This document shows positions 1 to 64,000 of a stretch of 64,000 nucleotides of DNA, one piece after another. The translations under genes and the position numbers were made by a program. The DNA is taken from the NCBI RefSeq assembly GCF_004010195.1, contig NC_057754.1, forward strand, positions 5,443,781 to 5,507,780. Reading direction: 5' to 3'. Below the pieces are notes generated by a model. The model worked only from the letters and a program-made list of their open reading frames with translations. It was not told the DNA's origin and made no database searches. The DNA comes from Chiloscyllium plagiosum (taxonomy: Eukaryota). How positions within the stretch are numbered: the stretch's first letter is position 1; every line of letters begins with the position of its first letter.

Positions 1-369
1 TGTGTGTGGAATGAACTTCCAGAGGAAGTGGTGCTTGTGGGTACAATTACAACTTTTAAAAGACATTTGGATAGCTACATGAATAGGAAAGGGTTTGGAG
101 GGATATTGGCCAGAAGCAGGCAGCTGGGACTAGTTTAGTTTGGGATCATGGTCGACACAGACTGGTTGGACAGGAATTCCTGATGAAGAGCGTATGCTCG
201 AAACATCGACTCTCCTGCTCCTTGGATTCTGCCTGACCAGCTGCGCTTTTCCAGCACCACAACTCTATTTAAGCCCATGTCTCTACAAACAGTAGGCAAC
301 ACACAGCAAACGGGTGAATGACTCACCAGTATCATTACATTGCACTGTTAGAACATACAACATACAGCA

Positions 370-2500
370 TTACAACGCAGTACAGGCACTTCGGCCCTCG
401 ATGCTGTGCCGACCTGTGAAACCGAGCTGAAGCCTACACTATTCCATTATCATCCATATGTTTATCCAATGACTGCAGTGCGTTCCACACCCCTACAAGT
501 CTCTGAATAAAGAATCTATCTTTGACATCTGTTCTATTATCTATCAGCCCTCAGTTTAAAACTATGTCCCCTCGTGCTAGCCATCACCATCTGAGGGAAA
601 AGGCTCTCATTGATAAACCATAAATAATCCTCTCATCATCTTGTATGTCTCTATTAAGTCACCTCTCAACCTTCTTCTCTAACAAAAACAGCCTCAAGTC
701 CCTCAGCCTTTCCTCATAAGATCCTCCCTCCATACCAGGCAACATCCTGCTAAATCTCCTCTGCACCCTTTCCAAAGCTTCCACATCCTTCCTATAATGC
801 AGCGACCAGAACTTTACGCAGTACTCCAAGTGCGGCCGCACCAGGGTTTTTTGCAGTTGCCACATGACCTCACGGCTCTGAAACTCAATCCCCCTACCAA
901 TAAAAGCTGACATAACTGTATGCCTTCTTAACAACCCTACCAATCTGGGTGGCAACTTTCAGAGATCTTTCTGCTAATCCACACTACTAAGAATCTTACT
1001 ATTAGCCCAGTACTCTGCATTCCTGTTATTCCTTCCAAAGTGAATCACTTCACACTTTTCCACATTAAACTCCAGCCCAGCTCTGCAGCTTATCTATGCT
1101 CCTCTGTAACCTACAACATCCTTCCACACTGTCCACAACTCCATCGGCTTTAGTGTCATCCAAAATTTACTAACCCATCCTTTTACACCCTCATCCAGGT
1201 CATTTATAAAAATGAAAAACAGCAGTGTCCCCAAAACAGATCCTTGCAGTACACCACTAGTAACTGAACTCCAGGATGAACATTTCCCATCAACCACCAT
1301 CCTCTGTCTTCTTTGAGCTCGCCAATTTCTGATCCAAATCGCTCTATCACCTTCAAGCCCAAACCTCTGTATTTTCTGCAACACCTTACTGAAATCCATA
1401 TACACCACATCAACCACTTTACCCTCATCCACCTGTTTGGTCACCTTCTCAAAGAATCTCAAAGGTTTCACCTTCACAAAACCATGTTGACTATCCCTAA
1501 TCAAATGATTCCTGTCTAGATGATTATAAATCCCATCTCTTATAATCCTTTTCAACACCTTACCCACAACCGGAGTAAGGCTCCCTGGTCTATAATTACC
1601 AGGGCTGTCTCTACTCCCCTTCTTGAACAAGGAGACAACATTTGCTACCCTCCAGTCTTCTGGCACTATTCCTGTAGACAATGACGACATAAAGATCAAA
1701 GCCAAGTGCTCTGCAATCTACTCCCTAGCTTCCCAGAGAATCCTAGGATAAATCCCATCTGGCCCAGGGGACTTATCTATTTTCACACTTTCCAGAACTA
1801 CTAACTCCTCCTCGTTATGAACCTCAATCCTGACTCGTCCAGTAGCCTGTTTCTCAGTATTCTCCTTTGCAACATTGTCTTTTCTCTCTGTGAATACTGA
1901 CAAAAAATATTCATTTAGCTCCTCTCCTATGTCTTCGAACTCCACGCACAACTTTCCATTACTGTCCTTGACAGGCCCTAATCTTACTCTAGTCATTCTT
2001 TTATTCCTGACATAGCTATAGAAGGCTTTAGGGTTTTTCTTGATCCTACCTTGCAAAAACTTCTCATGTCCTCTCCTGGCTCTTCTTAGCTCCCTCTTTA
2101 GGTCCAGCATGGCTAACTTGTAACACTCAAGCGCCCTGAGCCTTCACGCCTCATCTTTACATGAACCTCCTTCTTCCTCTTGACAAAATATTCAACTTCT
2201 TTAGTAAACACTGGTTCCCTCGCTCAACTACTTCCTCCCTGCCTGACAGGTACATACTTATCAAGGACACGCAGTAACTATCCCTGGATGCTCCACATTT
2301 CAGTTGTGCCCATTCCCTGCCGTTTCCTTTCCCATCCTATGCATCCTAAATCTTGCCTAATTTCATCCTAATTGCCTACCCCCCAGCTATAATCCTTGCC
2401 CTGTGGTATATATCTATTCCTCTCCATCGCTAAAGTAAACTTAACCGAATTGTGGTCACTATCACCAAACTGCTCACCTATCTCCAAATCTAATGCCTGT
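370..2500 (-). mobile_element. CR1/HER1-type LINE, degraded ORF2 (RT) and 3' UTR
   Basis: Translated motifs [36 protein letters not shown]; frameshifted. Confidence 0.9.
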
Positions 2501-2561
2501 TAAACATGCAAAACTACTCTTTCCTTTCCCCTGAATTTGACCCTGTCTTTGCCATTGACAG

Positions 2562-2716
2562 GTTCGGGAGGCGGAGTCTCCTGCTGTGGTCCCACTTCCA
2601 GATGGCAGTGTCGGGAACCTGCGCTGCGTTCTCCTCCTCCTATCCCTTGCTCTGCTTCTGGAGGTTTCTCTGTGGGATGGCAACATCGGGGCTGATCCTC
2701 AACGCTTTCTCCCTGC
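2562..2716 (+). CDS. SLC22 gene A exon 3 (155 nt): [51 protein letters not shown]
   Basis: acag| acceptor, |gtaagt donor; MFS FGRR motif. Confidence 0.93.
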
Positions 2717-5700
2717 GTAAGTGAAATGTGCTCCACATCGTGTCGGTGCCACATGGGCTCTCATCAGAGAACTCTCTAACGACGCCTTCAAACACACACC
2801 TATTCCCACCACCCATCCAGTAAAAGCAATAACAATATCCCCGAGGTGCTCACAGGCTTGCTGAGTACTAAAGCAGATCAAATCTTATTTTGGACGCCCT
2901 TGACTTAATTCAGCATTCTGTCTCTTTCTCTCTGTCCCTCACCAACTGTTCTCTCTGTGCAAAAGAAAGCAGGCAGCACGTCAATCTCAGTATCTTCGCT
3001 CATCTAAAGCTTCTATTCAAATAGCCTTCCAACTTGGCACTGCCCTCATGAAGGGCTTAGGCCCGAGACGTCGATTCTCCTGCTCCTCGGATGCTGCCTG
3101 ACCTGCTGTGCTTCTCCAGCACCACACACTCTCGACTCTGATCTCCAGCCTCCGCAGTCCTCACTTTCTCCTAAAGTTTCCCTTCAGACGAGCTATTAAC
3201 CGCCGCATGTGATCCTGACAGTGTCAGGCCATCCTTACTTCCTGAAATAGTCAAATCCCATTGTATGACTCGCTTGAGGGCCCTCTTGTGGTGCAGAGAC
3301 AGTGTCCCTCTCCCTGGACCAAGGGTTCAAGTCCCACCTGTTCCAGAGGTGTGTCATTAGGTTGCTGAGCAGGTTGGTTATAAAAATAGGTTAACAACAA
3401 AAATATATAAAGTTGTTTGATTTGAGCGACCAGATTCAATCTCCGATGGAGAAATGATTTTCAGAACATAGTGGTGCTTTACTTCTTGTTGAATCCGGAA
3501 GATTCTATCAAGGGGAGTGCACCTCTTGACAACCTTCTGGTGATGTACATCGGCTTCTCATCTTTGTAATTCACTTCCAAAGGATATCAGTGCAAACCAA
3601 GTAATATCCTTTGAGGAGGTGTTTTTGAGGGAATGAATCATACTGTCACCTGCACTTTAGAGTGAAAAATATAGTAAAATACTGTAAACTGCTTTCACTG
3701 TTGGTCATGAATAACAGACAAGGTCTTTTCCCTGGGGTGGGGGAGTCCAGAACTAAAGATTCAGGGTGAAAGGGGAAAGATATAAAAGGGACCTGAGGGG
3801 CAACTTTTTCACACAGAGGGTGGTGCGTGTGTGGAATGAGCTGCCAGAGGAAGTGGTGGAGGCTGGTACAATGACAACATTTAAAAGGCATCTGGATGGG
3901 TATGTGAATAGGAAGGGTTTAGAGGGATATGGGTCAAGTGCTGGCAAATGGGACTAGATTAGTTTAGGATATCTGGTCGGCATGAACGGGTTGGACTGAA
4001 GGGTCTGTTTCTGTGCTGTACATCTCTATGACACGATGACTATGATTCAGGCATCATTTTGAATAGTTTAGGAATAAATAAAACAAAAAGATACATTTGT
4101 TTTGCCGAGAACACAGGAGGTTGAGGAGGCAGCCTGACAGAGGTTTATAAGATTGTGAATGGCATGGATAGAGTGGAAAATAGAGGTTTTTTCCTAGGGT
4201 AGAGGAGTTAGTTACCAGGTTCAAGGTGTGGGGGAGGGGATGTTTCAAAGAGATGTGCGAGGCAAATTTTTCACACAAAGGGTGGTGAATGCCTGGAACG
4301 TGCTGCCAGAAGAGATGGTGGAAGCAGACACAATAGCAGCATTCAAGAAGCACCTGGGATAGGAAGGGAATAGAGGGATACGGATCCTGTGAGCAAAGAC
4401 AGTTTTAGTATGGATGGGCAAAATGTGTTGGTGCAGGCTTGGAGGGCCGAAGGACCGGTATTGTTATATAGTCATAGAGCCATACAGTACGGAAACAGAC
4501 CCTTCAGTTCAACCAGTCCATGTCAAACATAATCCCAAACTACATTAGTCGCACCTGCCTGTTCCTGACGAAGGAGCAGTGCTCTGAAAGCTTGATTTCA
4601 AATAAACCCGCTGGACTATAACCTGGTGTCATGTGACTTCTGACAATCTCTGATGTCAAAAATGGAAGAACTTTCAATTTGTGTCCGAGCCTCCCACCTC
4701 CTTTATAGGAGCAAATGCTATGAAAATCCATTCAATCCTGACTACTCACTTCTGACACCGTGCGTGTGAAAAATACTCACCATTAACACTTTTACTAAAA
4801 AAAGATTAGATTGCAAGTATTGCGAGCTACAATGGATTTCTCCCGAAGTTTCCTTTAAAAGTGAGAAGTGTGGTTATTGGCGAGTCAGAGTGGAGCAGGA
4901 AAAAGCACAGCAGGCCAAGCAGCATCAGAGGAGGAAGGGGATTTGACGTTTCAGGCTGGAACCTTTCATCTGTCCTGAAACATCGGCTGCCCTTCTCCTC
5001 TCCAATCTGATTCACTGTTTGTCAACTTCAGTAACGGCACAACCAGTGTCTTTAATTCAGTGCCCTGAATCCATTTTTGTCTTCCTTCTAGGGGTTGAAT
5101 GGATCCCAACAAGATTTCGAACCTCTGTTGAAATGATTAGTAATTACGTTTACACTACTGGTCAAATGACCCTGGCTGCTGTAGCTTACGGAATCCAACA
5201 CTGGCGCTGGATTCAGTTGACACTCTCTGTACCATTTTCCGTCTTCTTCTTTTATTCCTGGTAAAGTCAAAAATTATTGATCTCTTTTACGACCTGGAGA
5301 ACAAATGGTCTGTCAGTACATATTAGGGTAAGGTTAGATGGAATGCGGGAAAGGATAACTAGATGAAATGATGTGAGTGACAAGAACAAAGAACTTTTAG
5401 AAACCACGTACGGGGATTTTCTTAAAGCGCAAAAAGGTAGAACTTAGAAGTCATGCTTTCTGGTTGGTCTTCCACCAATATTTGGAAAAGGGGACGAGCG
5501 TGCTCAGAAATATTGAAAAGGCAAATGAATGACAAACAACATGGTGCAACAACATGAATGGTGTGGTGGCTCAGCGGTTAGCACTCCTGCCTCACATCCG
5601 TAGGGATCTGGGTTCAATTCTACTCTTGGGTGACTGTCTGTGTGGAGTTTGCCCGTTGACTGCGTGGGGTGTGCTCTGGTTTTTCTCCCACACTCTTAAA

Positions 5701-8700
5701 ACATAGGAGCAGAAATTTAGGCTATTCAGCCCATCGAGTATGCTCCACCATTCAATTGTGGCTGATAAGATTCTCAACCCCATTATCCCTTGACATTCAA
5801 GAACCTATCTATCTCAGTCTTAAACGTATTCAATGACCTGACCATTGCCTTCTGTGGCAATGAATTAAAATTTGTGTAGGTTAGGGTGGATTGGCCATGC
5901 TGGGATGTGCAGGCGAGGTGGGTTATGAGGTGTCCTCATTCCTGATGAATGGCTTTTGCCCGAAACGTCAATTTTCCTGCTCCTCGGATGCTGCCTGACC
6001 TGCTGTGCTTTTCCAGCACCACACTCTTGACTCTAATCTCCAGCATCTGCAGTCACCACTCTTGCCTAGGTGGGTTAGCCGTGGGGAACGCAGGGATAGG
6101 GAAGTGAGACGGGTCTGGGTGGGATGCTATTGGGAAGGTCGGTGTGGACTCAATCGCTGGAATGGCCTGCTTCCTCGCTGCAGGGATTCCATGATCCTAA
6201 GGAAAATAATGTGTTTGCATAGAAAACCAAGATATTAATTAGATTAGATTAGATTCCCTACAGTGTGGAAGCAGGCCCTTCAGCCCAACAAGTCCACACC
6301 GACCCTCCGAAGAGTAACCTACCCAGACCCATTCCCTATATTTACCCCTGACTAATGCACCTATCACTATGGGCAATTTAGCACGGCCAATTCACCTGAC
6401 CTGCACATCTTTGGACTCCACAATTAAGTTCAATAAGATCTTTTTGCGGACTCAGCTCCACTAACCCGTCCACTCACCCAAACCCTTGATTCATTTACTG
6501 TTCAAAAATCTATCTATCTTCGTCTTAAAAACATTTAATGAGGTTGCCTCACTGGGCAGAGAATTCCATACATTCGCAATCCTTTGGGTGAAGACATTCC
6601 TCCTCAACTCAGTCCTAAGTCTTCTCCTTCTTACTTTGAGATGCTATGTCCCCTACCTCTAGTTTCACATGCCAGTGGAAACAACCTCTCTGCTTCTGCT
6701 TTCTGTTCCCTTCATGTTTCTATGAGATCTCCCCTCGTTCTTATAAATTCCAATGAGTATGATCCCAGTCTACTCAATCTCTCCTCATACGCCAATCCTC
6801 TCAATTCCAGAATCAACCTGGTGAACCTCCTCTGCGCCAGTGCCAGTAGATTCTTTCTCAAGTAAGGAGACCAAAACTGTTCACAGTACTCCAGATATGG
6901 CCTCACCAGCACCCTGTAAAGCTGCAGAATGTGCTCCCTGTTTACAAACTCCATCTCTCTGGCAATGAAGGACAGTATTCCATTTACTAGAGGAACAATT
7001 TGTTATGAAGGACCACAGGGGAGTAGGGATAATGTGACTCCGTGGAGGTTAGAAAGCTTCTTTCGTTAGACAACTGTGACATCAAAGAACAAAGGTCAGC
7101 GAAAGCTACATCCTGGACATGCAGGTCTACAAAAGACAGAGGACAACTTGATCTGTGGAGAGATATGAGGCGAAGAGAAAGGAGGAACAAAAATGTTTTA
7201 ATGAGAAACTTCTATAGAGGGAAGCATTGACTTGTAAATTTCAGTGGTTTAATGTCAGAGTGACCTAGTGTTTAACGTTCAGTAGCAGAAACACTTCATT
7301 TTGAAAATGTTCAAGAAATGGAAATCATAAAAAAGCAGGAGACAGGTAGAAGGGGCTAAATTCTTGAAACCAAATCATAGAAACCCCTACAGTGTCTAGG
7401 GATGTGCAGGCAGGGTGAATTAGCCAAGGCTGAAAATGTGTTGCTGGAAAAGCGCAGCAGGTCAGGCAGCATCCAGGGAACAGGAGAATCGACGTTTCGG
7501 GCATAAGCCCTTCTTCAGGAATGAGGAAAGTTTGTCCAGCAGGCTAAGATAAAAGGTAGGGAGGAGGGACTTGGGGGAGGGGTGTCGGAAATGTGATAGG
7601 TGGAAAGAGGTCAAGGTGAGGGTGATAGGTCAGACTGGTGGAGTGGGGGGGGGAGTTGAAGTGTTGAGCCACAGGGTGGTTGGGTTGTTTGGTCCGGGTG
7701 TCCCAGAGGTGTTCTCTGAAACGCTCCGCAAGTAGCCGGCCTGTCTCCCCAATATAGAGGAGGCCACATCGGGTGCAGAGGATGCAATCGATGATGTGTG
7801 TGGAGGTGCAGGTGAATCTGTGGCGGATATGGAAGTTTGATTAGCCAAGGGAAATGCAGGGTTATAGGGTAGAATGATGTCTTTGGGTGGAATGCTCTTC
7901 AGAGAGTTGGTTTGGACTCAGTGGGGCAAAGGGCCTGTTTCCACCGCTCAGGGATTCTATGAAGTTAAGACCTAGGCAGCAGTGTTTTGGATGACCTCAA
8001 GTTTATGTGTGATACAACTTGGGGGTCCTGCCTAGAATGAGTTAAAATAATCAACTATAAAGATATGATGTGGAGGTGCCAGTGTTGGACTGGAGTGGAC
8101 AAAGTCAGGAATCACATGACACCACGTTATAGTGAATCAGGCTTATTAGATATCACAAGCTTTCGGAGCACTGCCCCTTCACCTGACAAAAGGGCTGCAT
8201 TCCAACAGTTTATGATTTCAAATAAATCTGTTGGACTAAAACCTGGTGTCATGTGACTTCTAACTAGAAAGACAACAGAAGTAACACTGAGAGATTCAGT
8301 GGCAGACTGGTTAAAAGTCTTGCTCATTAGAATTTAACCTCAAAACGTAAGATGAGCTAAAAATACATTCAAGTTGAAATTCATAGTTTTATTTTTAATT
8401 GCAGTATGGTTTGTGTCTCTCAGTATAATATAGTTTGTCGTAAAATGCACTCCTGAAAGCCCAGTGGGTGATGGGACAGGTATTGAACTAAGGAGGTCCT
8501 GGCTTTAATCGTCATCCTGTGTGAAATTATCCAGTCTCATCTGGGTCATGAGTAATAGTGCAACTATAATTAATCTTCATTTCCTTCAGATGGGAAGGGA
8601 AAGGATGTTTATTGCCACACTTGGTCAATTGAGCCCCACCAGAGTCATAGGGTCATAGAGATATACAGCACGGAAATAAGACCTTTTGGTCCAACTCGTC

Positions 8701-11700
8701 CATGCTGACCAGATACCCTAAATTAATGTAGTCCTATTTGCCAGCATTTGCCAGCATATCCCTCTAAACACTGACAATTCATGTAATTATCCAGATGCCT
8801 TTTAAATGTTGTCATTGAACCAGCCTCCACCGCTTCCTCTGGCAGCTCATTCCATACACGCACCACCCTCTGTGTGAAAAGGTTGCCTCTTAGGTCCCTC
8901 TCCTTAAATCTCTCCCCTCACACCGTATACCTATGCCCTCTAGTTATGGACTCCCCTAGCCTGGGGGAAAAGACCTTGACTATACACCCTATCCATGCCC
9001 CTGCCATAGGAAAGATGTTGTTAAACCTGAAATGGTACAGAAAAGATTTACAAGGATGTTGCTGGGGTTGGAGCATTTGAGCTGTAGGGAGAGGCTGAAT
9101 AGGCTGGGGCTGTTTTCCTGGAGCGTAGGAGGCTGAAGGGTGACATTATCGAGGTTTATAAAATCACGAGGGGCACGGATAGGATGAATAGTCAGGTCTT
9201 TTTCCCTCGGTAGGGGAGTCCAAACCCAGAGGGTATAGGTTTAGGATGAGAGGGGGAAGGTTTAAAAGGGACCTGAGGAGTAATGGTTTCACACAGAGGG
9301 TGGTGTGTGGTCATCTGGATGGGTATATGAATTGAAAGAGTTGAGAGGGATATGGGCCAGATGATGGCAAATGGGACTAGATTAATTTAGGATATCTGAA
9401 GAAGTAACAAAGAGGATGGATGAGGGCAGAGCAGTGGATGCGATCCAAATGGACTTCAGTAAGATGTTCAACAAGGTTCCCCATAGGAGACTGGTTAGCA
9501 AGGTTGGATCTCATGGAATAGAGGGAGAACTAGCCATTTGGATACAGAACTGGCTCAAAGGTAGAAGATAGAGGGTGGTGGTGGAAGGTTGCTTTTCAGA
9601 CTGGAGGCCTGTGACCAGTGGAGTGCCACAAGGATCGGTGCTGGGCCCTCTATTTTTTGTCATTTCTCTAAATGATTTTGATATGAACATAGCAGGGAGA
9701 TGTTAGTAAGTTTGCAGATGACACCAAAATTAGAGGTGTAGTGGACAGCGAAGAAGGTTACCTCAGAGTACAATGGGATCTTGATTAGATGAGCCAATGG
9801 GCTTAGCAGTGGCAGATGAAGTTTAATTTAGATAAATGCGAGGTGCTGCATTTTGGAAAAGCAAATCAGAGCAGGACTTAAAACCTTAATGGTAAGGTCC
9901 GAGGGAGTGTTGCTGAACAAAGAGACCTTGGAGTGTAGGTTCATTGTTCCTTGAAAGTTAAGTCACAGGTCGATAGGATATTGAAGCCTCCTTTATTGGT
10001 CAGCATATTGAGTATAGGAGTTGGGAGGTCATGTTGCAGCTGTACAGGGTATTGGTTAAGCCACTTTTGGAATACTACTTGCAATTCTGGTCTCCCTCCT
10101 ATCGGAAGGATGTTGTGAAACTTGAAAGAGTTCAGAAAAGATTTACAAGGACGTTGCCAGGGTTGGAGGGTTTGAGCTACAGGGAGAGGCTGAATAGGCT
10201 GGGACTGTTTTCCCTGGGGCGTCGGAGGCTGAAGTGTGATCTTATAGTGATATATAAAATCATGAGGGGCATGGATAGGGTAAATGGACATCCCTGGGAT
10301 GGGGATGTCCAGAAATAGAATGCATAGGTTTAGGGTTAGAGGGGAAAGTTATGAAAGGAATCTAAGTAGCAACATTGTCACACAGAGGGTGGTGTGTGTA
10401 TGGAACGAGTTACCAGAGGAAGTGGTGGAGGCTGGTGCAATTGCAGCATTTAAAAGGCATCTGGACTGGACATGAATAGGAAGGGTTTAGAAGGATATGG
10501 GCCAAGTGCTGGCAAATGGGACTAGATTAGGTTAGGATATCTGCTCGGCACGGACGAGTTTAACTGAAGGGTCTGTTTCCGTGCTGTCCATCAAACCAAT
10601 CTTAAAAAAAGCATCCCACCCAGACTCATTCCATCCCTGTATTTCCCATAGTTAATCCACCTCACCTATATATCGTTGGACTGTGGAAAGAAACCAGTGT
10701 ACCCAGCAGAAACCCACACAAACATGGGGAGATCATGCAAACTCCATACAGACAGTCACCCGAGGGTGGATTCGAACCTGGGTCCCTGGTGCTGTGAGGG
10801 AGCAGTACTAATGGCCGAGCCACCATACCACCCCACATTCAGTTGGTTCCAGAGGACTGAAAGTTAGGGATAAGATCATTGATCAAAGTTTGATCCTTTG
10901 GAGCTGAGCAATTTTGTCAGGTCTGTATTTAGATGAAATTAACTCGGAATTGATCTGAAGTACAGTACAGTTGTTCAGCTGTGGAACTCTACAGGATATA
11001 AATGTCGCTAAAGCTCTCTTTGCAATTAAATTGGAGGAAGAAAGTTCAACTCTAAATGGAATAGTTACCTATTTAACTTCTGGTGCAATCAAAGATTCAT
11101 AAACCCATACGAAACATGAAGAGGAGTAGGCCACTCAGCCCTTGAGTCTGCTCCGCCATTCAACAGGATCCGACATTCCTCACATCCACTTCCCTGTCCT
11201 TTTCCCCATAACCCTCGATTCCCCGACCGATCAAGAATCCATCTATCAGCCTTGAACATACACAAGGCCCACAATTCTCTGTGGCAAGGAGTCCCAACTC
11301 TCTGAGAGAGGAAACCCCTCCTTATCTCAGCCTTAAATTGTTGCCCCTCAATTCCGAGACTTTGCCCTCTGGTCCTGGACCTTCCCATCAGGGGGAACAT
11401 CCTCTCAGCATTGACCCTGTCAAGCCCCTTAAGAATCCTATACATTCCAATGAGACCGCCTCTCACTCTACTGAATGAATTAGCAATGAACCAGCTCAGA
11501 CCTGTCCACTTGTGCCAGAACCTTCATGATTGAAGGCATCAACTGAGGATAGAATAAAGTCTTCCTGGGATTCTCTCGTAACTGGCATTCCAATCAATGC
11601 TCAGAAATGAAGATCATTACTCTGTCATTTGTACACACCACTGCTGAAGTAAACTTCCTAACTCCAGGAAGGTTTGGCGAAGGAGGGATAATGGAAATAA

Positions 11701-14700
11701 AGGAGAAGTGTTGTTGAGTGATGAGAATGGCTCCTGCCTTGTTATTGCAATGATGTTTAGCTATCAATTAAAGTAGCTCCAGTGCTATGGTGTCCACTTA
11801 TATCACCTAGAATTACTTGAGAGAATGTTTTACCGTGGAGGTAATAATCCCTGGGTATGTGTGTGTGGTCCTTGTCACAAGGTGGTTGCCAGAATCTGCT
11901 CGTTGGCTCATTCTGAACGACAAGGCTGACGTCGCTCTAGAACAGCTCAGGAGGGTAGCCAAGACAAACGGCAAGGAGGTTAAAGGGAAAGAACTCACTC
12001 TCGAAGTAAGTGATGACGTCACACACGATGTTTTACGCGGAGTACAAGAACTCACTACTCTTTGCAATTCTGACACATGTAGAGGTACAGAGGGTGGCAG
12101 GGTGCAGAGAAGCAGCCAATGTGGCTGACAATTAAGACTTAACACACAGACCCCCGAGCTCAGGAAGCTGGGGATTGTCAGAGACTGGAGAGTAATAAGG
12201 ATGAGAGAAAGAGGGAAGGCAAAACAGAGAAAAACATAACTATCACCGACCCTATTACAAGAAGAGATCCAAACAGGAGACAAGTGGAAAAGTTATCCAA
12301 AGTGCTTCCATAATCATACAATCCCTACAATGTGGAATTAGGCCATTTGGCCCATTGAGTCGACACTGACCCTCCAAAGGACATCCCACAAGAGCAGCCC
12401 CATCCCCCTACCCTATCCCTGCATTTCCCATGGCCAATCCACCCTAACCTGCACATCCCTGGACACTATAGGGCAATTTAGCACGGCCAATCCACCCTAA
12501 CCTGCACATCACTGGGCACTATGGGACAATTTAGCACGGCCAACCCACCCTAACCTGCACATCACTGGATACTATGGGACAATTTAGCACGGCCAATCCA
12601 CCCTAACCTGCACATCTCTGGGCACTATGGGACAATTTAGCACGGCCAATCCACCCTAACCTGCACATCCCTGGGCACTATGGGACAATTTAGCACGGCC
12701 AATCCACCCTAACCTGCACATCACTGGACACTATGGGACAATTTAGCACGGCCAATCCACCCTAACCTGCACATCACTGGACACTATGGGACAATTTAGC
12801 ACGGCCAATCCACCCTAACCTGCACATCCCTGGGCACTATGGGACAATTTAGCACGGCCAATCCACCCTAACCTGCACATCTCTGGGCACTATGAGACAA
12901 TTTAGCACGGCCAATCTACCCTAACCTGCACATCCCTGGGAACTATGGGACAGTTTAGCACGGCCAATCCACCCTGACCTGCACATCTCTGGACACTATA
13001 GGACAATTTAGCAAGGCCAATCCACCCTGACCTTACATCTCTGGACACTGGGACAATTTAGTATGGCCAATCCACCCGAACCTGCACATCCCTGGGCACT
13101 ATGGGACAATTAGCATAGCCAATCCACCCTAACCTACACATCCCTGGCCAGGATGGAGCAATTCAGCATGGCCAATCCATCTTAACCTACACATCCCTGG
13201 ACACTATAGATTAGATTACTTTACTTTTTTAGATTACTTTACAGTGTGGAAACAGGCCGTTCGGCCCAACAAGTCCACACCGACCCGCCGAAGCGTAACC
13301 CACCCATACCCCTACATTTACCCCTTACCTAACACTACGGGCAATTTAGCATGGCCAATTCACCTGACCTGCACATCTTTGTACTGTGGGAGGAAACCGG
13401 AGCACCCGGAGGAAACCCACGCAGACACGGGGAGAACGTGCAAACTCCACACAGTCAGTCGCCTGAGGCGGGAATTGAACCCGGGTCTCAGGCGCTGTGA
13501 GGCAGCAGTGCTAACCACTGTGCCACCGTGCCGCCCTCTTATGGGACAATTTAGCACGGCCATTCCACCCTAACCTGCACACGGGGCAGCATGGTGGGTC
13601 AGTGGTTAGCACTGCTGCCTCACAGCACCAGGGTCCCAGGATTGATTCCAGCCTCGGGTGACTGTCTGCACATTCTGCCCGTGTCTGTGTGGGTTTCCTC
13701 CGGGTGCTCCGGTTTCCTCCCACACTCCAAAGATGTGCAGGTCAGGTTAATTGGCTGTCCTAAACTGCCCATAGTGCTACGTGCATTAGTCAGAGGGAAA
13801 ATTAGTCTAGGTGGGTTACTCTTCGGAGGGTCGGTGTGAACTAGTTGGGCTGAAGAGCCTGTTTCCACACTGTAGGGAATCTAATCTAATCTAATCCCTG
13901 TACTCTATGGGACAATTTAGCATGGCCAATCCACCCTCATCTGCACATCTTTGGACTCTGGGAGGAAACCAGACCACGCCCACCCACAGCCAGACAGACA
14001 CGGGGAGAATGTGCAGTCACCTGAGGCTGGAATCGAACCTGGGTTCCTGGCGCCGAGAGGCATTGCAGGATTTTCCCAGAAATTCCAGCCATAAGACTGA
14101 TACCTGTAGCACTGACAGTCTGCTCAGTCATGACCAAAGATCAGGACAGCTTCCAGGAAATCATGTCTAAAGAAATAGTGACCATCGAATGTTCTCAATA
14201 GCTGGACAGATAAATTCAGTCTTTCCCAAGACATGGGGTAAATGATTTTTTATCTCAAAGAAAATTATTATTTCAGTGTAATTTGATTTGATTTGCTTTG
14301 CTTTATTTATTGCCACGTGTATTTTGTTACAAAACACAGTGAAAAGTGTTGCATAGTGTTGCCGCTCTCCAGTGCCATCTTAAACCACAGAAAAGTAAAC
14401 TGAAACATAGAATATAAAGGGGAAAAAACTAAAAGAATAGTGTCCAATTTTACAGTCCTTCTTGTTAAGGGCTCGGTCATGGGCCGTGGGCCTGCTGGCC
14501 AGGCACAAGTCCCCTTCGCCACGCCACCACTGGAACGAAGGCCGTCACTCTTCAGCACCATCTTGCGTTCACCGACCCACTCATCACTGTTAGTCTTCAC
14601 TGGATCTCACCAATGTAGATGCCACCAGATACCACACCGGCCCAAATTCAGCCAGCGCCATGTGTCTGCTTTGGGCCCACCTCACTGATATAGCAGCTGC

Positions 14701-17700
14701 CAATGCCATCATACTGGGCCCAAACCCACCTCCGACACCCGCCACCACGAGCCTGTGCCACTGGGCCTACTCGATTCCCTGCTGCTGGGCCCACTCAAGT
14801 CCTACCAGAGTCTACGCTGCTGCTCCTCCGTGATTCTGTGCAGCTGGGCCTACCAGAGTCCATGCTGCTGGGCCTACTCGAGTCCACAGTTGAGCCTACT
14901 CAAGTCTGCATGGCTGGGCCTACTCGAGTCTGCATGGCTGGGCCTACCAGAATCCATGTTGCTGGGCTTACTTCAGTCCACACTGCTGGGCCTACCGGAG
15001 TCCATGCTGCTGGGCTTACTCGAGTTCATACAGCTAGGCCTACTCAAGTCTGCACTGCTGGACCTACTCAAGTCTGCACTGCTGGGCCTAGTTGAGACCA
15101 CACAGCTGGGCCTACTGGAGCCCCTGCTGCTGGGCCTACTCAGGTCCACGCCGCTGGGCCTATTCAAATCCACACTGCTGGATCTACCGGAGTCCATGTT
15201 TTGGGTCTACTTAAGTCTGTGCTGCTGGGCCTGCTCAAGTTCGTTATGCTGGGCCTACTCGCGTCCACACTGCTCGGTCTACTCAGGTCCACACTGCCGA
15301 ATGTGTTAATAAAGGGGCTCGTGAAAATAAATTGGGAGGAGCCACTCGGTTAACATTTACTTAGAGAGTAAGCTTATTATGAATCTTGTGACAGTGGGTG
15401 CAGATGGCTGCCAACATCAGGAATATATAGATTATTGAGAATTATTTGACTGATAGCAAAGCATAGTTCCCCCCCCCTATTGTCCCAGATATTCTTTTAA
15501 ACTTATTGCCTGTGTTTCTGGGTATGTTTGATGCCACATTTTGTTCTCAGAATTAACAGGGATTAACATTCTTCGGTCTTCCACACAAGCAAACCTTGGT
15601 AAGTGGCTCCTTCGTTTTTATTTTAGCGAAGTAAAATTTTAATTGAAATGGGACAGCTGCAGGCTAAAAAGGAAATAAAATTATTTGTTGTGCGTGGTTC
15701 GGTCATGGATCTAACACAGGGGTGAATGCTCGAGTGGAAGTTGCCATGCTTAGCGGTAATATCGTGGTGACACATGCATTGTGTGTGTTCTGTAGATTCT
15801 CAAGTCGAGTATGAAAGATGAGCAGCTAACTACCAAGAACAAGCACGGTGTACTGGACCTCTTCCGGACTCCTGTTATACGCAAGATAGCCTGTTGTACC
15901 ATGCTTGCTTGGTAAATTATCAAAAAGATAGATTCTTTTACGTAGAATAGCAAATTTGAATAATGGATTCTCCATTTTTTTCTTTATTCATTTTGTGGGA
16001 TGCGGGCATCGCCGGCTGGGCCCAGCATTTTTTTCCCCAGTCCCAGGCTGCTCCCTTGAAAAGGTGGTGGTGAGGTGCCTTCTTGAACGACTGCAGCCTG
16101 TGTGTTGTGGGTTGACCCCCCAGTGCCCTGAGGGAGGATTTCGACCCAAGGAACGGCCAATATATTTCCAAGTCAGGATGGTGAGGGCTTGGAGGGGAAC
16201 CTGCAGGGGGGGGGTGCTGTTGCCATGTATCTGCTGCCCTGGACCTTCCAGATGGAAGTGATCGTGGGTTTGGAAATGGTAGTGATCGTAGTCTGAGGAG
16301 CCACGGGGAGTTGCTGCAGTGCGTCTTGTAGATGGTGCACACTGCCTGCTACTGAGCATCGGAGGGTGGAGGGAGCGGGTGTTTGGGGATGTGGTGTCAA
16401 TCAAATGGGGGCCTACTTTGTCCTGAATGGTGTTGAGCTTCTTGAGTGTTGTTAGAGCTGCCCCCATCTAGGGCAAGTAGAGGGTATTCTGTCAGATTCC
16501 TGACTTGTACCTTTAGGATCTGATAGGGGGCAAACGATACCAGGGAGAATAATGGAGTGGAAACTAAAGGAAGAGAAACAGTCATGTAAACACTACGCAT
16601 GCTCCAAATCAATTGACTGCAATTGCAGTTCTCTTGCCCATGTACTAGAATATGTCAAACGGTGCCAATGGGTGATCCAGTTCTAAGACAAGCATGGAAG
16701 AAGGATTTGCAAGGCCTTAGTTATCAGAACTCAGAGTTGGAGCCATGGGCTTCAGAGAAGACGTTCCCATCTCCTGAACTCTTGCCCTTCCCAGTCAAAG
16801 GGATTAGAAGGTTGTAGAAGAAGCATTCTTCGTTCCTGGCATCTTCTGAACTGAAAGGAATGCAGGCAGAATATTCCATGGGGGTGTGGCTGCAACTGGG
16901 CACCTACTGCTCAGACTCAAAAGAATTGAGCGTAGGTTGTGAATCACCCTCCAACCTCATTTCCATAGTTGGGTCCATCCAACCCCACTTTGAAATTATT
17001 AGAACATAAGAACTGGGAGCAGGTGGAAGCCTTTCAGCCCCTGGAACCTGCTGCCCCGCTGATCTCATCACGGTCTTGGCTCAGTGGCTCAGTGGTTAGC
17101 ACTGAGTTCGATTCCACTCTCGGGTGACTGTCTGTGTGGAGTTTGCACATTCTCCCTGTGACTGTGTGGATTTCCTCCGGGTGCTCCTGTTTCCTCCCAC
17201 AATCCAAAGATGTGCAGGCTAAGTGAATTGGCCATGCTAAATTGTCCCGTAGTGTTCAGGGATGTTTAGGTTAATTGCATTGGTCAGGCGTAAACGTAGA
17301 GTAATAGGGCAGGGGTCTGGGTGGGTTACTCTTCGGAGGGTCGGTGTGAACCTGTTGGGCCGAAGGGGCTATTTCCACACTGGAGGGATTCTATGAACTC
17401 CATTCTCCTGCCCTGCTCCTTTTAATCCCATTACTGATTAAAAACATGTCCACCTCCACGTGGAATTTGTTCATGTGAACCCCACAACATGCACACTCCA
17501 GGGGGGAAGAGGGGAGTGATTTCCACAGATTCACCGCCGCCACCTCACCCCCAACTTTGAGAGAAGTCATTCCTCTTCATGTCTGTTTTAAATCTTATCC
17601 TGAAGTGATGACTGCTCGTTCTGCATGAAGAAACATCCTCTCTACATCCACTTTGGAACATAGTATACACTCGAGTCAAAGTTGATCTCATGTCAAAGTC

Positions 17701-20700
17701 GAACCCCTATTTTTTAGATTAGATTAGATTACTCACAGTGTGGAAACAGGCCCTTCGGCCCAACAAGTCCACACCGACGCACAACCCACCCAGACCCATT
17801 CCCCTACGTTTACCCCTTCACCTAACAATTTAGCATGGCCAATTCACCTGACCTGCACATTTTTGGATTGTGGGAGGAAACCCACGCAGACACGGGAAGA
17901 ATGTGCAAACTCCACACAGACAGTCGTCTGAGGCGGGAATTGAACCCGGGTCTCTGGCGCTGCAAGGCAGCAGTGCTAACCACCATGCCACCCAAAATAT
18001 CTGGAATGTTCCACATATCTTGTGCAAAAGGCAACCCCAGTTCTTCACTGATAACAGACCAACATTTGTGAGTCAATGTATTATCCTGTAGTTAAGTGTT
18101 ACGAAGAGGAAATGATTTTTCTTTTGTGCTATGACGTGTTTTGTTGTACAATTTACACCAATTCGACTCAAAGGTTTAAGACGCATCAGGTCAGAGTCAG
18201 GTGATAACCTCCCTTTGTGTGCAGCTTAGCTTACTGTAATTCGTTGTGATTTTTTTTCTTTATTCATTTAGAGATCAATTGGACTTCTGCCAACAATATG
18301 TTATTTTGAGCTGTAGCATGAATTTCAGCCCCTCAAAAGTAGTAGCCATGTAATAGTCAACCTCATAAATTTAGCTTTAAAAATAGTGTAAACAATTCAA
18401 CTTTTACACGACTATACATGGTATGTAAGGATTCTTTCTCTTCAAAAGAGAGACATTTTGAGGCCCGTTGCTCTGAAGCTGAAATAATAATCGGAACTGA
18501 GAAGGTGCAGAAAAAAATTGGATCTCAATATTACCTGAAATAATCTCGATGAAATGACACTCTCTTTTCACGGTCGTAGGTTTGCAACGGGTTTTGCCTA
18601 TTACGGGTTAGCGATAGACCTGCAAGGATTCGGAGTTGATATTTACCTCATCCAGTTCATTTTTGGAGCCGTCGACGTTCCAGCGAAGTTTATTGGTTTC
18701 ATTTCCATGAGTCTGATCGGAAGACGGTTCACACACAGCACATCCCTTATCCTCGCGGGGTGCGTGATTGTGGCGAACATCTTCGTCCCCAAAGGTGAGG
18801 GCTTATAATTACATCTGCTGTTCTCCCCCCTGCCTGGGTAAGAAAGAAATAAACTTCCATCCAGTCAAATGAACGTAAGAAATAGGAGTGGGAGTAGGCC
18901 ATTTGGCCCATCGAGTCTGCTCCACCATTCAATAAAATTATGGCCGACCTGTTTGTGGACTCAGCCCCACTTGCCCGGCCGCTCACCATAACCCTTAATT
19001 CTTAACTGTTCAGAAATCTATCCAGCTTCACCTTAATAACATTCAGCGAGGTAGCCTCACTGGGCATAGGGATTGGCGAAGATAGAAGCAGGGAAGTTAT
19101 TTCAACTGGAACTATAACGAGGGGGCGCAGCCTCAAAATAAGGGGGAGCAGGTTTAGGACCGAGCTGAGGATGAACATCTTCATCCAGAGGGTTGGGAAT
19201 CTGTGGAATTCTCTGCCCAACCCTCTGGATGAAGATGTTCATCCTCAGCTCAGTCCTAAACCTGCTCCCCCTTATTTTGAGGCTGCGCCCCCTCGTTATA
19301 GTTTCAGTGGAAACAACTTCCCTGCTTCTATCTTCCCGATTCCCTTCATAATTTTATATGTTTCTGTAAGATCACCCCCCCCCCCCCCCATGTTTCTAAA
19401 TTCCAGTGAGTTTTGTCCCAGCCTACTCCATCTCTCCTCATAAGCCAACCCTCTCGACTCCAGATTCAATCCAGTGAACCTCCTCTGCACCCCCTCCAGT
19501 GCCAGTGTGTCCATGAAAAATCCATTCAGGTCTTCTGTTCCTCATCACTGTCTGTGAGCCCCCTTCCCAAACAAAAGGTCTGTAAATGTTAGGAAGACAG
19601 CAAAGATCTTGCACTTAAGCAATCCCTCTCATGTTCTATAAAAACACGTTTAAGGAGAAAAAAAACAGTACTTCAAGTGAGGCTTGAAAATGTAACCTTG
19701 AGAACACAAGGTCATACACCTTATCGAAGCTGCTAGACTGACTTAAACTGTTCACTCAAAAGAATATATTTATTTATGAGGGCATTCGAAGGTTTGAGAT
19801 CCCTCAGATTGGAGATAGAGTCATACAACACGGAAACAGACCCTCCATTCATGCTGACTAGACATCCCGATCTGACCTAATCCCATCTGCCGGTGTTATG
19901 GACCAGACCAGACCCCCTCAAAATATTTCAAGAAGGTGGCATAGATCCTGACTTTGTCTTATTTTTAAAGGCAGATGTAAAGAGTCATGTTCCAGATGCA
20001 ATGTGACTGGTCAAACTCCTTGACGTTAAGCGACACACAATTCACTTAAACACTGTAGTCAAAGTACAATCAAACTAAGAGGAATTTAGAATAACAACTC
20101 CACTGGAAACTTAACAGAATATTAAATACAGTAACTATTACTAATTAACTGATTGAATATAGTAACATCCCATAAACACTACTTGGCAAAAAAAAAACAA
20201 ATTCAGACATAGTTTCTGAAGAAGGGTCAAATGACCCAAAATATTAACTCTGATTTCTCTCCACAGATCCCACCAGACCTGCTGAGCTTTTCCAGCAATT
20301 TCTGATTTTTTTGTCACAGATTCTCATATGCAGTTCTCCGATCCAGGAGGGAAAATACATTGAGAGAAAAGTCCGAGAGTCATAGAGATGTACAGCATGA
20401 AAACAGACCCTTCGGTCCAACTCATTCATGCTGACCAGATACCCCAAACCAATCGAGTCCCACCTGCCAGCACCTGGCCCATATCCCTCCAAACCCTTCC
20501 TACTAGCCACGGTAGCACAGCGGTTAGCACTGCTGCCTCACACTGGTCAGCAAGGTTAGATCATACAGAATACAGGGAGAGCTAGCCAGTTAGATACAAA
20601 ATTGGCTTGAAGATAGGAGACAGAAGGTGATGGTGGTGGTGGAGAGTTGTTTTTTAGACTGGAGGCCTGTGACCAGTGTTGTGCTGCAAGGATCAGTGCT

Positions 20701-23700
20701 GGGTCCACTATTTTTCTTCATTTATATAAATGATTTCGATGAGGATATAGGAGGTAATGGTTAGTAAGTTTGCAGATGACACCAACATTGGAGGTGTAGT
20801 GGACAATGAAGAAGGTTACCTCAGAGTACAATGGCACCTTGGTCAGATGGGCCAATGGGTCAAGGGGTGGCAGATGGAGGTTACTTTAGATAAATGTGAG
20901 GTGCTGCATTTTTGGTTAAGAAAAACGGAGCGGGACTCATACACTTAATGGTTGGTCCTGGGGAGTGTTGCTGAACAGAGAGACCTAAGGGTACAGGTGC
21001 ATAGTGGAGTCGCAGGTAGACAGTGTAGTGAAGAAGGTGTTGGGTACACTTGCTTTTATTGGCCAGCATTGAGAGGTCATGTTGCAGTGACCAGAACTAT
21101 GCACAGTACCCTGAAAGTGCCTGCTGCATTCATGTTTACAGATAACTAGTCACACAATCAGTGGCGAATCCTTGTCAGTCAGGAGCCATCTCATTATTCG
21201 TGGGCGGCACGGTGGCACAATGGTTAGCACTGCTGCCTCACAGCGCCAGAGACCTGGGTTCAATTCCCGACTCAGGCGACTGACTGTGTGGAGTTTGCAC
21301 GTTCTCCCCGTGTCTGCGTGGGTTTCCTCCGGGTGCTCCGGTTTCCTCCCACAGTCCAAAGATGTGCAGGTCAGGTGAATTGGCCATGCTAAATTGCCCG
21401 TAGTGTTAGGTAAAGTGGTAAATGTAGGGGAATGGGTGGGTTGCGCTTCGGCGGGTCGGTGTGGACTTGTTGGGCCGAAGGGCCTGTTTCCACACTGTAA
21501 GTAATCTAATCTAATCTAATCTATTTTCTCTGGCTGAAATCATAGAATCCCTACAGTGTGGAAACAGGCCATTAGGCCCAACAAGTCCATACCGACCCTC
21601 CAAAGAGTATCCCATCCAGACCAATTCCATTCCCTAATAATCTACATTTCCCATGACTAATGCACCTAACCTACATGTTCCTGAACACTACGGGACAATT
21701 TAGCATGGCCAATCCACCCTAACTTGCACGTCTTTGGACACGGGGGAGAATGTGCAATCTCCTCACAGACAGTCACCCAAGGCTGGAATTGAACCTGGGT
21801 CCCTGGCACTGTAAGGCAGCAGTGCTAACCACTGAGCCACCATGCAACTTTCATGAATGCTTTCAGGAGAGCAGGCATTGACTTGCCAGTGATCAGACAT
21901 ACAGGAAATAAGAAAATTAGAAGCAGGAGTAGGCTATTCGGCCTCTCAAACTCGCTTTGTCATTCAATAATATCAAGACCGGGTCTGTCTGTGTTTTCAA
22001 TTATATATTCGCATTTACCATCAATAACCTTTGATTCCCTTAAATAAACAAAATACCTCACACATCCGTTCAGGATCACATACATTTCGAACTGTCACGC
22101 TCTAAGCTCCAGTGGAAATGAGCCCAGTCTGTCCATCCCCTTGAGATAGCCAGGTTTGGTGGCATCAAGGTGGCTCAGTGGTTGGCGCTGCTGCCTCACA
22201 GCGCCAGGGACCTGGGTTCAATTCCAGCCTCGGGTGACTGTCTGTGTGGAGTTTGCATGTTCTCCCTGTGTCTGCAGGGATTTCCTCCCACGGTCCAAAG
22301 ATGCGGGATGGATTGGCCATGGTGCAGAGCTGTGTGCAGGCTAGGTCGATTGGCCAAGGTAAAATGTGGGGTTATGGGGATAGGTTGGGTCTGGATGGGA
22401 TGCTCTATGGGGAATCGGTGTGGGCTGAATGGCCTCTTTCCACTCTAAAGGGATTCTACAACCCATTAATTTCAGATATCAATCTAATCAAACACGAACT
22501 GCATGTTCAGAGAGTTATCTTGAATATGGATAGCATTTTGGAATCTTGTATAGCCAAGAAAATATATGTTATGAAGTCTAGTTTTATCCTTTAAATGTTC
22601 GACTCTGTTACATATCCTATATGAATCATAGAATCCCTAAAGTGTGGAAACAGGCCATTCGGCCCTACAATTCCACCCTCCGGAGAGTAACCCACCCAGA
22701 CCCATTTCCAAATTACTCTACATTTACCCCTAACTAATGCACGTAACCTACATATCCCTGAACACTATGGGCAATTTTAGCATGGCCAATTCATCCTAAC
22801 CTGCACTTCTTTGGACTGTGGAAGGAAACTGGAGCACCCAGGGGAAACCTGCACAGACACGGGGAGAATGCGCAAACTCCACGCAGACAGTCGCCTGAGG
22901 GTGGGATCAAACCTGGGTCCCTGGCGCTGGGAGGCAGCTAGGCTAACCACTGAGCCACCATGTCACCCAACAGTTTGCAAGTCCCAGCTTTCTAAGTTAT
23001 GATTTGCAATACTATGGCCCGGCACATTGAGTTGGATCCACAATTATGTTAAATCTAATTACCTGGTCATTAAGACCCAGTCCTGTCCCTTGTGATTTAC
23101 TTAATATCCTGGGCATTTGTCTTGTACTAGACAGAATGACCCAACCCTGTGATTTGTATGACTGTGTTCAGTCCTGTATAATACTTTCCTGTAATGATCC
23201 AGCCTTGAGGACTATACTGTGCTAAAATCCCAGCGCCAAATTAAACTAGAACGGGAAATTTTCAGCAGGGATTTCACTAAAATTAAGCAAATAAAAACCT
23301 TCTTCAGCTCTGCATGATCACTGTGCCTGCTCCATACCCTGAAGGCATTTAACATACTTGCCTTTATTGCTCAGATCTTTGAGTACAGGGGTTGGCCCAT
23401 CCCACCTGCCAACAGCATCCAATCCAGACCTACGTTTCCCAAGGCCAATCCACCTGACCTACATCTCTATTATACTGTGGGAGGTAACCTCACAGACACA
23501 GGGAGAATGTGTAAACTCCATACACAGTCATCTAAGGGTGGGATTGAACCCAGGTCCCTGGCATGGTGAAACAGCTGTGCTAACCACTGAGCCACCATGC
23601 CAGCCCAGGTAGAGTGGGCCTTTTTCGCTGAAGTGTAGGAGGTTGAGGGGTGACCTTACAGAGGTTTATAAAATAATGAGGGGTATAGATGAGGTGAATG

Positions 23701-26700
23701 GCAGCTGTCTTTTCCCTAGGGTGAGGGATTTCAAGACTAGGGGGCATATCTTTAAGGTGAGAGGGGAAAGATGAGTGCAAAATTGTGTGTGTAGTATGAA
23801 CTTCCAGAGGAAGTGGTGGATGTGGAGACAGTTACAACATTTAAAAGACATTTGGATAAGGACATGAATATGAAATGTTTGGAGGGATATGTGCCAGGAG
23901 CAGGCAAATGGGACTTGTTTAGTTTGGAATTATGGTCAGATTGGACTGGTTCGGCCGAAGGGTCTGTTTCCATGCTGGTGTGACTCGATCCTGAAGGCAA
24001 TTAATGGATACTAAGTCAGAAAAGAGTATATTTTCACCAGCGAAAAAATGTTCAGGTGGAATCTCTGCGTCCACAGCCAGTTCACCACTTTATAACATGA
24101 AAGCAACCAACACACTTGTAAAGCTAACGGGCAATTTTTCATCCCCTAATGAATTTGTTCAAGATACCTAAAGTGCTGACTGCTCCATCTTTCTGACAGA
24201 GTTAAATGCCTTACGCACGTCACTTGCTGCTATTGGGAAGGGGTGTCTATCTACAGCTTTCAGCTGTTGCTATCTCTATTCAGGTGAACTCTACCCTACA
24301 GTGGTCAGGTAAGTACACACGTTCCTTACTGCAACTGTTCTACTTTAGCAACATCAGTATCTTTTTAAAAAAATTCATTTTGGGTCACATTTGGACCACC
24401 CCAAATTGCTCTCATTTATAAGCATCATAATTAACCATTAAGGTTTCCATAGAATCCCCACAGTGTGGAAACAGGCCATCCAGCCCATAACAACCCTCCG
24501 AAGAGAATCCCACTCAGACTACCGACCCTATCCCCATAAACCTGCCTTTCCCATGGCTAATCCACCCAGTCAGCACATTCCTGGACACTATGGGGTAATT
24601 TAGTATGGCCAATCCACCCTAGCCTGCACATCCCTGGGCACTATGGGGTAATTTAGCATGGCCAATCCACCCTAACCTGCACATCACTGGGCACGATGGG
24701 TAATTTGGCACAGCCAATCCACCCCAACATGCACATCCCTCGGCACTGAGGCAATTTAGCACAGCCAATCCACCCTAACCTGCACATCCCTGGCAGCCAA
24801 TCCATCCTAACCTGCACATCTCTGGGCACTATGGGGTAATTTAGCACGGCCAATCCACCCTAACCTGCACATCCCTGGGCACTATGGGACAATTTAGCAC
24901 AGCCAATCCACCCTAACCTGCACATCCCTGGCAGCCAATCCATCCTAACCTGCACATCTCTGGGCACTATGGGGTAATTTAGCACGGCCAATCCACCCTA
25001 ACCTGCACATCCCTGGGCACTATGGGACAATTTAGCACGGCCAATCCACCCTAACCTGCACATCCCTGGGCACTATGGGACAAATTAGCATGGCCAATCC
25101 ACCCTAACCTGCACATCTTTTGACGAAAACCAGAGCACTTGGAAAAACTCCCACGCAGACATGGGGAGAACATGCAAACTCAACGAAAGGTGGAATTGAA
25201 CCCAGGTCCCTGATGCTGTGAGGCAGCAGTGCTAACCAATGAGCCACCGTGCCAGTCCGTGATAAACTGAGCCCAGTCATATCAGACATACCTCGTATAG
25301 AAATAACTCACCTCAGCTTAGCATACAATCCCGGCCACTTTGAACAGTCTGAAAGATAAAAAGTAAAATTGCCTGAATGCTCAGTTTTTCTTTCCAGTGT
25401 GATTAAAAATGTACACATGAATATCAATTTTTTAGTGTTTGGATTTCAAATTAGAGGCATTGGGGTGTTGATTTTTTTTGTGGAAGTTTTTAAAAAGTGA
25501 TTGTATCAATCTTGCTAGAACACCACACCAGTGTGCGTCAGAAAACAAGGGCCCCTGGAGTATTAAGGACGTGTGTGTGTGCGTATCCGTCCCAAACTAG
25601 AGGGTGAAAATTTAAGATTAGATTCCCTACAGTGTGACGTTATGGACTAGGCCAAGCCACTCAAAACATTCTTAATCCGGCAGTCCTAGACCTAACTTTG
25701 CAATTTGTTTCGGTAAGTGTACACTGAAAATTACCTGGAGTAAGTTAGCTCGGTTGACTACTAGGTTTTAGAACAGACAAAAAATTTATTCACCAAATTA
25801 CAAAATGAAACACAAAGAACAGAATAGAGAACCCCTACAGAACTCAACCTATCCAGCTCGACTTAATTATGCTGTTCTGAATATACACAACAGTGCCAGG
25901 AAGCAAACTCCCTTTAAAACCCAGTATAAATGGAACACATGCTTACAGGTTGAAGTTGAAGGGCAGAAAAGAGAGAGCTTCCACACAGTTTCCCTGTTGA
26001 ACTTCCCAGTTCAATTCTCAACTAAAAGTGCCCATCTCAGCCTGCTAAAGAGCTGACCACTCCCCTCTCTTTATACAGGTCACTTCTAAGCATGATATCT
26101 TTGGCCTGAAGTCTCATCTGTTTACATATAAACAGAAGGCCTGTCAAAATCCTTTTCATCTCTGTACCAAACCAGACTGATTGGAGCCCAAAGCTGAAAC
26201 TTTATTGCTGGAACAGCACAGCAGGTCAGGCAGCATCTAGGGAACAGAAGATTCGACGTTTCGGGCACATGCCCTTCTTCAGGAATGATTGGAGCCCAGC
26301 CCAGTTTATTACCCCTCTGAAAAAAATCAAGGACAGAGTCTCCTTGAGCCAAGGAACAGCTTTTAGAAAAGCTAAAACAGCTTTTAGCTTTGTGACAGTG
26401 GAAACAGGCCATTTGGACCAACAAGTCCACACTGACCCTCTGGAGAGTAACTCAACCAGACCCATTTCCCTCTGACTAATGCACCTAACACTACAGGCAA
26501 TTTAGTACGGCCAATTTACCTGACCTGCACATCTTTGGACTGTGGGAAGAAACCCACGCAGACATGGGGAGAATGTGCGAACTTCACACAGACAGTCGCC
26601 CAAGGCTGGAATTGAACCTGGGTGCCTAGCACTGTGAGGCAACAGTGCTAACCACTGAGCCACCGTGTCATCCAAATGAGAGGAGAAAGATTTAAAAGAC

Positions 26701-29700
26701 ACCTTTTCATCCAGAGTGTGTATTTGGATAGGGTTAGGGTTAGGGTTAGGAAGTGGTGGAGGCAGATACAACTACAACATTTAAAAGGTATCTGTATGGA
26801 TATATCAATTGGGAGGGTTTAGAGGGATATGGGCCAAGTGCTGGGAAATGGGACCAGATTAATTCACGATACCTGGTCAACATTGATGAATTGAACAGAA
26901 AGGTCTGTTTCTGTGCTATACATCTCGATAGTCCTGTTCTGTCATTAGAGAGAGAGAGAGAGAGACAACTCCTGGCAGTTTAACCTGAGGGTCACTACAC
27001 CTCAGACAAGGGGAGGGGTTGAGAAGGATAGTCCTTCATGGTAACTTCAGCTGGTGCAGGAATTGAACTCATATTGTTGGGTATCACTGCAGTGCAAACT
27101 AGCTGAGCTAACTGAGCCACTAGATGTGTTAACTCTGTTACAAAGAGCAGGCATAGTTTACCTCAGAGAGGGACGGGGTACTGAAGGACACCGGCTTTAT
27201 CAGAAGGTTTAAATTAAGATTGTTAGCTTTTCTGATACCACAATGAATTACAGGGGCCATATTTGCATTACAATGAGATATGCCAGGGCATTGTGCTGCC
27301 AGTACATGAGGACATGACAGCAAGGGATGTGTGTTAGACTGGAAGGTTAGTCAGAGGTGTAGCTAATATCAGGGAAGGAAATCAGAGCCAGCATCTTCAG
27401 CGGCGGGAAAGAGGAAGTTGGAAAAACTGTTACGAGCTGAAACGTTCCGGAACCATCTCCTCCCTCTCACTGTTCTCTTGTGTATCCCGCGCAGGCAGAC
27501 GGGAATGGGGCTCGTGAGCACGACGGCCCGTGTGGGGGCCATGATAGCGCCTATCGTAAGGCTGAGCGGCGACTACGTCTCGTTTCTGCCCATGACCATA
27601 TACGGCGGTGTCGCAATCGTTGCCGGAGTAGCCATCTGTGCCCTGCCCGAGACACGCAACAACCCTTTGCCGGAGACCATCGAAGGAATCGAAAACAGGT
27701 TTGTGACGTCAGGAATTCCCACTCTTCGGAAGTGCTAATTAAAATGGGAGAATGGGCCCCAATATCCGTTAAGAAATTAGCTCCTACCCTGGGCCTTCTG
27801 CACTGAAGCTCATGAAGAATCTCTGAGTTACTGCAGCCAAGTCTTGGGAGCAGGGAGCAGACTATATTTTTTTTAAGGGCACTTCTTCAGAATTTGTCCG
27901 ATGCTACTTTTTGATTTTTTTGGTTTTCAGGAGCACCTTTTACTTTCACTTCCTTGTTTATGAAGTGACTTATTACGTGGTAATAATGCCTATGTTATTC
28001 ACAACATATGCTGACACCAAAGGCATTTGGAATCAAAGGACCTCAATTATTAACCTCTCTTTAAAGCCTAGAACAAAATCTAAAACCATATCACGTAAGG
28101 AAGGCACTAATTAACTGGAAAGTACAGAATTTAGAGTCATAGAGAAGTACAGCATGGAAAAAAGACCCTTCAGTCCAGCTCGTCCATGCCAACTAAATAT
28201 CCTGAATTAATCTAGTCCCATTTGCCAGCACTTGGCCCATATCCCTCCAAACCCTTCCTATTCTTGTCCCCATCCAAATGCCTTTTAACTGCTGTCATTG
28301 TACCAGGCTCCAACACTTCCTCTGGCAGCTCATTCCAAACACCCACTATCCTCTGTGTGAAAACGTTGCCCCTCAGGTCCCATTTATATCTTTCCCCTCT
28401 CATCCAAACCTATGCCCCTCTAGTTCTAGACTCCCCCACCTGAGGGAATAACCTTGTCTATTTACCCTATCCATGTCCCTCATGATTTTATAAACCTCTA
28501 TAAAGTCACCCCTCAGCCTCTGACATTTCAGGGAAAATATACGAAAAGTTGTGAAATCAGGATTGAGACCATCTTTGGCACGATGTTTGAGGGTCCTTTT
28601 TATGGTTTGAGAAATCTGTCTGCCTGTGCAGAATACACAAGAGAATAGAGCGAGGGAGGAGATGGTGAGGTAAGAGCTTGGTTTACAGAGAATCCCTACA
28701 GTTTAGAAGCAGGCAATTCGACCTGTTGAGTCCACCAACCTTGCAAAGGTCATTCCACCCCAACCCCGTAAACCTGTATTTCCCATGGCTACTCCGCCTG
28801 GCCTGCACATCCCTGGGCACTATGGGACAATTTAGCACGGCCAATCCACCCTAACCTGCACATCCCTGGGCACTATGAGACAATTTAGCACGGCCAATCC
28901 ACCCTAACCTGCGCATCCCTGGGCACTATGAGACAATTTAGCCCAGCCAATCCACCCTAATGCACGTCCCTGGGCACTATGGGACAATTTAGCACGGCCA
29001 ATCCACCCTAACCTGCACATCCCTGGGCACTATGGGACAATTTAGCACGGCCAATCCACCCTAACCTATACATCCCTGGGCACTATGAGACAATTTAGCA
29101 CGGCCAATCCACCCTAACCTGCACATCACTGGGCACTATGAGACAATTTAGCACGGCCAATCCAGCCTAACCTGCACATCCCTGTGCATTATGGGACAAT
29201 TTAGCACGGCCAATCCACCCTAACCTGCACATCCCTGGGCATTATGGGACAATTTAGCTCGGCCAATCCACCCTAACCTGCACATCCCTGGACACTATGG
29301 GGTAATTTAGCACGGCCAATCCACCCAAACCTACACATCCCTGGACACTATGGGGTAATTTAGCATGGCCAGTCCACCCTAACCTGCACATCCCTGGACA
29401 CTATGGGACAATTTACCACGGCCAATCCACCCTAACCTACACATACCTGGGCACAACGGGACAATTTTGCATGGCCAATGCACCCTAACCTGCACATCCC
29501 TGGGCACGATGGGTAATTTAGTATAGCCAACTCACCTAAATATGCAAAGCTTTGGACTGTGGGAGGAAACTGGAGCACCCGGAGGAAACGTACACAGACA
29601 TGGGGAGAACGTGTAAACTCCACACAGACAGTTGCCCGAGGTGGGATCAAACCCTGGTCCCTGGTGCCGTGAGGCAGCAGTGCCAACCACTCAGCCACCG

Positions 29701-29904
29701 TGCTGTGGCACACAGACGAAGCATAGATGAGAAAGAAATGGAGAGAATGAAAGAAAAGTTGAACCTTTTGCAAATCGTTGTTTGTGATTTTCTGACTAAT
29801 TTATTTTCAGAGCAATAAAAAGTGCTGAAAAAGACAAGGATTCCAAGAGGAGTGATATTTCACTCCATGAAACACACCAATCACTGATGAAACAGACTGT
29901 GTAA
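2562..29904 (+). CDS. SLC22 organic anion transporter (SLC22A6/A8/A20-like), gene A, exons 3-10 joined; exons 1-2 presumably upstream of the window
   Basis: Eight exons with GT-AG boundaries splice into one open frame ending at TAA 29902-29904. Motifs [34 protein letters not shown]; exon lengths match the conserved SLC22 OAT gene structure. Confidence 0.93.
3710..4560. mobile_element. Cluster of CR1 3'-end fragments (mostly +)
   Basis: [20 protein letters not shown] motif plus 3' UTR. Confidence 0.85.
5092..5260 (+). CDS. SLC22 gene A exon 4 (169 nt): [10 protein letters not shown]...[10 protein letters not shown]
   Basis: Polypyrimidine tract + ctag| acceptor, |gtaaag donor; phase fits exons 3 and 5. 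Confidence 0.93.
6440..6985 (-). mobile_element. CR1 fragment
   Basis: [20 protein letters not shown] motif. Confidence 0.85.
7430..7839 (-). mobile_element. Penelope-like element 3' fragment (GIY-YIG endonuclease part plus terminal hammerhead motif) inserted in an HE1 SINE
   Basis: Minus frame [36 protein letters not shown]...[11 protein letters not shown] attagccaagg at 7419-7429 and 7840-7850. Confidence 0.88.
7486..7523 (-). ncRNA. Minimal hammerhead ribozyme motif (family A)
   Basis: cauuc CUGAAGA a GGGC uuau GCCC GAAAC GUC gauuc, downstream of the GIY-YIG coding fragment. Confidence 0.7.
8640..10590. mobile_element. CR1 fragments: 8640-9000 on -, 9003-10590 on +
   Basis: RT-region and C-terminal CR1 motifs. 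Confidence 0.88.
11110..11470 (-). mobile_element. CR1 3' fragment
   Basis: RILKGLDRV...RTRGQSL motif. Confidence 0.8.
11882..12005 (+). CDS. SLC22 gene A exon 5 (124 nt): WLPESARWL...KELTLE
   Basis: caag| acceptor, |gtaagt donor; PESARWL motif. Confidence 0.93.
12427..13207. repeat. 53-bp minisatellite (~14 units) derived from the HE1 SINE internal segment
   Basis: Unit ggccaatccaccctaacctgcacatccctgggcactatgggacaatttagcac; period 53 (12485 to 12538). Confidence 0.95.
13225..13535 (-). mobile_element. Full-length HE1-type SINE
   Basis: tRNA-like head with A/B boxes, conserved core, CR1-like tail. Confidence 0.9.
13583..13895 (+). mobile_element. HE1-type SINE
   Basis: tRNA-like head, (taatc)n tail. 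Confidence 0.88.
14750..15300. repeat. 24-bp degenerate minisatellite (gctgggcctactcgagtccacact-like)
   Basis: About 20 units; produces 8-aa periodic spurious ORFs. Confidence 0.9.
15796..15911 (+). CDS. SLC22 gene A exon 6 (116 nt): [10 protein letters not shown]...[19 protein letters not shown]
   Basis: gtag| acceptor, |gtaaat donor; DLFRTP motif; not in the ORF track. Confidence 0.92.
15975..16510 (-). mobile_element. LINE 3' fragment of a second (CR1/L2-clade-like) family; related pieces at ~39390-39690 and ~41150-41340
   Basis: Recurs in the window; reads FKKA.HHHL.KG before an aatgaataaa tail. Confidence 0.6.
18580..18794 (+). CDS. SLC22 gene A exon 7 (215 nt): [10 protein letters not shown]...DVPAKF...IFVPK
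   Basis: gtag| acceptor, |gtgagg donor; FAYYG motif. Confidence 0.93.
18870..19510 (-). mobile_element. CR1 fragment with an internal inverted duplication
   Basis: LEGVQRRFT motif; palindrome 19078-19335. Confidence 0.85.
19894..20210 (-). mobile_element. Partial solo-LTR-like element; related ends at ~36141-36770, ~43255-43384 and ~53305-53443
   Basis: Shared terminus ...ggggtctggtctggtccataaca recurs several times. Confidence 0.55.
21202..21522 (+). mobile_element. Full-length, little-diverged HE1-type SINE
   Basis: gggcggcacggtggcaca..ggttagc head, ggttcaattcc B box, (taatc)n tail. Confidence 0.92.
21540..21845 (-). mobile_element. HE1-type SINE
   Basis: Reverse complement of the same family. 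Confidence 0.88.
22625..22965 (-). mobile_element. HE1-type SINE
   Basis: Family similarity. Confidence 0.85.
24200..24308 (+). CDS. SLC22 gene A exon 8 (109 nt): [15 protein letters not shown]...[10 protein letters not shown]
   Basis: acag| acceptor, |gtaagt donor; ELYPT motif. Confidence 0.93.
24550..25120. repeat. HE1-internal 53-bp minisatellite with a 138-bp higher-order duplication
   Basis: Same unit; a 32+53+53 block occurs twice (24753, 24891). Confidence 0.92.
25638..26397 (-). mobile_element. Solo LTR inserted in an HE1 tail, itself carrying a short Penelope-like insert
   Basis: Minus strand TGTCAC...CATAACG; TATAAA ~26070 and AATAAA ~25790 on -; imperfect 4-bp TSD gtga/gtgg. Confidence 0.7.
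26251..26286 (-). ncRNA. Minimal type-I hammerhead ribozyme motif (Penelope-associated, family A)
   Basis: AUUC-CUGAAGA-A-GGGC AUGU GCCC-GAAAC-GUC-GAAU: stem I AUUC/GAAU, stem II GGGC/GCCC, palindromic ACGU in place of stem III. Confidence 0.72.
27495..27698 (+). CDS. SLC22 gene A exon 9 (204 nt): [14 protein letters not shown]...[19 protein letters not shown]
   Basis: gcag| acceptor, |gtttgt donor; LPET motifs. Confidence 0.93.
28783..29545. repeat. HE1-internal 53-bp minisatellite (~14 units)
   Basis: Same unit, flanked by HE1 tail and head. Confidence 0.95.
29811..29904 (+). CDS. SLC22 gene A exon 10, coding part: [30 protein letters not shown]
   Basis: ttattttcag| acceptor, phase 2 fits exon 9; paralogous copy at 53566. 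Confidence 0.85.
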
Positions 29905-29998
29905 CCAGGTGCGGCTCACTCCCAACTATCAGCCCTCCGAGCAGATAAATGCAACAGACATGTTGTAATCTATGTCCTCTTTTTCACAACAAGCACTT

Positions 29999-30004
29999 AA
30001 TAAA
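29999..30004 (+). promoter_or_regulatory. Candidate polyadenylation signal of SLC22 gene A
   Basis: AATAAA ~95 nt after the stop codon. Confidence 0.6.
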
Positions 30005-30229
30005 GCATTCTCAACCTTCAATATTTCTAAATTGTACTTTAAACACGAGATAACTGAAGCGATAAGATAAATCTAAAAGGATGAACAACACGCAAAAGGC
30101 AGCCTCCGTCCAATTTCATACCTGTTTTTTAAGAAATATCATTGTGTCCCACACTATCACATTGTTACCCTCAGCTTAATTGTTAAAAATGGATTTTGAA
30201 TTAAACAACGCTCAACTGGGATCAATCTT

Positions 30230-30620
30230 TTAGATTTGATTTGATTGATTATTGTCACATGTACAGTGAAAAATTCTGTTTTGCATGGAGTACAGACAGA
30301 CCATACCACACAAAGAGCATTTGGGTGATAAAGCAGAGCACGGAGTACAATGTTACGGTGCACAAAGAGTGAGAACAACATGAGTTTAAAATTTGAGAGG
30401 GCCGTTCATGAGGCTGATAACAGCGGGGAAGAAGCTGTTCTTGAACCTGTCGGTCCGTGTGTTTGAGCTTTTGTCCCTCCTGCCTGAGGGAAGAGGGTGG
30501 GAGAGATTATAACCGGGGTGGGAGGGCTCTCTGATGATGTCGGCTGCCTTCCCGAGGCAGTGGGGAGTGTAGATGGAGTCGGTGGGGGGAAGGTTGGGTT
30601 TGTGTGAGGGACTGGGCTGC
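30230..30620 (-). mobile_element. Rex1/Babar-type LINE 3' fragment; also ~35020-35210 (+), ~48020-48400 and ~61880-62200
   Basis: II.EPSHPG...PLPSGRR...RT.RFKNSFFP motif; (caaat)n tail. Confidence 0.8.
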
Positions 30621-33024
30621 CTTTCCAATCCCAGACTGTGCAGAATCATCTTGGTGGGGATAACGCACTTGCTCTCAGTCCCTGTCCTGTAACTGTGAAG
30701 GCAGACAGCCATCATAAAAAATGTTGCCAAATAGAGGTAAACGTTTGTCAATGTTCTTTGATTGTCCATTGTATGTCTCAATGCAATGTTATTAAACTGA
30801 ATTGAAACAAATATCTTGAACAGATCCATAATTTGAACACTTATGTAGTCAATTTGAATTTGTCAGGGAAGAAACTCAGGGTTTCAGGCAGAAGCATGTA
30901 TATTTGTTTAAGTTATACACATGTAAATGAGGATTAATTGCGTTCACTATCCAAGTGTGCAGTACGATAAGTTAATGCCATTCTCCTGCCTGTCCTCACA
31001 CCCCTGCGCTTTACTGTTATTTAAATAACCGTTCCATACGCTCTTGAATGGATAATGGATTTCAAAGGAGATGGAGCAGCAAATTCTTTACGTAGAGAGT
31101 GAAACGAGTCTGCCGAGGGTGGTGGTGGAGGCAGATACAAGAGGGATATTTAAAGGGCTTTTAGATAAGCACATGAATATGCAAGGCATGAAGGGATATG
31201 GACCAAGGGCAGGCAGAAGGGATTAGTTTAGTTTGGTGTCATGCTTGGCACAACAGTGAGGGCCGAAGGGCCTGTTTACGCTCTATGTTTTAGGTTCTAT
31301 GTTCTATGTATGAATGCCTCCATTGAACCCACCTCCACCACATTTGCAGGCAGTGCAAATACCTGTGTCTTTTTGTCCTCACATCGCCTTTGCTTCCTTT
31401 GCAAGTTATAGAGTCACACAGCACAGAAACAGGCCCTTCAGTCCAGCTCGTCCACAATGACCGCACATCCCAATCTGACCTTGTCCCATTTGCCAGCATA
31501 TCCCTCCAAACCCTTCCTATTCGTGTCCCCATCCAGATGCCTCTTAAATGTTGTCATTGTACCAGCCTCCACCACTTCCTCTGGCAGCTCATTGGATACA
31601 CGCATCACCCCCTTGTGTGAAAAATGTGGCCCCTCAAGTCCTTTTTAAATCTTGCCCCTCTCACGTTAAACCCATGTCCTCTAGCTTTGGACTCCCCACC
31701 CTTGGAAAAAAAAACCTGTGCTCTTCACCCTATCCATGCCCCTCATGATTTTAGAAGCATCTAGAAGTTCACCCGTCAGCCTCCAATGCTCCAAGGGAAA
31801 AGGTTGCGGCCTACTCAGCCTCTCCCTACAGCTCAAACCCTCCAATCCTGGAAACACCCTTGTGAGTCTTTTCTGCGCCCTCTCAAGTTTAACAACAAAT
31901 TACTTTTGAGCTGTGCCCTCTCATTTTTATTCCATTTTCAAGCAGGAAGTTTCACCTCATCCTCTCTACCCAGCCCCATGATTTTGAAAAAACATTTCAG
32001 ATACTCTCCTAGACTTTTCCCTCAGTCCCAAACACTCCAAAATCTATCCTCAGAACTGAAGTTGCTCATTTGAGTTACAAAGGAAGGCTGGAAAGGCTCG
32101 GACATTTTCCACTGGAGCGTAGGAGGTTGAGGGGTGACCTTAAGGAGGTTTGTAAACTAATGATAAGGTGAATGGCAGGTGTCTTTTCCCTAAAGTGAAG
32201 GATTTCAAGACTGGGGGCACATTTCTAAGGTGAGAGGAGCAATATTTAAGAAAGGCACGAGAAAGGCATATCTTTTATACAGAGAGTGGGTCGCATGTGG
32301 AATGAACTGCCAGTGGAAATGATGGGTGAGGGTACAGTTACAATGTTTAAAAAACATCTCTATAAGTACATGAATAGGGAAGGCTTAGAGGGACATGGGC
32401 CGGAAGCAGGCAGGTGGGACTAGTTTAGATTATGATTATGGTCGGCTGGGACTGACTGGACTGGACAGTCTATTTCTGTGCTATATGACTCTATGGGGAC
32501 ATTTGTGTAAATTTCTCCTGCACTCTGTCCAACATGTTCACATTCTTCCTATAGGGTGGTGCCTACAACTGCGCACACCATCCCAGCTGAGGTCTAACAA
32601 ATGCCTTGTATTCTCATGTACGTCATGCCCCTATCAACAAAGCCCAGATACTGCCTGCTTTATTCCCTGCTCTCATTACCCGTCCTGCCACCCTCAATTA
32701 TCCGTGCACATGTACACCCAGCTCCCTTTGCTCCTGCACCCACTTTCGATGTGTTCTGCTTGTTATGATTTGTCTGTCCATGTGCTTCCTGCCAAATGCA
32801 TCACCTCACACTTCTCTGCGCTGAACGTCACCTGCCACCTGTCTCTCCACTCCGCCAACTTGTCTGTGCCCTTTCCAAGTTCTGCACTGTCTTCGTCACA
32901 CTTTACAATGCTTCCGACATTTGCATCATCCACAGCGTTTGAAATTGCCCCCTGCATGCCAACATCTGGATCATTTACACATATATCCATTTACCAGTCG
33001 ATTACTCGGCCAATTATGTATCCA

Positions 33025-34305
33025 TGTTGCACTAACCCTTTCATTTCATGAGTGCAGGAGAAAGCTTCCCCCGACTGGGGACAAAGACTCAGGGGGCAGA
33101 CAGGATACAGGCAAAGGGGGGACTTTTATTCAAGCAAAAAACAATTAGCGCAGGGAGAGGGCCAAGGGATCTTTTCCGAATCTGGCTTCAACGTGAAAAC
33201 GCAATCGTTTTCTTAATCTTCAGCTCGGATCAGAAGAGAAATCAATGACACACTCTGGTTGACAGTAAAGTGCAGCATTTTTATACATTTTGTGTCACAA
33301 TGACCGTACAGAACATGGTTACTACACCCTCTCCTTCCCTTCTGTGGGACTAATCCTGTAAAACACCTGATCAATGATGGACACTCCTATGGACAGCACT
33401 AAATTCTTAGGTTTTTTTAAACGATGTTTAACAATTATTGCAATCTCTAGGGTTTGGGATCTTTGTATGTTGCATTCCAAAGTTACTGGCTGTCCTCTTT
33501 TTTGGTAATGTCTCTCATTGTTTAGATTAGATTAGATTACTTACAGTGTGGAAACAGGCCCTTCGGCCCAACAAGTCCATACCGACCCACCGAAGCCCAG
33601 ACCCAGTCCCCTACATTTACCCCTTCACCTAACACTACGGGCAATTTAGCATGGCCAATTCACCTAACCTGCACATTTTTGGACTGTGGGTGGAAACCGG
33701 AGCACTATCTCTGCATTCCATTGTCCATTGCACTGATTATCTCTTACCAAATTCCATTACCCCTTAAAAAAAAGTTGATTCTATTATAAAAACCTAGTAA
33801 TAATAATAATTATTATTATAATTTTTATAATCATTTTTATTGTTAACATTTTTAGCTAATCAGACAACATACTCTAGGCGTCTCTTTGATGTTTTGCAAT
33901 TCCATTGAAATCTATCTCTGCGATTATTTAAAGAATCTTTAACTAGATCTTATAAATATTGCAAATAGTTTCAAAGTGACAGCTAATTTCTGCAAGATAA
34001 CCTTAGCTGCTGTTTTTTTTTAACAGCTGTACACATCCCTAAAGAAACTAGAATTAATTACTTATCGCAAGATGTTTCGAAGTGTTTGAATTACAATTTC
34101 ATTTTGTTACAAATCTTCCAATTTTTTTTAATCTTCTTCATCGCTTCATTGCATTCTTTGGAATCTTGCCAGTCAGATAATACTTTCTTTTGGCTTGGAA
34201 TAATTCCTTTCTCAAAGGTCACTTTGTGTGTATATATGCTGAAGTAAGCTTTTTTACTAAGTCTGACCATTTTTGTCAATGAAGCAGGCTTTCTAAATAT
34301 AGGCC
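33025..34305 (-). mobile_element. LTR-retroelement/ERV 3' relic: LTR 33025-33326, PPT 33327-33343, A-rich internal sequence interrupted by an HE1 fragment (33523-33705)
   Basis: Minus strand AGAAGGGAAGGAGAGGG|TGTAGT...GCAACA, with TATAAAA (~33280) and AATAAA (~33127) in LTR order. Confidence 0.7.
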
Positions 34306-34394
34306 TGATTTGGAGATGCCGGTGTTGGACTGGGGTGTACGAAGTTAAAAATCACACAACACCAGGTTATAGTCCAATAGGTTTAAAGTGTTAG

Positions 34395-34429
34395 CACTAG
34401 CTTTCGGAGCACCGGTCCTTCATCAGGTG
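34395..34429 (-). ncRNA. Minimal hammerhead ribozyme motif (family B)
   Basis: CAC-CUGAUGA-A-GGA ccggugc UCC-GAAAG-CUA-GUG: stem I CAC/GUG, palindromic AGCU. Confidence 0.62.
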
Positions 34430-34626
34430 GTTGTGGAGGACACAATTGTAAGGCACAGAATTTATAGCAAAAGTTTAGATTTAGATTAGATTACAGTGTG
34501 GAAACAGGCCCTTCGGCCCAACAAGTCCACACCGACCCGCCGAAGCGAAACCCACCCATACCCCTACATTTGTGGGCGGCACGGTGGCACAGTGGTTAGC
34601 ACTGCTGCCTCACAGCGCCAGAGACC

Positions 34627-34636
34627 NNNNNNNNNN
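34627..34636. other. Assembly gap (10 N) between inverted HE1 heads
   Basis: N run in the sequence. Confidence 1.
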
Positions 34637-35524
34637 AGACACGGGGAGAACGTGCAAACTCCACACAGTCAGTCGCCTGAGGCGGAATTGAACCCAGGTC
34701 TCTGGCGCTGTGAGGCAGCAGTGCTAACCACTGTGCCACCGTGCCACAGTGTGATGTAACTGAAAGTATACATTGAAAAACAGACAGACAATTAACGTAT
34801 TTTTCAATGTATAATTTCAGTTGTATCACACTGTAAATTTAAATGGTTTATTCTGTATGCTTAGCCTGTCACTCCTGGTTCTGCATTCCCCTGTTATTGG
34901 GAACATCCTTCCTACATCTACCCTGTGCAGTCCTGTTAGGATTTCACAAGTTTCTATGAGATCCCTCCTCATTCTTTTGAACACCAAGGAATTCGGCATG
35001 TCCTTAAAAATTCATACCAATTTTTTATAGATGCACCATCTACCTGGATGCATCACGGCTTGGTACAGCAACTGCTCTGCCCAGGGCCGAAAGAAACCAC
35101 AGAGAGCTGTGGACACAGCCCTGTCCATTACACAAACCAACTTTCCATCCATTGACTCCATGTAAACATCCAGCTGCCTCTGGAAAAGCAGCCAACCTCA
35201 GCAAAGACCCTCGGTAAAAGATAGTTTGTCCCAGACCTTAGGTTGCTGGCCTTCCAGCACAAGGAGCTGTCCACAACTGAGTGTTGGAGACTGGCACATA
35301 GATGAGGTGTTGAGGGACCTCACTGAAGCTTGATTCAGCAGCTACAAAGATTAGGTGGAGAACACCAGCGGGATGGAACTTTGTTGTGAGGGTTCGCTAA
35401 GGTGCTGCGAAATACAAGGGTAAATGTAAATCTGATCCCGAGTATACACTGAATGAGTCACTCTGGCGTGGCATGCACTGTATTTAACTAATTGACCCAT
35501 ATTATTTTGAACTGCAGTACTTTA

Positions 35525-36120
35525 GGGGTTGGGGGAGATCATGTTTCAGCTGAAAAGGGACATTGGCTCGGCCACTTTTGGAATACTGCGTTCAACTCTG
35601 GTCTTCCTGGTACAGGAAAGATGTTGTGAAAGAGGTCGGAAAAGGTTTACAAGGATGTTGCCAGGGTTGGAGCGTTTGAGCTATAGGGAGAGGCTGAACA
35701 GGCTGGGGCTACTTTCTCTGGAGCATCAGAGGCTGAGGGGCGACCTTATAGAGGCTTATAAAATCATGAGGGGCATGGATAGGGTGAATAGTCAAGGTCT
35801 TTTCTTCAGGATAGGGGAGTCCAAAACTAGAGGACATAGGTTTAAGGTGAGAGGAGAAAGATTTAAAAGGGGACCTGTGGGAAAACTTTTTCACACAGAA
35901 AGAGTTGAGTGTATGGAATGAGCTGCCAGAAGAAGTGCTACAGGCGCTAGCTACAATTACAACAATTAAAAGGTATCTGGGTGGATATATGAATAGGAAG
36001 GGTTTAGAGGGATATCGGCCAAATGCTGGCAAATGGAACTAGATTGATTTAGGATGTCTGGTCAGCATGGACATGATGGTCCAAAACGTTTGTTTCCAAG
36101 CTGTACAATTCTATGACTCT
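35525..36120 (+). mobile_element. CR1 3' fragment
   Basis: RFTRMLPGLERLSYRERL motif. Confidence 0.88.
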
Positions 36121-37286
36121 GTGCCATATGTACACTATATTGTGATGATACCATGGCTTTAAGAGGTGCATTTTGTGCTTTTTGTTATGAAGAGAGATTG
36201 AGACAGAGGTGCCGATCAGTCCCCTTCAAAGCTCATAAGGTAAACAGCTTGTATGGCCTTGGGAGTTCTTCCCTAAGGTTGGAACAATAGAAGCAGCCTG
36301 AATGGGTGGGGTCAAGCTTCCACAGAACCAGGAATTTTAATTTTAGGTTTTCAGTAGCAGGTGTTGCTGGGTTTAGAAGCCACAATACATCTCTTCCTGC
36401 GACTCACTCACTCTCACTCTCTGAGTCATGTCTTGATGATTTTTCCTCTTGCACTGGAGAATTGCATGTGAGACAATCCATTTTTACCGAACCTGCATTT
36501 ATGGGATGTTACTGTGTGGAACAGTTAATCCGTAGTAGTTATTTTATTAAACATTTTGAAAGAATTGAAGTTAAGCCATTCTTTTATTTTTATGTTGTCT
36601 GTATTTTAACTTTAATCTAAAAATAAAGTGTGTTTTGCTAAACATCGAGTAGTTTGACCAATCAAATTGCATCTGGATCGCAACACCTTATACTTACCTT
36701 TAAAATAAGGTAAAGTTAGGGTCTCAGCTACCTTCTGAATATATTTTGAGGGGGTTTGGTCTGGTTCCTTTGAATATTTCATGAATAAAATATATTTTGG
36801 AAAAGATAACCTGGAAATATTTGAATTCTTTTTTATTTTGAAAGAGACCTTCAAATAGATGGTCAAGATGATAAGTCATATTGAAAAGGTTAATTTAAAT
36901 CCTGCTTCAAATGAAACATGGGCATAACAAAAAGGGCAGGTCAAACTAGGAAAAAGTAACTTAAAGAATAAATTATGTCGAATGTATTTCTAGGAAATCT
37001 GTGAGAGACAGCGTCTAGTAATCATTTAACAAGCGGGTTACAGCAGTAAGGAAAACATGGGGCTTTTCTGGATGGATGAATTAAGCAGGTCAAAGAGTCT
37101 TTTATCTCCATAATTATCTTGTGATGTTTCTAAATGTGAATTTAAAGTACCTTTGACCACAACATCCTGAAAGGTCTGGATTATAAGCCAATAATATGCT
37201 CTATTGCCCTGTCCAACCAAAGATACAAAGAAAATGAGCAACCTTTCCAGTCTTGAGAGTCATGAACAATCTCTCTCAAACTAATA

Positions 37287-37470
37287 GTCTCTCCACCTGC
37301 AATCCTCAGCCATGGGCTTTGCTGATGGTCTGGAGACTCCAGGAAGTGTGAAAACATTTTGAAATCATCCATATTCTTTTGTTAAGTCATCCCAGTTTTC
37401 TTAATGTGTTCCCACACACTGCTACTAAACTTTAAGGCTCTCATCACTGTGCAAGTAAATGCCTCAGGAA
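37287..37470 (+). pseudogene. Decayed SLC22 exon-1 relic (5' UTR and first ~50 codons)
   Basis: ctccacctgcaatcctcagccATG (ATG 37312) aligns with 41724-41900, but with indels and a stop; interrupted by CR1/HE1 after ~37500. Confidence 0.85.
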
Positions 37471-37974
37471 TGTTTCTGATCACGGATAATAGGATAAAGT
37501 CCGATGTATTTAGCACAGAAACAGACCCTTCGGTCCAACCGGTCCATGCCGACCATAATCCCAACTAAACTAGTCCCACCTGCCTGCTCCTGGCCCATAT
37601 TCCTCCCTACCTTTCCTATCCAAGCAGTCATACAAATGTCTTTCATGGACGGCACAGTGGCTCAGTGGTTAGCACTGCTGCCTTACTGCGCCAGGGACCT
37701 GGGTTTGATTCCAGCCTCAGGCGACTGTCTGTGTGGAGTTTGCACATTTTCCCCGTGTCTGCGTGGGTTTCCTCCGGGTGCTCCGGTTTCCTCCCACAAT
37801 CCAAAGATATGCAAGTCAGGTGAATTGGCCATGCTAAACTGCCCGTAGTATTAGGTACATTAGTAAGGGGTAAATATAGGGTCAGGGAATGGGTCTGGGT
37901 GGGATACTCTTCAGAGGGTCGGTTTGGACTTGTTGGGCCGAAGGGCCTGTTTCCATACTGTAAGGAATCTAATC

Positions 37975-39090
37975 TTTTAACATTGCAATTTTAACCACAT
38001 CCATCACTTCCTCTAGAAGTTCATTCCAAACGTGAGCCACTCTCTGTGTAAAAATGTTGCCCCTCACATCTTTTTAAAATTTTTATCCTGTCACCTTAAA
38101 AATATGCCCCTTAGTCTTGAAATTCCCCCATTCTAGGGAAAAGACACTTCCTAGTCATTTATCTATACGCCTCAAAGCTTTAAAAACCTCTCCATTATCA
38201 CCCCTCAACCTCCTACTCACCAGTGAAAAAAGTCCCAGCCTATCCAGCCTCTCCTTATAACCCAAACCCTCCAATCCCGGTAACATCCTGGTAAATCTCT
38301 TCTGAACCCTCTCCAGCTTAATAACATGCTTCCTATAACAGGGTGACCAGAACTGGACATGGTACTCCAGTAAAGGCCTCACTAATGTCCTGTACAACCT
38401 CAACATGACGAATCAACTCCTATACTCAAAGCTCTGACTAATGAAGGCAAGCATGCTAAACGCCTTTTTAACTACCTTGTCGACGTGACACAAACTTCAA
38501 AGAATTATGTCGCTAAACCCCTAGGTGTCTCTGATCTATAACACTACCCACTACCTACTTTTAATTGTACAAGTCCTGCCCTTGTTCGTTTTACCAAAAT
38601 ATAATACCTTACACTTACCTAAATTAAACTCTATCTGCCACATAGGCAAAAGTGAGGACTGCAGATGCTGGAAACCAGAGTCTATATTAGAGTGGTGCTG
38701 GAAAAGCACAGCAGGTCAGGCAGCATCCGAGGAGCAGGAAAATTGACGTTCCTGGCAAAAGCCCTTCATCAGGAATGTGACTCTATCTGCCACATTGCAG
38801 CCCCCATTAACCCAATTGATCAAAATCTCTTTGTGATCCTAGATAACCTTCTTCGCTATCCACTATACCACCAGTCTTGGTGTCATCTGCAAACCACTAC
38901 CATGCTTTCTGTCATTCTCATTGAAATCATGCATATAAGTGACGAACAAAAGTGGACCCAGCACCAATCCCCTGTGGAACACCACTGGTGATAGGCCTCC
39001 AGTCTGAAAAACAGCCTGTCACCATCAGTCTCTGTCTCCTGCCATTAAGCCAATTTTGTATCCAATTGGCAAGCTCACTTTGAATCTTAT
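37975..39090 (-). mobile_element. CR1 fragment carrying a short Penelope-like insert (38644-38779)
   Basis: LVRPLLEY motif; 16-bp TSD actctatctgccacat. Confidence 0.88.
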
Positions 39091-39859
39091 TCCATCATAT
39101 TCTTAATTCATCATTTCAGATTGTCCCACATTGTGCCCACAAAAACCCATATGTTAAGTGCAAAAATCTCTTGCTGGAATCTGCTCCAGAGGGTAGCTTC
39201 AGTCCATAGCACTGTATATTCTGTTAACAGTTATCAGTTTAAATGACTGCACTGTCCAATAGCTATCAGCTCAATTATTAAATACGTTATGTTTCACCAG
39301 GGTAGCAGGCTGGGAATCAAGTCCCATTGTTCCCTGAGTCATCACAAAAGTTAAAGATTTATGTGTGAGATCACTTTAATTCTGTCATGGGATGTGCGTG
39401 TCAGGGACAAGGCATTTATTCCCCATCCCTAGTTGCCCCCCTTGAGAAGATGGTGGTGAGCTGCCATCTTGAACCGCTGCAGTCCATGTGCTGTAGGGAA
39501 ACCACTTAGGGAGGGAGTTTCAGGATTTTGACCCAGTGATACTGAAAGAATGACAACATATTTCCAAATCAGGATGGGGAGGGGCTCAGTGGGGAACTTG
39601 CAGCGGGGGGTGGTGTCCCCATGTATCTGCTTCCCTTGTCCTTCTCGATGGATGTGGTCATGGATTTGAAAGGTGGTGTCTAACGATCTTGGTGAATTTA
39701 TGAAATAGAATGAGATACCATCTCTGGTCCTACAATTTGGAAATCCCTCCCTAAATATTCTCTCTTCCTTTAAGACTTGCGCTACATTCTCCAACGTTTA
39801 CCACCCGTTGAAGGATTATTTTCATCATGTGCTCAAGGAACAGTTCAGCTGCAGTACTG

Positions 39860-40260
39860 AGGGGTGACTGCAGTACTGAGGGGTGACCTTATAGAGGCTT
39901 ATAAAATCATGAGGGGCATGGATAGGGTGAATAGTCAAGGTCTTTTCTCCAGGGTAGGGGAGTCCAAAACTAGAGGACATAGGTTTAAGGTTAGGGGGAA
40001 AGATTTAAACAGGGACCTCAGGGGCAACTTTTTCATGCAGAGGGTGGTGTGTGTGTGGAATGAGCTGCCAGAGGAAGTGGTGGAGGCTGGTACAATGACA
40101 ACATTTAAGAGGCATCTGGATGGGTATATGAATAGGAAGGGTTTGGAGGGATATGGGCCAAATCCTGGCAAATCGGACGAGATCAGTTTAGGATATTTGG
40201 TCGGCATGGCCGAGTTGGACCACAGTATCTGTTTCCCTGCTGTACAGCTCTATGACTCTA
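39860..40260 (+). mobile_element. CR1 3' fragment
   Basis: RGDLIEAYKIMRG...WNELPEEVV. Confidence 0.88.
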
Positions 40261-41744
40261 GGTGCTGAGCCAGCTTCTTGACCCACTGCAGTCGGTGCGG
40301 TATGTCACAGGCACTGCAGACAGGCAACATTATAGGAAATTTGAACTTTCAGTTAATGAACTAGGATGACAAGAGATGGTGTTTTAAGATTTGTACAATA
40401 ACAAATGACTAAAATCAGTATTAACTAGAAACTATTTTTGTAGGTTACTTATATTTTAAATTACACAAAGGAACTTTCTTCTTGTGTCACATGGTTTTCT
40501 ATCCACAAAGTAACGATCGATTCCAGCTTTCTTTCCCAGTTCCCCTTTAACACTGAGTGATAACTTTATGATTGGCCGGTTCTAGGGCTTTTGTCTCAGT
40601 TTTCAGTTTTTCTCAAGCCATTGACGGCTGTGAAGTTCCTTCCGATGACTCCAACTGCATCTTGGCCAATGCCAGACTGATTTTACCACTCGCTGTACCC
40701 AGCAGAATTCAACACCACCAGGAAATCCTGTATAGACCATCAACCCTGGCAAGATGCCATCTTGAAAAGGCCAAGCACTGTCAACAAAGAGCTGCCCTGC
40801 CTGGTCATGGACATTTGCCCTGGACATTGCAGAGAGGGAAATTTGCAAATGTGAGGTTCTGCAAGGGCAAGTATACAGTTAATGGCAGGACTCTTAACAG
40901 CATTGATGTACATAGGGATCCTGGGGTCCTAGTCCATATCTCCCTGAATGTGGCCACACAAGTAGATAGATTGGTAAAGAAGGTATATGTCAAGCTTGAC
41001 TTTGTTGTTCGGGATATTGAGTACAAGTCATGTCACAGCTTCATAAGACTTTGGTTAAGTCGCACTTTAGTCTATTGCATTCAATTCTGGTCGCCAAACT
41101 ACAAGAAGAATGTGGAGGCTTTGGAGAGGGTGCAGAAAAGATTTCCCAACATGGAAATACATCGGATATTCCTTCACCGTCACTGGATCAAAATCCCTCC
41201 TTCACGGCGTTGCGGGCATCTGTACAGTACACGGACTGCAACGGCTCAAGAAGACAGCTCACCCCCACCTTCTCAAGGGGCAACTAGGGATGGGCAATAA
41301 ATGCTGGGCCCAGCCAGCAATGCCCACATCCCACAAATGAGTAATTTTTTTAAAAATGCAATGAATTAAACAAGATCATTACACAAAGGATCAATCTATA
41401 GTAAAAAGGTAACTTGAGAACAGGATTCTGTAAAATGGATTACCAGTATGACTGGGAGAGGTGACAATCTAATGATCATCTAACAAATAATTACAGAGGG
41501 TAGCAGGAAAATAGGATTAATAAGTTAGGTTGGGACTAAACGTCTTGATCTATCTAAATGCTGGTCACAAGCTAACATTTGTCCAATAACTCGGTCAAAC
41601 ATTTGCACTTTGGAGTGTAAAGGTATATCTACTGTGATCCTTTTCAGTATTACTTACTCTAGACACAACCAAAGATACACAGCGGCCTCAGTCACAAACA
41701 GTTTCTGTCAAATTTAACAAGGTCTCCACCTGCAATCATCAGCC

Positions 41745-42146
41745 ATGGCTTTTGCTGACATTCTGGAGACTGTAGGAAGTGTGGGAAAATTCCAAATCAT
41801 CCACATTCTTTTGCTGATCTACCCAATTACCTTGATGTGCTCCCACATGCTACTGCAAAACTTTGTGGCTGCTGTACCCGATCATCACTGCAGGTTCCCC
41901 TCAGAAATCAATGACTTGTGGCACATTAATGTCACAGACAAGCTACGGACAGAGGAGCTTCTTCATGTTTTCATCCCTCTGGACCGGAATCAGCAGCCGG
42001 ATCAGTGCCGCGTGTACTCCTCACCTCAGTGGCACCCTCTGGATCTCAACAAGACGCATGGCAACAGGACCGAATACGAGACCCGGCTCTGCACTGATGG
42101 GTGGATGTTTGACAACTCTACATTTAAATCAACTGTAGTTAGTGAG
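41745..42146 (+). pseudogene. SLC22 paralog B exon 1 (134 codons, MAFADILETVGSVGKFQ...KSTVVSE); donor site reads GA, not GT
   Basis: Typical OAT N-terminus, conserved loop Cys and N-glycosylation sequons; after ...AGTGAG the sequence is gaacat. Confidence 0.85.
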
Positions 42147-42333
42147 GAACATTCTATTCGCTGATGGTTTCGGGTAGGCACGGTGGCTCAGTATTTAGCA
42201 CTGCTGCCTCAGCACCGGGGGCCCACGTTTGATTCCATCCTTGGGTGCCTGTCTGTGTGGGGTTTGCACGTTCTCCCTGTGCCTGTGTGAGGTTTCCTCC
42301 GGGTGCTCCGGTTTCCTCCCACAGTGGACTGGC

Positions 42334-42800
42334 AATGGGAAATTGCCCACAGTGTCCAAGGATGTGCAGGTTAGGGTGGATTGGCCATGGGAAATTGCCC
42401 ACAGTGTCCAAGGATGTGCAGGTTAGGGTGGGGATTGACCATGGGAAATTGCCCACAGTGTCCAAGGATGTGCAGGTTAGGGTGGGGATTGGCCATGGGA
42501 AATTGCCCACAGTGTCCAAGGATGTGCAGGTTAGGGTGGGGACTGGCCATGGGAAATTGCCCACAGTGTCCAAGGATGTGCAGGTTAGGGTGGGGATTGG
42601 CCATGGGAAATTGCCCACAGTGTCCAAGGTTGTCCAGGTTAGGGTGGGGATTGGCCATGGGAAATTGCCCACAGTGTCCAAGGATGTCCAGGTTAGGGTG
42701 GGGATTGGCCATGGGAAATTGCCCACAGTGTCCAAGGATGTCCAGGTTAGGGTGGGGGGATTGGCCATGGGAAATTGCCCACAGTGTCCAAGGATGTGAA
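42334..42800. repeat. 54-bp variant of the HE1-internal minisatellite (~8 units)
   Basis: Unit ggccatgggaaattgcccacagtgtccaaggatgtgcaggttagggtggggatt; gives 18-aa periodic ORFs. Confidence 0.95.
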
Positions 42801-44884
42801 GGCTAGGTGGGTTAGCCAGGGGAAATACAGGGTTACAGGGATAGAGTAGGAGGTTGGGTTTAGGTGGGATGTTCTTGGGAGGGTCGGTTTGGACTGAATT
42901 GCCAGCTTCCAACACTGATGATGTCACTGTGTGTGATATGTAACTAAAGGAAGGTTGATAAATGGACATATCTACTGATGATGCTGTCACTGCAAGAGCT
43001 AGTTTGTAAGGCAGAGACGCCGAGCTAGCTACTGATGATCTTTTGAGTAAACAGCTTGGGAGGCCTTTCTTTTTACCAGCCTGTACGGGTGTGGCCATCT
43101 CTCACAAATCCGGATTTCTGAGTAGCATCAGAAGATATTGGGGTCTCAACAGATTTGGAAGCTTCAGTCAATGTCTCCTGGCTGCCGCTCTCTCTGAATT
43201 TTCTCTTGATGCTTTTTCCTCCTGGATTGAAGAACCGCATGTGAGAATCTGTGCCTGAGATTTCCTTTTTTGTTCTGGGATGTTAGAAATGTTCAGGGAT
43301 GTTATTATATAGAAAGTAAGAAAAGGTTAGGGTCTAGGCTACCTTCTTAAAATAATTTGAGGGGGTCTGGTCTGGTTCAGAACAATGAGCATTGGGATAA
43401 CCTCAAATCCATGAGGAATTTTCCATTTAAATATTCAGCTGTCACTTAATTTATTGTCATCATATCTTTCTGGCCTTATCTTGTGGATTCTCTGGTTTTC
43501 TTTAAATCCCCCTCAATTCAGATCACATTGTCATCCATCCGTCAGATAATTCTTCTTACCTTCAATATCCATCAGTTATTGCCAGCATAAGTTTGTACCT
43601 GGTGATTTCCCATGTCTAAACTTAGCTAGTTTACTCTCTCTAACCATTTTAAGTCAGCCTTTTTCGATTCTTGAAGTTCTTTTGATCAAATCCACTGATT
43701 TGTATTTCGGTCCCTCAAATCAATTCCGAACACCACACCCTCCACCCACGCATGCACATTTCACAAGCTATTTAACCAAATTTCTTCAGACTCCAGAGAC
43801 CATAAGAATAGGCCATTCAGCCCCTCAAGCCTGATTCAATGGTTCATCCGACATTCCTCACTTTCCTGCCCTTTCCCTGTCATCCTCGGTTTCCCTCCTG
43901 ATCAGCCTTAAATACACACAAGGACTTTGCCCCCCTACAGCCCTCTGGGTTCCAAAGACTCAATTCTCAAATAGAAAAAAGTTCCTTCTCATCTCAGTCT
44001 TAAATTGACACCCCATTATTCTGAGACTGTGCCCTCTCTGGTCCCGAGGGGGAAACATCCTCTCAGCATTTTCCTGTCAAGCCCCTGTATGTTTCAATAG
44101 CATCACCTCTGATTCTTCTAAACTCCAGTGAGTAGAGTCCCAAACTGTTTAACATTTATACATAAGGCAATCCCTCCAGACTGGGAACCATCTTAGTGAA
44201 ACTTCTCTGAACTGCCTCCCATGAAATGAGATCTTTCCTTAAATAAGGGAACCTAAACAGCTCCCAGTACTCCAGATGGTGGTCTCATCAACACCATGTA
44301 CCGTTGCTGTAAGACTTCCTGACTCTTATACTCCAACATTCCACTAGCCCTTCTTGATTACCTGCTGCCCCTGTGTGCTAGTTTACTGTGTTTTGTGCAC
44401 AATTAACCCCAAGTCCTTCTGTGTGACAGCTTTCCGCAGTTTTTCTCCATTTAAATAATACTGCCCTCTTGTTCTCCCTTCCAAAATGAACAACTTTGTC
44501 TTTACGGCAGCATTGCCCTTAGAAAGGATTTAGGTGTACACTATACCACCATCAGGACTACAGCATTCATATTACCATCAGCGCCCCCCCTGTCAGTACC
44601 ACTGATGACGTGTCAGCCATACAGCTTAAGATGGCACCACCACCACCACCAATGGCAAGGTGGCACTCTGCTGGATCTGAGCGGTCTCCTGCAGGGACAG
44701 GCAGTTGCCTTCAACAAGGCATGCTGGGACCATAATGGTAGCACTGCATAGGTGCAATAGGTCACCCATTGACAACCCTGGGAGAGACACAAAGCGAATT
44801 TAGTGAAGAGTCAAGTTTGTATTGTCATAGTCAGAGATTCTCAGAGCACGGAAACAGGCCCACTGGCCCAACTCATCCATGCAG

Positions 44885-47800
44885 ACCAGGATTTAGTAGC
44901 CATCATGGAGACATGCTTACAGGATGGTCACGACTGGAAGTTAAATATTCACGGATACCAGACTATTCGGAAGGACAGACAAGAAGGTAAGGGAGGTGGT
45001 GTAGCTCTGATATTCAAAGACAACATCAGGTCAGTGCTGAGAGATGGCATAGGTTCTATGGAGAATGAGGTTGAATCCACTTGGGTGGAAATTAGAAATT
45101 CTAAGGGGAAAAAGTCACTGATAGGTATAGTCTATAGGTCACGAAATAATAATATCACATTGGGATGGAAACAACCAATACCTATAAAAATGGTAGGGCA
45201 ATTATCATGGGAGATTTTAATCTACGTGTAGATTGGATGAACCAGCTCGGTCAGGGTAGCCTTGAGGAGGAGTTTGTTGAGTGTATCTGTGATAGCTTTC
45301 TTGATCAGTATACAATGGAACCGACAAAGGAGCAAGCTATCCTAGACCTGGTCCTGTCTATTCCATGAGACAGGAATAATTAATGACCTCATAGTTAGGG
45401 ATCCTCTTGGAAGGAGTGATCACAGTACGGCTGAATTTAGAATACAGCTGGAGAATGTGAAGTAAAACCCAATACCAGGGTCCTGTGCTTCCTGTGCATC
45501 AGCCAATCCTCTATCCACGCTAATACTTTACCTGTAACACCATGATTCTTTATCTTATGCAGCAGCCTCTTGTCTGGCACCTTGTCGAAGGCTTTTTTGA
45601 AATCTAGTTACACCACATCTACTGAGTCCCCATTGTCCACCATGCTCATAATGTCTTCATAAAATTACAAAAGATTAGTTAAGCGTGACCTGCCCTTCAT
45701 GAACCCATGCTGCATCTGTCTACAATAGGATAAGGGAGGAGTTGGATAAAGTAGACTGGAAACAAAGACTTTATGGTGGGACAGTTGACGAGCAGTGGAG
45801 GATTTTCAAAGCAATGTTTCAAAGTGCTCATCAAAAGTTTATTCCAGTGAAAAGGAAGGCGAGGGGAAAGATATAAAAGAGACCTAAGGGGCAACTTTTT
45901 CACGCAGAGGGTGGTGCGTGTATGGAATGAGCTGCCAGAGGAAGTGGTGGAGGCTGATACAATTGCAACATTTAAGAGGCATTTGGATGGGCATATGAAT
46001 AGGAAGGGTTTAGAGGCAGATGGGCAGGGTGCTGGCAGGTGGGACTAGATTGGGTTGGGATATCTGGTCAGCATGGACAGTTTGGACTGAAGGGTCTGTT
46101 TCCATCTCTATGACTCTCTATGACTGTAAGAAAAGGGGTAATCTGCCAGGGGTGTCTAGGGAAATAAGGGAGGCTATCAAATTGAAAGAGAAGACACACA
46201 GTGTGGCCAAGATCAGCGGGAAACTAGAAGACTGGGAAAGCTTTAAAGGTCAACAGAAAGCCGCAAAAAGAGCTATAAAGAAAAGCAAGATAGAACATGA
46301 GAAAAAACTGGCACAGAATATAAAGACAGATAGCAAAACTTTCTATACATATATAAAATGACAAAGAGTGGCTAAAGTCCCTTAGAGAATGAGAAGGGGC
46401 ATTCAGTTATGGGATATGAGCCAATGGCTGAGGCATTGAACAGGTATTTTGTATCGGTCTTCACAGTGGAGGCACTAATAACCTGCCAGTAATTGACAAA
46501 GAGACAAAGGTAGGTGAGGACCTGGAAACAATCATTATCACAGAAGAGGGAGTGTTGGGCAAAAGCTCATGGAGCTAAGGATAGACAAGTCTCCTGGCCC
46601 TGATGGAATGCATCCCAGCACACTAAAAGAGATGGCTAGAGAAATAGCAATTGCACTTGCGGCAATTTTCCAAAATTCGCTGGACTTTGGGACAGTTCCA
46701 GCAGATTGGAAAACAGCAAATGTGATGCCACTGTTTAAAAAGGGCAGTAGACAAAACATGGGGAATTATAGACTGGGTTAGCTTAACTTCTATAGTGGGG
46801 AAGATGCTTGAGTCTGTTATCAAGGAAGAAATAGCAAGGCATCGAGATAGAAATTGTCACGTTGGACAGATGTTGCATGGGCTCATGAAGGGCAGGTCAC
46901 GCTTAACTAATCTTTTTTGTAATTTTATGAAGACATTACAAGCATGGTAGACATGGGGACTCAGTAGATGTGGTGTACCTGGATTTCCAAAAGGCTTTTG
47001 ACAAGGTGCTGGACAAGAGGCTGCTGCATAAGATAAAGATGCATGGTGTTACGGGTAAAGTATTAGCGTGGACAGATGACTGATTGACGCACAGGAAGCA
47101 ATCAGTAACTAGTGGTGTGCCTCAGGGATCAGTGTTGGGACCGGAAATATTCACAATTTACACAGATTGTTTGGAGTTGGGGACCACGTGTAGTATGTCG
47201 AAGTTTGCAGATGGCACTAAGATGAGTGGCAGGGCAAAGTGTGCAGAGGACTGCGAAATTTTGCAGAGGAACATAGATACTTTAAGTGAGTGGGCAAAGG
47301 TTTAGCAGATAGAATACATTATTAACAAATGTGAAGTCATCCATTTTGGTAGGAATAGCACTAAAAAGGACTATTACTTGAATAATAAAAAGTTGCAGCA
47401 TGCTGCAGTGCAGAGGGGCCTGGGTGGCCTTGTGCATGAATCACAGAAGGTTGGTCTGGAGGTACAACAGGTAATTAGGGGCGCAAATGGAATTTTGTCC
47501 TATATTGCTAAAGGGCTTGAGTTTAAAGGCAGGGAGGTTATGTTGTAGCTGTACAGGGTGCTAATGAGGCCACACCTGGAGGACTGTGGACAGTTTTGTT
47601 CTCCTTACTTGAGAAAGGATGTACTGGCACTAGTGGGGGTGCAGAGGAGGTTCCCCAGGTCGATTCGTGAAGCTAGGACAAGAGGGCACAGCCTCAAGAT
47701 TAGGAGGAGCAGATCTAGGGCTGAATTGGGAAGGAACGTCTTCACCCAGAGGGTTGTGAATCTGTGGAATTCCTTGCCCAGTGAAGTAGTTGATGCTACT

Positions 47801-47980
47801 TCAGCAAATATTTTTAAAACTAAGATAGATTTTTTTTAACACTAAAGGAATTAAGGGTTAGGGTGAGAGGGTGGGTAAGTGGAGCTGAGGCCATGAAAGG
47901 ATAAGCCCTGATCGCGCTGAACGGTGGAGCAGGCTCAAGGGGCCAGACGGCCTACTCCTGCTCCTAGCTCTCATGCTCTT
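44885..47980 (+). mobile_element. Long degraded CR1 ORF2 (APE endonuclease through RT to 3' UTR), with an inverted piece ~45490-45725 and a nested CR1 tail ~45860-46125
   Basis: [55 protein letters not shown]. Confidence 0.9.
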
Positions 47981-48439
47981 ATGTTCCAGTATACAGTGAA
48001 AATTATTGTTTTGGGTGCTATCCTACCTTACATAATTACATCAGGGCAATGGAACAGAATGCAGTAAATAGTGTTACAGCTCCAGTGAAGGTGCAGAGAA
48101 AGAACAATTCTCATATAGGAGAGGTCCATTCAGAAGTCTGATAACAGCGGAGAAGAAGCTGTTTATGAACCTGTTGGTACGTGCTTTCAAACATTTGTAC
48201 CTTCTGCCCGACAGAAGAGAGTGGCAGAGATTATAACTGGGGGGCGAGGGGTCTTTGATGACGTCAGCTGCCTTCCCGAGGCATTGGGAAGTGTAGATGG
48301 GGTCAGTGGAAGGAAAGGTGGTCTTCGTGATGGACTGGGCTATCTTCACAACTCTCTGTAGTTTCTTGCGGTCTCGGGCAGAGCAGTTGCCAAATCATGC
48401 ATCTGGATCGATGAGATGTCCTTTGTGTGGCTTATCTGT

Positions 48440-50090
48440 TTATGATAGAAGACAGAGGATAATGGTAGAGGGTTGCTTTTCAGACTGCAGGCCTACGATC
48501 AGAGATGTTCCTCAGGGAACAGTACTGAGTCCACTTTTGATTGTCATTTATATAAATGATTTGGATGAGAATATAGGAGGTATGGTTAGTAAGATTTCAG
48601 ATGATACTAAGATTGGTGGTGTAGTAGATAATGAAGAAGGTTATCTAATGTTACAAAGAGATCTTGATCAACCTTGGAGTGCAGGTTCATAGCTCCTTGA
48701 AAGTGGAGTCGCAGGTAGATAGGATAGTGAAGAAAGCGTTTGGTATGCTTTCCTTTATCGGTCAGAGTACTGAGTACAGGTGTTGGGAGGTCATATTGCG
48801 GCTGTACAGGACATTGGTTAGGCCACTGTTGGAATATTGCGTGCAATTCTGATCTCCTTCCTATCAGAAAGATGTTGTGAAACTTGAAAGGGTTCAGAAA
48901 AGATTTACAAGGATGTTGCCAGGTTTGGAGGGTTTGAGCTACAGGGAGAGACTGAATAGGCTGGGGCTGTTTTCCCTGGTGCGTCGGAGGCTGAGGGGTG
49001 ACCTTATAGAGCTTTACAAAATTATGAGGGGCATTGATAGGGTAAATAGGCAAAGTCTTTTCCCTGGGGTCGGGAAGTCCAGAACTAGAGGGCATAGGTA
49101 TAGGGTAAGAGGGGAAAAATATAAAAGAGACCTAAAGGGCAACTTTTTCACACAGAAAGTGGTACATGTATGGAATGAGCTGCCAGAGGAAGTGGTGGAG
49201 GATGTTATAATTGCATAATTTAAGAGGCATTTGGATGGATATATGAATAGGAAGGATTTGGAGGGATATGGACCGGGTGCTGGCAGATGGGACTAGATTG
49301 GCTTGGGATATCTGGTCGGCATGGATGTGTTGGACCGAAGGGTCTGTTTCCATGCTGTACATCTCTATGACTCTATAATTGGGTCAATGGACTGAGGAGT
49401 GACAGACGGAGTTTAATTTGGATAAATGTGAGGTATTGCATTTTGGTAAAACAAACAAGGAAAGGACTTGTACACTTAATGGTAGAGCCCTGTGTAGTTT
49501 TGTTGAACACAGAGACCAGGGGGTTCAGGTACATAATTCTTTGAAATTTGTTTCACAGGTAGACAGGGTGGTTAAGAAGGCATGTGGCACACTTGTTTTT
49601 AACGCTCAAACCTTTGAGTATAGAAGTTGGGACGTCATGTTGGGGTTGTACAGGACATTGGTGAGGCCTCGTCTGGATCACTGTGTCCAGTTCTGGTCGC
49701 CCTATTACGGGAAGGATATTATTAAACTGGAGAGGGTTCAGAAGAGATTGACCAGGATGTTGCTGGGAATGGAGGGTTTGGGTTATAAAAATAGACTGGG
49801 ACATTTTTCACTGAAGGAGGTTGGGAGGTGACCTTACTGAGGTTTATAAAATCATGAGAGGAATAGATAAGGTGAATGACAAGGCTCTTTTCCCTAGGAT
49901 AAGGGAGTTCAAAACTAGAGGGCACAGTTTTAAGGTGAGAGGAGAAAGATTTTAAAAAGACATTAAGAGGCAACTTTTTTTTACACAGGGAGTGATAATG
50001 TGTGGAATGAATTGCCAGAGAAAGTGATGGATGTAGGTACAGTTACAGCGCTTAAAATACATTTGCACAAGTACATGACTATGTAAAGGC
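48440..50090 (+). mobile_element. CR1 fragment with a second CR1 3' part nested at ~48671-49376
   Basis: Two successive RPLLEYC/RPRLDHC...WNELPE segments. Confidence 0.85.
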
Positions 50091-50903
50091 TTAGATTAGA
50101 TTTGATTACTTAGTGTGGAAACTGGCCCTTCAGCCGAACAAGTCCACACCAACCCTCAAAGAGCAACCCACCCAGACCCATTCCCCTACACCTGACACTC
50201 CGGGCAGTTTAGCATGGCCAATTCACCTAACCTGCACATCTTTGGACTGTGGGAGGAAACCGGAGCACCCGGAGGAAACGCACGCAGACACGGGGAGAAC
50301 GTGCAAACTCCATATAGACAGCTGCCCGAGGCGGGAATTGAACCCAGGTCGCTGCTGCTGTGAGGCAGCAGTGCTAACCACTGTGCCACCGTGCTGTTTA
50401 GAGGGGTATGGGCCAAGCACGGGCAATTAACACTCCACTCATACCATTTGTACTTATCCTTCGATACTCTCAATAACCGGGAAATATCTTGTCATTATCG
50501 CTCCACCTATAAATTCTGTGCTTATGACCTTTCCTCCACTTCACTTGGTGAAGGAACAGCACTCCAAAGCTTCCGAACTTGAATAAACCTGTTGGACTAT
50601 TACCTGGTGTCGTGTAACTTCTGAAAATGTCCTGCAGGGAAGGAAACTGCCACCCTTACCTGGTCTGGCCTTACACGTGACTGCGGACCCATGTGGTTGA
50701 CTCTGGGCAATTAGGGATGCTGCCTAGCCAGTGATCCCCTCAACCCATGAATGAATAAAGGATAAAAAAAAATGGTCTGCAGAATAGCCTCACAGGTTTG
50801 TTTCTTGACACTCCTTCAATTTCAAGGTCCAGCACATTTGCAAAATATTCCAGTTACTGTGAATACTGTCAAATCCCTGTCAGTATGATTCCTGTTTTAA
50901 CGG

Positions 50904-51007
50904 TGGGACCTAGTGTGCAACCAGAAGTCCTTGAAACAGATGGCACAGTCTATCTACATGGCTGGTTTGATGATCGGAGCCCTGGTACTGGGGAGGCTTC
51001 CTGACAT
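50904..51007 (+). pseudogene. SLC22 paralog B exon 2 (104 nt, [34 protein letters not shown]); acceptor reads GG, not AG
   Basis: WDLVC motif, canonical 104-nt size, donor gtaaga intact, preceded by ttttaacgg. Confidence 0.87.
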
Positions 51008-51206
51008 GTAAGAGAAGTTCATTGAATGATACAAAGAGTTTATCTTCCAAGACTGAATCCAAGGCCACTTCTGCGGTACTGTGTCCAGTTCAGGCCACCC
51101 AGTTATAGGAAGGATATTATTGAGCTGGAGAGGGTTCAGAAGAGATTTACCAGGACGTTGCCAGGTATGGAAGGTGTGACTTCTAAAGGAAGGCTGGATA
51201 GGCTGG

Positions 51207-51413
51207 ATTTGGAGATGCCGGTGCTGGACTGGGGTGTACAAAGTTAAAAATCACACAACACCAGGTTATAGTCCAACAGGTTTAATTGGAAGCACACTAG
51301 CTTTCGGAGCGCCGCTCCGACAATCACCTGATGAAGGAGCGACGCTCCGGAAGCTAGTGTGCTTCCAATTAAACCTGTTGGACGATAACCTGGTGTTGTG
51401 TGATTTTTAACTA
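51207..51413. mobile_element. Penelope-like family B terminus in inverted-repeat configuration, inserted in CR1
   Basis: Arms ~51246-51318 and ~51336-51410 are reverse complements; TSD gataggctgg at 51197-51206 and 51414-51423. Confidence 0.8.
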
Positions 51414-52534
51414 GATAGGCTGGGACTTTTTTCACTGGAGCCTAGGGGTTTGAGAGGTGACTAGATAGAAATTTATAAAATCATGAGAAGTATACATTGA
51501 GTTAATGGAACTGTCTTTACCTCAAGATGGGGAATATCAAAGCTAGGAGGAGTGGAGAAAGATTTTAGAAAACCATAAGAGACAGATGCTTTATACAGGG
51601 GGTGTTTTGCATGTGGAAGTGGTGGATGTGGGTACAGTTACAATGTTTAAAAGAAATATTGATGGATACATGAACGGGAAAGGTTTGGAGTTTATGGGCC
51701 AGGCAGGTAGGACTGGTTTAGTTTGGAATTATGTTCAGCATGGACTGGTCGGACTGAAGGGTCTGTTTCTATGCTCAAAGACTTGGAATCATATGAGAAG
51801 ACAACTTCGATGTTAAGTAAAGATTATGCTTGCTAAATGTTTACTGAAGAAAAGAATGTTCAGATTGGTTAGGATGTGTTATAACAATCGATCCTATCCA
51901 CAAATAAAACGCACGATAGAGGTCTGGGTGGTAATTGGGGGTATTATGAATTTGGAGCTTCCCTTGGGCTCAGTGCCACAGGTCTAGGTTGTAACTGGAG
52001 TTTCAACTGCAGTCCTGAACCACATGTAGCAGTGTTTCTTTCAAATTAATTAAATGATTTGGATGAAGGAACTTAAGTTTGTTGATGGCACAAACATAGA
52101 TCGAAGGGTCGCCAGGTTCGTGGAAAGGAGTTGGTTGTACAAGGCTATTTTTGCCCAGGTCTTTAAGTGCCTTAATGTTGAACTTTTTGCAGCACTTCTT
52201 CTGTTGTCTCCATTGCAGTGGAGATACACTTATGTTGATCCTGGCTCGGATCAGGTGACTGTCCATCCAGCAAGCGTCAGCTCCTATCCCATGGCACGAG
52301 TGATTTTAACGTCTGTCTGAACCCTCGCTCTGACGATGATATAGTCGAGGTTGCCAGTTGCTTGGATCGCGGGTGCTGCCGCAGTGCCCCAGTGGTTAGC
52401 ACTGCTGCCTCCCGACACCAGGAACCCAGGTTCAATTCCACCCTCGGGCAACTGACTGTGTGGAGTTTGCACTTTCTCCCCGTGTCTGCATGGGGTTTCT
52501 CTGGGTACTCTGGTTTCCTCCCACAGTCCAAAAA

Positions 52535-53003
52535 TGTACAGGTTAGGGTGGAATGATCATGGGAAATTGCCCCATAATCTCCAAGGATGTGCAGGTTAGG
52601 GTGGATTGGCCGTGCTATATTGTCGCATAGTGCCCAGGGACGTGCAGATAAGGGTGGATTGGCCGTGCTAAATTGCCCCATAGTGCCCAGGGATGTGCAG
52701 GTTAGGGTGGGTTGACCGTGCTAAATTGCCCCATAGGGCCCAGGGATGTGCAGGTTTGGGTGGATTGGCCATGCTAAATTGACCCATAGTGTCCAGGGAT
52801 GTTCAGGTTAGGTGGATTGGCCATGCTAAATTGACCCATAGTGCCCAGGGATGTGCAGGTTAGAGTGGGTTGGCCATGCTAAATTATCCCATAGTGCCCA
52901 GGGATGTGCAGGTTTGGGTGGATTGGCTGTGCCAAATTGTCCCATAGTGTCCAGGGATGTGTAGGTTAGGGTGGATTGGCCGTGCTAAATTGTCCCATAG
53001 TGT
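52535..53003. repeat. HE1-internal 53-bp minisatellite (G-rich strand on +)
   Basis: Same unit, reversed. Confidence 0.92.
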
Positions 53004-53565
53004 TAGGTGCATTAGTCAGAGGGAAATGAGTCTGGGTGGGTTACTCTTCGGAGGGTCGGTGTGAACATGTTGGGCTGTTTCCACACTGTAGGGAATCTAA
53101 TCTCATTCCCTATTCATGTACTTATCTAAATGTGTTTTAAACATTATAATTATATACATATCCACCAATTCCTTAAGTTCATTCCATACTCGAACCACCC
53201 TCTGTATAAACAACTTGTCCCTCATCTCCTTTTTAAATCTCTCCTCTCACCTTAAAAATGTGCCCCCCACGTATTGAAATTCCCCACCCTAGGGAAAAGA
53301 CACCTTTTGAGTAAATTGTGTTTTGTTAACGTCGAGCAGTTTGACCAATCGAATTGCATCTGGAACACAGCATCTGGCATTTACTTTTGAAATAAGAAAA
53401 AGTTAAGGTCTTGTTTTGAGGGGTTCCGGTCTGGTCCATAACAAGAGCCTTAATCTTTTGCCTCGATGGGCACACTAACAATGTCCAAGAGAAGGAAACT
53501 AGGTAACGAGAGAGAAGTGACATATTTCTGAATCACTGTCTGTTCTGTCATGCTTTTACTTTCAG

Positions 53566-53659
53566 AGCAAGACAACACGTTGGAAAAGACAAAGAGTTGA
53601 TGAGGGATGAGATTCCACTGCAGGAGACAAATGCATCACTGACAAATCAGACTGTTTAA
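53566..53659 (+). pseudogene. SLC22 paralog exon 10 (ARQHVGKDKELMRDEIPLQETNASLTNQTV*)
   Basis: tttcag| acceptor; same length (94 nt) and clear similarity to 29811-29904. Confidence 0.8.
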
Positions 53660-56194
53660 ACCAACAAATCTAACTATCATCCAATTCCGAGCAGCAACAC
53701 AATGGGAGACCCTCTTTACTATATATCCAGCTGGACACAGAACACCATGTTGTGTACAACCATCTGATGAAGGAGCAGCACTCTGAAAGCTAGTCCTTCC
53801 AAATAAACCTGTTGGACTATAACCTGGTGTTGTGTGATTTTTAACTTCGTACACCCCAGTCCAACACCGACATTTCCAAATCATCCTTTAACTGGGTTTG
53901 TCTTTGTATCAGTAGGGATTACAATCAAAAGAGATTGGGTTGAAATCATAGACATTAATTAGGTCACTATGTGTATAATTTTACACTGTTAAAGCTAATG
54001 TGTTATTAATAAATTACTAATTCTTTCGTTAAAACTATAAACTTTGTGTCTGGTATAAATCTGGATTTTGGTTATTCAAAAAATCTGGTTTCGAACCACC
54101 GGGGACAATTTTGAGGGTCATTGAATGTATTAATTTTACTGTGTTGCAAAGACAGGGATAGGGAGGCTTTGATTTGCCTGTCTTCATGTCATAACACTAG
54201 TCATTTAGTTTAAGTCAAATGATTTCTTGGGAAATACTGTTTTGACCCAGTGATAAGAAAGAAACAAGTCACCCTCGTGGAACTGAAAACTAAAAGTCCA
54301 CTTAATTTTACTTCAGACTTCAAGTTCCCAAATAATATCGTAAACCTTCATCACAATGTGGTAAGTGAAATTTCTTGCCATGTGTTCCAGAATGCAGTTG
54401 CGACAAATGACAATTAACAGAACGTACATCATAATTTTCACTGATTGCATGTTAAATAGAATTGTACCATTGTTTATTTATAGATTTCTCTTGTCTATTA
54501 CAAAGGACAAGTAAAATATATTAAACTATTAATCCATCCATCTTCAATCACTCTCACTTTCAACTCAATTACCAATTAGGAATGTGGTATAATTACTACA
54601 GGATGCAGCTAACAAGTCAAAAGGACATTCTGCCAATCAGATAAATGAGTAATGTGATATATGAATGTAATGCCAGGTCTGTAGACCATGTATCCTGCAT
54701 GTCCCTGTAGCAGTTTGCGACAAGGGAAGATACTAACCATATCAAATTCTAAAAATAAATAGTTTAAATGTCATATAAAACATTTTTGTAACCTTTGATA
54801 AAGGTGTCTTTGTTGGTTCAAGAATACCATATAAAACATCTGTAAGGAAATAAAACATACTGTGTGCTTTAGTCAATAGAATAAACCTGCTAACAATGTC
54901 CTTCAGATAATTTGTTCCTCTCACACTGCAGATATAAATACTGAAAACCACTAGCAATATGCATAACAGTGTCTAACATTAGATGTGATCCTGCCATTGG
55001 ACATTTGTTGGATAATCATGAATGTGCAAGGAATTACTCTGACAACCAACTTAGGATTGTCAGTCAGGCTCTCAGTGTGATGCACCTGCTTGTATCGGAA
55101 GCTACATGTATTAATGTGTATATTCTGGAACCATAAGTCAATGCTATGATTGGTGTGTCATTACCGGTTTGGGTCTGCCACATACATTGGGAGGCAGCAG
55201 CCCTTCCTTCAGTCAGACCCCAGTGCCTTTACATGAAAAGTACACGTGCACGTGCGTTTACTCAGGCCTTGGGAAAGTGACATAGGGAAAGGGCTCAACT
55301 CAAATCTCCCAAGCCAACAATAAAAATCCAGTCTAATGTCTTGATCAGTGTCTTCTTCCTCACACATGCCCGTAGTTTGCTCTTCTGGTATGATCCTTTC
55401 TGGAGGATCATTATGTCCAGTATCAGAGCAATATGTTCTTGTTTCCATTCCTTCAGCTGGTGTGTTTGTTCACTAGGCCTTCCTCTGCCAAACCCTGGTG
55501 CCCAGCTGATGCCAGGAGCCTGACTCCCCTTTTCACAGAACCAGTGAAGCCCTACAGTGAAGAAGCAGCCATCCCGAGTAAGGCAAAGGAACTCTGGACT
55601 GACAGGGAATCATAGAATCAGTTTATAATCATAGAATCCCTACAGTGTGGAAACACGCCCTTCAGCCTAATAAGTCCACAGTGACCCTCCAAAGAGTGTT
55701 TTACCCAAAACCATCCCCCTACCCTATTACTCCACATTTACCCCGGACTAATGCACTTAACATACACATCCCTGGGCACTATGGGGCAATTTACCACGGC
55801 CAATCCACCCTAACCTGCAAATTTTTGGATTGTGGGAGAAAATCCACTCAGTCACGGGGAGAATGTGCAAACTCCACACAGACAGTCACCTGAGGGTGGG
55901 ATTGAACCCGGGTCCCTGCGTTGTGAGGCAGCAGTGCTAACCACTGAGCCACTGTGCCACCCAGGAAATCAAAAATCAAGGCAATAAACCCTTCTGTTTC
56001 ATCCAGGGCCCTGAACGTGGAGAGTTTCCGAATACATCTGCCCCAGCTCTTCAACACAGCTGCCTCGCAGCACCAAGGACCCAGGTGTGACTCCACCCTC
56101 AGGCAATCGTCTGTGTGGAGTTTGCACGCTCCCCCCGTGTCTGTATGGGTTTCCTCCGAGTGCTCCAGTTTCCTCCCACAGCACAAAAAGATAT

Positions 56195-56430
56195 GCAGCT
56201 TAGGGTGGATTGGCTGTGCTAGATTGTCCCATAGTGTCCAGGGATGTGCAGGTTAGGGTGGATTGGCTGTGCTAGATTGTCCCATAGTGTCCAGGGATGT
56301 GTAGGTTAGGGTAGATTGGCCGTGCTAAATTGTCCCATAGTGCCCAGGGATGTGCAGGTTAGGGTGGATTGGCCGTGCTAAATTACCCATAATGCCCAGG
56401 GATGTGCAGATTAGGGTGGATTGGCCATGG
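56195..56430. repeat. HE1-internal 53-bp minisatellite (~4 units)
   Basis: Same unit, reversed. Confidence 0.9.
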
Positions 56431-57992
56431 GAAATGCAGGGGTACAGGGTGGGTCTGGGTGGGATGCTCGTCAGAGGGTCGGTGAATGGCCTGCTCCCAC
56501 GCTGTGCGGATTCTACGAACATTCTATTTGTAAATTATTTTTCATAAACATATTTCCCGCTGCTCTATTCAGGATTAATAACTTATTCCGAATTCTCTTC
56601 TGGAAGCTTCTGGAAGCGGCAAAAACGGAGTGAAGACGATCCACGCAAATTAAGAACATCTCCGGTTTAATCTTAGTCTAACTGGGACTAAAGCAAAGAT
56701 ACTGCTAATGGCCTCAACTCCTTGAACTAATGAGAATATCATAATTGCGCGTTATAGGCAGGATCACGGTCAGTCCTAAAGTGTTTGAGAAAGTGTAATT
56801 GAACTCAGCAGCTTAGCTTACCATTTGCTCTTTAAGACTTAGAATATGGTAAGCAGAATGGGAAGACTTTACCCCTGAAAGTAAGGATGGAGATCACCTT
56901 AGGAGAAAGAGGTCCTTGGCTTCAGTTATATTACATGCTTGCAGCCAAACACAGTGATAACAAGTTAGGTACTCCTTTGATGCTACAGTAAAGAGCCAGA
57001 GAAACTCGAGTTGTTGCCGCTGATGCAGATAAAGAAGCCACAGGTGGAATCAGTGTTTGAGAAAGTGTCATTGAACTCAGCAGCTTAGCTTACCATTTGC
57101 TCTTTAAGACTTAGAATATGGTAAGCAGAATGGGAAGACTTTACTCTCCCCTCAGACCCTGCTCTGTGTGATCCAGCACTCACTTCTGTACGGGACGTAC
57201 ATGTTCAGGAGGCACGCATAATAGACCTGTATCTTGCTATGCTATGCCAGCTTCCCGCTGTAACACAGGCAAACGGGGCTGGCTCAGTTCAGGAAACCTG
57301 GTTGGTATGGACAAGTTGGTATGGAGGGCCTGTTTCTATGCGGTATGACTCTACGACTATGGCTAAGTGGCCCACCTAACAACTTATAGAGACCCAGCAT
57401 CATCACAAAGTCCCCCCGTATTCACTCGTCGTATCCTTCCAGTCTTAACAAAGGAATTAAACCAATTTCAAACCCACACACTGACAATTCCGATAATTTA
57501 ACCACGTCCACTTCAATCTTGACTAGTTTGCCTGGGCTGGTGTTGCGTGTTTTTTTTTTAAAAATCTAATATCTGTTCACAGCATGGGGACGTCACCAAC
57601 AGGGCATAGCCTCTGTCATCACATCCACTTGAGAAGGTTTTGGTGAGCTGTCTTCTTCAACCGCCACAGTCCAATTAGCAGCGCCACCAAGAAACCGGGT
57701 TCCAGGATTACGATCTGTCAACCGTGCAGTTTAAAATCAAGGTAGGGTGCAGCTTGGATGGGTTAGTCACTGGACATCCTCAATGATTAGTTGACTCAAT
57801 AGATTCCTTTCAGAGTAAAAGAAAATGAATTTCTGGGGAGGTGACTGTAACAATTAATTTAATGGACTGCTCTGCATTTTATCACAATCTGGGCGTAACA
57901 ATGGTACGGGTAGTTTTTTTTTTAGAAACAATGGCTCCTTCGAGTGAACAGAATCACATTTTTGGACACAGGCAGCCAACACAGTCACAGAC

Positions 57993-58139
57993 TTAGAAGC
58001 CTTTCTCCATCAGCCAGGACTTCAGTTCCTTGTCAAAATAACCTTTGACCCGGATGTTCATTGAGACCTCATTAACTTGCGTGAGGGGAGTCTTGCCCGT
58101 GATCTGTTCGAGGAATTTCTTCACATCCTTCTCGAGCAT
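57993..58139 (-). CDS. MRPL49: Mitochondrial ribosomal protein L49, last coding exon: [48 protein letters not shown]
   Basis: cttcag| acceptor on -; recognisable MRPL49 C-terminus (GKTP.TQVNEV...KGYFD.ELK.WL.EKGF). Confidence 0.93.
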
Positions 58140-58554
58140 CTGAAGGAGGCAGAAGAGCACCACGGGTTAAAAATGAAGACTCCCAACTCACCTAGCCATG
58201 CGCTGAGAGGACAGCTATAGTAAACGCTTCAAAGCGAATGGCTAATCCATCAAAATTGTTTTGAACAGGTAGGCCAGGCTCAACTAAGTTATTCCGATTT
58301 GTACACTATTAAATAACCTGTGTGAGGTGGGAGCTTCCCGTTATTATTAACTCCTCTGCCAACACTTAACTCTGATGCCATCTGTCACAAGCAGCAAACA
58401 CATATGTGGCTTTGTCAAGCAGGTTTCTGAAGTATTGCTCTGCTGTTATTTTGATTTTGATAGAAATATATACACTATCTCTCGCTTTCAAGAAATAATA
58501 ACTAATTTATCAACAGCAGAAACCAATACAGTGTTCTATTTACCAACAGTGTTA

Positions 58555-59210
58555 GAGGTCTGCAGCATGGAAACAGGCCCTTCGGCCCAACTTGTCTATG
58601 TTGCCCAGTTTTCATAATTAAGCTAGTCCAATTTGCCTGTGTTTGGTCCATATCCCTCCATACCTATCCCATCCATGTACCTAAGTGTTTCTTAAATGAT
58701 AAAATTGTACTCGCTTCCACCACTATCGCTGGCAGCCCTGTTCCAGACACTCACCACCCTCAGTGTGAAAAAATTACTCTTTTGAGTCTCTCCCCTCTCT
58801 CCTTAAACCTACGCCCTCCAGTTTTAGACTCCCCTATCACAGGGAAAAGCTGCTGGCTATTTACCTTATCTATACCTCTCATGATTTTATAAACCCCTAT
58901 AAGGTCACCACCCACCCCCGTCTCCTACGCTCCTAGGAAACAAGTCCCAGCCTTCCCTTATAACTCAACCCTTCCAGACCAAATAGCATCCTAGTAAATC
59001 TTCTCTCCACTTTTTCACATTTAATAATACCCTTTCTGGATTAGGGCATCCAGAACTCCAAGTGTGGCCTCACCAACATCTCGTACAGCTGCAACAAGAT
59101 GTCCCAACCCCTTCACTTAATGCTCTGACCGATGAAAGCTAGCACACCCTGTCCACCTGTGACTCCACTTTCAAGGAACAATGCCGTGCGCCCCTAGACT
59201 CCTTCGTTCT
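58555..59210 (-). mobile_element. CR1 3' fragment in an MRPL49 intron
   Basis: Family similarity. Confidence 0.8.
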
Positions 59211-59621
59211 AAAACACTCGAGTTAGAAAATGATACCTGAGCGACGAATTCCGCAGATGGATACCTCTCAAGCATACAAAATATATCTTGATGATGAGCA
59301 CCAAAGACCTGTATCACAACCCCTTTTCTTCACATGCATGTGCCCTTTGGCTAAGCCCATAAAAAGAATGATCTCAAAGTTCACAGGCAAAACAAAATCG
59401 TGGAACAGCAAGCTTCAAGCAAGCCTGAGTAAAGCTGATGCAAAAGGATAAAGAGACTCTGAGCGCAGTGCAATGTAAATGCAAGGGAAGCATTGTCTCA
59501 TATGGTAAAATTCCTCAATAAAATGCAGGAATGGAAACGCAGGATCCTTAGAAGCAGAACTGCAGACAAAAATGATTGAGAACACCAACAAAGAACAACA
59601 GTGGGTTATATTTACAGGGAC

Positions 59622-59860
59622 TAGGAGAAAGTGAGGACTGCAGATGCTGGAGATCAGAGTCAAAATGTGTGGCACTGGAAAAGCACAGCCGGTCAGGCAG
59701 CATCCGAGGAGCAGGAGAGTCGACGTTTTGAACATACGCTCTTCATCAGGAAAATGAAAAGCTCTTCCTGATGAAGGGCTTATGCTCAAAACATGGACTC
59801 TCCTGCTTCTCGGATGCTGCCTGACCGGCTGTGCTTTTCCAGCGCCACACTTTTTGACTC
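59622..59860. mobile_element. Penelope-like family A terminus, head-to-head inverted pair
   Basis: 59655-59752 is the approximate reverse complement of 59765-59860. Confidence 0.82.
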
Positions 59861-60337
59861 TATTGAAAGGGATGTTGAGTACGAATCCCAAGATGTGATA
59901 ATGAATCTAATTAAAACTTTCAGTCACAATTACAATATTTGCACTTATCAACAGATTTCCACATGTCCAAAACATTAAAGGACACAATAATATTGCAGAA
60001 AGACGGTGCTGAAGATAAAGATTAGCCATGACCCAATGATTGACAGAGCACGCTCAATGGCTTACGCATGGAAACATTTTCTTCCTGATTTGGCCCCCAC
60101 GACCGATTTTCCGTATCTTATATGAGTTATTAGATAATGACCCAAAAAGTACAAACATTCATCACAGCCTTTACTTTCAATTATTTGTAGGCTTTCCTCC
60201 ACTCTAGATGTTTTCGTAGATATCCAACAATGTGGAAGCAGGCCATTCGGCTCATTGAGTCCAAACAGACCCCTCCAAAAAGCATCCCAACCAGACCCAA
60301 TCCCCACCCCACTCTAACTCTGTAACCCTGCATTTCC

Positions 60338-60845
60338 CATGGCTAACCCACCTAACCTGTACATCGCTGGACACTATGGGACAATTTAGCACAGCCAATC
60401 CACCCTAACCTGCACATCCCTGGGCACTGTGGGACAATTTAGCACGGTCAATCACCCTAACCTGCACATCCCTGGGCACCATGGGACAATTTAGCACGGT
60501 CAATCCACCCTAACCTGCCCATCCCTGGACGCTATGGGACAATTTAGCACGGCCAATCCACCCTAACCTGCACATCCCTGGGCGCTATGGAACAATTTAG
60601 CACGGCCAATCCACCCTAACCTGCACATCCCTGGGCACTATGGGACAATTTAGCATGGCCAGTCCACCCTAACCTGCACATCCCTGGACGCAATGGGACA
60701 ATTTAGCACGGCCAATCCACCCTAACCTGCACATCCCTGGATGCTATGGGACAATTTAGCACGGCCAATCCACCCTAACCTGCACATCCCTGGACGCTAT
60801 GGGACAATTTAGCACGGCCAATCCACCCTAACCTGCACATCTTTG
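60338..60845. repeat. HE1-internal 53-bp minisatellite (~9 units)
   Basis: Same unit. Confidence 0.95.
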
Positions 60846-61312
60846 GGTTGTGGGAGGAAACTGGAGCACCCAGACGAAACTCATGCAGACACGGGGAGAA
60901 CATGCGAACTTCACACTGCCAGTCACCTGAGGGTGGAATCAAACCTGGATCCATGACACTGTAAGGCCGCAGTGCTAACCACTGAGCTACCGTGCTGCCT
61001 TTTCTTGGGCGCATTACTGTCCATCCAGCTTGTCTGACCAATTCTAATGATGGGTAATATTCAAAATGCAAACTTGCCTTACTATTTAAAATACTGACCC
61101 GCGTACCGTGTACATTTCTGCCAACAAACTAAAAATATTCAATTCGTGACAAAACAATTCAATCAAAATTACAAAGCTACCACGCAAAAGAAGGCAAACT
61201 TTGTGAACAATCACACAAGCTTTACAAGAAATTGAACCATCCTTAAAGACGAGACTACCTTTTCCCGCTGTCAAAGCCGTAATGTTACGAGGTTAATTTC
61301 ACAAGGTCACAT

Positions 61313-61440
61313 GGGCGGCACGGTGGCACAGTGGTTAGCACTGCTGCCTCACAGCGCCGGAGACCCGGGTTCAGTTCACGCCTCAGGCGACTGACTGTGT
61401 GGAGTTTGCACGTTCTCCCCGTGTTTGCGTGGGTTTCCTC
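61313..61440 (+). mobile_element. HE1 SINE 5' half abutting the MRPL49 donor site
   Basis: tRNA-like head; stops 8 nt from the exon boundary. Confidence 0.88.
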
Positions 61441-61448
61441 TCACATAC

Positions 61449-61573
61449 CCAGATATCACCCTCGATTTTCCGAACGACAGTCATCTTCCTGTTGCCGTGA
61501 GTGATGTCTGTATAAACGGGGAGATTGTGCATCCTGGAACGCCGGATCAGGTATGGCAAGTCAGGAGGTGGAT
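61449..61573 (-). CDS. MRPL49: MRPL49 penultimate coding exon (125 nt): [42 protein letters not shown]
   Basis: ttaacag| acceptor, |gtatgt donor; RRSRMHN.PVY motif; phase 0 joins the 58139 exon. Earlier exons were not found in the window. Confidence 0.93.
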
Positions 61574-62248
61574 CTGTTAAAAAACATTAAAGCATAAATC
61601 AAAGCATTCTTTACCAGAGGTAATCGCAAGATGTTTAGTGAGCTTTGCGAAAGCATGGCTGATATAGAATTTCCTACCCAGAAGAACATTAGTGAGCCAG
61701 ACAGGTCTCTGACAACCCAAAGATTTGAGATAGAAATTACTGATACCTCTTATTCCAGAACGGAGGAGCAAATTACTGCAGATGCTGGAATCTGGACTGA
61801 AAACAGGAAGTGCTGGAAATCTCAGTGGGGCAGGCAGCATCCGTGGAGACAGAGAGAGAGCTAACTTTTCAAGTCTAGGTGATTTGAATTATTGTTATCA
61901 CATGTACCTAGGTACAGTGAAAAGTTTTGTTTTACATGCAGTACAGGCAGATCATACTGTACACACAAAGATCACAGGGCGATTGAGCAGGGCGAGGAAT
62001 ACAAAGTTAAGGTTGCAAAGAAAGTGTACAAAAAGCAAGATCAACATCCGATTTGAAATCTGAGAGGTCCATTCAGAAAGTCTAATAACAGCAGGGAAGA
62101 AACAGGTATGTTTTGAGCTTTTGTATCTTCTGCTGTTGGAAGAGATTATGATTGGGGTAGGAGAGGGGGGTCTTTGATGATGTTGGTTGTCATTCCACAG
62201 CAATGACTCTTCATCAGGAGCTGACGCGATGTGTGGAGGGTAAACAAG

Positions 62249-62536
62249 CAGGAGGCTGGGGGAGCACAGCAAGGCAGGCAGCATCAGGAGGGAGAGGCAG
62301 GAGGCTGGGGGAGCACAGCAAGGCAGGCAGCATCAGGAGGGACAGGCAGGAGGCTGGAGGAACACAGCAAGGCAGGCAGCATCAGGAGGGACAGGCAGGA
62401 GGCGGGAGGAACACAGCAAGGCAGACAGCACCAGGAGGGACAGGCAGGAGGCTGGGGGAGCACAGCAAGACAGGCAGCATCAGGAGGGACAGGCAGGAGG
62501 CTGGGGGAACACAGCAAGGCAGGCAGCATCAGGAGG
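62249..62536. repeat. 49-bp tandem repeat (~6 units) derived from a Penelope-like terminus
   Basis: Unit caggaggctgggggagcacagcaaggcaggcagcatcaggagggacagg; continues into a degenerate hammerhead-like tail. Confidence 0.9.
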
Positions 62537-63439
62537 TGGAGAAGTCAATGTTTCGGATGTAACCTTTCTTCAGAAATGGAGGTGGGTTGGGGGAGCTGCA
62601 GATAAAGGTGGTGGAGGGCTTTGGTTGGGAGAGGGGCGGAATGGTGAGATAGTGACAGGTGAACACAGGTGGAGGGAGCAGTATTTATGCTATAGTAGTG
62701 GGTTGAGGTGCTGGGAGAGAAAGGATGTTGATAGTTCTGATTAAGGAATCAGAATGTCAGGACAGTGGTGTGTCCAACTACCAAACATAAATCAGTGCAG
62801 ATGCTAGAATCTGTACTGGAAAGCTTGCTCCATGTCAGAAGTCATCACGGAAAGTTCGCTTTTTCTTCTAACTCCAAGCTCTCTTTCAAAGACAGTGGAC
62901 TGGATTACATGTCAAGGTCTCCTAGAAGCGCTGACCTCCCCACCCCCCCTCCCCCCACCATCAGCATTATTTCAAAGGCAATAATTTGTTACTTTTTGGT
63001 GGGGCAAGTGGCAGACTGAAAAATCGAGGTGAAGGGCCAAACCTCTCCATATCAGATGGCTAAAGGAGTAAAAGGAGCCAGCGGGCTAAATCGTGGTCAT
63101 AGTTAGGGAACACCAAGCTAGAGATTTAAAAGGCTGTGACCTACACAAGGAGGAAACAGTGAGTCGTTTCATACAGACTCCAATGCAGAAAATATTTCGA
63201 GGCACTTGGTGGGGCAAATCAGAGCAGGACTTATATATTTAATGACAATGTTTTGGAGACCTTGGAGTGCAGGGTCAAAGTTCCTTGAAAGTGGGGTTAA
63301 AGGAAGACAGTACAGTGCCTAGGGTTTGTACCTTGGTAATTTGTACCCAAGATGGCACCATGAGAGGTGACATTGTAAACTTTTCAATGTACTCCTGTAT
63401 TTGAGTACCGGTCACAATAAAACATATTCTATTCTATTC

Positions 63440-64000
63440 TAGCGAAGCAGGGGTTTGATATGCTTGCCTTTTTTTGGTCAGTGCACTGAGTATTGGTGTT
63501 GGGAGGTCATGTTGTACAAGACATTGGTTAGACCACTTTTGGAATACTGCATTCAATTCTGGTCTCCCTACCATAGGAAAGATGTTGTGAAACTTGAAAG
63601 GGTTCAGAAAAGATTCACAAAGAAGTTGCTAAGGTTGGAGGATTTGAGCTATCGGGGGAGGCTGAATAGGCTGGGGCTGTTTTCCCTGGAATGTCGGAGG
63701 CTGAGGGCTGACCTTATAGAGGTTTACAAAATCATGTGGGGCATGGATAGGGTAATTAGGCAAGAGTATTCACTACACCCAGAGTAGTGAAGTCCAAAAC
63801 TAGAGGGCACACGTTTAAGATGACGGGGAAAAGATTTAAAAGGGACCTAGGGGAAACTTTTTCATGCAAAGGGTGGTGCGTGTATGGAACGAACTGCCAG
63901 AGGAAGTGGTGGAGGCTGGTACAATGACAACATTTAAAAGGCATCAGCATGGGTACATGAATAGGGAGGGTTCAGATGGATGTGTGTTCAATACTGGCAA
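63440..64000 (+). mobile_element. CR1 3' fragment
   Basis: LYKTLVRPLLEYCIQFWSPY. Confidence 0.88.

Follow-up and report, generated by a model that had tools for sequence, protein, structure and literature searches.

The question raised by this 64,000-nucleotide stretch of Chiloscyllium plagiosum DNA (hereafter the window) is what the short hammerhead-ribozyme-like sequences scattered through it represent, and how they came to be inserted. Our answer, which we regard as very probably correct as a whole, is that they are pLTR ends of a Penelope-like element, likely of Neptune type, each headed by a minimal hammerhead of a known kind (min-HHR), that cutting is predicted only for the master RNA, and that the copies in the window are mostly decayed and likely inert.

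A profile search of the window identified 11 copies of family A, or of close relatives, in which the hammerhead part is recognizable; the profile was trained on the same 11 copies that it recovers. An earlier reading of the letters alone (the sequence-only reading) had cited copies on both strands, and a copy was found at every place and strand cited. The search added a related copy at 62496-62577(-) that had not been cited, and a further decayed copy at 61807-61877(-), which is outside the 11. The copies and the features around them are as follows.

176..268, plus strand: solo copy (175 copy) with stem II GAGC/GCUC; a CpG change breaks stem III
2557..29901 (limits of the matched exons), plus strand: SLC22A6-like gene, which begins before the window
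3044..3173, plus strand: long-tail copy (3043 copy) that begins at the core; G5 and A14 altered
4888..4975, minus strand: diverged subfamily copy (4944 copy); 5' part of the core absent or altered
5933..6067, plus strand: long-tail copy (5937 copy); core intact, pairs 10.1-11.1 and 2.1-1.1 broken
7430..7838, minus strand: 5'-truncated Penelope-like element with GIY-YIG remnant, pLTR, hammerhead and short 3' end; 11-bp target-site duplication
7487..7522, minus strand: minimal type I hammerhead of that element (7486 copy); core and stem II intact, U-U mismatch in stem I
7637..7834, minus strand: remnant of a GIY-YIG endonuclease, YIG being preceded by two cysteines; an internal deletion has apparently removed the remainder of the ORF
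20213..20315, plus strand: diverged subfamily copy (20213 copy) with 5-bp stem II; changes at CpG sites have removed G12 and stem III
26191..26286, minus strand: solo short copy (26251 copy) with 13-bp target-site duplication, antisense within a host intron
38644..38779, minus strand: long-tail solo copy; A13 and 11.1 altered, 16-bp target-site duplication
59622..59752, minus strand: left arm of a head-to-head inverted pair (59752 copy); long tail, stem II pair 2 A-U, G12 lost
59765..59861, plus strand: right arm of the same pair (59765 copy); short end, stem II pair 2 G-U, G12 lost
62496..62647, minus strand: related subfamily copy (62551 copy) that retains upstream pLTR sequence

No tandem array of the hammerhead unit occurs in the window, only solo copies and inverted pairs. 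Copies on the same strand are separated by 2.5 kb at the closest, and the distance between the two intact ones is 18.8 kb. The inverted pair at 59656-59861 is arranged head to head, with its two hammerheads on opposite strands, 97-nt arms that are 92% complementary and the long tail on one arm only; a few bases of an inverted partner also precede the 175 copy.

A type I descriptor with a loop-free stem III, the search that had been proposed for these motifs, was written after the published min-HHR consensus with at least three pairs in stem II and at least two in stem I. It gave five matches in the window: two in family A (C3 at 7518 and 26282, both on the minus strand) and three in family B. 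Since 200 dinucleotide shuffles gave a mean of 0.005 matches (0.055 without the demand for stem I; maximum 1), the motif is real. A sixth match, at 23307 with a 1-bp stem I, is unrelated. The strict descriptor was passed by two of the 11 family A or related copies, at 7486 and 26251, the same two that had been singled out as intact. The core, CUGANGA(H)...GAAA with an NUH cut site, is complete in these two and in the 5937 copy, and has substitutions in the other eight. The recurrence of the motif claimed by the sequence-only reading is thus borne out as far as the presence of copies is concerned, but the full CUGA-N-GA...GAAACGUC pattern is missing from most of them. Similarly, the description of stem III as the palindrome ACGU (15.2-16.2, loop-free) holds for seven of the 11 copies and is broken in four, which differ at the CpG. 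In the 7486 copy the predicted cut lies between 7491 and 7490 (-). An exact 20-nt motif pattern had no matches in viral contigs and 17 in metagenome contigs, none of which is family A.

Stem II is closed by G10.1-C11.1 and 93% of its cells are paired among the 11 copies. Its covariation score, which kinship among the copies inflates, was higher than those of all 500 shuffles and of all slid controls. Changes on both sides were found at three of the four pairs, and they amount to about two credible events, each inherited within a subfamily. One is the change of pair 2 from G-C to A-U in the 175 and 59752 copies (G-U in the 59765 copy), which we counted once because the 175 and 59752 copies share other changes; the other, in the diverged copies at 20213 and 62551, replaces C-G by U-A at pair 4. 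The underlying variants, GAGC/GCUC at 188-191/196-199 and GGGUC/GACCC in the copy at 20213-20250, are as had been stated. The A-U at 10.1-11.1 in the 4944 copy was dropped as a case of covariation, since one of its sides is a CpG change. Covariation is therefore real in stem II, although it reflects about two subfamily events only, whereas in stem I it is poor.

In stem I, 61% of cells are paired overall, some of the cells being flank letters of truncated copies, and pair 2.3-1.3 fails in eight of the 11 copies. A perfect 4-bp stem I is present in the 26251 copy only, whose hammerhead (26251-26286) is fully intact; that of the 7486 copy consists of two pairs, the U-U mismatch and one more pair. 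The weak form is also the dominant one in contigs of three runs, from three organisms, mapped to 7400-7880 at 80% likeness: the A that would perfect stem I made up 6%, 0.3% and 33% of contig depth. Among the variants listed, to which 41 more can be added, those in the hammerhead part fall at three places in loop II and one in stem I, a pattern that does not establish an invariant core or stem II. No hammerhead family was among the 12 matches of the Rfam covariance models (E up to 5), and the Rfam matches in the window are hairpin-type and due to chance only. Folding z-scores ranged from 0.12 to -0.98, no better than shuffles, predicted dimers had no ACGU duplex and the hammerhead fold was not singled out thermodynamically; we give these results little weight because such models omit the contacts of the core.

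The copies are the pLTR ends of a Penelope-like element, as had been supposed, based on the GIY-YIG remnant upstream of the 7486 copy, the target-site duplications with two 3' ends and the head-to-head inverted pair, together with agreement with the min-HHR consensus (PMC4209133, Fig. S3). The remnant lies about 115 nt upstream of the 7486 hammerhead on the same strand. Its match to Pfam PF01541 (E=0.0046) is below the curated cut-off, and over 66 aa it is 83% and 79% identical to the Penelope-like protein P0001 and to P0002, respectively, both of the bamboo shark C. punctatum. In two longer relatives (P0026 and P0031) PF00078 (RT) lies upstream of the matching EN, and in the window the EN part stands alone. 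Neptune and Nematis elements are recognized by a CX2-5CxxC linker that joins RT to EN (PMC8557442). This linker is present in P0002, the closest longer relative; P0001 is without the full motif, and in the shark element the linker region falls outside the window. We consider the element likely, but no more firmly than that, to be of the Neptune type.

Direct repeats of 10-16 bp flank four of the nine unpaired copies, compared to 119 of 2000 random windows (~6%); the least sure of the four is that of the 5937 copy, a 10-bp candidate duplication ending 16 nt upstream of the core. The 3' ends lie at +89/+92 or at +126/+129 from C3, and these two end points, about 37 nt apart, correspond to the optional 30-40 bp tail of Penelope-like elements. 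At the other end, seven of the eight close copies in the window start within 9 nt of C3.

After insertion, the core has been kept no better than the flank. Among the eight close copies (the three diverged copies were left out of these counts), non-CpG differences were found at 3 of 80 core and 22 of 360 flank positions (P=0.59), and differences at CpG sites numbered 12 of 64, so that decay is often at CpG. Most copies in the window are broken and likely inert. Seven of the 11 are in introns of the SLC22A6-like gene or just upstream of its first matched exon; identity to a Chiloscyllium punctatum protein is 91-99% for most of the exons, and two exons are poorer matches. The orientation of these copies within the host gene (intact, two of three antisense versus none of four sense) is not significantly biased (P=0.14).

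The contigs gave a view of the family beyond the window. There were 71,147, 87,399 and 16,207 matching contigs in the three runs, and the summed depth of the hammerhead and tail exceeded that of the upstream pLTR by factors of 6.3, 11.9 and 19.9, and that of the ORF remnant by factors of 13, 9 and 19. Relative to unique flank it was ~2-3 x 10^5 in two runs, a ratio that is not a copy number, although it agrees in order with eight close copies per 64 kb. The best-supported loose end on the 5' side was 7522 in all three runs (382, 353 and 104 contigs), beyond which the sequence is near-random; stem I has its first base there. The best 18 of 1399 loose ends (six per run) do not include the predicted cut at 7491/7490; the positions of loose ends depend on the reference sequence chosen. 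Loose ends on the 3' side at 7429-7438 were rejected as element ends, as they run on into tail sequence. In run X7 the depth drops inside the hammerhead, from 24.5 to 14.9 million, indicating an earlier end, or membership of a diverged subfamily, for some of the copies. Short copies, then, are 6- to 20-fold more numerous than longer ones in these contigs, and they tend to begin with the first base of stem I rather than at the cleavage site.

At this boundary the first base is the A of TCATTC, a sequence that fits the initiator consensus, which is matched at 0.15% of positions in the window. TTTATC is conserved 29-31 nt upstream of the boundary in both long A-type copies. In family B, TATAAA lies 30-32 nt upstream of the apparent start of two short copies, and two others start nearer the core. 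A start of copies at stem I within an initiator-like motif suggests that they are run-off cDNAs from uncleaved RNA; this start-site reading draws on few copies. ACGT occurs at +28, where a downstream promoter element might be sought, but we rejected it as such because its spacing and flanks do not fit the RGACGTGY of PMC2377424.

We propose the following course of events. The endonuclease of the element would nick the target, and reverse transcription would be primed internally, at a point some 90 or 130 nt 3' of the hammerhead, for which the lizard element provides an in vitro parallel. Most cDNAs would end at the first base of stem I, and short solo copies would be inserted with the hammerhead uncut. 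That this cDNA end corresponds to the 5' end of the RNA, at an initiator-like transcription start, is a step to which we give less weight. In the master RNA, the ribozyme is predicted to cut slowly after GUC, as a dimer or with the protein of the element. Dimer cleavage is a property of the RNA of the master element; with same-strand neighbors at least 2.5 kb apart, cis-dimers are unlikely in the window. The full form of the proposal, in which transcription starts at the first base of stem I and a strong-stop-like short cDNA is inserted directly, as a single copy or, when both strands of the target act as primers, as a head-to-head pair, is one that we put forward tentatively. If true, it would account for solo hammerhead copies numbering of the order of 10^5 per genome, every one of them from uncut RNA, and the ribozyme would be a switch that removes the 5' end of the RNA and not the maker of the insertion template. 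Such a start would not be universal, since the transcription start of Drosophila Penelope precedes the hammerhead by ~120 nt, with an intron in between (PMC2377424, PMC4209133).

Other origins can be envisaged for both the boundary and the short copies. The 5' boundary at ATTC might result from DNA chemistry, either an endonuclease cut at ATT or microhomology with AT-rich targets, and this we regard as a reasonable contender, though short of probable. The lizard endonuclease favors 5'-ATT-3' close to the ORF-pLTR junction of its own element (PMC11167929). Inverted junctions might arise by self-priming on an antisense template, as has been suggested (PMC3846280); the target duplication of the 26251 copy overlaps the first A, and junctions in the window range from ~9 nt upstream of C3 into the core. 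Such a chemistry would leave aside, however, the initiator-like setting of the family A boundary with TTTATC upstream, and family B has no ATT at its start, yet has TATAAA at a similar distance. It is more doubtful that the short copies are a separate non-autonomous family, SINE-like or retrozyme-like, which would have a short master RNA to itself and depend on the Penelope protein for amplification. Their 6- to 20-fold dominance and their own target-site duplications would fit such a family, as would the derivation of animal retrozymes from pLTRs, one chondrichthyan included, in a 2026 preprint (bioRxiv 10.64898/2026.07.22.740005). Head-to-tail joints of 87-96 nt units were also found, in four contigs and one contig in X7 and in one in X15, but these have the depth of one or two loci and the hammerhead unit is never tandem in the window. 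Moreover, the stem II sequence is identical in the short copies and the ORF-linked copy, and both halves of stem I are kept around an uncut site, unlike in a unit defined by cleavage.

An unlikely alternative to run-off from a cleavable master RNA is that the motif is a relic, the masters having lost cleavage and the sequence being retained because it acts as a promoter or is bound by protein. The weak stem I of the dominant form would be expected of a relic, but published min-HHRs include examples with a 2-bp stem I (PMC4209133). Hammerhead mutants of the lizard element still insert in vitro, with no RNA ends found at the cut site (PMC11167929), and eight of nine Xenopus retrozyme dimers were uncleaved (2026 preprint); against this, both the diverged subfamilies and family B retain the core and the pairing of stem II, compensatory changes included. 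Lastly, two intact copies lie within introns of the SLC22A6-like gene, as they would had one been adopted to regulate it, yet both run antisense to this gene, none of the four sense copies is intact and the core bears no mark of selection, so that adoption by the host seems extremely improbable. Under the tentative run-off reading, in which copy starts would mark a transcription start and not the cut site, cleaved RNA would be excluded as the main template and the in vitro finding of internal priming would be tied to genome structure; a family this abundant is in any case a large natural sample of insertion ends.

Min-HHRs in the pLTRs of metazoan Penelope-like elements were described by Cervera and De la Pena (2014; PMC4209133), who reported that dimers have little activity, that solo copies are widespread and that pairs on opposite strands occur. 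The shark motif shares with them CUGANGA plus one extra base, G10.1-C11.1, GAAA, a zero-loop palindromic stem III, an NUH cut site and a short stem I, as well as its place 3' of the EN domain and its occurrence mostly as solo copies and as opposite-strand pairs. Two Nematostella motifs and a Culex motif likewise read CUGA(U/A)GAA...GAAACGUC. In contrast to the range published there, the 4-bp stem II of the shark is at the short end and its dominant stem I is internally mismatched, and Table S1 and Fig. S3 of that report are without cartilaginous fish. The shark copies are also denser than the 4,000-9,000 motifs of coelacanth and Xenopus, which represent descriptor matches only.

With Neptune elements (Craig et al., 2021; PMC8557442), the shark element shares a C-terminal GIY-YIG with cysteines before YIG, the CX2-5CxxC linker (in P0002), 5' truncation, inverted copies and a 30-40 bp tail; it differs in that the window is without RT and linker. 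Animal non-LTR retrozymes (bioRxiv 10.64898/2026.07.22.740005) similarly include short pLTR-derived units with a type I hammerhead, monomers among them, but by definition comprise two or more units in direct succession, each with a complete hammerhead, an arrangement that the copies in the window do not show. In that preprint one of nine Xenopus retrozyme dimers cleaved and retrozymes were present in one chondrichthyan. Dimer cleavage was also the subject of Lunse et al. (2017), as covered in a review (PMC6765202), and in Penelope-like elements it is reported to be slow or protein-assisted (PMC4209133, PMC11167929).

A mechanistic parallel is offered by the element PAc of Anolis carolinensis (Frangieh et al., 2024; PMC11167929). 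Its reverse transcription begins at a pair of sites located 111-118 nt within the ORF, with extension on both strands of the target; cutting by the hammerhead requires protein, and mutation of the hammerhead does not abolish insertion. Both elements have the hammerhead near the pLTR-ORF junction, two 3' end points ~100 nt downstream that define a tail and, as proposed for the shark, insertion from uncleaved RNA. With two 3' ends, uncut hammerheads and inverted pairs, the shark copies fit the in vitro scheme for PAc. The two differ in that PAc belongs to the Poseidon clade while shark relative P0002 has the Neptune/Nematis linker, and a pile-up of copy starts at stem I is absent from the description of PAc given there. 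We found neither the shark family nor copy starts at stem I in the literature searched, coverage of which was thin for subscription journals and had Repbase outside it; shark motifs may be listed by Lunse et al. (2017), and the family itself in the supplements of the 2026 preprint. The shark hammerhead thus belongs to a kind known since 2014, and what is added here is the tendency of its short copies to start at stem I.

In long-tail copies of family A, the minimal type I hammerheads at the pLTR ends of the Penelope-like element, GGAUGCUG of the body is predicted to pair with the tail as a hairpin. The short 3' ends (+89/+92 from C3) lie within this predicted hairpin, and the long ends (+126/+129) immediately 3' of it.

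5972-6056 (+), predicted body-tail hairpin
3043, 38740, 59752 and 61807-61877, predicted body-tail hairpin in other copies

Another Penelope-type hammerhead family (family B), in which stem III is AGCU, has eight copies in the window, including two head-to-head pairs, and three matches of the descriptor search of the window belong to it. Two long copies retain TATAAA 37-40 nt upstream of the core.

4565 (+), family B copy
8053-8265, head-to-head pair
34293-34444 (-), copy
50541-50632 (+), copy
51199-51416, head-to-head pair
53747-53896 (+), copy

Among other repeats, a 53-54 nt unit derived from an HE1-like SINE forms seven arrays. A near-perfect inverted repeat at 19068-19345 (130-nt arms, 95% complementary) derives from a LINE-like 3' piece, and the Rfam miRNA matches that it attracted are spurious. 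Two inverted SINE pieces flank a 10-base assembly gap at 34627-34636.

12432-13207, 24552-25117, 28802-29521, 42326-42826, 52534-53003, 56190-56426 and 60351-60841, SINE-unit arrays

A further SLC22A6-like paralog, matched only in part, lies at 41745-53656 (+). tblastn found none of its middle exons, which may reflect a deletion, a pseudogene or an assembly error.

41745-42146 (+), exon 1
50901-51005 (+), exon 2
53564-53656 (+), last-exon-like match

Sequence 3' of the 62551 hammerhead, a related-subfamily copy, gave rise to six tandem 49-nt units at 62244-62536, which lack a hammerhead and are followed by a solitary CUGAUGA at ~62199-62219 (-). Upstream of the hammerhead, the conserved TTTATC terminates in a pyrimidine tract and AG in both long copies of family A.

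7540-7555 (-) and 62593-62608 (-), TTTATC with pyrimidine tract and AG

This sequence could also act as a splice acceptor, resembling that of the pLTR intron in Drosophila Penelope.
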